Shown here one piece after another: positions 1 to 32,000 of a stretch of 32,000 nucleotides of DNA (positions are counted from its first letter, which is position 1; every line of letters starts with the position of its first letter). This stretch comes from Geobacter metallireducens GS-15 (lineage in GTDB: Bacteria > Desulfobacterota > Desulfuromonadia > Geobacterales > Geobacteraceae). The DNA lies in the NCBI RefSeq assembly GCF_000012925.1, contig NC_007517.1, positions 510,001-542,000 on the forward strand, read 5' to 3'. The position numbers were made by a program, and so were the translations under genes. The notes under the pieces were generated by a model that was not told where the DNA came from, did not search any database, and saw only the letters and a list, made by a program, of their open reading frames with translations.

Positions 1-624
1 CTTGATCTTGGTGCCGAAGGGGAGACAGACGATGTTGGCGGTCATGAGGCCGTAGATGGTGGCAACGAAGGCAACGGCGATGCCGGCACCCAGCTTGGAG
101 GAGTCCGACAGGTTCGCCATGACGTGGATGAGACCGAGGACGGCGCCGATGATACCGATGGTGGGTGCATAGCCGCCGGCCGCCTCGAAGAACTCGGCAC
201 TCTGCTTGGAGTGCTCCTCGTAGTAGGCGATCTCGATCTCCAGGGTTTCCCGCAGTTTCTGGGGGTCGATGCCGTCTACCACCAGGGAGATTCCCTTCTT
301 GGTGAAGGCGTCCTTGACGTTCTGGGCCTCCTGCTCCAGGGAGATGAGGCCGTTACGCCGGGCCTTGGCCGCGTAGCCGATGATCTCCTTGATGACCTTC
401 TCGGGGTCGTGCTGGGCAGGAAAGAGGACTTTCCTGATGTCCTTGACCGCCCCGATAATGGTCTTCATCGGATAGCTGACGAAGGCGGCTCCGAAGGTGC
501 CGCCAAGTACGATGAGTGCTGCAGTCGGCTGGATGAGGGCGCCCAAGTGCAGCCCCTCTATCAGTGCGCCTCCGATCACGGCCCCGAAGCCCATTACCAA
601 ACCGATGATTGTCGCGATATCCAT
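1..624 (-). CDS. motA: Flagellar motor stator protein MotA/PomA family, N-terminal 208 codons (3' end runs off the window)
   Basis: Manual reverse translation from ATG (complement of 622-624): MDIATIIGLVMGFGAVIGGALIEG...APTIGIIGAVLGLIHVMANL...VAFVATIYGLMTANIVCLPFGTKIK. Typical MotA TM and MotA_ExbB region. Missing from the ORF track because it is open at the window edge. Directly downstream of flbD. Confidence 0.85.
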   Translation of the reverse strand, partial: MDIATIIGLVMGFGAVIGGALIEGLHLGALIQPTAALIVLGGTFGAAFVSYPMKTIIGAVKDIRKVLFPAQHDPEKVIKEIIGYAAKARRNGLISLEQEAQNVKDAFTKKGISLVVDGIDPQKLRETLEIEIAYYEEHSKQSAEFFEAAGGYAPTIGIIGAVLGLIHVMANLSDSSKLGAGIAVAFVATIYGLMTANIVCLPFGTKIK

Positions 625-675
625 GCGTTAGTGGTCCCGTAAGAAAAGTAATTGAAGTGTAGGGTTGTGCAAGAT

Positions 676-939
676 TCAGTCCTCAAGGGGGCAGCAGAGA
701 CGGTAGATCGTCATCTTCTTGCGGAAAAGGTATTTTTTTGCTTTGCCCGGATTGGCCCGATGGAGGACGAGCGCCTTGAACGTGACGATCTTGTCGACGA
801 TTGCGGGAGCCTTCTCCAGCACGAGATACTTCTTGCCGTTGACAAGGGTGATGTGGGTGTCCGGAGTCTCTTCAACGGCTTCAATCAGGTCGGGATTTAC
901 CAGGAATTCGCTTCCATCGAGGCGTGTCAGCTTGATCAT
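676..939 (-). CDS. flbD: Flagellar protein FlbD
   Basis: 87 aa: MIKLTRLDGSEFLVNPDLIEAVEETPDTHITLVNGKKYLVLEKAPAIVDKI matches the FlbD family signature. Classic flbD-motA arrangement. Confidence 0.8.
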   Translation of the reverse strand: MIKLTRLDGSEFLVNPDLIEAVEETPDTHITLVNGKKYLVLEKAPAIVDKIVTFKALVLHRANPGKAKKYLFRKKMTIYRLCCPLED

Positions 940-1032
940 GGGGCACCTTTTGTCGAGAAGGGATAGTGGCAGCTCTCTCTCTTCATTTCGGTTGCATTGC
1001 GAAATACTTTAGAGAAAGCCATATGTGGGGCA

Positions 1033-1048
1033 GCAACTGTCATGCCAT
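1033..1048 (-). promoter_or_regulatory. Candidate sigma-54 (RpoN) promoter for flbD-motA
   Basis: Minus-strand sequence TGGCATGACAGTTGCT matches TGGCAC-N5-TTGCW with exact -24 GG / -12 GC spacing. About 95 nt upstream of the flbD ATG. Confidence 0.5.
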
Positions 1049-1141
1049 ACAGGGATTGATAAATATGCACAGTTTACCGGGTATTACATAAAAAATAACT
1101 ATTTTTCGGGAAGGTAGAGGATTTGAGCGGCAAAAAAATAT

Positions 1142-1168
1142 TCAAGATTTTGCCGGGCCGGCCGATAC
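1142..1168 (+). promoter_or_regulatory. Candidate sigma-28 (FliA) promoter for flaG
   Basis: TCAAGATT-N11-GCCGATAC resembles the enteric FliA consensus TAAAGTTT-N11-GCCGATAA. 38 nt upstream of the flaG ATG. Confidence 0.4.
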
Positions 1169-1205
1169 GGTTCATAAGGGATATCAGTTGTCAAGGAGGA
1201 GCCCC

Positions 1206-1580
1206 ATGAACGTGGAATTTTCCAATGTGGCCAGGGTAGTGCCGGGGGGAGCAACCGTGGCGGAGCCGCTTAAGCCTTCCCAGGCGGAAGAACGGAACAA
1301 GGAAGTTCCCGTCGAGCTGCCGAAAACGGCCCTGAAGGAGTTGTTGCCTGCTGAGCAGGAAGAGCGGGCTAAGGCGGCGGCCGACAGGATCAACGAATTC
1401 ATCGAGTCGTTCACCCGCGATCTTAAGTTCACTATCGACAAGGATTCCGAGAGGGTAGTGCTGAAGGTCGTTGACCGCAAGAGCGGCGACGTGATCAGGC
1501 AGATCCCGTCTGAAGAGGCTTTGAAAATAGCGAAGGCCCTTGATGAGCTCAAGGGGTTGATCATCAGAGAACAAGTGTAA
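1206..1580 (+). CDS. flaG: FlaG family flagellar protein
   Basis: ATG at 1206 preceded by AAGGAGGAG. C-terminal FTIDKDSERVVLKVVDRKSGDVIRQIPSEEALKIAKAL is the conserved FlaG core. The track ORF begins at 1188, an alternative start lacking an SD. Confidence 0.7.
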   Translation: MNVEFSNVARVVPGGATVAEPLKPSQAEERNKEVPVELPKTALKELLPAEQEERAKAAADRINEFIESFTRDLKFTIDKDSERVVLKVVDRKSGDVIRQIPSEEALKIAKALDELKGLIIREQV

Positions 1581-1724
1581 GATTCCAGACGCAGGGATTT
1601 GTTTTCTTGATGATTGCCGGTCTGAGGCGATGCTGCGTTCTGGTTGTCTGAAGTGTAACTTTGCGAAATGATTATGCTGAGGCAGCGGGCGGTTTTTTGT
1701 CTGACTTCATATATGTGTTTGCGT

Positions 1725-1751
1725 CAAAAAACCGCCTATGGCGGTTTTTTG
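1725..1751. terminator. Bidirectional intrinsic terminator between convergent flaG and the HDOD gene
   Basis: CAAAAAACCGCC-TAT-GGCGGTTTTTTG: GC stem flanked by an A-tract and a T-tract. A further GGCGGTTTTTT copy at 1688-1698 allows alternative pairing. Confidence 0.6.
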
Positions 1752-1770
1752 TTGCCATTGACGATTAACA

Positions 1771-2625
1771 TCAATCGTTCAGGAAGAAACTCTTGTTCTC
1801 CTCGAAGGTTTCCTGGAACGTTGCCAATGCCTTTTCCGCTGTATCGGAAGTGAAGCCGAGGAGCATTGCCTCGGGTGCATTGGTCAGGTTCAGGTCGTCG
1901 TCGGCATCCCGGTCGCCGATCCCGAGTTTCTTGCAGAACTTGTTGGCCAGGCTCGCCGTGGCGGTGAGGAAGAGGTCGTACTGGTCGGTGATGGGGGCGC
2001 TCCCGAACTGATGGTGGTGCATGATGGCGGTGGAGAGGGACTCGGGGAAGTTCCACTTCCGGATGACCAGTGCACCCACTTCGGCATGGGAGTACGGGTA
2101 AACGCTCCGCTCCGCCTCCGCGAAAGGGATTCCTTCGTTGTAGCAGCGCATCATCACCCCCTGGAACTTCTGGGGGTCGCGGTTACTCATAATGGTTTTG
2201 CCAAGGTCGTGGAAAAGCCCCACCAGAAAGCCCGTTTCCTCGTTGATGAACCTTCCCTGGGTGGCAATGACCCTTCCCGCCAGGGCCGCGCCGACGGAAT
2301 GTTCCCAGAGCATCTTCTCCGTGAGCCCGAACCGCCTGTTGAGCTGCTTGAGCGATGCGGCGATGACGAGGCTCTTCAGGGTCTTGAAGCCCAGGAGCAT
2401 GATGGCGGCGGAGAGGGTGTTGATCTGCCGCTGGCAGCCGTAGTAGGCCGAGTTGGAGAGCTTGAGGATGCGGGCAGCCACAGCCGGGTCGGAGGAGACT
2501 GCAGTGGCCAGTTTTTCGATGGTGACGTCTTCCTGCTCGATCAGTTCGATGACCTTGGTGGCCACTACGGGGATCGTGGGAAGGTCGACGGCGGACATGA
2601 TGAGGGTTTCAAGTTCTTTGTTCAT
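1771..2625 (-). CDS. HDOD domain-containing signalling protein
   Basis: 284 aa. [15 protein letters not shown]...[19 protein letters not shown]...GLFHDLGK is the HDOD (HD-related output domain) pattern. Confidence 0.85.
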
Positions 2626-2781
2626 GGTATATTACCTGTCGCGTGTGGCGAATGTGCGGCGAAAAAAGTCTCTCACCGTACGTTGCAAATACCTCGCCCA
2701 TACCTCTATCCGATTGCGCGGAACCCGCCGAGATGGTATGACTGTACCCGGCATCAACAAAGCTCTGACAGGGAGATAACG

Positions 2782-3396
2782 GTGAAGGTATCAAGCGCAG
2801 AATTCGTCACGAGCGGCACCAGGCCGGCCCATTACCCGCCGCCGGAACTCCCGGAGGTGGCCTTTGCCGGTCGCTCCAATGTCGGAAAATCGTCACTCAT
2901 CAATGTCCTCGTGAATCGCAAGGGGCTCGTCAGGACCAGTTCCACCCCCGGTCGGACCCAACTCATCAACTTTTTCCGGGTCAACGGGAGCCTCATGCTG
3001 GTGGACCTGCCCGGCTACGGGTTCGCGAAGGTACCCCTGGCAGTGAAGAAGGAATGGGGCCCCATGGTGGAGACCTACCTCTCCACTCGCCCCAACCTGA
3101 GTTGCGTAGTCCTCATCGTCGACATTCGCCGGGAGCCCACGGAGGAGGATCAGTTGATGCTCCAGTGGCTGCGGGCCTACAACGTCGCCGTCCTTGTGGT
3201 GGTGACCAAGTGCGACAAGGTGTCCAAGAATGAGCGGGCCAAGCAGGCGGCGATCATCACCCGTACCTTGGGTCTCGCCCGGGACGAGATGGCCTTTTTC
3301 TCCGCCCTCTCCAAGGAGGGGCGCGACGAGGTGTGGGCGCGGATCGAGGTGATGCTGGCCGCTGGCCAGGAGGAGGCGGAGGAGTCGGGTGAGTGA
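2782..3396 (+). CDS. engB: Ribosome biogenesis GTP-binding protein EngB/YsxC
   Basis: GTG at 2782 preceded by GGGAGA. G1 motif [25 protein letters not shown] (G4). The first ~257 codons of the 2011..3396 track ORF are antisense to the HDOD gene and are rejected. Confidence 0.9.
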
Positions 3397-3416
3397 ATGG
3401 CACTCCGTTTCAGCCG

Positions 3417-3446
3417 TTGACATTCAGTCGCCCCCTATGCTAGAAC
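3417..3446 (+). promoter_or_regulatory. Possible sigma-70 promoter driving the riboswitch and B12 operon
   Basis: TTGACA (3417-3422), 18 nt spacer, TG-c-TAGAAC extended -10-like (3438-3446). Pattern match only. Confidence 0.3.
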
Positions 3447-3470
3447 TAGCGGTACAACAAAATACATTTT

Positions 3471-3654
3471 ACGTTCAGGTGCTTTTGCCTCATGGCAGAA
3501 GGTAAAAGGGAAAAGGGTGCGACTCCCTTGCTGTCCCGCAACTGTGAACGGTGATGAAAGCCGCAACGATGCCACTGATCTGGTTTCCATGATGAAACCC
3601 CGGGAAGGCGCGGCGAGTAAAGTGATCCGTGAGCCAGGAAACCTGCCTGACCGT
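3471..3654 (+). promoter_or_regulatory. Cobalamin (AdoCbl) riboswitch aptamer
   Basis: Conserved core elements read directly: AAAAGGGAAAAGGGTGCGACTCC, GCTGTCCCGCAACTGTGAA, GCCACTG, CCCGGGAAGGCG and the B12 box GAGCCAGGAAACCTGCC. P1 candidate ACGTTCAGG (3471-3479) with CCTGACCGT (3646-3654). Confidence 0.85.
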
Positions 3655-3721
3655 CAGCTTCACAGGACCTCCGTGGAAGAGGCTCCGAGGCCCGGCGTTC
3701 GGCTTTTCACCGGTTTTTGGA

Positions 3722-3751
3722 CCCCGCTTCCCTTCAGGAGGCGGGGTTTTT
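3722..3751 (+). terminator. Riboswitch expression platform: intrinsic terminator that sequesters the cobU SD
   Basis: CCCCGCTTCC (3722-3731), loop CTTCA, GGAGGCGGGG (3737-3746), then TTTTT. The only SD-like sequence (GGAGG 3737-3741) lies in the 3' arm. cobU ATG at 3757. Confidence 0.6.
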
Positions 3752-3756
3752 CATTT

Positions 3757-4275
3757 ATGGCGCCAGTGATTTTCATAACCGGGGGGGGCCGCAGCGGCAA
3801 GAGCCGGCTGGCCGAGCGCATCTCGGGGGGGTTCGGCGCCCCCCTGGGCTACCTGGCCACCGGAACCGCCGGCGACGGGGAGATGGCGGAGCGGATTGCC
3901 CGCCACCGGCAGCGGCGGGGTGACGACTGGACCACCATCGAAGAGCCGCTTGATCTTGCCGGCGTCCTCCGGGAGAACGACGGCCGCTTCAGCGCCATCC
4001 TCGTGGACTGTGTGACCCTCTGGCTCACGAATCTCCTTCTTGCCTGCGACGACCCTGCCCGGTGTGTGGCGCGAGTCAAAGAGCTGACGTCGCTTTTCCC
4101 TCAGCTCACGACCCCGCTGGTCCTCGTTTCCAACGAGGTGGGGATGGGGATTGTTCCCGAGAACCGGCTTGCCCGCCAGTTCCGCGACTTGGCCGGAGAG
4201 GCCAACGAGATGATCGCCGCCGCGGCCGGCGAGGTTTACGTAACCTTCAGCGGACTGCCGTTGAGATTGAAGTGA
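3757..4275 (+). CDS. cobU: Adenosylcobinamide kinase / adenosylcobinamide-phosphate guanylyltransferase
   Basis: 172 aa. [20 protein letters not shown] (P-loop), [40 protein letters not shown]. The ORF upstream of 3757 overlaps the riboswitch and is rejected. Confidence 0.9.
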
Positions 4276-4279
4276 ATGT

Positions 4280-4344
4280 GTAGGGGCGCTGCTTGCCGCA
4301 CCCTTTGTGCAGTTGAAGAAGGGCGCGGCAAGCGGCGCCCCTAC
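4280..4344. repeat. 26-bp-arm intercistronic hairpin (cobU|cobT)
   Basis: GTAGGGGCGCTGCTTGCCGCACCCTT (4280-4305) and AAGGGCGCGGCAAGCGGCGCCCCTAC (4319-4344) are reverse complements at 24/26 positions, with a 13 nt loop. Confidence 0.8.
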
Positions 4345-4369
4345 GAATAATCTTGAAAAGAGGTACTCT

Positions 4370-5431
4370 ATGACCCTGTTGACCGAAACCCTGTCAAATA
4401 TCCGTCCCGTGGACGCCGGCCTCATGGCCCAGGCCCAGGCGCGGCTCGACAACAAGACCAAGCCCATCGGCTCCCTCGGCCGCCTGGAGGAGTTCGCCCG
4501 GCGCACCGTGGCCATTAGCGGGAGCCTGGACCCTTCTACGGCGAAGAAAGCGATCTTCACCTTCGCCGCCGACCACGGGGTGGTGGAGGAGGGGGTTTCC
4601 GCCTTCCCGAAGGAAGTGACGGTCCAGATGGTCTTCAATTTCCTCAAGGGGGGAGCCGGGATCAACGTCCTTGCCAACCACGTGGGTGCCGATGTCCTCG
4701 TGGTGGACATGGGGATCGACCATGATTTCGGCGACACCCCTGGCCTCATCGACCGCAAGGTGGCCCGCGGTACCCGCAACATGGCGAAGGGGCCGGCCAT
4801 GACCCGGGAGGAGGCCGTGACGGCCCTGGAAGCGGGGATCGAACTGGCCTGCGGCTGCAAGGCCGACGGAGTTGCCATGGCGGGTACCGGGGAGATGGGA
4901 ATCGGCAACACGACGGCGGCATCGGCCATCATCGCCGCCTTCTCCGGGAAAACCGTCGCCGACGTGACCCACCGGGGAACCGGCATCAATGACGCCGCAC
5001 TGGCGAAGAAGGTCACGATCATCGAGCAGGCCCTTGCCGTGAACCGCCCCGACCCGAAGGACCCCATCGACGTCCTTGCCAAGGTGGGGGGGCTGGAGAT
5101 CGCCGGCATCGCCGGCCTTGTCCTCGGCTGCGCCGCCAATCGGATTCCGGTGGTGGTGGACGGCTTCATCTCCACGGCCGGCGCCCTCATTGCCTGTGAG
5201 CTTTGCCCCACGGTGAAGGAGTACATTTTCGCGGCCCACGAGTCGGTGGAGATCGGCCACCGGTTCATGCTGGAGCGGATCGGCGCGGAACCGATCCTCG
5301 ATCTGCACCTGCGCCTCGGCGAGGGGACCGGAGCGGCTCTGGCCATGGGGCTCATCGAAGCGGGAGTCAAGATTCTGAAAGAAATGGCCACCTTCGCGGA
5401 GGCCGGCGTGGAAAAAGGCCGGGACCAGTAA
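4370..5431 (+). CDS. cobT: Nicotinate-nucleotide--dimethylbenzimidazole phosphoribosyltransferase
   Basis: ATG at 4370 after [56 protein letters not shown] are CobT signatures. The stop TAA (5429-5431) lies inside a degenerate heptamer unit of repeat A. Confidence 0.9.
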
Positions 5432-5559
5432 CCGGGGACCAGGGACTGGGAAAACCTTTATCCAACCGATGAACGGGATCAGGAACATGAATATGCTGAA
5501 GTCGCATGAGCAGAAGAGGTTTTTTACCGGTCCCCGGTCCCCGGTCCCCAGTCCCCGCC
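5417..5559. repeat. GGGGACC-heptamer inverted-repeat element A (spans the cobT stop and cobS 5' end)
   Basis: + arm GGCCGGGACCAGTAACCGGGGACCAGGGACTGGGAAAACC (5417-5456). - arm GGTTTTTACCGGTCCCCGGTCCCCGGTCCCCAGTCCCCGCC (5518-5559). 61 nt spacer containing ATGs at 5469, 5487 and 5493. Confidence 0.85.
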
Positions 5560-6293
5560 TTTTCTTTATCGCCTTCCAGTTCCTGACCATCATCCCCCTG
5601 CCGTTCACCCTCCGTTGGGAGGAGAACGACCTGGGGCGCTCCATGGCGTTCTTTCCCCTGGCGGGGCTCACCATAGGCGGGCTCCTGGCCGGGGCTGACT
5701 TTCTCCTGGCGGAGGTTCTGCCCCGCCCGATTGAGGACCTCCTCCTGGTGGCGCTCCTGGCGGCCATGACCGGGGCGCTCCACCACGACGGGCTCGCCGA
5801 TGTCTGCGACGGCCTGGCTGCCCGGGGGAGCCGGGACCGTTTCCTGGCGGTGATGAAGGATTCGCGCATCGGCGCCGTGGGGGTGGTGGGGCTCGTGCTG
5901 GGGCTTCTCCTCAAGTACCAGGCCCTCCTGGCCCTTTCCCCCGAGGTGAAGCGCCAGGTCCTCTTCTTCTTCCCGGCCGTGGCCCGCTTCGCCCAGGTGC
6001 AGATGACCGTCGGTTCCCGGCGGGCTCGGGAGGACGGCCTCGGCGCCGCCTGTATCGCCGGTGCCGGTGTGACACAGCTTCTGGTGGCTGGGGCCATAAC
6101 TCTTGCTGCGACGTATTTTCTTCTCGGCATGAAGGGGATCGGTTGCTGGGCGGTCCTCTCCCTCTTCACGGCCGGGACAAAGGCCTGGTCCCACCGGCGC
6201 CTCGGCGGGGTGACCGGCGATGTCATCGGCTGTGCCAGTGAGTTGAACGAAATTATCTGCCTGCTGATTATTGTGGGCATGCAGAAGATGTAA
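5469..6293 (+). CDS. cobS: Adenosylcobinamide-GDP ribazoletransferase (cobalamin 5'-phosphate synthase)
   Basis: FQFLTIIPLP..., HHDGLADVCDG, multiple TM segments typical of CobS. Start uncertain (ATG 5469, 5487 or 5493, none with a strong SD). All candidates force translation of the C-rich repeat arm (TGPRSPVPSPR) as an N-terminal extension. Confidence 0.8.
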   Translation: MNGIRNMNMLKSHEQKRFFTGPRSPVPSPRLFFIAFQFLTIIPLPFTLRWEENDLGRSMAFFPLAGLTIGGLLAGADFLLAEVLPRPIEDLLLVALLAAMTGALHHDGLADVCDGLAARGSRDRFLAVMKDSRIGAVGVVGLVLGLLLKYQALLALSPEVKRQVLFFFPAVARFAQVQMTVGSRRAREDGLGAACIAGAGVTQLLVAGAITLAATYFLLGMKGIGCWAVLSLFTAGTKAWSHRRLGGVTGDVIGCASELNEIICLLIIVGMQKM

Positions 6294-6303
6294 GGAAAGC
6301 GAC

Positions 6304-6909
6304 ATGACACCAAAAACACGGATTCATCTCATCCGCCACGGCGAAGTTGAAGGGGCCGGGCCGGTGCGTCGTTATAACGGCCATACCGACGTGGCCCTCT
6401 CGGAGCGGGGGCGGAGCCAGTACCACGCCATCAAGGAGCGCTTTGCGGACGCCCCCATAACGGCCCTCTACACGAGCGATCTCCGGCGCTGCGCCTGGGG
6501 GGCCGAGGTGCTCGGCTCCCACCTGGGTCTCACCCCGGTGCGAAAACCGGAGCTGCGGGAGATGGGGGTGGGGATCTGGGAGGGTAAGAGCTGGCCCGAG
6601 CTTATGGAGCAGTATCCTGCAGAGTGGCAGGCCCGGCTCGACGACATCGTCAACTACCGGGTCCCCCAGGGGGAAAGTGTTCTCGACGTGCACGGCCGGG
6701 TGATGCCGGTCATCAATGACATCGTGGAGCGCCACCGGGGTGAGGAAGTCCTCGTGGTGGCCCACGGCGGGGTGAACCGGATCATCCTCCTGAACGCCAT
6801 CGGCGCCCCCCTTTCGAGCCTTTTTGCCATCGAGCAGACCTACTGTTGCCTGAACATCATTGACTACTTCGCCGACGGCAACACCGTCGTGAAGCTGGTG
6901 AACGGCTGA
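6304..6909 (+). CDS. cobC: Alpha-ribazole-5'-phosphate phosphatase (histidine phosphatase family)
   Basis: ATG 6304 after [19 protein letters not shown]...[23 protein letters not shown] are histidine phosphatase motifs. Context between cobS and cbiA. Confidence 0.8.
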
Positions 6910-6913
6910 CGTC

Positions 6914-8302
6914 ATGAAATCAATCATCATCGCAGCGCCCCACAGCGGGTCGGGCAAGACGACCATCACCCTCGGCATTATGGAGTGCCTGAAGCGGCGC
7001 GGACTCACGGTGGCCCCCTTCAAGGTGGGGCCCGACTTCATCGATCCCGGTTATCACCGTCTCATCTGCGGCCGTCCCTCCGTCAACCTGGACGGCTGGA
7101 TGTGCGGCGGCGACTTCGTGCAGGAGACCTTCTTTCACCACGCCGCCGGCGCCGACATCGCTGTCGTCGAGGGGGTCATGGGGCTCTTTGACGGCATCGG
7201 CGGCGTGTCGGACGAGGGGAGCACCGCGGAGGTGGCGAAGCTCCTGGGGGGGCCGGTGGTCCTTGTGGCGGACGCCAAGGGGCAGGCCCGCAGCGTCGCC
7301 GCCCTGGTGAAGGGGTTTGCCGATTTCGACCCCGAGGTGAGGGTCGTGGGGGTCATCTTCAATAACGTGGCGAGCGATGCCCACGGCCGCATCCTGCGGG
7401 AGGCCGTGGAAAGTCATCTCCCCGACGTGCGGGTTTTGGGGTGCATCCCCCGCGACGAGAGCCTCTCCATCCCCTCGCGGCACCTGGGGCTCTTTACCGT
7501 TGATGAGAACCCCCTCCCGGCGGAGTTTCTCGATCACCTCGTGGAGGTGGTCCGGGAGCATGTGGATCTGGGGATGCTCTGGAGCGTGGCCACCCTTCAG
7601 GGGGCGTCTGATGTAAAGAGGCGGCAGGATGCGCCGCGCCGGGAACCGGTCCGGATCGGCGTTGCCCGCGATGCCGCCTTCTGCTTCGTCTACGAGGACA
7701 ATCTGCGGCTCCTGCGTGAGGCCGGCGCGGAGCTGGTGGAGTTCTCTCCCCTGGCCGACAGGGAGCTTCCCGAAGGGGTTGCGGGGCTCTACCTCCCCGG
7801 CGGGTACCCGGAGGTTTTCGCCGACGTCCTGGCAGACAACACCCCCATGAAGGATGCGGTGCGCGGGGCGGTGGTCGGGGAGATGCCGGTCTATGCCGAG
7901 TGCGGCGGGTTCATCTACCTTTCCCGGGGGGTGACTGGCATGCGGGATGATCTGGAATCGTTCAACGAATTTGTCGGCATCTTCCCCGTCGCCACCCTGA
8001 TGCTCCCCCGCCGCAAGGCCCTGGGGTATCGGGAGGTGGAGCTTGCCGCAGACTCCATCATCGGCCCCGTTGGCGCCATGGCCCGGGGGCACGAGTTCCA
8101 CTACTCGGAGATGGAGGCGATGCCCCCCGAGGTGGAGCGCCTCTACCGGGTGCGCCGGGCCGGCATCGACTTGGGGACGGAAGGGTATCGCCACCGGAAC
8201 TGTCTTGCCTCCTACGTCCATATCCACTTCGGGAGTTGCCCGGATATGGCGGAGGCGTTCGTGAACCATTGCCGAAACTACGCACAAAGGAGCCATTCAT
8301 GA
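6914..8302 (+). CDS. cbiA: Cobyrinate a,c-diamide synthase
   Basis: 462 aa. [33 protein letters not shown]-terminal GATase with [10 protein letters not shown]. Confidence 0.9.
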
Positions 8303-9606
8303 AAACCCAGATCGAAATCGCCCGCGAAGGGACCATTTCTTCCCAGATGATGGCCGTGGCAGCCGAAGAGCACGTTTCCCCCGACTATGTCCGGCAGATG
8401 GTCGCCGAAGGGAAGATCGTCATCCCCGGCAACCACAGCCGCAAGCCCCGGGCCGTCGGCATCGGCAAGGGACTGCGCACCAAGGTGAACGCCTCCATCG
8501 GTACCTCCTCCGACATCATCGACTATGGGGCCGAGGTGCGGAAGGCCCTGGCCGCCCAGGAGGCGGGGGCCGACACCCTCATGGAGCTCTCCGTGGGGGG
8601 CGATCTGGACCGGGTGCGGCGGGAGGTGATCGCCGCCGTGGATCTCCCCGTGGGGAACGTCCCCCTCTACCAGGCCTTCTGCGAGGCGGCCCGCAAGTAC
8701 GGTGATCCCAATAAACTGGATCCGGAGATGCTCTTCGACCTGATCGAAAAGCAGTGCGAGGACGGCATGGCCTTCATGGCGGTCCACTGCGGCATCAACC
8801 TCTATACCATCGAGCGCCTGAAGCGGCAGGGGTACCGCTACGGCGGCCTCGTCTCCAAGGGGGGGGTCAGCATGGTGGCCTGGATGATGGCCAACAGGCG
8901 GGAAAATCCCCTCTACGAGCAATTCGACCGGGTAACTTCGATCCTCAGGAAATACGACACGGTCCTCTCGCTGGGGAACGGGCTGCGGGCTGGCGCCATC
9001 CACGACTCCTCGGACCGGGCCCAGATCCAGGAGCTCCTCATTAACTGCGAGCTGGCTGAACTGGGGCGCGAGATGGGGTGCCAGATGCTCGTGGAGGGGC
9101 CGGGGCACGTGCCGCTCGACGAGGTGGAGGGGAACATCCAGCTCCAGAAGCGGATGAGCGGCGGCGCCCCCTACTACATGCTGGGTCCCATCTCCACCGA
9201 CGTGGCCCCCGGCTTCGACCACATCACCGCCGCCATCGGCGCGGCCCAGTCCTCCCGCTACGGCGCCGACCTCATCTGCTACATCACTCCGGCCGAGCAC
9301 CTGGCCCTCCCCAACGAGGAGGATGTCCGCCAGGGGGTGAAGGCAGCGAAGATCGCGGCCTACATCGGCGACATGAACAAGTACCCGGAACGGGGCCGGG
9401 AGCGGGACAAGGAGATGTCCAAGGCCCGCCGCGACCTGGATTGGAAGAAGCAGTTCGAGCTGGCCCTCTTCCCGGAGGATGCCAAAGCCATCCGTGCCAG
9501 CCGCACCCCCGAGGACGAGGCCACCTGCACCATGTGCGGCGACTTCTGCGCCTCGCGCGGGGCGGGGAAGCTTTTTGCGGCGGATCTGCGGGGGGATAAG
9601 ATTTAA
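8299..9606 (+). CDS. bzaF: 5-hydroxybenzimidazole synthase (ThiC-paralogous radical SAM enzyme)
   Basis: ATG 8299 overlaps the cbiA stop (ATGA) and follows AAAGGAG. ThiC-fold sequence throughout ([44 protein letters not shown]). C-terminal CTMCGDFC Fe-S motif. About 435 aa, lacks the long ThiC N-domain, and sits inside a cobamide cluster. Confidence 0.8.
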
Positions 9607-9615
9607 GTCGCGAAT

Positions 9616-9737
9616 AACACGGAGAGACGGAGAGCACAGAGAAAAGAGCCGTGCTATGTGAATTATCCAAGGTGCTACCTGCAATTCTCGCATGTGTAAA
9701 ATATGTGGGTGGCGCCGCTATTGGCTCTCTCCGTGTT
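9616..9737. repeat. CACAGAG-type tandem-unit hairpin F1 (bzaF|cbiM)
   Basis: AACACGGAGAGACGGAGAGCACAGAGAAAAGAGCC (9616-9650) and GGCTCTCTCCGTGTT (9723-9737). AACACGGAGAG and CTCTCCGTGTT are an exact 11 bp complement. 72 nt spacer. Confidence 0.6.
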
Positions 9738-9761
9738 GAAAGAAGGTTTATTGAGGTTGTC

Positions 9762-10499
9762 ATGAAAACGGTGCTTTTTATAGGGTGCGTGCTCCTTATT
9801 ATGGCCTCTCCCGCCCATGCCATGCACATCTCCGAGGGAATCCTCCCCTTTGGCTGGGCTGCGCTCTGGTTCGCGGTGGCGGTGCCATTCCTGGCGGTGG
9901 GGCTCAGGCGGCTCAACGAGCTTTCCCGGGACGACCTCTCCATGAAGCCGCTGGTGGGGCTCATGGCGGCGGTGGTCTTTATCATCTCCTGCATGCCGAT
10001 CCCGGTCCCCAGCGCCGGCACCTGTTCCCACCCCTGCGGTACCGGTATCTCGGCCATCCTGGTGGGACCCTTCGTGTCGGTGGCCATCGCCGCGGTGGCA
10101 CTCCTCATTCAGGCGCTCCTCCTGGCCCACGGGGGGCTGTCGACCCTGGGGGCCGACATCGTTTCCATGGGAGTGGTGGGCTCATTCGCGGGGTGGTTTG
10201 TGTTCCAGGGGATGCGCCGGGTGAGGGCGAGCCTTGCCGTGGCGGGGTTCGCGGCGGGGCTTCTTGCCGACTGGGCCACCTATCTGGCCACCTCCGGGGA
10301 GCTGGCCGCCGGTATCCGGGGAAGCGAGCCCTTTATCCCCCTTTTTCTGAAGATTGCCGTGGCCTTCATCCCGACACAGCTTCCCCTGGGGATTCTCGAA
10401 GGGGCCATGACCGCCGGTATGGTGGTGCTCCTCTCCCGCAAGCGGCCCGACCTGCTGGTGAAGATGCGGGTGCTCCGGGCCGAAGAGGTGGCGGCGTGA
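9762..10499 (+). CDS. cbiM: Cobalt ECF transporter substrate-capture component CbiM
   Basis: ATG 9762 after GAGGT. Signal peptide ...SPAHA then MHISEGILP (the mature N-terminal Met-His needed for metal binding). SCMPIPVP...HPCGTGISAIL. Confidence 0.9.
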   Translation: MKTVLFIGCVLLIMASPAHAMHISEGILPFGWAALWFAVAVPFLAVGLRRLNELSRDDLSMKPLVGLMAAVVFIISCMPIPVPSAGTCSHPCGTGISAILVGPFVSVAIAAVALLIQALLLAHGGLSTLGADIVSMGVVGSFAGWFVFQGMRRVRASLAVAGFAAGLLADWATYLATSGELAAGIRGSEPFIPLFLKIAVAFIPTQLPLGILEGAMTAGMVVLLSRKRPDLLVKMRVLRAEEVAA

Positions 10500-10777
10500 G
10501 GATTTTTTTGCTGGTTGCGGTACTCTGGGGTGGTGTAGTGTTGGGCGGCTGGGCGGCCGCCGGCGACAAGTGGCCGGGGGTCGACGAGACAGTGGTGGAA
10601 AAAATCGCCAGGGAGCAGGGGCGGAGAGCCCATGCCCCCCTCATTAATACCGACCAGGGTGACCTTCTGCTTTTCGCTTTCCTGGCAGCCGGTGCCGTTG
10701 GGGGATTCGCGGCGGGATACTGGTGGCGGATGCTCGTCACGGAAAAAGGGAACGGTTCGAAGCGGGGAGAACCATAA
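10496..10777 (+). CDS. cbiN: Cobalt transport protein CbiN
   Basis: GTG 10496 overlaps the cbiM stop (GTGA). 93 aa, two TM helices flanking GVDETVVEKIA...PLINTDQGDLLLFAFLAAGAVGGFAAGY, resembling the CbiN ...GE.ESLLFALQAA.G motif. Positioned between cbiM and cbiQ. Confidence 0.7.
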   Translation: MRIFLLVAVLWGGVVLGGWAAAGDKWPGVDETVVEKIAREQGRRAHAPLINTDQGDLLLFAFLAAGAVGGFAAGYWWRMLVTEKGNGSKRGEP

Positions 10778-10779
10778 CC

Positions 10780-11532
10780 ATGCACCGACTCTCGCACCCC
10801 GTATCGACCCCAAATCCCGTCACCCTGCTCGACCCCCGCGTGAAGCTCGTTTCGGCCCTGGCGCTTCTCGTGATGGTGGTCAGCTGCACGGGGTTCGCCT
10901 TTCCGCTCCTGGCGGCGGCCCTGGGCCTTGCACTCTGCCTCTGGCTGGGAGTACCGGCGCAGCTGATCCTCGTGCGGTTTGCCGAGCCCCTTTTCATCGC
11001 GGCGGTGGTGCTCCTCCTCAAAACTTTCTTCAGTGGCACCGAGCCCCTGTTCAGCGTCCATCCCTTCGGCCTGGAGATCGTGGCCCACCGCGACGGCCTC
11101 GCCGAGGGGGGCGCCATCGCGGCCCGGATCGCCGGCGCCGTGGCGGTGGTGGCGGCGGTGGGGTTCGCCACCCCCTTCACCGACCTCATGGCAGCGCTCG
11201 CGTGGCTGAGGGTTCCCCAAGGGCTCATCGATGTGGCCCTCTTTGCCTGGCGTTACCTCTTCGTCCTCTTCGACGACGCCCAGGTGGTCTACGCTGCCCA
11301 GCGGAACCGCCTTGGCTACGCCGGTTTCCGGCGGGGGTTGCGCTCCTTCGGGATGCTGGCCGGCGCCCTGGTCATCAAGGCCTTTGACACGAGCCAGACC
11401 ATCACCACCGCCATGGTGCAGCGGGGGTACGACGGGAACCTTCCCCTCTTGAAGCACCGTCCTTTCAGGGCCGAGGAGGCGACTGCATCGGTTCTCTTCG
11501 TGGCGGCCATGGGGATGTTGCGGTGGCTATAG
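10780..11532 (+). CDS. cbiQ: ECF transporter transmembrane (T) component CbiQ
   Basis: ATG 10780. LDPRVKLV..., ...AAQRNRLGY..., FDTSQTITTAMVQRGY are typical CbiQ/EcfT motifs. Confidence 0.85.
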   Translation: MHRLSHPVSTPNPVTLLDPRVKLVSALALLVMVVSCTGFAFPLLAAALGLALCLWLGVPAQLILVRFAEPLFIAAVVLLLKTFFSGTEPLFSVHPFGLEIVAHRDGLAEGGAIAARIAGAVAVVAAVGFATPFTDLMAALAWLRVPQGLIDVALFAWRYLFVLFDDAQVVYAAQRNRLGYAGFRRGLRSFGMLAGALVIKAFDTSQTITTAMVQRGYDGNLPLLKHRPFRAEEATASVLFVAAMGMLRWL

Positions 11533-12365
11533 CGCGCCTCTCCGTGGATATTCGGGCCTTCACCTACCCCGACGGCACCCGGGCCCTGGCCGACATCCGG
11601 TTTGAGGTGGGAAAGGGTGAATTCTGCGGCATCCTCGGCTCCAACGGGTCGGGGAAGACGACCCTTCTCAGGATCATGGACGGCCTCGTCAAGGATTACG
11701 ATGGCCAGGTGCTCCTGGACGGCCGGGACGTGCGGAAGCTCCATCCCCGGGATATCTACCGGACCGTGGGGCTCGTCTTCCAGAATCCCGACGACCAGCT
11801 TTTCGCCCACACGGTCTTCGAGGATGTGGCCTTCGGCCCCCGCAACATGGGGTTTGGGGAGGCGGCGGTGAAGGGGCGGGTGGAGGAGGCTCTGGCCGCG
11901 GTGGAGATGGGGGAGCTGGCCGGCAAGAATATCCACGCCCTCAGCTACGGCCAGAAGAAGCGGGTCTGCATTGCCGGGCTCCTGGCCATGGGGCATGAGG
12001 TGCTCCTTATGGACGAGCCCACCGCCGGCCTCGATCCCATGGGGGAGTACCGGATGATGGAGCTCCTGACGCGGCTCAACCGCGACCAGGGGGTGACCGT
12101 CGTCATGGCGACCCACTCGGTGGATCTGGTCCCCCTTTTCCTCCACCGGCTCCACATCCTGAGCCGGGGGAAGATCGTCCGGAGTGGCCCCCCCGAGGAG
12201 GTCTTCACCGCACCAGCCGAACTGGAAAGCGTCAAGCTGCGGCTTCCCCACATCGCCGAGCTGATTCACCGGCTGAAGCACGAGGACGGCCTTCCCTTCC
12301 GGCGGCTTCCTCTCACCATTGGCGAGGCCCGGCGGGAGATCGTGGAAATACTGCAAAAACATTAG
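11523..12365 (+). CDS. cbiO: ECF transporter ATPase CbiO
   Basis: GTG 11523 overlapping the cbiQ end. Walker A GSNGSGKTT, signature LSYGQKKR, Walker B LLMDEPTAGLD. Confidence 0.9.
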   Translation: MAIARLSVDIRAFTYPDGTRALADIRFEVGKGEFCGILGSNGSGKTTLLRIMDGLVKDYDGQVLLDGRDVRKLHPRDIYRTVGLVFQNPDDQLFAHTVFEDVAFGPRNMGFGEAAVKGRVEEALAAVEMGELAGKNIHALSYGQKKRVCIAGLLAMGHEVLLMDEPTAGLDPMGEYRMMELLTRLNRDQGVTVVMATHSVDLVPLFLHRLHILSRGKIVRSGPPEEVFTAPAELESVKLRLPHIAELIHRLKHEDGLPFRRLPLTIGEARREIVEILQKH

Positions 12366-12467
12366 CCACAGAGGACACAGAGCGCACAGAGAATGGCTTT
12401 TGGCCCATGAGTCTTGGAAAACGGAGTTTGTTTCCTTTTTCTCTGTGTCCTCTGTGATCTCTGTGGC
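12365..12467. repeat. CACAGAG-type tandem-unit hairpin F2 (cbiO|cbiX)
   Basis: GCCACAGAG-GA-CACAGAG-CG-CACAGAGAA (12365-12393) vs TTCTCTGTG-TC-CTCTGTG-AT-CTCTGTGGC (12439-12467). Complementary except for the 2 nt inter-unit spacers. 45 nt loop. Confidence 0.85.
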
Positions 12468-12483
12468 AAAGAATGGAGTGCTC

Positions 12484-12867
12484 ATGAAAACCGCAATTTT
12501 ACTGATGGCCCACGGGAGCCGCATTGCCGAGGCTAACAACGCCGTGCGGGAGATCGCCGCCATGGTAAAGGAAATGACCGGCTACGACATCGTTGAGGTG
12601 TCGTTCCGGGAACAGCACCTTCCCAACATCCAGGAGGGGATCGACGCTTGCGTGGCGAAAGGGGCGAGGCGGGTGCTGCTGATGCCCTACTTCCTCTTCG
12701 TGGGGGCCCACGTCCAGGAGGACCTTCCCGAGGAGATGGCCCAGGCCCGGGAGCGCTACCCCAAAGTCGAATTCGCCATGGGGCCGCACCTTGGTGTTCA
12801 CCGCAAGCTGGCCGAGGTGGAAGTGGAGCGGATCGCCGAGGCCCTCACCGCCACGGGGTGGCACTGA
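12484..12867 (+). CDS. cbiX: Sirohydrochlorin cobaltochelatase, small CbiX(S) type
   Basis: 127 aa. ILLMAHGSR, LLMPYFLFVGAHV are CbiX motifs. ATG 12484 after GGAG. Confidence 0.8.
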   Translation: MKTAILLMAHGSRIAEANNAVREIAAMVKEMTGYDIVEVSFREQHLPNIQEGIDACVAKGARRVLLMPYFLFVGAHVQEDLPEEMAQARERYPKVEFAMGPHLGVHRKLAEVEVERIAEALTATGWH

Positions 12868-13511
12868 TGTCGGTCCACCTCGCCCCCGAGGAGATCGAGG
12901 CCGAATCGTTCCGCCTCATCGATGAAGAAGTGGGAACCCATCACTGGGGGCCTGCCGAGTGGCCGGTGGTGCGGCGGGCGATCCACACGAGCGCCGATTT
13001 CGACTACGTCCGCACCATGGTCTTCTCCCCCCGGGCCGTTGCCCGTGGCGTGGCGGCCCTGCGACAAGGGCGGGGGATCGTCACCGACACCACCATGGCC
13101 CTGTCGGGGATAGCCAAGCCGCGGCTCAAGCGTTTCGGCCTCGGCGCCGCCTGCTTCGTGGCCGACCCGGAGGTGGCCCGGGAGGCGAAGGCGCTCGGCA
13201 TTACCCGTTCTATTGTGGCCATGCGCAAGGGTGCGGCAGACGGAGGGAACGGCATCTTCGTCATCGGCAACGCCCCCACGGCCCTCTTCGAACTGTTGCG
13301 TCTCATCCGCGAGGAAGGGGTGCGTCCGGCGCTGATCGTGGGGCTGCCGGTGGGGTTCGTGGGGGCCGCAGAGAGCAAGGAGGCCCTTCTGGCCCTGGAG
13401 GATGAGTTTCCCGACATCCCCTTCATCACCAACCGGGGGCGCAAGGGGGGGTCCAACGTGGCCGCTGCCGTGGTGAATGCGCTCCTGATCCTGGCGGAGG
13501 AGGCGGGGTAG
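12867..13511 (+). CDS. cbiC: Cobalt-precorrin-8 methylmutase
   Basis: ATG 12867 overlaps the cbiX stop (TGATG). IHTSADFDY, IVTDTTMA, FVIGNAPTAL, GLPVGFVGAAESK are CbiC/CobH signatures. Confidence 0.9.
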   Translation: MSVHLAPEEIEAESFRLIDEEVGTHHWGPAEWPVVRRAIHTSADFDYVRTMVFSPRAVARGVAALRQGRGIVTDTTMALSGIAKPRLKRFGLGAACFVADPEVAREAKALGITRSIVAMRKGAADGGNGIFVIGNAPTALFELLRLIREEGVRPALIVGLPVGFVGAAESKEALLALEDEFPDIPFITNRGRKGGSNVAAAVVNALLILAEEAG

Positions 13512-13535
13512 GGTGACTCCTGCCGGCCACGTTCC

Positions 13536-14645
13536 ATGAACACGAAACCACTCCGTCACGGTTACACCACCGGCGCCTGTGCCGCCGCCGCCGCCAAGGG
13601 GGCAGCCCGGATGCTCCGGGAGCAGCGTCCCGTGGAGGAGGTGGAGCTCGTCCTTCCCAAAGGAGAGCGGGTCGCTTTTCGCCTCCATGGCCAGGAATTC
13701 GATGACAGCGCCGCCTCCTGCTTCGTGGTGAAGGACGCGGGGGACGACCCCGACGTGACCAACGGCGCCGAGATCCACGCCCGGGTCCGGCGCGAGCCCC
13801 TGAACCGCTCCGGCGCCCGGACCATGGTCTTCGTGGATGGCGGGAAGGGGGTCGGCACGGTGACCAAACCGGGGCTCGGGGTGGGGGTGGGGAATCCGGC
13901 CATCAACCCGGTGCCGATGCGGATGATCACCGAGGGGGTGAAGGAAGAGTTCTCCGTCGTCTGCCTTCCCCAGGTTCTCCACGTCACCATCTCCATCCCC
14001 AACGGCGAGGAACTGGCGAAGAAGACCCTCAATGCCCGCCTCGGCATCGTGGGGGGGCTCTCCATCCTCGGCACCACCGGCATCGTGCGCCCCATCTCCG
14101 CCAAGGCCTGGACCGATACCCTCGATGCGGCCCTGGACGTGGCCCGGGCCTGCGGCTGCGAAACGATTGTCCTCTCCACGGGGAGGACCAGCGAGTTGGT
14201 GGCTATACATGCCGGGATCGGGGACCGGGGACCGGGGACCGGGAAAACCTTGCCCGAAGAGGCCTATGTGATGATGGGGGACCACGTGGGGTACGCGCTC
14301 CGGGCCTGCGCCCGCAAGGGGGTGCGTCACGTTATCCTGGTGGGGCAGTTCGCCAAGCTCCTCAAGATTGCCTGCGGCCACGAGCAGACCCACGTCTCCT
14401 CCTCGGAGCTGGATCTGCAAATGCTGGCGGAGTGGCTTCACGAATTGGGTTCCCGGTCCCCGGTCCCCGGCCCCTGGTCCCGGTACAACACCGCCCGCCA
14501 GGTGCTGGAGGAGTCGGGTAACGACTCGCTCTTCATGGAGCTCGTCTGTACCCGGGCCCGTGATGCGGCCCGGCGCCTGGCCCCTTCCCTCGACATCAAG
14601 GTTTTGCTGGCAGGGTACGATTCAACGGTGCTATATTTCGGGTAA
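13536..14645 (+). CDS. cbiD: Cobalt-precorrin-5B (C1)-methyltransferase
   Basis: 369 aa. LRHGYTTGACAAAAAKGA, DAGDDPDVTNG, NPAINPVP, GGLSILGTTGIVRP. Contains two in-frame heptamer-repeat arms (see repeats B+ and B-). Confidence 0.9.
   Translation: MNTKPLRHGYTTGACAAAAAKGAARMLREQRPVEEVELVLPKGERVAFRLHGQEFDDSAASCFVVKDAGDDPDVTNGAEIHARVRREPLNRSGARTMVFVDGGKGVGTVTKPGLGVGVGNPAINPVPMRMITEGVKEEFSVVCLPQVLHVTISIPNGEELAKKTLNARLGIVGGLSILGTTGIVRPISAKAWTDTLDAALDVARACGCETIVLSTGRTSELVAIHAGIGDRGPGTGKTLPEEAYVMMGDHVGYALRACARKGVRHVILVGQFAKLLKIACGHEQTHVSSSELDLQMLAEWLHELGSRSPVPGPWSRYNTARQVLEESGNDSLFMELVCTRARDAARRLAPSLDIKVLLAGYDSTVLYFG
14211..14249. repeat. GGGGACC-heptamer arm B+ inside cbiD
   Basis: GCCGGGATCGGGGACCGGGGACCGGGGACCGGGAAAACC, translated GIGDRGPGTGKT. 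Four G-runs separated by 3 nt. Confidence 0.85.
14447..14486. repeat. GGTCCCC-heptamer arm B- inside cbiD (inverted partner of B+)
   Basis: GGGTTCCCGGTCCCCGGTCCCCGGCCCCTGGTCCCGGTAC, translated GSRSPVPGPWSRY. About 200 nt downstream of B+. Confidence 0.85.
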
Positions 14646-14681
14646 AATTTCGGCATGGAAACCTTCGTCGGGGAGAATGTC

Positions 14682-14999
14682 ATGACAGAGCCTCGTATCC
14701 ATATCCCGCGAGACAGAATCATAGAATTCTGCCAGCGGTGGAAGATCACGGAGTTTTCACTTTTCGGCTCGGTGCTCCGCGACGATTTCCGGCCCGACAG
14801 CGATGTTGACGTGCTGATTTCCTTTGCCCCGGACGCCGCATGGACCCTGCTCGACCATGTGGATATGCAGGACGAGCTCCAGACGATCTTCGGCCGGAGC
14901 GTGGATCTCGTGAGCCGCAAGGGGATAGAGCGAAGCCGGAACGAAGTGCGGCGCAAAGCCATTCTTGAGTCAGCGGAGATCTTCTATGAAGCCGCGTGA
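14682..14999 (+). CDS. MNT-type nucleotidyltransferase (type VII antitoxin, MntA-like)
   Basis: FGSVLRDDFRPDSDVDVLISF is the GSxxR...DxD minimal nucleotidyltransferase motif. ATG 14682 after GGGGAGA (ATG 14655 is an alternative). The stop overlaps the downstream HEPN gene by 14 nt. Confidence 0.8.
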   Translation: MTEPRIHIPRDRIIEFCQRWKITEFSLFGSVLRDDFRPDSDVDVLISFAPDAAWTLLDHVDMQDELQTIFGRSVDLVSRKGIERSRNEVRRKAILESAEIFYEAA

Positions 15000-15336
15000 C
15001 CTGGCTTCGCTCGTTGACATCATCGAAGCCGCTCGTTTGGCCCGGAGTTTCCTGGCTGGAATCGCCAAGAATAATTTCGATTCGAATCTGATGGTCCAGT
15101 CCGCCGTCATACGCCAGATCGAGGTCATGGGGGAGGCGACGAAGCGACTCTCGGAGGAGTTCCGAAATGACCATCCCCATGTCCCCTGGCGCAAGATCGC
15201 CGGCATGCGGGATATTCTGATCCACGCCTACGATCATGTGGACCCGGATGAAGTCTGGAATGTCGTGACGGGTGCCATGCCCGGGCTCCTCGAGCAGCTC
15301 GAACTGCTCCTGAAATCACAACGATTGGATGGTTAA
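14986..15336 (+). CDS. HepT-like HEPN/DUF86 toxin
   Basis: RDILIHAYDHV is the Rx4HxY HEPN RNase motif. DUF86-like helices (QSAVIRQIEVMGEA). ATG 14986 overlaps the MNT gene. Confidence 0.8.
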   Translation: MKPRDLASLVDIIEAARLARSFLAGIAKNNFDSNLMVQSAVIRQIEVMGEATKRLSEEFRNDHPHVPWRKIAGMRDILIHAYDHVDPDEVWNVVTGAMPGLLEQLELLLKSQRLDG

Positions 15337-15352
15337 TAAAGGAGGTTCCCCC

Positions 15353-16570
15353 ATGCCTCACCAGAAAATCTACCTTGTCGGCGCAGGCATCGAAGGGTGG
15401 GAAGGGTTCGGCGCCAAGGCCCTGGAGGTCATCGGCAAGGCTGAGGTTCTCGTCGGCCACAAGCGGCACCTGGATATCTTCTCCGACTTCACCGGGAAGA
15501 AGCAGGAGCTGGGTGACCTCTCCATCCTCCTGGAGCAGCTCAGGAGCACCGACAAGCGGACCGTGGTCCTCGGTTCCGGCGACCCGAACTTTTTCGGCAT
15601 CGCCCGGTTCCTGCTCCGCAACCTTCCCAAGGAGCGGATCGAGATCTTCCCCAACGTGACGAGCGTCCAGTACGCCTTTGCCCAGATCAAGGAGCCGTGG
15701 GACGACGCCATCTTCGTCTCGGTCCACGGCCGGGGGCTCAAGGGGGCCGTGGACCGGATCGTGGCCGCCGAGAAGGTGGCGGTCCTCACCGACAAGACCA
15801 ACTCCCCGGCGGCCATCGCCCGGGAGCTCATCGCCCGGGGTGCCGAGGGGTACGAGGCGTGGCTCTGCGAGAACCTGGGGCTCCCCGGCGAGAAGTTCAC
15901 CAGGACCGACGTGAAGGGGCTCCTGGAGCTGCCGGCGGCGGAACTGAACATCCTCATCCTCATCAAGGCCTGGGAACCCCAGCTGGCCCAGTACCCGGTC
16001 ATCGGCATCGACGACGACGAGTTCGCCACCGCCAAGAAGCTCATCACCAAGCAGGAGGTACGGGCCGTGACCCTGTCGAAGCTTCGGCTCCAGGATGACC
16101 TCGTTATGTGGGACATCGGCGCCGGGAGCGCTTCCGTCTCCATCGAAGCATCGAATCTCATGCCCAACGGCCGCATCTTCGCCCTGGAGAGGAATCCCCA
16201 GTACCTCGGCTTCATCCGCGATAACCTGAAAAAGTTCGTGGCCCGCAACGTGACCCTCGTGGAGGCCTTCGCCCCCGAGGGGCTCGACGATCTCCCGGAC
16301 CCGGACCGGGTCTTCATCGGCGGTTCCGGCGGCATGCTGGAAGAGATCATCGATGCCGTGGACCGGCGCCTCAAGTCCGAGGGGGTCATCGTCCTCAACG
16401 CCGTGACCCTCGACACCCTCACCAAGGCGGTGGAGTTTCTGGAGGACCACGGCTACATGGTGGAGGTGGCCTGCGTGAACGTGGCCAAGACCAAGGGGCT
16501 CACCGAGTACAAGATGTTCGAGTCCCACAATCCTGTCTATATCATCACCGCCTGGAAGAGTGACGAATGA
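15353..16570 (+). CDS. cbiET: Cobalt-precorrin-6B/7 C5,C15-methyltransferase (decarboxylating), CbiE-CbiT fusion
   Basis: ATG 15353 after AAAGGAGG. N-terminal tetrapyrrole methylase fold (IYLVGAGIEG..., VVLGSGDPNFFG). C-terminal CbiT SAM-MTase (MWDIGAGSASVSIE). Confidence 0.85.
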   Translation: MPHQKIYLVGAGIEGWEGFGAKALEVIGKAEVLVGHKRHLDIFSDFTGKKQELGDLSILLEQLRSTDKRTVVLGSGDPNFFGIARFLLRNLPKERIEIFPNVTSVQYAFAQIKEPWDDAIFVSVHGRGLKGAVDRIVAAEKVAVLTDKTNSPAAIARELIARGAEGYEAWLCENLGLPGEKFTRTDVKGLLELPAAELNILILIKAWEPQLAQYPVIGIDDDEFATAKKLITKQEVRAVTLSKLRLQDDLVMWDIGAGSASVSIEASNLMPNGRIFALERNPQYLGFIRDNLKKFVARNVTLVEAFAPEGLDDLPDPDRVFIGGSGGMLEEIIDAVDRRLKSEGVIVLNAVTLDTLTKAVEFLEDHGYMVEVACVNVAKTKGLTEYKMFESHNPVYIITAWKSDE

Positions 16571-17271
16571 CCGCTAAGATTTACGCCGTGGGCGTCGGCC
16601 CCGGCGACCCCGAGCTTCTGACGAGAAAGGCCGCGCGGATCATCCGTTCGGCCGCCGTCATCTGCGCCCCTACTGGTGCGGCCGATGCGGCCAGCTACGC
16701 CCTCTCCATCGTGGAGGACCTCATCGACCCCTCCCGCCAGGAGGTGCTGCCCCAAGTCTTTCCCATGCGCAAGGACCAGGAGGGGCTTGAAGCGTTCTGG
16801 GACGAGGCGGCCGCCCAGGTGGCCGCGCGGGTGCGGGCGGGGAGGGACGTGGCCTTCATCACCATCGGCGACCCATTCCTCTACTCCACCTTCCTCTACC
16901 TCTATCGTATCTTTCAAGAGCGCTACCCGGATATCCCTGTCGAGATCGTGCCGGGGATATCCAGCATCAACGCCGCCGCTGCCGCTGCCGGCGTCCCCCT
17001 GGGGATGGCCGCCGAGCGGATCGCCATCCTCCCCACCACCTACGAGGACGACGAACTGCGCAGGACCTTCGCCGACTTCGATACCGTCATCCTCATGAAG
17101 GTGAACCGGGTCTTCGACCGGATTTACGCCCTGTTGAAGGAGTTGGGGCTGGAGCGGAAAGGGGTATTTGTCCGCCGGGTCGGTTCCGCCGACGAAGAGG
17201 TGATCTTCGACTTGGAGCGGCTCGTGGGGGAGAAGCTCGATTACCTGTCGCTGCTGATTGTGAAAAAGTAG
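16567..17271 (+). CDS. cbiL: Cobalt-factor II / precorrin-2 C20-methyltransferase
   Basis: ATGA overlap with cbiET. IYAVGVGPGDPELLTRKA, FITIGDPFLYSTF. Confidence 0.85.
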   Translation: MTAKIYAVGVGPGDPELLTRKAARIIRSAAVICAPTGAADAASYALSIVEDLIDPSRQEVLPQVFPMRKDQEGLEAFWDEAAAQVAARVRAGRDVAFITIGDPFLYSTFLYLYRIFQERYPDIPVEIVPGISSINAAAAAAGVPLGMAAERIAILPTTYEDDELRRTFADFDTVILMKVNRVFDRIYALLKELGLERKGVFVRRVGSADEEVIFDLERLVGEKLDYLSLLIVKK

Positions 17272-17280
17272 GAGCCCTTA

Positions 17281-18057
17281 GTGACCATCGTCCATTTCAT
17301 CGGCGCCGGTCCCGGCGATGCCGAACTTATAACTGTAAAGGGTGCCCGGCTTCTGCGGGAGGCGGATGTGGTGGTCTATGCCGGAAGCCTCGTGGATCGG
17401 GAGCTGGTCCGCACCTACGCCCCCGATGCCGAGGTGTGCGATTCCGCTGCCATGACCCTGGAGGAGACCACGGCGGTCCTGGCCCAGGCGGTGGCGGACG
17501 GGAAGCGGGCCGTGCGGCTCCACACCGGCGATCCATCCATCTACGGAGCCATTCAGGAGCAGATGGCGGAGCTGGACCGGCTCGGTATTGCCTATGCCGT
17601 GGTGCCGGGGGTGACGAGCGCCTTTGCCGCCGCCGCCACCCTCAGGCAGGAACTGACCCTCCCTGAAGTCTCCCAGACCGTCGTCATCACGCGCCTTGCG
17701 GGGCGGACCCCGGTGCCGGAGCGGGAGAAGCTGACCGAAATCGCCAGGATCGGGGCAACGCTCGTCATCTACCTGTCGATCTCCATGGTGGAGCAGGTGG
17801 TGGCGGAGCTCCTGCAGGGGGCCTACACTCCGGCCACTCCGGTAGCGGTGGTGTCCAGGGCGTCGTGGCCCGACGAGCACGTGGTGGAGGGGACCCTGGC
17901 CGACATCGCCGGAAAGGTCCGGGACGCCGGTATCGGCAAGCAGGCCATCATCCTCGTGGGGGATGTGCTGAAGGCCCGCCGGGAAGGGCTCAAGAGCAAA
18001 TCGCTCCTGTACGACAAGGGATTTTCCCACGAGTTCCGCAAGGGGATCGTTACCTAG
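17281..18057 (+). CDS. cbiF: Cobalt-precorrin-4 C11-methyltransferase
   Basis: GTG 17281. VHFIGAGPGDAELITVKGARLL, VRLHTGDPSIYGA, VPGVTSAFAAAA. Confidence 0.9.
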   Translation: MTIVHFIGAGPGDAELITVKGARLLREADVVVYAGSLVDRELVRTYAPDAEVCDSAAMTLEETTAVLAQAVADGKRAVRLHTGDPSIYGAIQEQMAELDRLGIAYAVVPGVTSAFAAAATLRQELTLPEVSQTVVITRLAGRTPVPEREKLTEIARIGATLVIYLSISMVEQVVAELLQGAYTPATPVAVVSRASWPDEHVVEGTLADIAGKVRDAGIGKQAIILVGDVLKARREGLKSKSLLYDKGFSHEFRKGIVT

Positions 18058-18088
18058 TTTTCTCTGTGACCTCGGTGTCCTCTGTGGC
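18058..18088. repeat. CTCTGTG-type solo arm F3 (cbiF|cbiG)
   Basis: TTTTCTCTGTGACCTCGGTGTCCTCTGTGGC followed by AAAGGAGG, which is the SD for cbiG. Same unit and 3' flank as arm 2 of F2. No upstream partner arm seen. Confidence 0.7.
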
Positions 18089-18102
18089 AAAGGAGGCATG
18101 TT

Positions 18103-19158
18103 TTGCGCATCGCCATCATCGCCATAACCCGCAACGGCGCCCGGCTCGGCACGCAGCTGCGGGACGGGCTCGGAAGCGCGGAGCTCTACGTCCTGCAGAA
18201 ATTCGCCGGGCAAGCAGGGACGGGGGCCGTTCCCTTTGCGGGGGAGCTCAAGGGACTGGTGGCGGAACTCTGGCCTGCCTTCGACGGTTTTGTCTTTATC
18301 ATGGCCACGGGAATCGTGGTCCGGATGGTGGCACCCCACCTGGTTGCCAAGGATCTGGACCCGGCGGTGGTGGTGATGGACGATGCCGGCAAATTCGCCG
18401 TCTCTCTTCTCTCGGGGCACCTGGGGGGGGCCAACGAGCTCGCCTGCCGCTGTGCTTTCGTGACCGGCGCCCGGGAGGTGATTACCACCGCCACCGACGC
18501 CAACAATCTCCCTTCCTTTGATATGCTGGCCAAGGAGGAGGGGTGGGCCATCGACGACCTCTGTCGGGTGAAGACCCTGAACGCGCTCATTCTTGAGGGG
18601 GAGGAGATCGCCGTGGTGGACCCCACCGACCGGGTGCGGACCGCCTTCCACGGCACGGCGCGACTCACCTTCCACGATACCTTTGTGGAGGCCCTCCAGA
18701 GCGGCGCCAAGGGTTTTGTCTTCGTCACCAACCGACGGCTCCCCCCCCAGGCCCAGGCGGACAGCCTCCTCATCCTGCGCCCCCGCAACCTGGCCCTCGG
18801 CATCGGCTGCAACAGCGGCACCGGGGCCGAGGAAATAGCAGCGGTGGTGGGCGCCCAGATGAAGCGCCTCTTCCTCTCCCTGAAGAGCGTCGCCTGCATC
18901 GGGAGCGCCGTGGCCAAGCAGGACGAGGCAGGGCTTCTGGCCTTTGCCCGGGAGCACGGCCTCCCCCTTCGCTTCTTCGAGAGTGGGGAGCTGAACAGCG
19001 TCACCGTGCCGTCACCCCCCTCGGCCCACGCCCTGGAGGCCATCGGCGCCACCGGCGTTGCCGAGCCGGCTGCGGTGCTGGCATCCAACGGCGGGCGGCT
19101 CCTGCTGAAAAAGATCAAGAGCGGCAACGTGACGCTCGCCATCGCTGAAATACCGTAA
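18103..19158 (+). CDS. cbiG: Cobalt-precorrin-5A hydrolase
   Basis: TTG 18103, 6 nt after AGGAGG. IAIIAITRNGARL, ATGIVVRMVAP, SLLSGHLGGANELA, C-terminal CbiG_C (LGIGCNSG...). Confidence 0.85.
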   Translation: MRIAIIAITRNGARLGTQLRDGLGSAELYVLQKFAGQAGTGAVPFAGELKGLVAELWPAFDGFVFIMATGIVVRMVAPHLVAKDLDPAVVVMDDAGKFAVSLLSGHLGGANELACRCAFVTGAREVITTATDANNLPSFDMLAKEEGWAIDDLCRVKTLNALILEGEEIAVVDPTDRVRTAFHGTARLTFHDTFVEALQSGAKGFVFVTNRRLPPQAQADSLLILRPRNLALGIGCNSGTGAEEIAAVVGAQMKRLFLSLKSVACIGSAVAKQDEAGLLAFAREHGLPLRFFESGELNSVTVPSPPSAHALEAIGATGVAEPAAVLASNGGRLLLKKIKSGNVTLAIAEIP

Positions 19159-19164
19159 GCTATC

Positions 19165-19253
19165 AAGAATCCAGAATTCAGAAGCCAGAATTCAGAAGAA
19201 AAGCACGGTCTTTTCATGATGTCTACTTCTGTATTCTGACTCCTGACTCCTTC
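19165..19253. repeat. CAGAAKY-heptamer tandem-unit hairpin G (cbiG|cbiH)
   Basis: AAGAATC-CAGAATT-CAGAAGC-CAGAATT-CAGAAG (19165-19198) vs CTTCTGTATTCTGACTCCTGACTCCTTC (19226-19253). Imperfect inverted arms of period 7, 27 nt loop. Confidence 0.75.
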
Positions 19254-19267
19254 ATTTGAGGTTAACC

Positions 19268-21661
19268 ATGTCCAAGCTCTACGTCGTCGGCATCGGTCCC
19301 GGCGACCTCGACCATATGACCTTCCAGGCCAACGAGGCCCTTGACGCCGCCGATGTGGTGGTGGGGTACAAGACCTACCTGGACCTGATCGCCCCTCTCA
19401 TCGCCGGCAAGGAGATTATCTCCTCCGGAATGATGAAGGAGGTGGAGCGCTGCCGCGAAGCCTTGGACCTGGCCGCCTCGGGGAAGACGGTGGCCCTGGT
19501 CTCCAGCGGCGACGCCGGCATCTACGGCATGGCGGGGCTCGCCCTGGAGCTGGCGGCGGAGTTGGTCGCCCCCCCCGAGATCGTAGTGGTTCCCGGCGTT
19601 TCGGCCGTGCAGGCGGCTGCAGCGGTCCTCGGCGCTCCCCTTATGCATGATTTCACCGTCATCTCCCTCTCGGATCTCCTGACCCCGTGGGACCTCATCG
19701 AACGGCGGCTTGTGGCCGCCGCCACGGCCGATTTCGTCGTAGCCCTCTACAACCCCCGGAGCAAGGGGCGGGTGCAGCAGATCGAGGAGGCCCGGCAGAT
19801 CCTCCTGTCTGCCCGGCCGGCCGATACCCCGGTGGGGATCGTCCGCAACGCCTTGCGGGAGGGGGAGGAGCGGATCGTCACCACCCTCGGAAGGATGCTC
19901 GACCACCCCATCGATATGTTCTCTCTGGTCATCGTGGGGAACTCTGCCACCTTCGTCGACCCGGCGGGGCGGATGGTGACCCCGCGCGGCTACGCCGCCG
20001 GGATCCGGGACCGGGGACCAGGGGAAAAGGCCGGGACCGGGGACCAGGGACCAGGGACCAGGGAAAAACAAAAAAAACCAGTCACTGAGTACTCGGTGGA
20101 TTCCCCGTCTCAGATTTTGAATTCCCGGTCCCCGGTCCCTGGTCCCCGGTCCCGGTCTTTGATGGTGGTCGGTACGGCCTCCGATGTGGGCAAATCGGTC
20201 CTCACGGCCGGCATCTGCCGCATCCTCAAGAACCGGGGGCTCCGGGTGGCCCCCTTCAAGTCCCAGAACATGGCCCTCAACTCGGCGGTCACCCCCGAGG
20301 GAGGGGAGATCGGCCGGGCCCAGGCGGTACAGGCGGCGGCCTGCGGCATCCCCCCCCATGCCGACATGAACCCGATCCTCCTGAAACCCTCCTCCGATAC
20401 GGGAAGTCAGGTCATCGTCGCGGGTGAGGTGGTGGGGAATATGTCGGTGCGGGAGTACCACGCCTATAAACCCATGGCTTTCGAGCAGGTACGGGAAAGT
20501 TTTGACCGCCTCTCCTCGGCCCACGATGTCGTGGTCATCGAGGGGGCCGGAAGCATCGCCGAGATCAACCTGAAAGCCCACGACATCGCCAACCTGAAGG
20601 TGGCCGAGATGGCCGGATGCCGGGCCATCCTCGTGGCCGACATTGACCGGGGCGGGGTCTTCGCCCAGATCGTGGGGACCCTGGAGCTTCTGGAGCCGGC
20701 GGAGCGGGAGCGGATCGCGGGCATCGTCATCAACAAGTTCCGGGGGGATGCCTCGCTTCTCACGCCGGGAATCAAGTTCGTGGAGAAGCGGACCGGGGTG
20801 CCGGTTCTGGGGGTGGTCCCCTGCTTCAGCGGCTTCCGCATCCCCGAGGAGGACAGCGTCGCCCTGGAAAAACGGGGATCGGGGACCGGGGACCGGGGAC
20901 CGGGGGAAAAGCTCAAAATCGGGGTGGTGAAGCTGTCGCGGATCTCCAACTACACCGACTTCGACGCCTTGGAAGCGGAACCCGACGTGCGTCTTACCTA
21001 CGTGGAAGGGGCGGACCAGCTCCGGGGGCTCGATCTCCTCATTATCCCCGGGAGCAAGGCGACCACCACCGACCTCTACTTCCTCATGGAGCGGGGGCTC
21101 TTCGAGGCGATCCGGGCCTTTCAGGGGCTCATCGTGGGCATCTGCGGCGGCTACCAGATGCTGGGAAAGCGGGTCTCCGACCCCCACGCCGTGGAGTCGG
21201 GGATCCGGGAGGCCGAAGGGCTGGGTCTTCTGGACGTGGTGACGGTGATGCTGGAAAAGAAGACCACCCACCAGGCCCGGGCGGAACTCCTGCCGGCGGG
21301 GTACCAGGTGGCTCCCCGCTGCCGGGGCGAGCTGGAGGGGTACGAAATTCACATGGGGGAAACGATCCTCGGTCCGAGCGTCCGCCCCTTTGCCCGGGCC
21401 ACGGAACGGTCGGGGCGGGCGGTGGAGGTGCTGGACGGCGCCGTCTCCTGCGACGGCCGGGTCTTCGGCACTTACCTCCACGGCATCTTCGACAACGCCG
21501 GTTTCCGCTCCGCCTTCCTCAACAAGCTCCGGCGGGCCAAGGGGCTTGTTGAGCGCCCCGCGGCGGAGGCGCAGGACGACCCCTTTGATCTCCTGGCGGC
21601 CCACCTGGAGAAGCACCTGGACATGGAGCGGCTCCTGGCCGTCTGCGGGCTTGCCCGGTGA
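19268..21661 (+). CDS. cbiH-cobQ: Single uninterrupted ORF: CbiH (cobalt-factor III C17-methyltransferase, ~19268-19997) fused to CobQ/CbiP (cobyric acid synthase, ~20162-21661)
   Basis: CbiH: KLYVVGIGPGDLDHMT, SSGDAGIYGMAG, ...MVTPRGY (normal CbiH C-terminus). CobQ: LMVVGTASDVGKSV, APFKSQNMALNS, GATase IGVVKLSRISNYTDFD, ICGGYQMLG, TYLHGIFDN. There is no in-frame stop between the two. An in-frame ATG at 20162 could also allow independent CobQ initiation. Confidence 0.85.
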   Translation: MSKLYVVGIGPGDLDHMTFQANEALDAADVVVGYKTYLDLIAPLIAGKEIISSGMMKEVERCREALDLAASGKTVALVSSGDAGIYGMAGLALELAAELVAPPEIVVVPGVSAVQAAAAVLGAPLMHDFTVISLSDLLTPWDLIERRLVAAATADFVVALYNPRSKGRVQQIEEARQILLSARPADTPVGIVRNALREGEERIVTTLGRMLDHPIDMFSLVIVGNSATFVDPAGRMVTPRGYAAGIRDRGPGEKAGTGDQGPGTREKQKKPVTEYSVDSPSQILNSRSPVPGPRSRSLMVVGTASDVGKSVLTAGICRILKNRGLRVAPFKSQNMALNSAVTPEGGEIGRAQAVQAAACGIPPHADMNPILLKPSSDTGSQVIVAGEVVGNMSVREYHAYKPMAFEQVRESFDRLSSAHDVVVIEGAGSIAEINLKAHDIANLKVAEMAGCRAILVADIDRGGVFAQIVGTLELLEPAERERIAGIVINKFRGDASLLTPGIKFVEKRTGVPVLGVVPCFSGFRIPEEDSVALEKRGSGTGDRGPGEKLKIGVVKLSRISNYTDFDALEAEPDVRLTYVEGADQLRGLDLLIIPGSKATTTDLYFLMERGLFEAIRAFQGLIVGICGGYQMLGKRVSDPHAVESGIREAEGLGLLDVVTVMLEKKTTHQARAELLPAGYQVAPRCRGELEGYEIHMGETILGPSVRPFARATERSGRAVEVLDGAVSCDGRVFGTYLHGIFDNAGFRSAFLNKLRRAKGLVERPAAEAQDDPFDLLAAHLEKHLDMERLLAVCGLAR
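19998..20157. repeat. GGGGACC-heptamer inverted-repeat element C (forms the whole cbiH::cobQ linker)
   Basis: Two tandem + arms CCGGGATCCGGGACCGGGGACCAGGGGAAAAGG and CCGGGACCGGGGACCAGGGACCAGGGACCAGGGAAAAAC (19998-20070), an A-rich spacer, then - arm GAATTCCCGGTCCCCGGTCCCTGGTCCCCGGTCCCGGTC (20119-20157). Confidence 0.85.
20873..20912. repeat. GGGGACC-heptamer solo arm D inside cobQ (interdomain linker)
   Basis: CGGGGATCGGGGACCGGGGACCGGGGACCGGGGGAAAAGC, translated RGSGTGDRGPGEKL. Lies between the ATPase-like and glutamine amidotransferase domains. Confidence 0.85.
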
Positions 21662-22614
21662 CCGAGGCCGGCGCGGTCGTCCTGACCGCGGTCCTCCTCG
21701 ATCTCCTCTTCGGCGACCCCCGCTGGCTCCCCCATCCGGTGGTGGCCATCGGCAAGCTGATCACGGTGCTGGAGAAATTCCTGCGGCGGCTGGTGACGAA
21801 CGAGCGTGTCGGCGGGGTGCTGCTCCTTCTGCTGGCCGTCGGCATCACCGCCGGCGCCGCCTGGGGGGCGGTGCGGGGAGCTTCTCTCGTCCACCCGCTC
21901 GCTGGAGTCGTTGTGTCGGCTCTCCTCGGGTGGACCTGTCTGGCGGCCCGGTCCCTCCATGGGGAATCGAAGCGGGTGGCCGACGCCCTGGTACGGGGCG
22001 ACCTGCCGGAGGCCCGGCGGTATCTCTCCTTTATCGTGGGACGGGACACTGCTGGACTTTCCGAGCCGGAGGTCTGGCGCGGCGCCGTGGAGACCGTGGC
22101 TGAGAACACTTCCGACGGCGTCATCGCCCCGCTCCTCTTCTTCATGATCGGCGGGGCACCCCTGGCCCTGGCCTACAAGGCGGTCAACACCCTCGATTCC
22201 ATGGTGGGGTACAAGAACGAGCGGTATCTTCATTTCGGCTGGGCCTCGGCCCGGAGCGACGACCTGGCCAACCTGATCCCGGCCAGGCTCACGGGGCTCC
22301 TCATGACCCTTGCCGCTCCCCTGGCGGGTCTGTCGGGGCGCGGTGCCTGGCGGATAATGCTCCGGGATGGCCGCAATCACTCATCCCCCAACAGCGGCAT
22401 CCCCGAGGCGGCCGCCGCCGGCGCCCTCGGCGTGCAACTGGGGGGGACCAACGTCTATTTCGGCAAGCCGGTGGCGAAGCCCACCATTGGCGATCCCTTG
22501 AAGCCCCTTGACGCCACGGCCTGGCGGGGTACCGTGCGGCTCATGTACGGCGCCGAGTGTTTGCTGGTCCTTCTGGCGGCAGTAATGACCACCATCCTGA
22601 CAATTACAGACTAA
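21658..22614 (+). CDS. cbiB: Adenosylcobinamide-phosphate synthase
   Basis: GTG 21658 overlaps the cobQ stop (GTGA). LLDLLFGDPRWLPHPVVAIGKLI, SPNSG.PEAA.AGALGV..GG are CbiB/CobD-family signatures. Membrane protein. Confidence 0.9.
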   Translation: MTEAGAVVLTAVLLDLLFGDPRWLPHPVVAIGKLITVLEKFLRRLVTNERVGGVLLLLLAVGITAGAAWGAVRGASLVHPLAGVVVSALLGWTCLAARSLHGESKRVADALVRGDLPEARRYLSFIVGRDTAGLSEPEVWRGAVETVAENTSDGVIAPLLFFMIGGAPLALAYKAVNTLDSMVGYKNERYLHFGWASARSDDLANLIPARLTGLLMTLAAPLAGLSGRGAWRIMLRDGRNHSSPNSGIPEAAAAGALGVQLGGTNVYFGKPVAKPTIGDPLKPLDATAWRGTVRLMYGAECLLVLLAAVMTTILTITD

Positions 22615-22730
22615 ACACAGAGGCGCAGAGACACAGAGATGGTAATTCCGGAGACCCTGGCTGAAATCTGTTTGCTTGCAGGGTAACACCTTAAAACGGT
22701 TTTCCTCTGGGTCCCTGTGCCCCTGTGGTG
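22615..22730. repeat. CACAGAG-type tandem-unit hairpin F4 (cbiB|cobD)
   Basis: ACACAGAG-GCGCAGAG-ACACAGAG-A (22615-22639, period 8) vs TCCTCTGGGTCCCTGTGCCCCTGTGGTG (22703-22730). Degenerate inverted arms, 63 nt spacer. Confidence 0.65.
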
Positions 22731-22746
22731 AAAGGTTTTACGAATA

Positions 22747-25114
<2,368 letters not shown>

Positions 25115-25133
25115 ATTAAGCGAGAGGGGAGTC

Positions 25134-26492
25134 TTAGCCCCGCTTGCCGCTCTGGAGGATCACCACCCGGCAGCCGGGGAGCGCCAGCCGCAGGCGGTCG
25201 AGCCCCCCGTCGGTGACCGGGGCGTTGCTGATGGTGAGGGAGCAGAGCCGCGGCAGGTATCTGAGGGAGGCGAGCCCGGCATCGGTGACCAGGGTGTCGT
25301 AGAGGTAGATTCGTTCGAGGTTTTTCAGCTCCAGGAGATGGACTATCCCTTCGCTGGTTATTCCTTCGCCCGACAGGTAGAGTTCTCTTATACCCGTGAG
25401 CCGCAGGATGTGGGTCAGGTCGTCGTCGGCAATGCCGTAGAGGAAGCAGGCCTGGAGGTCGTCGACCTGGAGGGTGCCGAGGAGGTCCAGGTCGGCCACG
25501 GCCCCTTCCCGCACATCGAGCCGCAGTCCCTTTCCCGCCGGCACGGCCACGGCGCCGAGTGCTTCGCCGAGGCGCTTCCAGTCGAGGAAGCTCCCCGAAT
25601 TCCGTTCGCGAACGAAGAGGGTTCCGAGGGGACGGTCGGCGGGAAACCGGACGGTGCGGAAGGTGCCCGCCGGCGGTGACGGTGGTGTTTGAGCGGCCTG
25701 GGGGGCATCATCGGCATGGCGTCCGCGGCCCAACTCGTTGAGGGTTCTGCAGGAGGCGAGAATCTCGGCGTCAAGCCTCGACGCCATCTCGGCGATGATG
25801 TCGTGCCCCCGCCACCGGGCGTCCTGTACACGCTGGATCAGGCGGTAGAGATCGGTGTTCCGGAGCCGGGCCATCTCCAGCTCCACTCCCCTGATCCGCT
25901 CCACCACCCGGCCGATGCGCCGGATGACCAGGGCAAGCTCGCCGGCGGTGCCGACGGCCACGGCCGTTTCGGGGGAGAGTTGCCACTCTTCCAGGATTGC
26001 CTGGAGGGTGACCCGGTCCTCTTCGGCGTAGGCCCGGTTTGCCTCGGCCATGAGCTTCTGGCGGCGCCTGCGGTCCTCGTCGGACTCGGCGAAGTCGGGG
26101 TGGATCGCTTTGGCCACCCGGCGGTAGACGTTGCGGATTCCCTCGTTTTTCACCGTTGGCGCGGTGCCCGGTTTTACCCGGGGGATATCCTCAAGTTCCG
26201 GTTCGTCATCCTGAAAACCGTAGTGCCGCCGCTCGCCTCCATCCCCCGTTCGGCTTCTGGCGGCGGCCCCAGAGCGGGCCCTAGCAAGCTCCTGCCGCAG
26301 CTGGTCCAGTTCCCGGATCCGGTCTGCCATCTGCACGGAGTAGAGCTTCTCGAACTCCCGGATCTCCTCCCGAAGATCCTCCAGGTCGTGTTCGAGCCGT
26401 GCCAGACGCCGCTCCAGGGCGTGAAACTCCCGCCGCTTGCGTTCAAGCTCCTGCTCATCCGCAGTTGGTGTCCGTTTGTATCCTGATTTCAT
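25134..26492 (-). CDS. J-domain (DnaJ-like) protein with N-terminal coiled coil and C-terminal leucine-rich repeats
   Basis: ATG at 26492. The upstream 111 codons of the track ORF overlap the PPC gene in another frame and are rejected. IRNVYRRVAKAIHPDFA carries the HPD motif. C-terminus LTGIRELYLSGEGITSEGIVHLLELKNLERIYLYDTLVTDAGLASLRYLPRLCSLTISNAPVTDGGL is an LRR pattern. Confidence 0.75.
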   Translation of the reverse strand: MKSGYKRTPTADEQELERKRREFHALERRLARLEHDLEDLREEIREFEKLYSVQMADRIRELDQLRQELARARSGAAARSRTGDGGERRHYGFQDDEPELEDIPRVKPGTAPTVKNEGIRNVYRRVAKAIHPDFAESDEDRRRRQKLMAEANRAYAEEDRVTLQAILEEWQLSPETAVAVGTAGELALVIRRIGRVVERIRGVELEMARLRNTDLYRLIQRVQDARWRGHDIIAEMASRLDAEILASCRTLNELGRGRHADDAPQAAQTPPSPPAGTFRTVRFPADRPLGTLFVRERNSGSFLDWKRLGEALGAVAVPAGKGLRLDVREGAVADLDLLGTLQVDDLQACFLYGIADDDLTHILRLTGIRELYLSGEGITSEGIVHLLELKNLERIYLYDTLVTDAGLASLRYLPRLCSLTISNAPVTDGGLDRLRLALPGCRVVILQSGKRG

Positions 26493-26526
26493 GAAAACCT
26501 GGAACGTTGAGAATGATGGTGCGGTG

Positions 26527-26991
26527 TTACGGGTTGAGAAGCGCCCGCTCAAGCTCGGGGGAGAGCCCCTTCTGTCCCGAGGCCGGGTACTGCTCCCGCT
26601 CCCAGAGGAAGAGGCCGGTGGTCTCGTCGAAGACGCGGACGGGCGCACTCCCCGGCAGCGGCATGATGGCGTACTCGGCGGCGAAGATGGTGCATCCCTC
26701 CAGGGCATGGCCGCCGAAGACCTTCCCCTCTTCGTCGGAAATGGAGAGATGGAGGTGGACGAAGGGCCTGCCGTCCCGCAGCGATATGTTTCCCAGGCCG
26801 GAAACGATCTCCAGAGGCTTGGCAAAGGGGAGCTCCCGGTAGCTCTTGCTCCACTGGTCGTAGAAGCCGAGTTTTGCCCCCTGGAGGGCGCCGATCACCT
26901 GGATGGCGCCGGCCCGGATACCGTTGGCGCCGGCCGCCTCGATGAGGGCGCCGATCAGGTCCGCCTGGTGGGGGAGCTTGCCCATGAACAT
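26527..26991 (-). CDS. PPC (DUF296) domain-containing DNA-binding protein
   Basis: IQVIGALQGAKLGFYD...LEIVSGLGNISLRDGRPFVHLHLSISDEEGKVFGGHALEG matches the PPC/DUF296 pattern. Start ATG 26991 or 26985. 35 nt upstream of the J-domain gene on the same strand. Confidence 0.75.
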   Translation of the reverse strand: MFMGKLPHQADLIGALIEAAGANGIRAGAIQVIGALQGAKLGFYDQWSKSYRELPFAKPLEIVSGLGNISLRDGRPFVHLHLSISDEEGKVFGGHALEGCTIFAAEYAIMPLPGSAPVRVFDETTGLFLWEREQYPASGQKGLSPELERALLNP

Positions 26992-27079
26992 TGCCGTACC
27001 TCCGTCGTGTTCCGCCGGGGCGGCGGATTTCGGCCACTGTAGCCCATCTGCCCATGGGAGTCAACGGAGGGATTCCCCC

Positions 27080-27107
27080 TTGACAAGCACCGGGCGGGGG
27101 GTATTTT
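27080..27107 (+). promoter_or_regulatory. Possible sigma-70 promoter for znuA
   Basis: TTGACA (27080-27085), 16 nt, TATTTT (27102-27107). Followed by the small inverted repeat AGCGG-CAACCA-CCGCT. Pattern match only. Confidence 0.3.
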
Positions 27108-27174
27108 AGAGCGGCAACCACCGCTTGTTATTCCTGCTTCGGCTGCCCCGTTCGCGGGCGAAAAAAGAGGGTTC

Positions 27175-28131
27175 ATGAGACGCATTGCATTCATGGTTTT
27201 GGTGCTGGTCCTGGCGGCGCTCGCTTCCGGGTGCCGGAAAACGGAGGAAAAGGGTGCCGGCGGGAGCGGCAAGCTGCGGATCGTCGCCACCATCTTCCCG
27301 GTCTACGAATTTGCCCGCGCCGTGGCAGGGGACAAGGCCGAGGTGACGCTCCTCCTTCCTCCCGGCATGGAGCCCCACAGCTTCGAGCCCCAGCCGGGCG
27401 ATATCGTGCGGGTAAGCAACGCCGATCTCTTTATCTACACGAACCGGTACATGGAGCCGTGGGCCGGCGAGATCGTCAAGGGGGCCGGCGGCAGGAAGCT
27501 CACCGTGGTCGATGCGAGCCGGGGGGCAAAATTCCTTAAGGCAGGCGAGGGGAATAATCACGACGACCATGGCCACGGAGGGCACAACCATGGCGGCGAG
27601 GGGATGGACCCCCACCTCTGGCTCGATTTCACCAACTCTCAGCTCATGGTGGACAACATCGCCGCGGCCTTGGCCGAGCGGGACCCGGCGAACCGGTCCG
27701 TCTACCTTGCCAATGCCGCCGCCTACCGCGCCAGGCTGGCCGACCTGGACGAACGGTACCGCAAGGGGCTCGCTTCGTGCGCCACGCGAACCATCCTCCA
27801 TGGCGGGCACTACGCCTTCGGCTACCTGGCCAACCGCTACGGTCTCCGCTACCTGTCGGCCTACGCCGTTTCCGCCGACGCCGAGCCGACCCCGGCGAAG
27901 CTGGCGCAACTCGTGAATCAGGTGCGGGCCGAGGGACTGAAGTACATCTTCACCGAGGAGCTTCTCGATCCCCGCACCGCAGAGACCATCGCCCGGGAAA
28001 CCGGCGCCTCCATCCTCATGCTCCACGGCGCCCATACCGTCTCGAAGGCCGATCTGGACAGGGGAGTCACCTTTATGGAGCTCATGGAGAAGAACCTGAA
28101 GAATCTGCGGGAGGGGCTCCAATGTCGGTAG
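27175..28131 (+). CDS. znuA: Metal (zinc-type) ABC transporter substrate-binding lipoprotein, ZnuA-like
   Basis: Lipobox LASGC. Cluster A-I SBP motifs (ATIFPVYEF, PGMEPHSFEP, DPHLWLD). His-rich loop NNHDDHGHGGHNHGGEG typical of ZnuA. Confidence 0.8.
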   Translation: MRRIAFMVLVLVLAALASGCRKTEEKGAGGSGKLRIVATIFPVYEFARAVAGDKAEVTLLLPPGMEPHSFEPQPGDIVRVSNADLFIYTNRYMEPWAGEIVKGAGGRKLTVVDASRGAKFLKAGEGNNHDDHGHGGHNHGGEGMDPHLWLDFTNSQLMVDNIAAALAERDPANRSVYLANAAAYRARLADLDERYRKGLASCATRTILHGGHYAFGYLANRYGLRYLSAYAVSADAEPTPAKLAQLVNQVRAEGLKYIFTEELLDPRTAETIARETGASILMLHGAHTVSKADLDRGVTFMELMEKNLKNLREGLQCR

Positions 28132-28892
28132 GGGTGGTCACGGTCCAGGGGCTTTCCCATGCCTACCAGGGGGTCGACGCCTTGCTCGACGTATCGTTTG
28201 CCGTGGAAAAGGGGAGCTACGTGGGGATTGTCGGTCCCAACGGCTCGGGGAAGAGCACCCTTGTCCGCTGCATTCTGGGGCTTGCCCGCCCCGACCGGGG
28301 GCGCGTCGACCTCTTCGGAACCCCCCTTGCTTCCTTCGATCAGTGGCAGCGGGTCGGCTACCTCCCCCAGGGGCTCCAGCATTTCAATCCCCACTTTCCG
28401 GCCACCGTGGCCGAGGTGGTGGGGCTGGGGCTCCTGGCCAACCGGAGCTTCCCCCGCCGCGTTCACCGGGAGGACGCCGGGGCCGTTGGCCGGGCCCTGG
28501 AGCTCATGGGTATCGGCGGCATCCGCAACCGGCTCATCGGTGAACTCTCCGGAGGCCTGCGGCAGCGGGTGCTCCTGGCCCGGGCCATGGTGAACGGGCC
28601 GGAGCTCCTTGTCCTGGACGAACCCACCACGGCCCTGGACCCGGAGACGCGGGAAATTTTCTACCGCACCATTCAGGAGCTGAACCGGGAGCGGAAAACC
28701 ACCATCATCCTCGTGACCCACGACAGCGGCACCATCGGCCGGTACGCGTCGAGTCTCCTCTACCTGGACAAGCGGCTCGTCTTTTACGGAGGCTTCGACG
28801 ACTTCTGCGGTTCGCCGGAAATGGGCGACTTTTTCGGCTCCCACTCCCAACACCTGATCTGCCATCGGCATCAAGACGGAGCACCCCGGTGA
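28122..28892 (+). CDS. znuC: Metal ABC transporter ATP-binding protein, ZnuC-like
   Basis: ATG 28122 overlapping the znuA end. Walker A GPNGSGKST, LSGGLRQR, LVLDEPTTALD. Confidence 0.85.
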   Translation: MSVGVVTVQGLSHAYQGVDALLDVSFAVEKGSYVGIVGPNGSGKSTLVRCILGLARPDRGRVDLFGTPLASFDQWQRVGYLPQGLQHFNPHFPATVAEVVGLGLLANRSFPRRVHREDAGAVGRALELMGIGGIRNRLIGELSGGLRQRVLLARAMVNGPELLVLDEPTTALDPETREIFYRTIQELNRERKTTIILVTHDSGTIGRYASSLLYLDKRLVFYGGFDDFCGSPEMGDFFGSHSQHLICHRHQDGAPR

Positions 28893-29707
28893 CGTTTCTC
28901 GACATCTTTCAGTACGGCTTTCTCCTTCGGGCCCTTGCGGCCGGCTCCCTCATCGCGGCCCTTTGCGCAGTACTCGGGGTATTCCTCGTCCTGCGGCGCC
29001 TTTCACTCATCGGCGACGGCCTGGCCCATGTCACCTTCGGGAGTGTGGCCCTGGCCCTGTTCCTCCGCTTCCAGTCGGTCTATGCCACCGTCGCCGCCAT
29101 CCCGGCCGTGCTCCTGGCGGCCCTGGGGATCCTGAGGCTGGCCGAGCGGGCGCGGATCTACGGCGACGCCGCCATCGGCATCGTCTCGTCCCTGGGGGTC
29201 GCCACCGGCATCCTGCTGGCGAGCATGGCCGGCGGCTTCAATGTGGACCTCTTCAGCTACCTCTTCGGCAACATCCTTTCCATCAGCCCCTTCGAACTGG
29301 GGCAGACGGCGGTCCTTTTCGTCATCGTCTGCCTCACGGTGCTCCTCTGCTATCACGACCTCTTCGCCATCGCCTTTGACGAGGAGCTTGCCCGCACCTC
29401 GGGAATCCGGGTCGATCGGATCAACGCGGTGCTCGTTCTCCTTACGGCGCTCACTGTGGTCCTGGCCATGAAGGTGGTGGGGATCATGCTCATCTCGGCG
29501 CTTCTCATCCTTCCGGCCGTCACGTCGCTGCAGATTGCCCGGGGGTTCCGGACCGCCATCCTCCTCGCCGTGCTCCTCGGGGTCCTGTCGGTGGTGGCGG
29601 GGATCGTCATCTCGTTCCTGGCGAATCTCCCTGCCGGCGCCACCATCATCCTGGTGAACTTCACCCTGTTCCTCGTCTCCTTCGGGCTGCGGAAGCTGCG
29701 GAAGTAG
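28889..29707 (+). CDS. znuB: Metal ABC transporter permease, ZnuB-like
   Basis: GTG 28889 overlapping the znuC stop. ABC-3 family pattern (FLLRALAAG, LIGDGLAHVTFG) with 8-9 TM segments. Confidence 0.85.
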   Translation: MTFLDIFQYGFLLRALAAGSLIAALCAVLGVFLVLRRLSLIGDGLAHVTFGSVALALFLRFQSVYATVAAIPAVLLAALGILRLAERARIYGDAAIGIVSSLGVATGILLASMAGGFNVDLFSYLFGNILSISPFELGQTAVLFVIVCLTVLLCYHDLFAIAFDEELARTSGIRVDRINAVLVLLTALTVVLAMKVVGIMLISALLILPAVTSLQIARGFRTAILLAVLLGVLSVVAGIVISFLANLPAGATIILVNFTLFLVSFGLRKLRK

Positions 29708-29786
29708 CGCGAAAAAAAGATTCCTCTCCCCGGCAAAGTAGTCTATTATCCAGCCGTTTCGAGATCAGCCGCAGGAGAAAAGACCC

Positions 29787-30206
29787 ATGGGCGAAACCGT
29801 CAGATTCGGCATCTCCATCGACGACAAACTGCTGGAGAGTTTCGACCGCCTCATCGAGCAGAAGGGGTACATGAACCGCTCCGAGGCGGTCCGCGACCTG
29901 ATCCGCGCGGCCCTGGTGGAGCTCAAGTGGGAAGGGGGCGAGGAGGAGACCGTCGGCACCGTGACCCTCGTCTACAACCACCACGTCCGGGACCTCTCCG
30001 ACAAGCTCACCGAGCAGCAGCACTCCCACCACAATGAGATCGTCTCGGCCCTCCACGTCCATCTGGATGCCCACAACTGTCTTGAGGTCCTCGTGGTGCG
30101 AGGCAAGGCCCGGGAGGTGAAGAAGATCGCCGACGAGCTGATTGGCGTGAAGGGGGTCAAACACGGCAAGCTCGTCATGACCACCACGGGGGAGGAACTG
30201 CACTGA
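29787..30206 (+). CDS. nikR: Nickel-responsive transcriptional regulator NikR
   Basis: 139 aa. N-terminal ribbon-helix-helix ([15 protein letters not shown]...[14 protein letters not shown]). C-terminal metal-binding domain with the H..HH...H.H..C pattern ([22 protein letters not shown]). Confidence 0.9.
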
Positions 30207-30208
30207 AA

Positions 30209-30234
30209 GGCCGGGACCGGGGTCCGGGAAAAGC
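30209..30234. repeat. GGGGACC-family solo degenerate arm E (downstream of nikR)
   Basis: GGCCGGGACCGGGGTCCGGGAAAAGC. Shares the 5' CCGGGAC start and the 3' GGGAAAAGC terminus with arms A-D. Confidence 0.6.
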
Positions 30235-30280
30235 GGTCAGGGGCGTTGAAAAATAGGGCGCGTTGTGCTCTAATCTACCG

Positions 30281-30769
30281 GTGAAATCGAACGTTTTCAT
30301 AGCCCTCGGCTCGAACCAGGGGGATCGGGAACTGAACCTGCTACGGGCCGTGGCCGAGATCGGCAGGCTGGAGCAGACCCGCATCACGGCCCTTTCCGGC
30401 TTCTACGACACCGACCCCGTCGGGCCGGTGGACCAGCCCAACTTCCTCAACGCTGCCCTCAGGCTCGAAACGGCCCTCTCGCCCCGCCAGTTGCTCGCGG
30501 AACTCCAGCGGATCGAAACCGACGTGTTCCGGAGGGTGCGGGACGTCCCGTGGGGACCGCGCTCCATGGACCTGGACATCCTCCTCTACGGCGATCTCAT
30601 CCTTGACGAAGAGGGGCTCGTCATCCCCCATCCCCGGCTCCACGAGCGGCGCTTCGTGCTGGTTCCCCTGGCGGAGATCGCCCCTGACGTTCATCATCCC
30701 CTGCTTGGGAAGCGGGTGGATGAACTGCTCCGCTCGCTCCCTCCCGGCGAGCGGGTGACCAGGATTTAG
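30281..30769 (+). CDS. folK: 2-amino-4-hydroxy-6-hydroxymethyldihydropteridine diphosphokinase
   Basis: VFIALGSNQGDR, YDTDPVGPVDQPNFLNA, WGPRSMDLDILLYG, HPRLHERRFVLVPLAEI are HPPK signatures. Start GTG 30281 or TTG 30263. Confidence 0.85.
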   Translation: MKSNVFIALGSNQGDRELNLLRAVAEIGRLEQTRITALSGFYDTDPVGPVDQPNFLNAALRLETALSPRQLLAELQRIETDVFRRVRDVPWGPRSMDLDILLYGDLILDEEGLVIPHPRLHERRFVLVPLAEIAPDVHHPLLGKRVDELLRSLPPGERVTRI

Positions 30770-30779
30770 GAGTTTGCCG

Positions 30780-31067
30780 ATGCGGCTGATTATCATGCTC
30801 ATCCTGTTTTATGTGGGCTTCAGGATCGTGCAGGGTTTTTTGAAAAAGAAGCAGGAAGAGAAGCCGACGATACCTGCCCCGGAGAAGGAGGAGACCTTCC
30901 AGGACCCGGTCTGCGGCGTCTACGTCACCGAGGACGACGCCGTCATCGGCCGCCACGAGGGGAAACGGATCCATTTCTGCTCCATGGCCTGCCTGGAGAA
31001 GTACCAGGCCGGCCTTGAGCATGCAGGCACCACCCATAACCAATCAAACCCGGAGGAACGAAAATGA
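30780..31067 (+). CDS. YHS/TRASH-domain small membrane protein
   Basis: ATG 30780, 7 nt after AGGAG. N-terminal TM helix, then [14 protein letters not shown]...[15 protein letters not shown] is a YHS-type Cys motif. Confidence 0.7.
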
Positions 31068-31708
31068 AGTTTTTCATCGACACCGCAGACGTGAACGAAA
31101 TCCGCGAGGCCCACGAGCTGGGGCTCGTGGACGGCGTCACCACCAACCCTTCGCTCATCGCCAAATCGGGACGCAAGTTCGAGGAGGTCATCAAGGAGAT
31201 CACCGGCATCGTTGACGGCCCCATCTCCGCCGAGGTGGTCTCCCTGGACCACGACGGCATGATCCGCGAGGCCGAGGAGCTGGCCGCGATCCACAAGAAC
31301 ATCGTCATCAAGCTCCCCATGACCCCGGAAGGGCTCAAGGCCTGCACCACCCTCACGAAGAAGGGGATCAAGACCAACGTGACCCTCATCTTCACCGCCA
31401 TGCAGGCCCTTCTGGCCGCCAAGGCGGGCGCCACCTACGTCTCCCCCTTCGTGGGGCGCCTCGACGACATCTCCCAGGACGGCATGGGGATCATCGACGA
31501 CATCAAGACCATCTTCGACAACTACGGCTACACCGCCGAGATCATCGTGGCCAGCGTCCGGAACCCCATCCACGTCCTGAACGCTGCCCTCATCGGCGCC
31601 GACATCGCCACCATCCCCTACTCGGTCATGCTCCAACTGGCCAAGCACCCCCTCACCGACGCCGGCATCGAGCGGTTCCTGAAGGACTGGGAGAAGGTGC
31701 CGAAGTAA
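31064..31708 (+). CDS. tal: Transaldolase / fructose-6-phosphate aldolase family (short, type 3B)
   Basis: 214 aa. [30 protein letters not shown] (Schiff-base Lys), [23 protein letters not shown] overlap with the YHS gene. Confidence 0.9.
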
Positions 31709-31727
31709 GGTTTTCCCTGTATTATTG

Positions 31728-31765
31728 AAAAAAACCCCGACGGTGGATGCTGTCGGGGTTTTTTT
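31728..31765. terminator. Bidirectional intrinsic terminator after tal
   Basis: AAAAAAA-CCCCGAC-GGTGGATGCT-GTCGGGG-TTTTTTT. Confidence 0.75.
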
Positions 31766-31791
31766 CATGCTGTGAAAACCGTTCGTAGGCT

Positions 31792-32000
31792 TCAGAGGTG
31801 CTCTAGTTCTTTTACCCAGAACACCATCGTATTGTCGGTTACCTCCCCCTCAAGGTTGGGCCAGGGGAGTGTCACGCTCAGTTCCGGATGCCGGATGAAC
31901 CCGGCCTTGATCAGGTAGCCGTCGATGGGATGGTAGTCGCCCGGTCGCAGGGGGTGGTCTTCGGGCCGCTCGATGGTGGCACAGGCCAGGTGACGATACC
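31792..32000 (-). CDS. C-terminal 68 codons of an unidentified protein (5' end outside the window)
   Basis: Manual reverse translation: ...YRHLACATIERPEDHPLRPGDYHPIDGYLIKAGFIRHPELSVTLPWPNLEGEVTDNTMVFWVKELEHL*. GC3-rich codon usage and convergent on the tal terminator. Function not assignable from this fragment. Confidence 0.4.
   Translation of the reverse strand, partial: YRHLACATIERPEDHPLRPGDYHPIDGYLIKAGFIRHPELSVTLPWPNLEGEVTDNTMVFWVKELEHL

Follow-up and report, generated by a model that had tools for sequence, protein, structure and literature searches.

The closest described relatives of the repeats analysed here come from two sources. In Geobacter metallireducens GS-15 itself, Aklujkar et al. 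(2009, BMC Microbiol 9:109; PMC2700814) catalogued 49 'four tandem heptanucleotide repeat' elements, Gmet_H401-H449, which they listed as putative regulatory RNA elements with no further analysis and among which they already recorded copies within cobS, cbiD and cobQ. Rehm et al. (2015, PLoS One; PMC4692102) described dispersed G-quadruplex-forming heptamers with the unit GGGAATC in Xanthomonas and GGGGA(C/T)T in Nostoc. These occur in ~185 copies per genome, most commonly with four units, are placed after stop codons and frequently form convergent pairs; 7-11% are intragenic, i.e. they are found less often than expected within coding sequence. G-quadruplex formation in vitro is established for this class, a sister to the repeats analysed here; the study found neither an effect on expression nor a bias towards any functional class, and phase variation was likewise not supported for the heptamers. 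The class is known as one of dispersed heptamer microsatellites of GC-rich bacteria, prone to form G-quadruplexes and hairpins.

Other short repeats share part of this architecture. REP, BIME and REPIN sequences of gamma-proteobacteria are also short, GC-rich, transcribed intercistronic elements placed after stop codons, often as inverted hairpin-forming doublets; unlike them, a single heptamer arm is a tandem array and not a palindrome, spacers are unique, many copies lie in coding sequence and there is no known link to a RAYT. Rickettsia palindromic elements (RPE), reportedly described by Ogata et al. in 2000 as selfish DNA that inserts in frame into protein genes, ~100-150 bp long and conserved over their full length, resemble the arrays in persisting in ORFs as extra peptide segments in tolerant protein regions, whereas heptamer copies share only a tandem array of 30-45 nt. 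The MIRU of mycobacteria, attributed to Supply et al. in 1997, are said to be intercistronic operon repeats overlapping flanking stop and start codons, as one pair below overlaps the cobT/cobS boundary, but their units are 40-100 bp and not G-tract heptamers.

Both the Gmet_H4xx family and the heptamer class are thus already published. New here are orthologous in-frame sites across the Geobacteraceae, a cobT/cobS pair found, among the six relatives compared, only in G. metallireducens, and coherent unit switching accompanied by peptide drift; orthologous persistence, unit switching and arm covariation are not described by Aklujkar et al. (2009).

Heptamer arms in the B12 cluster

The window analysed is a stretch of 32,000 nucleotides (~510,001-542,000 of the genome; window position = genome position - 510,000). 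The pattern GGGACCRGGGA with up to one mismatch matched 28 times, against 5.25 expected, and none of 100 shuffles reached 28. Tandem Repeats Finder reported period-7 arrays at 5527, 14214, 14448, 19998/20007, 20124 and 20873. All nine arms of the original prediction are present, with 2.5-5 units each:

5413..5457, + strand: arm A+ (Gmet_H407), degenerate G arm overlapping the final four cobT codons (GRDQ)
5458..5518, + strand: spacer of pair A, unique, no paralogue in the DNA searched
5519..5563, - strand: arm A- (Gmet_H408), C arm on the sense strand, translated as RFFTGPRSPVPSPRL, within the CobS N-terminal extension
14206..14250, + strand: arm B+ (Gmet_H409), in frame in cbiD, AGIGDRGPGTGKT, variable loop
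14445..14489, - strand: arm B- (Gmet_H410), in frame in cbiD, LGSRSPVPGPWSRYN
19996..20028, + strand: arm C0+, CobJ-CobQ linker, AGIRDRGPGE
20025..20069, + strand: arm C+ (Gmet_H411), G arm of the linker pair, KAGTGDQGPGTREK
20117..20161, - strand: arm C- (Gmet_H412), C arm of the linker pair, LNSRSPVPGPRSRSL, directly preceding the CobQ P-loop domain
20867..20911, + strand: arm D+ (Gmet_H413), solitary G arm in a CobQ loop, KRGSGTGDRGPGEK
30207..30236, + strand: arm E+, short intergenic G arm of ~2.5 units

That these arms form one repeat family is supported, and they are copies of the published family. The seven named arms agree in coordinates and sequence with H407-H413 (Fig S2 of Aklujkar et al. 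2009), with about four tandem GGGACCG units and the flanks AAAGGCC... and ...GGGAAAACC. The two partial arms, at 19996 and 30207, are missing from the published list; the former (19998-20028) repeats in tandem part of the beginning of arm C+ (20029), and the latter begins right after the nikR stop TGA (30204-30206), upstream of folK. The consensus first proposed matches no copy when taken literally, because its final unit carries a surplus G; once loosened, it matches five G arms. A literature search on the heptamer strings returned Aklujkar et al. (2009) as the sole match, and a search joining G-quadruplex and Geobacter returned nothing relevant. Rfam at gathering thresholds reported only a cobalamin riboswitch, with no family covering an arm.

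Seven of the nine arms lie at least partly in ORFs (two in cbiD, one in the cobQ loop, three in the cobJ-cobQ linker and one at the cobS N-terminus). The view that these repeats differ from ordinary REP elements in being mostly translated is nevertheless not supported genome-wide: in the published listing 32 of the 49 copies are intergenic, mainly just 3' of a gene within operons, and 17 (35%) intragenic. Similarly, arm A+ was thought to encode the cobT C-terminus; it does contribute four codons, but then supplies the cobT stop itself (TAA, 5429-5431). A six-frame check confirmed that the consensus unit is free of stop codons in all frames, and every frame yields the same Gly/Pro/Arg-rich peptide, GDRGPGT or GPRSPVP. 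In orthologue alignments the in-frame arrays occupy loops of variable length or an inter-domain linker (for CbiD, the alignment to structure 1SR8 covers only residues 6-218). The copies in ORFs are tolerated because the unit is stop-free, its peptide is flexible in every frame and the sites are variable loops or a linker.

Genomic distribution and predicted structure

Forty-two of the 49 copies lie outside B12 genes, for example in operons for flagella, sucB/lpdA, thiamine, methionine and signalling. With each pair counted once, a genome-wide scan statistic did not mark the B12 cluster as exceptional (P ~0.06), so that we do not take its enrichment to indicate a functional link. The suggested connection to corrins or other tetrapyrroles finds no footing in these data, and there is no sign of a B12-specific role.

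What the copies do share is their position. The published list places most of them between two genes, 3' of the first and 5' of the second. Of 47 G. metallireducens copies, 18 open with a stop triplet, which falls in one and the same alignment column (P = 1.5e-12). A hand count of the published copies gave 11 G-then-C pairs and none of opposite polarity. For comparison across phyla we used 137 arrays among the matches listed, from at least 120 loci, a sample biased by the search pattern and not a census. Among these matches, four units was the mode (56 of 137 arrays), 38 pairs were G-then-C against five C-then-G, and for 30% of arrays an ORF of 80 or more codons terminated no further than 25 nt upstream on the G strand, compared to 7.3% of random positions (P = 3e-15). 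In G. metallireducens and among the listed cross-phylum matches, arrays typically begin 5-11 nt past a stop codon. The typical site thus lies a few nt 3' of a stop codon inside an operon and carries either a solitary G arm or a convergent G/C pair with a potential stem of 30-40 bp.

The arrays resemble the class of Rehm et al. (PMC4692102) in their unit, a heptamer whose G tract has three or more bases, their four-unit mode, post-stop placement and convergent pairs. They differ in the unit, GGGGACC, and in the number of copies, ~49 per genome. The under-representation in coding regions is not seen, given the higher intragenic share and the translated arms of the window. Moreover, a defining trait of that class is G-quadruplex formation as seen by CD spectroscopy and K+ dependence, whereas for GGGGACC the evidence is a motif and an energy model.

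The three G/C pairs, proposed to be inverted repeats, indeed fold as long stems (RNA MFE -83.8, -110.5 and -174.9 kcal/mol; z = -6.5, -6.5 and -5.4) with loops of ~50-200 nt. Pairing of B+ with B- spans ~200 nt of conserved cbiD coding sequence, and the loop of predicted hairpin A holds the putative cobS ribosome-binding site AGGA (5481-5484) and start ATG (5493), both located in the unique spacer. An arm by itself forms only weak structure (-12 to -14.5 kcal/mol). A G-quadruplex motif had been claimed for each G arm; the canonical motif fits four of the six, because E+ (30209) has just three runs of at least three G and A+ has a 10-nt loop between runs. For arm D+ alone, the G-quadruplex is the predicted lowest-energy structure (-34.2 vs -12.6 kcal/mol), while for arms that have a partner the hairpin is the predicted winner. 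The arms do not match intrinsic terminators, with their short GC stem, 3-8 nt loop and T tract: none of nine terminator-like sites between 4000 and 23500 coincides with an arm, and the pair loops are far longer.

Orthologous sites and unit switching in the Geobacteraceae

In nine related B12 loci, every array found falls at one of four sites, and a tenth locus (L133), looked at only at these four sites, has an array at each. Orthologous in-frame sites across the Geobacteraceae are thus occupied by the arrays of cbiD, the cobJ-cobQ linker and the cobQ loop, which date back at least to the split between Geobacter and the lineages Geotalea and Geomobilimonas. The CobJ-CobQ fusion is likewise ancestral in the family, as all of the best 120 homologues are fusions. 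It is therefore not the local novelty that the original prediction took the cbiH::cobQ linker to be, and since it is family-wide we reject an origin from the repeat in G. metallireducens; an ancestral origin from such an element is possible.

Alignment to orthologues, the suggested check for lineage-specific insertions, revealed one such case, the cobT/cobS pair. Among six junctions compared, pair A is found only in G. metallireducens; the five others, including that of G. hydrogenophilus, lack the block. This gain of ~135 nt with a unique spacer rebuilt the gene junction. Such a lineage-specific gain could point to non-autonomous mobile elements (MITE, REP or REPIN-like), with single arms or doublets moved by a transposase encoded elsewhere. 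The multicopy, dispersed nature of the family, its conserved flanks, the local clustering of copies and doublets that recall REPIN architecture would fit. However, comparison of the filled and empty pair A junction revealed no target-site duplication or terminal inverted repeat, BLAST of spacers A and C found no paralogues in the DNA searched, and the published listing of the 49 copies shows no transposase beside any of them. The arrays were thus not assigned to MITEs, nor to REP or REPIN, as single arms are without internal palindrome. With unit numbers variable and orthologous sites stable since the family ancestor, we regard a mobile-element origin as quite improbable.

Unit numbers differ between species, yet every inter-species length change is in frame. 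This bears on the proposal that slipped-strand frameshifts of 7 nt switch B12 synthesis on and off, possibly with corrin-sensing G-quadruplexes. A unit length that is not a multiple of three within ORFs, and unit numbers that changed over evolutionary time, made phase variation conceivable, but the arrays have only 3-5 units, and assemblies from three independent read sets (SRR14424466, SRR8145816 and SRR5452404) were identical to the window over the arrays, without any unit-number polymorphism. The genes involved belong to housekeeping metabolism and do not encode surface antigens, most copies lie outside B12 genes with an unexceptional enrichment, and the same conclusion was reached for the class as a whole (PMC4692102). 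We give this proposal almost no credence.

The unit itself switches coherently across arrays and between paired arms, among GGGGACC, GGGACTC and GGGGATC. In two loci (L131 and L133) each of the four sites has GGGACTC/GAGTCCC, Geotalea has GGGGATC and GATCCC units, and L128 has GGGGAGC three times. G tracts are retained while loop letters change. Cognate arm duplexes are more stable (-85.6 and -81.9 kcal/mol) than cross-species combinations (-57.7 and -58.6 kcal/mol), and silent-site identity within arrays is 0.89-1.0 in three of four comparisons and 0.62 in the remaining one, whereas the genes average 0.50-0.58. The encoded peptides, in contrast, differ freely between lineages. Homogenisation or constraint therefore acts on the nucleic acid and not on the protein. 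Selection of the peptides as flexible linkers or loops, which their Gly/Pro-rich composition and location might have suggested, is accordingly very doubtful: the peptide is not conserved (GDRGPGT, GTRDSGL, GSGERGAG or none) while the nucleotide periodicity persists, and G. hydrogenophilus lacks cbiD site 1 altogether.

Maintenance and possible roles of the arrays

On balance, we lean towards the reading that the arrays are Gmet_H4xx copies of a known class prone to G-quadruplex and hairpin formation, maintained at the DNA level, tolerated in ORFs and without specificity for cobalamin. They would be propagated and kept uniform by replication slippage within an array together with conversion or template switching between arms and neighbouring arrays. 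Slippage alone would be insufficient for pair A, because its block arrived together with a unique spacer. The solitary cobQ array switched its unit along with the pairs, and family-wide homogenisation therefore suffices to produce covariation of arms. The flanks AAAGGCC... and ...GGGAAAAcC are common to Geobacter and Xanthomonadales, suggesting copying or common constraint. Any expression effect would be generic and structure-based, such as protection of the mRNA against 3' decay or a pause of ribosomes close to the stop codon.

The four-unit mode, G-tract retention and arm covariation could equally mean selection for structure, i.e. a real function. The arrays might be functional cis-elements in which the post-stop G arm, as a G-quadruplex or as part of a G-C hairpin switch, tunes mRNA stability, transcription attenuation or the translational coupling of cistrons, with in-frame copies keeping that role. 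Four units, the mode in PMC4692102 and among the matches listed here, are the minimum for a G-quadruplex; the fixed distance to stop codons, the strict G-then-C polarity, compensatory unit changes in paired arms, high silent-site identity and the position of the cobS start region in a hairpin loop would all be in line with such a role. In E. coli, REP sequences within 15 nt of a stop codon reportedly lower expression of the upstream gene (ascribed to Liang, Rudd and Deutscher, 2015). On the other hand, arrays are fully decayed or lost at every site in several lineages (G. pickeringii, G. hydrogenophilus and G. anodireducens), the linker hairpin has z > -1.7 in six of ten lineages, covariation is accounted for by homogenisation, no canonical terminator coincides with an arm, and the study of the wider class detected no expression effect or class bias (PMC4692102). 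We therefore think a function in cis possible but rather unlikely.

Less likely still, though worth stating, is that gene conversion among dispersed copies, or a trans-acting factor recognising the unit, keeps units uniform throughout a genome and paired arms complementary, so that G/C arms serve as operon punctuation, through a G-quadruplex or hairpin, in many phyla. Since the element contains no stop, losing a single stop codon would then turn an array into a protein linker. Arrays are present in the linkers of both the Geobacteraceae CobJ-CobQ fusion and a Ddl-FtsQ fusion, and such a conversion, if true, would explain both. The B12 arrays also suggest that gene fusion could be made easier by repeats between cistrons that are free of stops.

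Returning to maintenance at the DNA level, little is added as discovery, because family and class were both published. The B12 case is an unusually clean one of a nucleic-acid repeat that has long resided, on an evolutionary scale, within conserved enzymes: the peptide is free to drift, while DNA periodicity, G tracts and arm complementarity are renewed. The Geobacteraceae B12 cluster is thereby well suited to two questions, whether heptamer repeats prone to G-quadruplexes and hairpins are functional and how dispersed short repeats stay uniform.

Heptamer arrays of the window and the family to which they belong

The (GGGGACC)n and (GGTCCCC)n heptamer arrays described in the original prediction are real. 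The pattern GGGACCRGGGA, with up to one mismatch, matched 28 times in the window compared to 5.25 expected, and none of 100 shuffles reached 28. As read from the sequence, six arms are G-rich on the + strand (5417, 14211, 19998, 20031, 20873 and 30209) and three are C-rich (5518, 14447 and 20119), and Tandem Repeats Finder called period-7 arrays at every one of these places. Three G/C pairs form inverted repeats with stems of 30-40 bp (RNA minimum free energies of -83.8, -110.5 and -174.9 kcal/mol; z = -6.5, -6.5 and -5.4). The literal consensus proposed for the arms matched no copy, owing to a surplus G in the last unit. Three G runs were counted in arm E+, located after the nikR stop, for which four had been claimed. 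Arm A+, at the cobT/cobS junction, is translated for four codons only, and the cobT stop lies inside the arm.

Features detected in the window
3460-3664, + strand: cobalamin riboswitch upstream of cobU (Rfam RF00174, 109.8 bits)
4307-5431: CobT (Pfam)
19256-21661: TP_methylase and CobQ fusion ORF (Pfam)
Elsewhere in the window: CobS, CbiD, NikR and HPPK (Pfam)

In frame, the G arms encode permutations of GDRGPGT and the C arms permutations of GPRSPVP. Across all frames of the nine arms, the only stops are the functional cobT TAA at 5429, a minus-strand TAA in the flank of A- and an out-of-frame TGA at 20118. Within the part of the fusion ORF encoding the CobJ-CobQ linker, we also observed the run GGGAAAAACAAAAAAAACC (A5 C A8; 20064-20077), which encodes the Lys-rich EKQKK. 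It is a possible transcriptional slippage site, and A7-A8 runs resembling it are present in close relatives.

The window's CbiD shows 100% identity with the Geobacter metallireducens protein. The arrays are a rediscovery of a published repeat family within a published class. Coordinates and sequences of its copies are given in Figure S2 of Aklujkar et al. (2009; PMC2700814). After subtraction of 510,000 from the genome position, Gmet_H407 to Gmet_H413 correspond to arms A+ and A-, B+ and B- (cbiD), C+ and C- (CobJ-CobQ linker) and D+ (CobQ loop). Table S4 of that study already places these copies 3′ of cobT and inside cobS, cbiD and the fused cobQ gene. The remaining 42 copies are found in or between flagellar genes, ddl-ftsQ, metC, sucB/lpdA, thiamine genes, sigma-54 regulators, cytochromes and others, and 17 of the 49 are listed within genes. 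Among these, Gmet_H403 in Gmet_0415 lies in the linker of a D-Ala-D-Ala ligase-FtsQ fusion, as in CobJ-CobQ (PMC2700814 Table S4). By the Figure S2 coordinates, 46 of 47 listed copies are located at 0.41-1.0 Mb or 2.63-3.85 Mb. The stretch between 1.0 and 2.63 Mb (41% of the chromosome), presumably its terminus-proximal half, harbours a single listed copy.

Orthologous sites and concerted change of the repeat unit

We compared the B12 loci of G. hydrogenophilus (L124), Geotalea uraniireducens (L125), Geomobilimonas luticola (L126), a G. anodireducens metagenome-assembled genome (L127), G. pickeringii (L132) and five uncultured relatives (L128-L131 and L133). Nine loci (all except L133) were scanned in full, and every array detected there fell on one of four sites: cbiD site 1, cbiD site 2, the CobJ-CobQ linker and the CobQ loop. 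In L133, where only these four sites were examined, all of them carry arrays. Their preservation differs: the G. luticola cobQ loop has a perfect array (0 mismatches), and at the other extreme those of G. pickeringii are fully decayed. All ten loci have CobJ fused to CobQ, as do all of the best 120 database homologues, the named ones all being Geobacteraceae; the fusion is therefore ancestral and did not arise from the G. metallireducens copies.

The cobT/cobS pair, on the other hand, was seen in G. metallireducens only, with five other junctions examined. In four of these five, the cobT stop overlaps the TTG start of cobS (...GAATATTGAGACTC...). In G. metallireducens, a block of ~135 nt, consisting of an arm, a unique spacer and an arm, gives cobT a new stop and cobS a new start, and comparison with the other junctions showed no target-site duplication. 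At exactly this junction, a metagenomic relative with ~92% CbiD identity carries a different 63-nt insert (L130, 1129-1187) with the palindrome GGGCGCAAT-TCA-TTGCGCCC. The cobT/cobS junction attracts structured inserts.

The repeat unit differs among lineages and is coherent within each. For instance, L131 and L133 harbour GGGACTC (or GGGGCTC) at cbiD site 1, the complementary GAGTCCC at site 2 and GGGACTC-type units in the linker G arm, with a matching CCCGAGT in the C arm of L131 only. Their cobQ loops carry GGGACTC seven and four times, respectively. In Geotalea, site 1 contains four GGGGATC units and site 2 three GATCCC(A/C) units, and the cobQ loop of L128 has GGGGAGC three times. The seven-unit array of L131 (17459-17510; RGLGTRDSGLGTRDSGLGEEK) is in frame, so the cobQ loop can accommodate large changes in the number of units.

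The G tract of the unit is retained throughout and its other letters vary, and the encoded peptides are unconserved (GDRGPGT, GTRDSGL or GSGERGAG, or none at all). At silent sites, identity of G. metallireducens with distant genera was 0.89-1.0 in three of four array comparisons (gene means 0.50-0.58) and lowest, 0.62, for the cobQ loop against Geotalea; the array windows fall at the ~72nd-91st percentile of 10-codon windows. Cognate arm duplexes (-85.6 and -81.9 kcal/mol) are ~25 kcal/mol more stable than cross-lineage ones (-57.7 and -58.6 kcal/mol). Together, these observations place homogenisation or constraint on the nucleic acid rather than the protein. Since the solitary cobQ array changed its unit along with the paired ones, family-wide homogenisation by slippage plus conversion suffices for the covariation of the arms. 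Selection on the hairpin may also play a part. Of ten lineages, only four show a strong hairpin potential in the linker (z = -6.7, -5.4, -8.1 and -2.8; the rest above -1.7).

Predicted structure, phase variation and the link to cobalamin

The canonical G-quadruplex motif (G3+ N1-7, four times) is matched by B+, C0+ (the further linker G arm), C+ and D+. Only for the solitary D+ is a G-quadruplex the lowest-energy structure in the ViennaRNA quadruplex model (-34.2 versus -12.6 kcal/mol), and the hairpin is predicted to dominate wherever a C arm is present. No canonical terminators coincide with the arms.

Phase variation of B12 synthesis by frameshifting had been proposed. The arrays are short, three independent sequencing-run assemblies match the window exactly across them, and all evolutionary length changes keep the frame, which argues against it. 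We also saw no evidence for a cobalamin-specific role. The raw copy count is high (seven in 32 kb versus 0.39 expected, P = 2e-7). These copies are grouped as pairs and trios; counted as independent loci, there are three versus 0.26 expected (P = 2.5e-3). Elsewhere in the genome, four loci occur within 32 kb, and the genome-wide scan statistic gave P ~0.06. Clustering is general in the family, with four copies at lpdA-sucB, four at one sigma-54 regulator and three at flgI. The established B12 sensor of the operon is the riboswitch upstream of cobU, the sole family found in the Rfam search of the window.

Other short-unit array families occur at 12363-12467, 19156-19251, 22612-22728 and 25004-25111. 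Their common layout is a stop codon, a purine-rich tandem array, a spacer and an inverted pyrimidine-rich array: CACAGAGNN three times, then CTCTGTG three times after the cbiO stop; a ACACAGAG-type array after that of cbiB; (A/T)TCAGAA five times, then TTCTGAC after that of cbiG; and AGCAACTG, then GTTGCTCT at 25004-25111. They probably represent 'global regulator binding site' classes of Aklujkar et al. (2009). Including the GGGGACC pairs, inverted-array elements occupy at least five gene junctions of the operon. The operon is also a hot spot for small selfish genes, different in each lineage. The gap between cbiD and the next methylase gene (14655-15336) holds a nucleotidyltransferase/HepT-like toxin-antitoxin pair in G. 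metallireducens and its close relatives. Other lineages harbour PhdYeFM/PIN, a BglII restriction-modification pair, PDDEXK_3/DUF559, BrnT/BrnA or AAA_15/DUF4276 (sites at L125 13358-14052; L127 5330-6586; L126 6502-6942, 13304-13777 and 15749-16177; L132 13967-15714; BrnT/CopG in L130 and L131).

Similar arrays across phyla

An exact-pattern scan with one genome per species, a sample biased by the search pattern and not a census, returned at least 120 loci. Among the matches listed, arrays were found in Xanthomonadales, Acidobacteriota, Gemmatimonadota, Planctomycetota, Actinomycetota and other Geobacteraceae, frequently several to a genome and frequently with Geobacter-like flanks (...GCC-array-GGGAAAAGC). 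For the 137 arrays among these matches, four units was the modal length, a long ORF ended at most 25 nt upstream on the G strand in 30% (7.3% at random positions), and pairs were G-then-C in 38 cases versus C-then-G in five. Arrays of 7-12 perfect core units occur in Kitasatospora, a Planctomycetota genome, Luteimonas, Acidobacteriota and Pseudoxanthomonas (L004, L040, L114, L085, L094 and L108); extended over imperfect units, a few listed arrays exceed 20 units and three reach 48. Length mode, post-ORF placement and pair polarity are the same in the GGGAATC repeats of Xanthomonas and the GGGGA(C/T)T repeats of Nostoc, which form G-quadruplexes in vitro, have no known function and were deemed unlikely to mediate phase variation (Rehm et al. 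2015, PMC4692102).

Most likely, the arrays would be a quadruplex- and hairpin-prone heptamer microsatellite that is normally placed after stop codons and is kept uniform through DNA-level processes. Its lack of stops and the flexible loops that it encodes would be the reason why B12 enzymes tolerate it. The coherent switching of units and the covariation of arms are new here, and it is these that merit follow-up. The array in the Ddl-FtsQ linker is consistent with the notion that gene fusion is made easier by stop-free intercistronic repeats.

Follow-up and report, generated by a model that had tools for sequence, protein, structure and literature searches.

The chromosome of Geobacter metallireducens GS-15 carries a reading frame in which two complete enzymes of cobamide synthesis are joined by a translated, hairpin-forming repeat, which raises the question of whether the repeat made the fusion, regulates it or merely resides in it. 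The frame, Gmet_0485, lies on the forward strand of the window, by which we mean the whole 32,000-nt stretch analysed here (chromosomal positions 510001-542000, that is, window position + 510000). It is open over 19256/19268-21661 and, counted from the ATG at 19268, encodes 797 amino acids plus a stop codon. Residues 4-243 (19277-19996) form a CbiH domain (cobalt-precorrin-3 C17-methyltransferase), confidently folded in the AlphaFold model and matching the NCBIfam model TIGR01466 (cobJ_cbiH) at 323.1 bits against a curated cut-off of 246.35, over model positions 1-239 of 239. Residues 297-792 (20156-21643) form CobQ (adenosylcobyric acid synthase) with its ATPase and GATase_3 domains; the CobQ/CbiP model NF001989 is matched at 643.9 bits against a cut-off of 273 (positions 2-478 of 480), and TIGR00313 is the companion model of that family, and Pfam places CbiA/AAA_26 on residues 296-521 and GATase_3 on 550-744. 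The ORF listing and the two full-length matches bear out the original prediction of a single 797-codon cbiH and cobQ frame in which a complete CbiH ends at the linker boundary. CbiH and CobQ act at far-apart steps of the cobamide pathway, and the prediction had placed them so, in agreement with established pathway knowledge. A ribosome reading through the hairpin would make a single polypeptide of about 86 kDa.

The inter-enzyme linker comprises 53 codons (residues 244-296, 19997-20155, forward strand) that are built entirely of repeat element, read without a stop as had been described, and predicted to be disordered (pLDDT below 50 at residues 240-293 of the AlphaFold model). Two G-rich arrays, an A-rich loop and one C-rich array had been proposed, and all could be located. 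The first G-rich array (20000-20024, forward strand) is an extra, partial one within a 33-nt in-frame insertion (19994-20026), which alignment identifies as a GS-15-specific duplication of the G arm, missing in Geobacter grbiciae, G. benzoatilyticus and a G. sulfurreducens-like locus. There follow the G-rich arm itself (Gmet_H411, 20025-20069, forward strand), with about 4.5 units of GGGACCN (array 20033-20064); the A-rich loop (20070-20116); and the C-rich arm (Gmet_H412, 20117-20161, array 20124-20153), an element of the reverse strand that ends 1 nt before an ATG at 20162. The A-rich flanks of the G-rich arm (AAAAGGCC ... GGGAAAAC, at 20025-20032 and 20062-20069) are those of the published H4 family and appear in the rows of its Fig. 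S2 as well. Tandem Repeats Finder and pattern matches together place tandem GGGACCG/GGGACCA units at 20007-20064, 20124-20157 and 20873-20905. The window holds 24 copies of the heptamer motif, where 1.3 would be expected. The arms (20026-20062 and 20124-20160) are 92% complementary, and the linker RNA is predicted to fold at -114 (about -110) kcal/mol, with z = -6.8 and none of 200 shuffled sequences as stable. Whichever of the six frames is read, GGGACCG and GGGACCA give no stop codon, and GGGACCN encodes a disordered peptide rich in Gly, Pro, Ser, Thr, Asp and Arg. A known RNA family for the hairpin was considered and rejected: Rfam returned for 19100-21000 (E <= 1) only sub-threshold matches to miRNA precursors, as are generic for long hairpins.

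The reading frame and its in-frame repeat are already on record. The genome paper of GS-15 (Aklujkar et al., 2009, BMC Microbiol 9:109, PMC2700814) annotated Gmet_0485 as bifunctional, also by name in its Table S4, and listed H411, H412 and H413 as lying 'within Gmet_0485' (Fig. S2, Table S4). Since the finding stands in the supplement of that paper, knowledge of cobamide synthesis and of gene fusion is unchanged. Our elements are the identical objects, with matching sequences and coordinates (530025-530069, 530117-530161 and 530867-530911 on the chromosome). The Gmet_H4## family, defined by four GGGACCG repeats, has 49 copies both between and within genes, and one of them, Gmet_H403, was placed in the 'linker between fused proteins' of Ddl-FtsQ; the paper interpreted the family, without testing it, as putative regulatory RNA or putative global regulatory elements, and IHF/HU-type binding was proposed for sister families (PMC2700814). 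Pairing polarity, comparative turnover, concerted evolution and the age of the fusion were not analysed there. In the literature we found no other paper that brings GGGACCG together with Geobacter, and none that mentions Gmet_0485.

By our count of Table S4, 17 of the 49 copies lie within genes. Seven copies (H407-H413) fall in the window, where sequences and coordinates match the published ones. The solo G-rich array H413 (20867-20911, forward strand; residues about 536-547, GSGTGDRGPGEK) occupies the second linker of the protein, between the ATPase and GATase domains of CobQ (pLDDT below 50 at residues 527-545). The H407/H408 pair (5413-5563) spans the cobT/cobS junction: the TAA stop codon of cobT sits within the G array, and the C array is translated as the N-terminus of CobS. 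This supports the earlier view that a repeat of intercistronic type, found here at cobT/cobS, is translated as the CbiH-CobQ linker. The H409/H410 pair lies inside cbiD (14206-14489) and flanks 183 nt of conserved coding sequence. Pair loops are mutually unrelated (67, 61 and about 200 nt). Across GS-15, all adjacent H4 pairs (11/11) share one polarity, G array then C array (+,-), and solo arrays are G-rich in the sense strand in 13 cases versus 5, a difference that is not significant and for which gene strands were deduced solely from the phrases "3' of / 5' of" in Table S4. A different heptamer family, Gmet_I302A/B (MTYCTGA), occupies the spacer between cbiG and cbiH-cobQ (19162-19251; Table S4 and the class 3 alignment in supplementary file 7, PMC2700814).

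Did the repeat create the fusion? Comparison of the sequences indicates that the fusion is an old, family-wide feature and that the repeat merely occupies its linker. At least 120 protein clusters from Geobacter, Geotalea, Geomobilimonas and Citrifermentans are fused, at 760-817 amino acids and full query coverage, with homologues in Geobacteraceae showing 65-96% identity over their full length. DNA scans that do not depend on the fusion gave the same picture: among the matches listed, all Geobacteraceae-like loci were fused (12/12), and only 2 of 71 other loci had cbiH directly upstream of cobQ in unfused form. The matches listed in the genome-contig scan were mostly unrelated stand-alone cobQ genes, the named close Geobacter genomes not being among them, and those listed in the metagenome scan were likewise mostly stand-alone, alongside at least 8 fusions. 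Several fused genes have no significant linker fold (L003, L005, L009, L010, L089-L091), and in the G. sulfurreducens-like locus (L001) the arms are homologous yet decayed (z = 0.3). Because the fusion is also present in lineages without the hairpin or with a decayed one, the element is not the maker of the GS-15 fusion. The original prediction had the element replacing a stop/start junction in GS-15, an idea that this distribution does not support; the frame is intact in every relative compared. The ancient origin of the fusion may nevertheless lie in read-through of such a spacer.

Linkers can be unrelated even between proteins with 99.9% identity in the rest of the sequence, and between two loci with flanks of about 94% nucleotide identity (L094 and L095) the roughly 100 nt from PRGY-E to the CobQ ATG are unalignable. 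In a locus of about 90% nucleotide identity to GS-15 (L169), the orthologous arrays at all five sites (cbiD sites 1 and 2, both linker arms and the CobQ internal site) consist of GGGACTC/GAGTCCC and none of GGGACCG. In another lineage (L087) the unit is GGGAAGC at the two cbiD sites and at the internal site of CobQ, and a single deviant unit, GGAGTTA, avoids the in-frame TGA that a consensus copy would introduce. Further lineages have GGTTCTA, GTTCCGA, GGCAAAG or GGAGTGA at these sites, and none of these units is quadruplex-forming. Heptamer arrays recur at both CbiH-CobQ linkers in most of about 120 lineages, linker hairpins recur with lineage-specific sequences, and the cbiD arms co-vary across the 183 nt that separate them. 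At the cbiO/cbiX junction, a sister hairpin of CACAGAG units, about 110 nt long, has been cleanly inserted; G. grbiciae and G. benzoatilyticus lack it. Cassette replacement, concerted switching of the unit at five sites and fixed arm polarity had no description that we could find in the searchable literature.

We favour, with a probability of roughly 0.58, the explanation that the linker repeat is a tolerated, stop-free passenger of the REP/STRR kind, kept uniform genome-wide, and neither maker nor regulator of the fusion. The CbiH-CobQ fusion with its disordered spacer arose in an ancestor of the Geobacteraceae, and the comparison of lineages shows that the spacer behaves like an intercistronic gap, hypervariable and repeatedly colonised or overwritten by the active heptamer-array family of the genome. 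Judging from conservation, the only visible local constraint would be freedom from stop codons and a length in multiples of three; CobQ, which lacks its own start signals, would depend on a spacer that remains open and in frame. Stop-free in six frames and disordered when translated, GGGACCN suits such a spacer. The near-perfect arms would be upheld by genome-wide homogenising rather than by selection on the cob mRNA, with copy-and-paste mobility, ectopic gene conversion and slippage with template switching as candidate processes. Some observations speak against a passenger. The recurrence of arrays at two linkers and the covariation in cbiD fit selection for pairing, or for the presence of an array, equally well; the fixed polarity of the pairs and the sense-strand trend of the solo arrays hint at a constraint at the level of the transcript or the mechanism; and for the H4 family neither a mobilising enzyme nor a target-site duplication nor a donor copy came to light.

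The same patterns could be read more ambitiously, in a tentative proposal to which we give a rather low probability. In CbiH-CobQ the two disordered linkers, and in CbiD two loops, would serve as fixed landing pads for STRR-like heptanucleotide arrays, and the cassette turnover, the concerted units and the G-first pairing would together point to an undescribed trans-acting writer or homogeniser of arrays: a mobilising enzyme, a binder, or templated repeat synthesis. Filtering for freedom from stop codons and for an intact frame would let them persist inside ORFs. Such arrays might even have a function, for example as a G-quadruplex/hairpin switch or as a frameshift-prone contingency locus in B12 synthesis.

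That the hairpins at the linker, cobT/cobS and cbiD act on the long cob transcript, with their translation a tolerated side effect, we consider rather doubtful. Just as doubtful are the specific roles that they might then play, as a decay barrier, an RNase III site or a device for ribosome pausing or coupling, as proposed for STRR and REP sequences. The great stability of the stem, the clustering of the family in the operon, with a seventh of its copies (7/49) in the window, the recurrence of linker hairpins in lineage-specific sequence, the covarying cbiD arms and the fixed polarity of the pairs would all be expected of functional RNA, and there is a precedent in the 7-bp STRR repeats that form hairpins between hupS and hupL (PMC2670836). 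However, arm mismatches show no wobble bias on the sense strand (28 of G.U type versus 41 of A.C type, a strand-symmetric spectrum, although 69 transitions give low power), several lineages keep the fusion without the hairpin or with a decayed one, and unlinked arrays switch their unit together, which local selection on RNA would not predict. Moreover, each ribosome would melt a stem inside a reading frame, cleavage there would yield a cbiH message with no stop codon, solo arrays are unable to form the hairpin, and Rfam offers no family beyond the generic-hairpin matches.

An action at the level of DNA appears unlikely. The arrays would be binding sites for a nucleoid protein or global regulator, or would form G-quadruplexes, i-motifs or cruciforms that affect transcription, replication or recombination. 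The strand-symmetric mismatch spectrum agrees with this, a concerted change of unit would fit co-evolution with a trans-acting binder, and putative global regulatory elements was the term chosen by the 2009 authors (PMC2700814). With at least four G3-4 tracts, every G array is a canonical quadruplex motif; of the 12 motifs of this type in the window, 7 come from H elements, and solo H413 is predicted to fold at -43 kcal/mol when quadruplexes are allowed, versus -21. Against it stand the units of other lineages, which occupy the same sites and are not quadruplex-forming, and the 17 of 49 copies inside genes, an odd location for regulator sites. We also know of no protein that binds H4 arrays.

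A switch between the fusion and separate proteins, through initiation at ATG 20162 or a -1 frameshift at A_AAA_AAA (20071-20077) with termination at the TGA at 20086 to give free CbiH, is very improbable. The ATG (20162-20164, forward strand) lies only 1 nt 3' of the stem, and the original prediction took it both for the normal N-terminus of CobQ and for a site at which mRNA structure could select the product. CobQ is indeed complete, but ATG 20162 is not an ancestral start codon, because the normal CobQ N-terminus lies about 5 codons before it. Its Met299 lies inside the first beta-strand of CobQ and is conserved: stand-alone CobQ keeps it at 61 of 67 loci, with the real start 5-6 codons upstream. 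Some fused homologues have Leu-Phe in its place. The predicted duplex with the anti-Shine-Dalgarno sequence reaches -2.9 kcal/mol at this ATG versus -6.8 at the true start, no Shine-Dalgarno sequence is present, and no promoter-like or terminator-like site was found within 18900-21100, so that internal initiation, and with it the proposed switch at this ATG, was rejected as unsupported. For the frameshift route there is an in-phase A8 run (20070-20077) with AGGGA before it and a small stem after it, and a -1 frame that ends after three sense codons (T-S-H) at TGA 20086-20088. This resembles a dnaX-type site with its A-rich heptamer, upstream purines, downstream stem and early -1 stop. The heptamer here is A_AAA_AAA, though, not A_AAA_AAG, and conservation of the run stops at the closest relative, G. 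grbiciae, in which the alignment has A7 at the corresponding site and a TGA shortly downstream in the -1 frame. A small stem that takes in the Met codon shows covariation in other lineages (His with Val 13 to 0, Gln with Leu 8 to 0). GS-15 lacks this stem, and in folding energy 50-nt windows do not stand out from GC-rich coding sequence, which leaves the amino-acid covariation as its sole support.

An assembly or indel error that hides a true stop codon in the repeat is extremely improbable: heptamer arrays are prone to indels, a change of one unit shifts the frame, and we found on record no independent assembly encoding exactly the GS-15 protein, but the ORF is intact in all relatives despite differing array lengths and units, the genome was finished and manually curated by authors who themselves annotated the fusion, and the extra arm is an exact 33-nt in-frame insertion.

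Comparable repeats are known from other bacteria. Cyanobacterial STRRs are genome-dispersed tandem 7-bp units whose inverted arrays often form hairpins at junctions such as hupS-hupL (PMC2670836). H4 arrays are likewise tandem heptanucleotides, dispersed and hairpin-forming at operon junctions, but their host, a Geobacter, belongs to a different phylum from the heterocystous cyanobacteria. They also serve as a translated, in-frame protein linker, which is not reported for STRRs. Vioque is said to have described, in 1997, an STRR inside a structural RNA gene. A GGGGACT unit occurs in H407/H408 and in one other lineage (L088), and we take it to be the same as the STRR1 unit CCCCAGT. REP/BIME sequences and REPINs are inverted doublets with a spacer that form hairpins in lineage-specific, extragenic families (Bertels and Rainey, 2011, PMC3116915). 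H4 pairs share the inverted doublet, the spacer and the hairpin (11/11 adjacent pairs being +,-), and like REP/BIME the arrays are short, dispersed, lineage-specific, mostly inside operons and evolving within the genome. In contrast to the imperfect palindrome of a REP unit, H4 arms are direct heptamer arrays; they can flank conserved host coding sequence, as in cbiD, they lie within genes at 17 of 49 copies and are translated in the linker, and no RAYT transposase, the cognate enzyme of REP/REPIN, is linked to them in the 32 kb window of the genome. Unrelated loops, the conserved coding sequence between the cbiD arms and the lack of a clear duplication also set them apart from MITEs. The sister CACAGAG element does insert as one unit, of about 110 nt. 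Rickettsia palindromic elements (100-150 bp, with a conserved encoded peptide) lie in frame in metabolic genes (review PMC10969869); H4 arrays too are in frame at permissive sites and translated with the host protein, but they are heptamer arrays of roughly 45 nt with variable loops and independent arms, in another taxon.

If the passenger explanation holds, the locus offers an example of a disordered inter-enzyme linker that evolves like an intercistronic spacer under the single constraint of remaining open and in frame, and of dispersed short repeats that are carried through translation when their unit is stop-free in all frames. The comparative patterns would help to explain the spread of heptamer-array repeats (the Geobacter H and I families, the cyanobacterial STRRs), a question that dates from about 1990. 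Elsewhere in the window, the sole true Rfam match is a cobalamin riboswitch at 3460-3664.

The cbiH and cobQ genes of G. metallireducens GS-15 form a single open reading frame on the + strand (19256/19268-21661; 797 codons counted from ATG 19268), which is preceded by a GAGG Shine-Dalgarno sequence. CbiH is complete on residues 4-243 (NCBIfam TIGR01466, model positions 1-239 of 239, 323 bits against a cut-off of 246), as is CobQ on residues 297-792 (NCBIfam NF001989, model positions 2-478 of 480, 644 bits against 273), and Pfam agrees with both placements. Repeat DNA makes up the 53 interdomain codons, in the order of a partial G-rich array (20000-20024), a full one (20033-20064), an A-rich loop, and a C-rich array (20124-20153). 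The arms at 20026-20062 and 20124-20160 are 92% complementary, RNA of the linker region is predicted to fold at -114 kcal/mol (z = -6.8), and the window holds 24 copies of the heptamer motif versus 1.3 expected. Reading frame, domains, arm pairing, and fold all bear out the original prediction of one 797-codon cbiH-cobQ frame with a translated hairpin linker, and the product of this gene, Gmet_0485, is probably a single 86-kDa polypeptide.

Both the fused gene and its translated repeats had been annotated before, as judged from coordinates and placements in PMC2700814. Fig. S2 of that paper places Gmet_H407 at 515413-515457, Gmet_H411 at 530025-530069, Gmet_H412 at 530117-530161, and Gmet_H413 at 530867-530911, each at the window position plus 510000 (the window spans 510001-542000 of the GS-15 chromosome) and identical in sequence; the linker object is a member of the Gmet_H4 family by identity. 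Table S4 locates H407 between cobT and cobS, H408 inside cobS, H409 and H410 inside cbiD, and H403 in the ‘linker between fused proteins’ of a Ddl-FtsQ fusion. The feature is genuine and already known, and its earlier interpretation is correct in part. No other papers on Gmet_0485 or its translated repeats were found in the literature searched, and the comparative patterns of linker and arrays, which are not part of the 2009 paper, are what merits pursuit.

The fusion itself is family-wide. By protein search, fusions of 760-817 aa that span the full query at 65-96% identity fall into at least 120 clusters, among them G. grbiciae, G. benzoatilyticus, G. pickeringii, a multi-species Geobacter record, Geotalea uraniireducens, Geotalea daltonii (whose source calls it bifunctional), and Geomobilimonas. 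Given that this list is biased towards fusions, DNA scans independent of fusion were used as a second count, and all 12 Geobacteraceae-like loci obtained in this way are single ORFs (L005, L006, L009, L010, L089-L096). Outside the Geobacteraceae, cbiH lies directly 5' of cobQ in only two of the 71 loci tested, one on a Nitrospirae MAG (L007:1980-2900) and one on a Clostridiales MAG (L008:10001-10881); here, the genes share a frame and are separated by stop codons, an order from which stop-codon loss could give a fusion. In several lineages that carry the fusion (L003, L005, L009, L010, L089-L091), the linker shows no significant fold. Within Geobacter proper, the linker DNA, including the loop, is homologous in GS-15, G. 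grbiciae, G. benzoatilyticus, and a G. sulfurreducens-like locus; the arms have decayed in the last of these (z = 0.3), and of these four aligned loci only GS-15 has duplicated its G arm, in frame, by 33 nt. Given that the fusion is family-wide and that the hairpin is absent or decayed in some lineages, the element did not create the fusion in GS-15, which contradicts the proposal that it replaced a stop/start junction there. Rather, the repeat occupies a spacer that existed beforehand.

On the best-supported reading, the linker hairpin would be one tolerated copy of a REP/STRR-like heptamer-array repeat that is dispersed and that a genome-wide process may keep uniform. The linker would then be under one constraint only, to stay open and in frame, since translation would continue from CbiH into CobQ by read-through. 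The hairpin is dispensable and has decayed in places, the linker is predicted to be disordered, and the repeat unit is free of stop codons; a homogenising mechanism and the lack of a local function are both probable. In an AlphaFold2 model of CbiH-CobQ (42-sequence alignment, mean pLDDT 75.6), pLDDT falls below 50 at residues 240-293, the H411/H412 linker, and at 527-545, the site of the solo array H413 between the ATPase and GATase domains of CobQ. Read in all six frames, neither GGGACCG nor GGGACCA gives a stop codon; one strand encodes (GTGDRGP)n, the opposite strand (RSPVPGP)n. Arrays deviate from consensus where a unit would make a stop codon, as in the linker of the related locus L087, whose sole off-consensus unit, GGAGTTA, abolishes the in-frame TGA expected from GGAGTGA.

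Among relatives, the linkers retain their heptad period while changing their units. Heptad-periodic peptides occur in both linkers of most of the ~120 homologues, with units that vary by lineage, and at the DNA level strong linker hairpins are built from GGAGTGA/CCCTCAC in L087 (z = -7.7), GGTTCTA/GGTTCGAA in G. daltonii (L004; z = -5.5), GGCAAAG in L094 (z = -6.0), and further non-GGGACCN heptamers in L096, L092, and L088. Two homologues, P0082 and P0077, are 99.9% identical outside linkers that are unrelated. Likewise, L094 and L095 share ~94% nucleotide identity on both sides of ~100 nt that cannot be aligned and whose limits run exactly from PRGY-E to the CobQ ATG. Linker turnover is thus cassette-like. 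Two mutually complementary arrays in cbiD enclose a conserved coding stretch of exactly 183 nt, and here too the units depend on the lineage: GS-15 and G. grbiciae use GGGACCG (duplex -85 and -82 kcal/mol), L087 uses GGGAAGC/GCTTCCC (-72 kcal/mol), and L088 uses GGGGACT/GATCCCC (-54 kcal/mol). The cbiD arrays are missing in three other lineages, and G. benzoatilyticus is without one arm. On a MAG contig (k141_811175, L169:1759-8580, protein P0008) with flanking DNA ~90% identical to GS-15, all five arrays orthologous to H409-H413 consist of GGGACTC/GAGTCCC and none of GGGACCG; its CobQ internal array holds seven units versus ~4.5 in GS-15, with the frame kept. The CobQ internal array of L087 likewise belongs to the same family as the cbiD arrays of that genome, and both cases indicate that array units evolve in concert.

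By architecture, the hairpin is closest to the cyanobacterial STRR sequences, 7-bp repeats forming hairpins between cistrons with no known function (PMC2670836), and REP/REPIN doublets (PMC3116915) are similar too. Judged by its consequence, it is like the Rickettsia palindromic elements, which insert in frame at permissive protein sites (PMC10969869). Taxon and sequence place it outside both the STRR and the Rickettsia groups. REP membership was rejected because the arms are non-palindromic and the location is not extragenic, and MITE membership because the interior is not conserved and the arms may flank host coding sequence.

Two observations somewhat favour a function or a directed mechanism: arrays recur at the same sites, and their polarity is fixed. 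All 11 adjacent array pairs in GS-15 are (+,-), so that the G array comes first, whichever the strand. An element of mRNA stability, processing, or pausing would draw on the strong predicted fold, which some fused lineages do without; over 15 hairpins, the mismatches between arms number 28 of G.U type and 41 of A.C type besides 33 transversions, and thus carry no wobble bias on the sense strand. Alternatively, the arrays might act at the DNA level as binding or quadruplex elements, a role that would have to accommodate units that differ between lineages. The G arrays at 20867-20911, 14214-14237, and 20000-20056 are each a canonical G-quadruplex motif, H elements account for seven of the 12 such motifs in the 32-kb window, and for the solo array H413 the predicted fold is a four-layer quadruplex (-43 versus -21 kcal/mol).

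A product switch fares worst, be it by internal initiation or by frameshifting. The proposed internal start at ATG 20162 is unsupported: stand-alone CobQ has a Met at the equivalent residue in 61 of 67 loci and really starts 5-6 codons upstream of it (e.g. MTQAIMLQGT), some fused homologues carry ALF in place of ALM, anti-Shine-Dalgarno pairing 5' of this ATG is weak (-2.9 kcal/mol; -6.8 at 19268 and -11.8 at cbiG), and no promoter-like or terminator-like sites were found within 18900-21100. An A8 run (20070-20077), in phase as A_AAA_AAA, preceded by AGGGA and followed by a -1 frame stop (TGA 20086-20088), resembles a dnaX-like frameshift site on paper and would release CbiH alone. Given that the run is conserved as far as G. 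grbiciae and no further, this -1 route to free CbiH is unlikely. In the linkers of homologues P0034-P0120 and of L087, L088, and L092, a small stem, CAUCACGGC-AAA-GCCGUGAUG (peptide HHGKAVM), takes in the conserved Met codon just 5' of the CobQ GTxSDVGKS motif; its residues covary (His-Val 13 to 0, Gln-Leu 8 to 0), it is no energy outlier, and it is missing in GS-15.

Other repeats lie elsewhere in the window. Between cbiO and cbiX (12362-12470), which overlap in G. grbiciae and G. benzoatilyticus, a CACAGAG/CTCTGTG array hairpin forms a clean ~110-nt insertion relative to both species that changed the cbiO C-terminus and left the cbiX Shine-Dalgarno sequence intact. This sister family is therefore mobile, and the insertion indicates that heptamer-array hairpins insert as units in the GS-15 lineage. 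At cobT/cobS (5413-5563), the cobT stop TAA lies within the G array (GGGACCAGTAACC versus consensus GGGACCAGGGACC, a GG-to-TA change) and the C array is translated as a CobS N-terminal extension, TGPRSPVPSPR; here an array gains a stop codon, the reverse of the L087 linker, where the deviation removes one. A 39-nt inverted repeat (4267-4357; 79% complementary, 13-nt loop) between cobU and cobT overlaps the cobT start, a short tandem array of ACACAGAG follows cbiB (22615-22639), and AGCAACTG / CTCTGTTG octamer arrays (25004-25111) match published class 1 ‘GTTGCTYN’ sites. The published Gmet_R0070 corresponds to a cobalamin riboswitch (RF00174, 109.8 bits; 3460-3664) 5' of cobU. A nucleotidyltransferase/HepT-like (MNT-HepT type) toxin-antitoxin pair lies within the operon between cbiD and cbiET (14655-15336) in GS-15, G. 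grbiciae, and L169; no such pair occupies this place in G. benzoatilyticus, the G. sulfurreducens-like locus, G. uraniireducens, and G. daltonii. In the G. sulfurreducens-like locus (L001), G. uraniireducens (L003), and G. benzoatilyticus (L086), cbiH-cobQ and cbiB are separated by a HAMP-HisKA sensor kinase gene, which GS-15, G. grbiciae, and G. daltonii do not have there.
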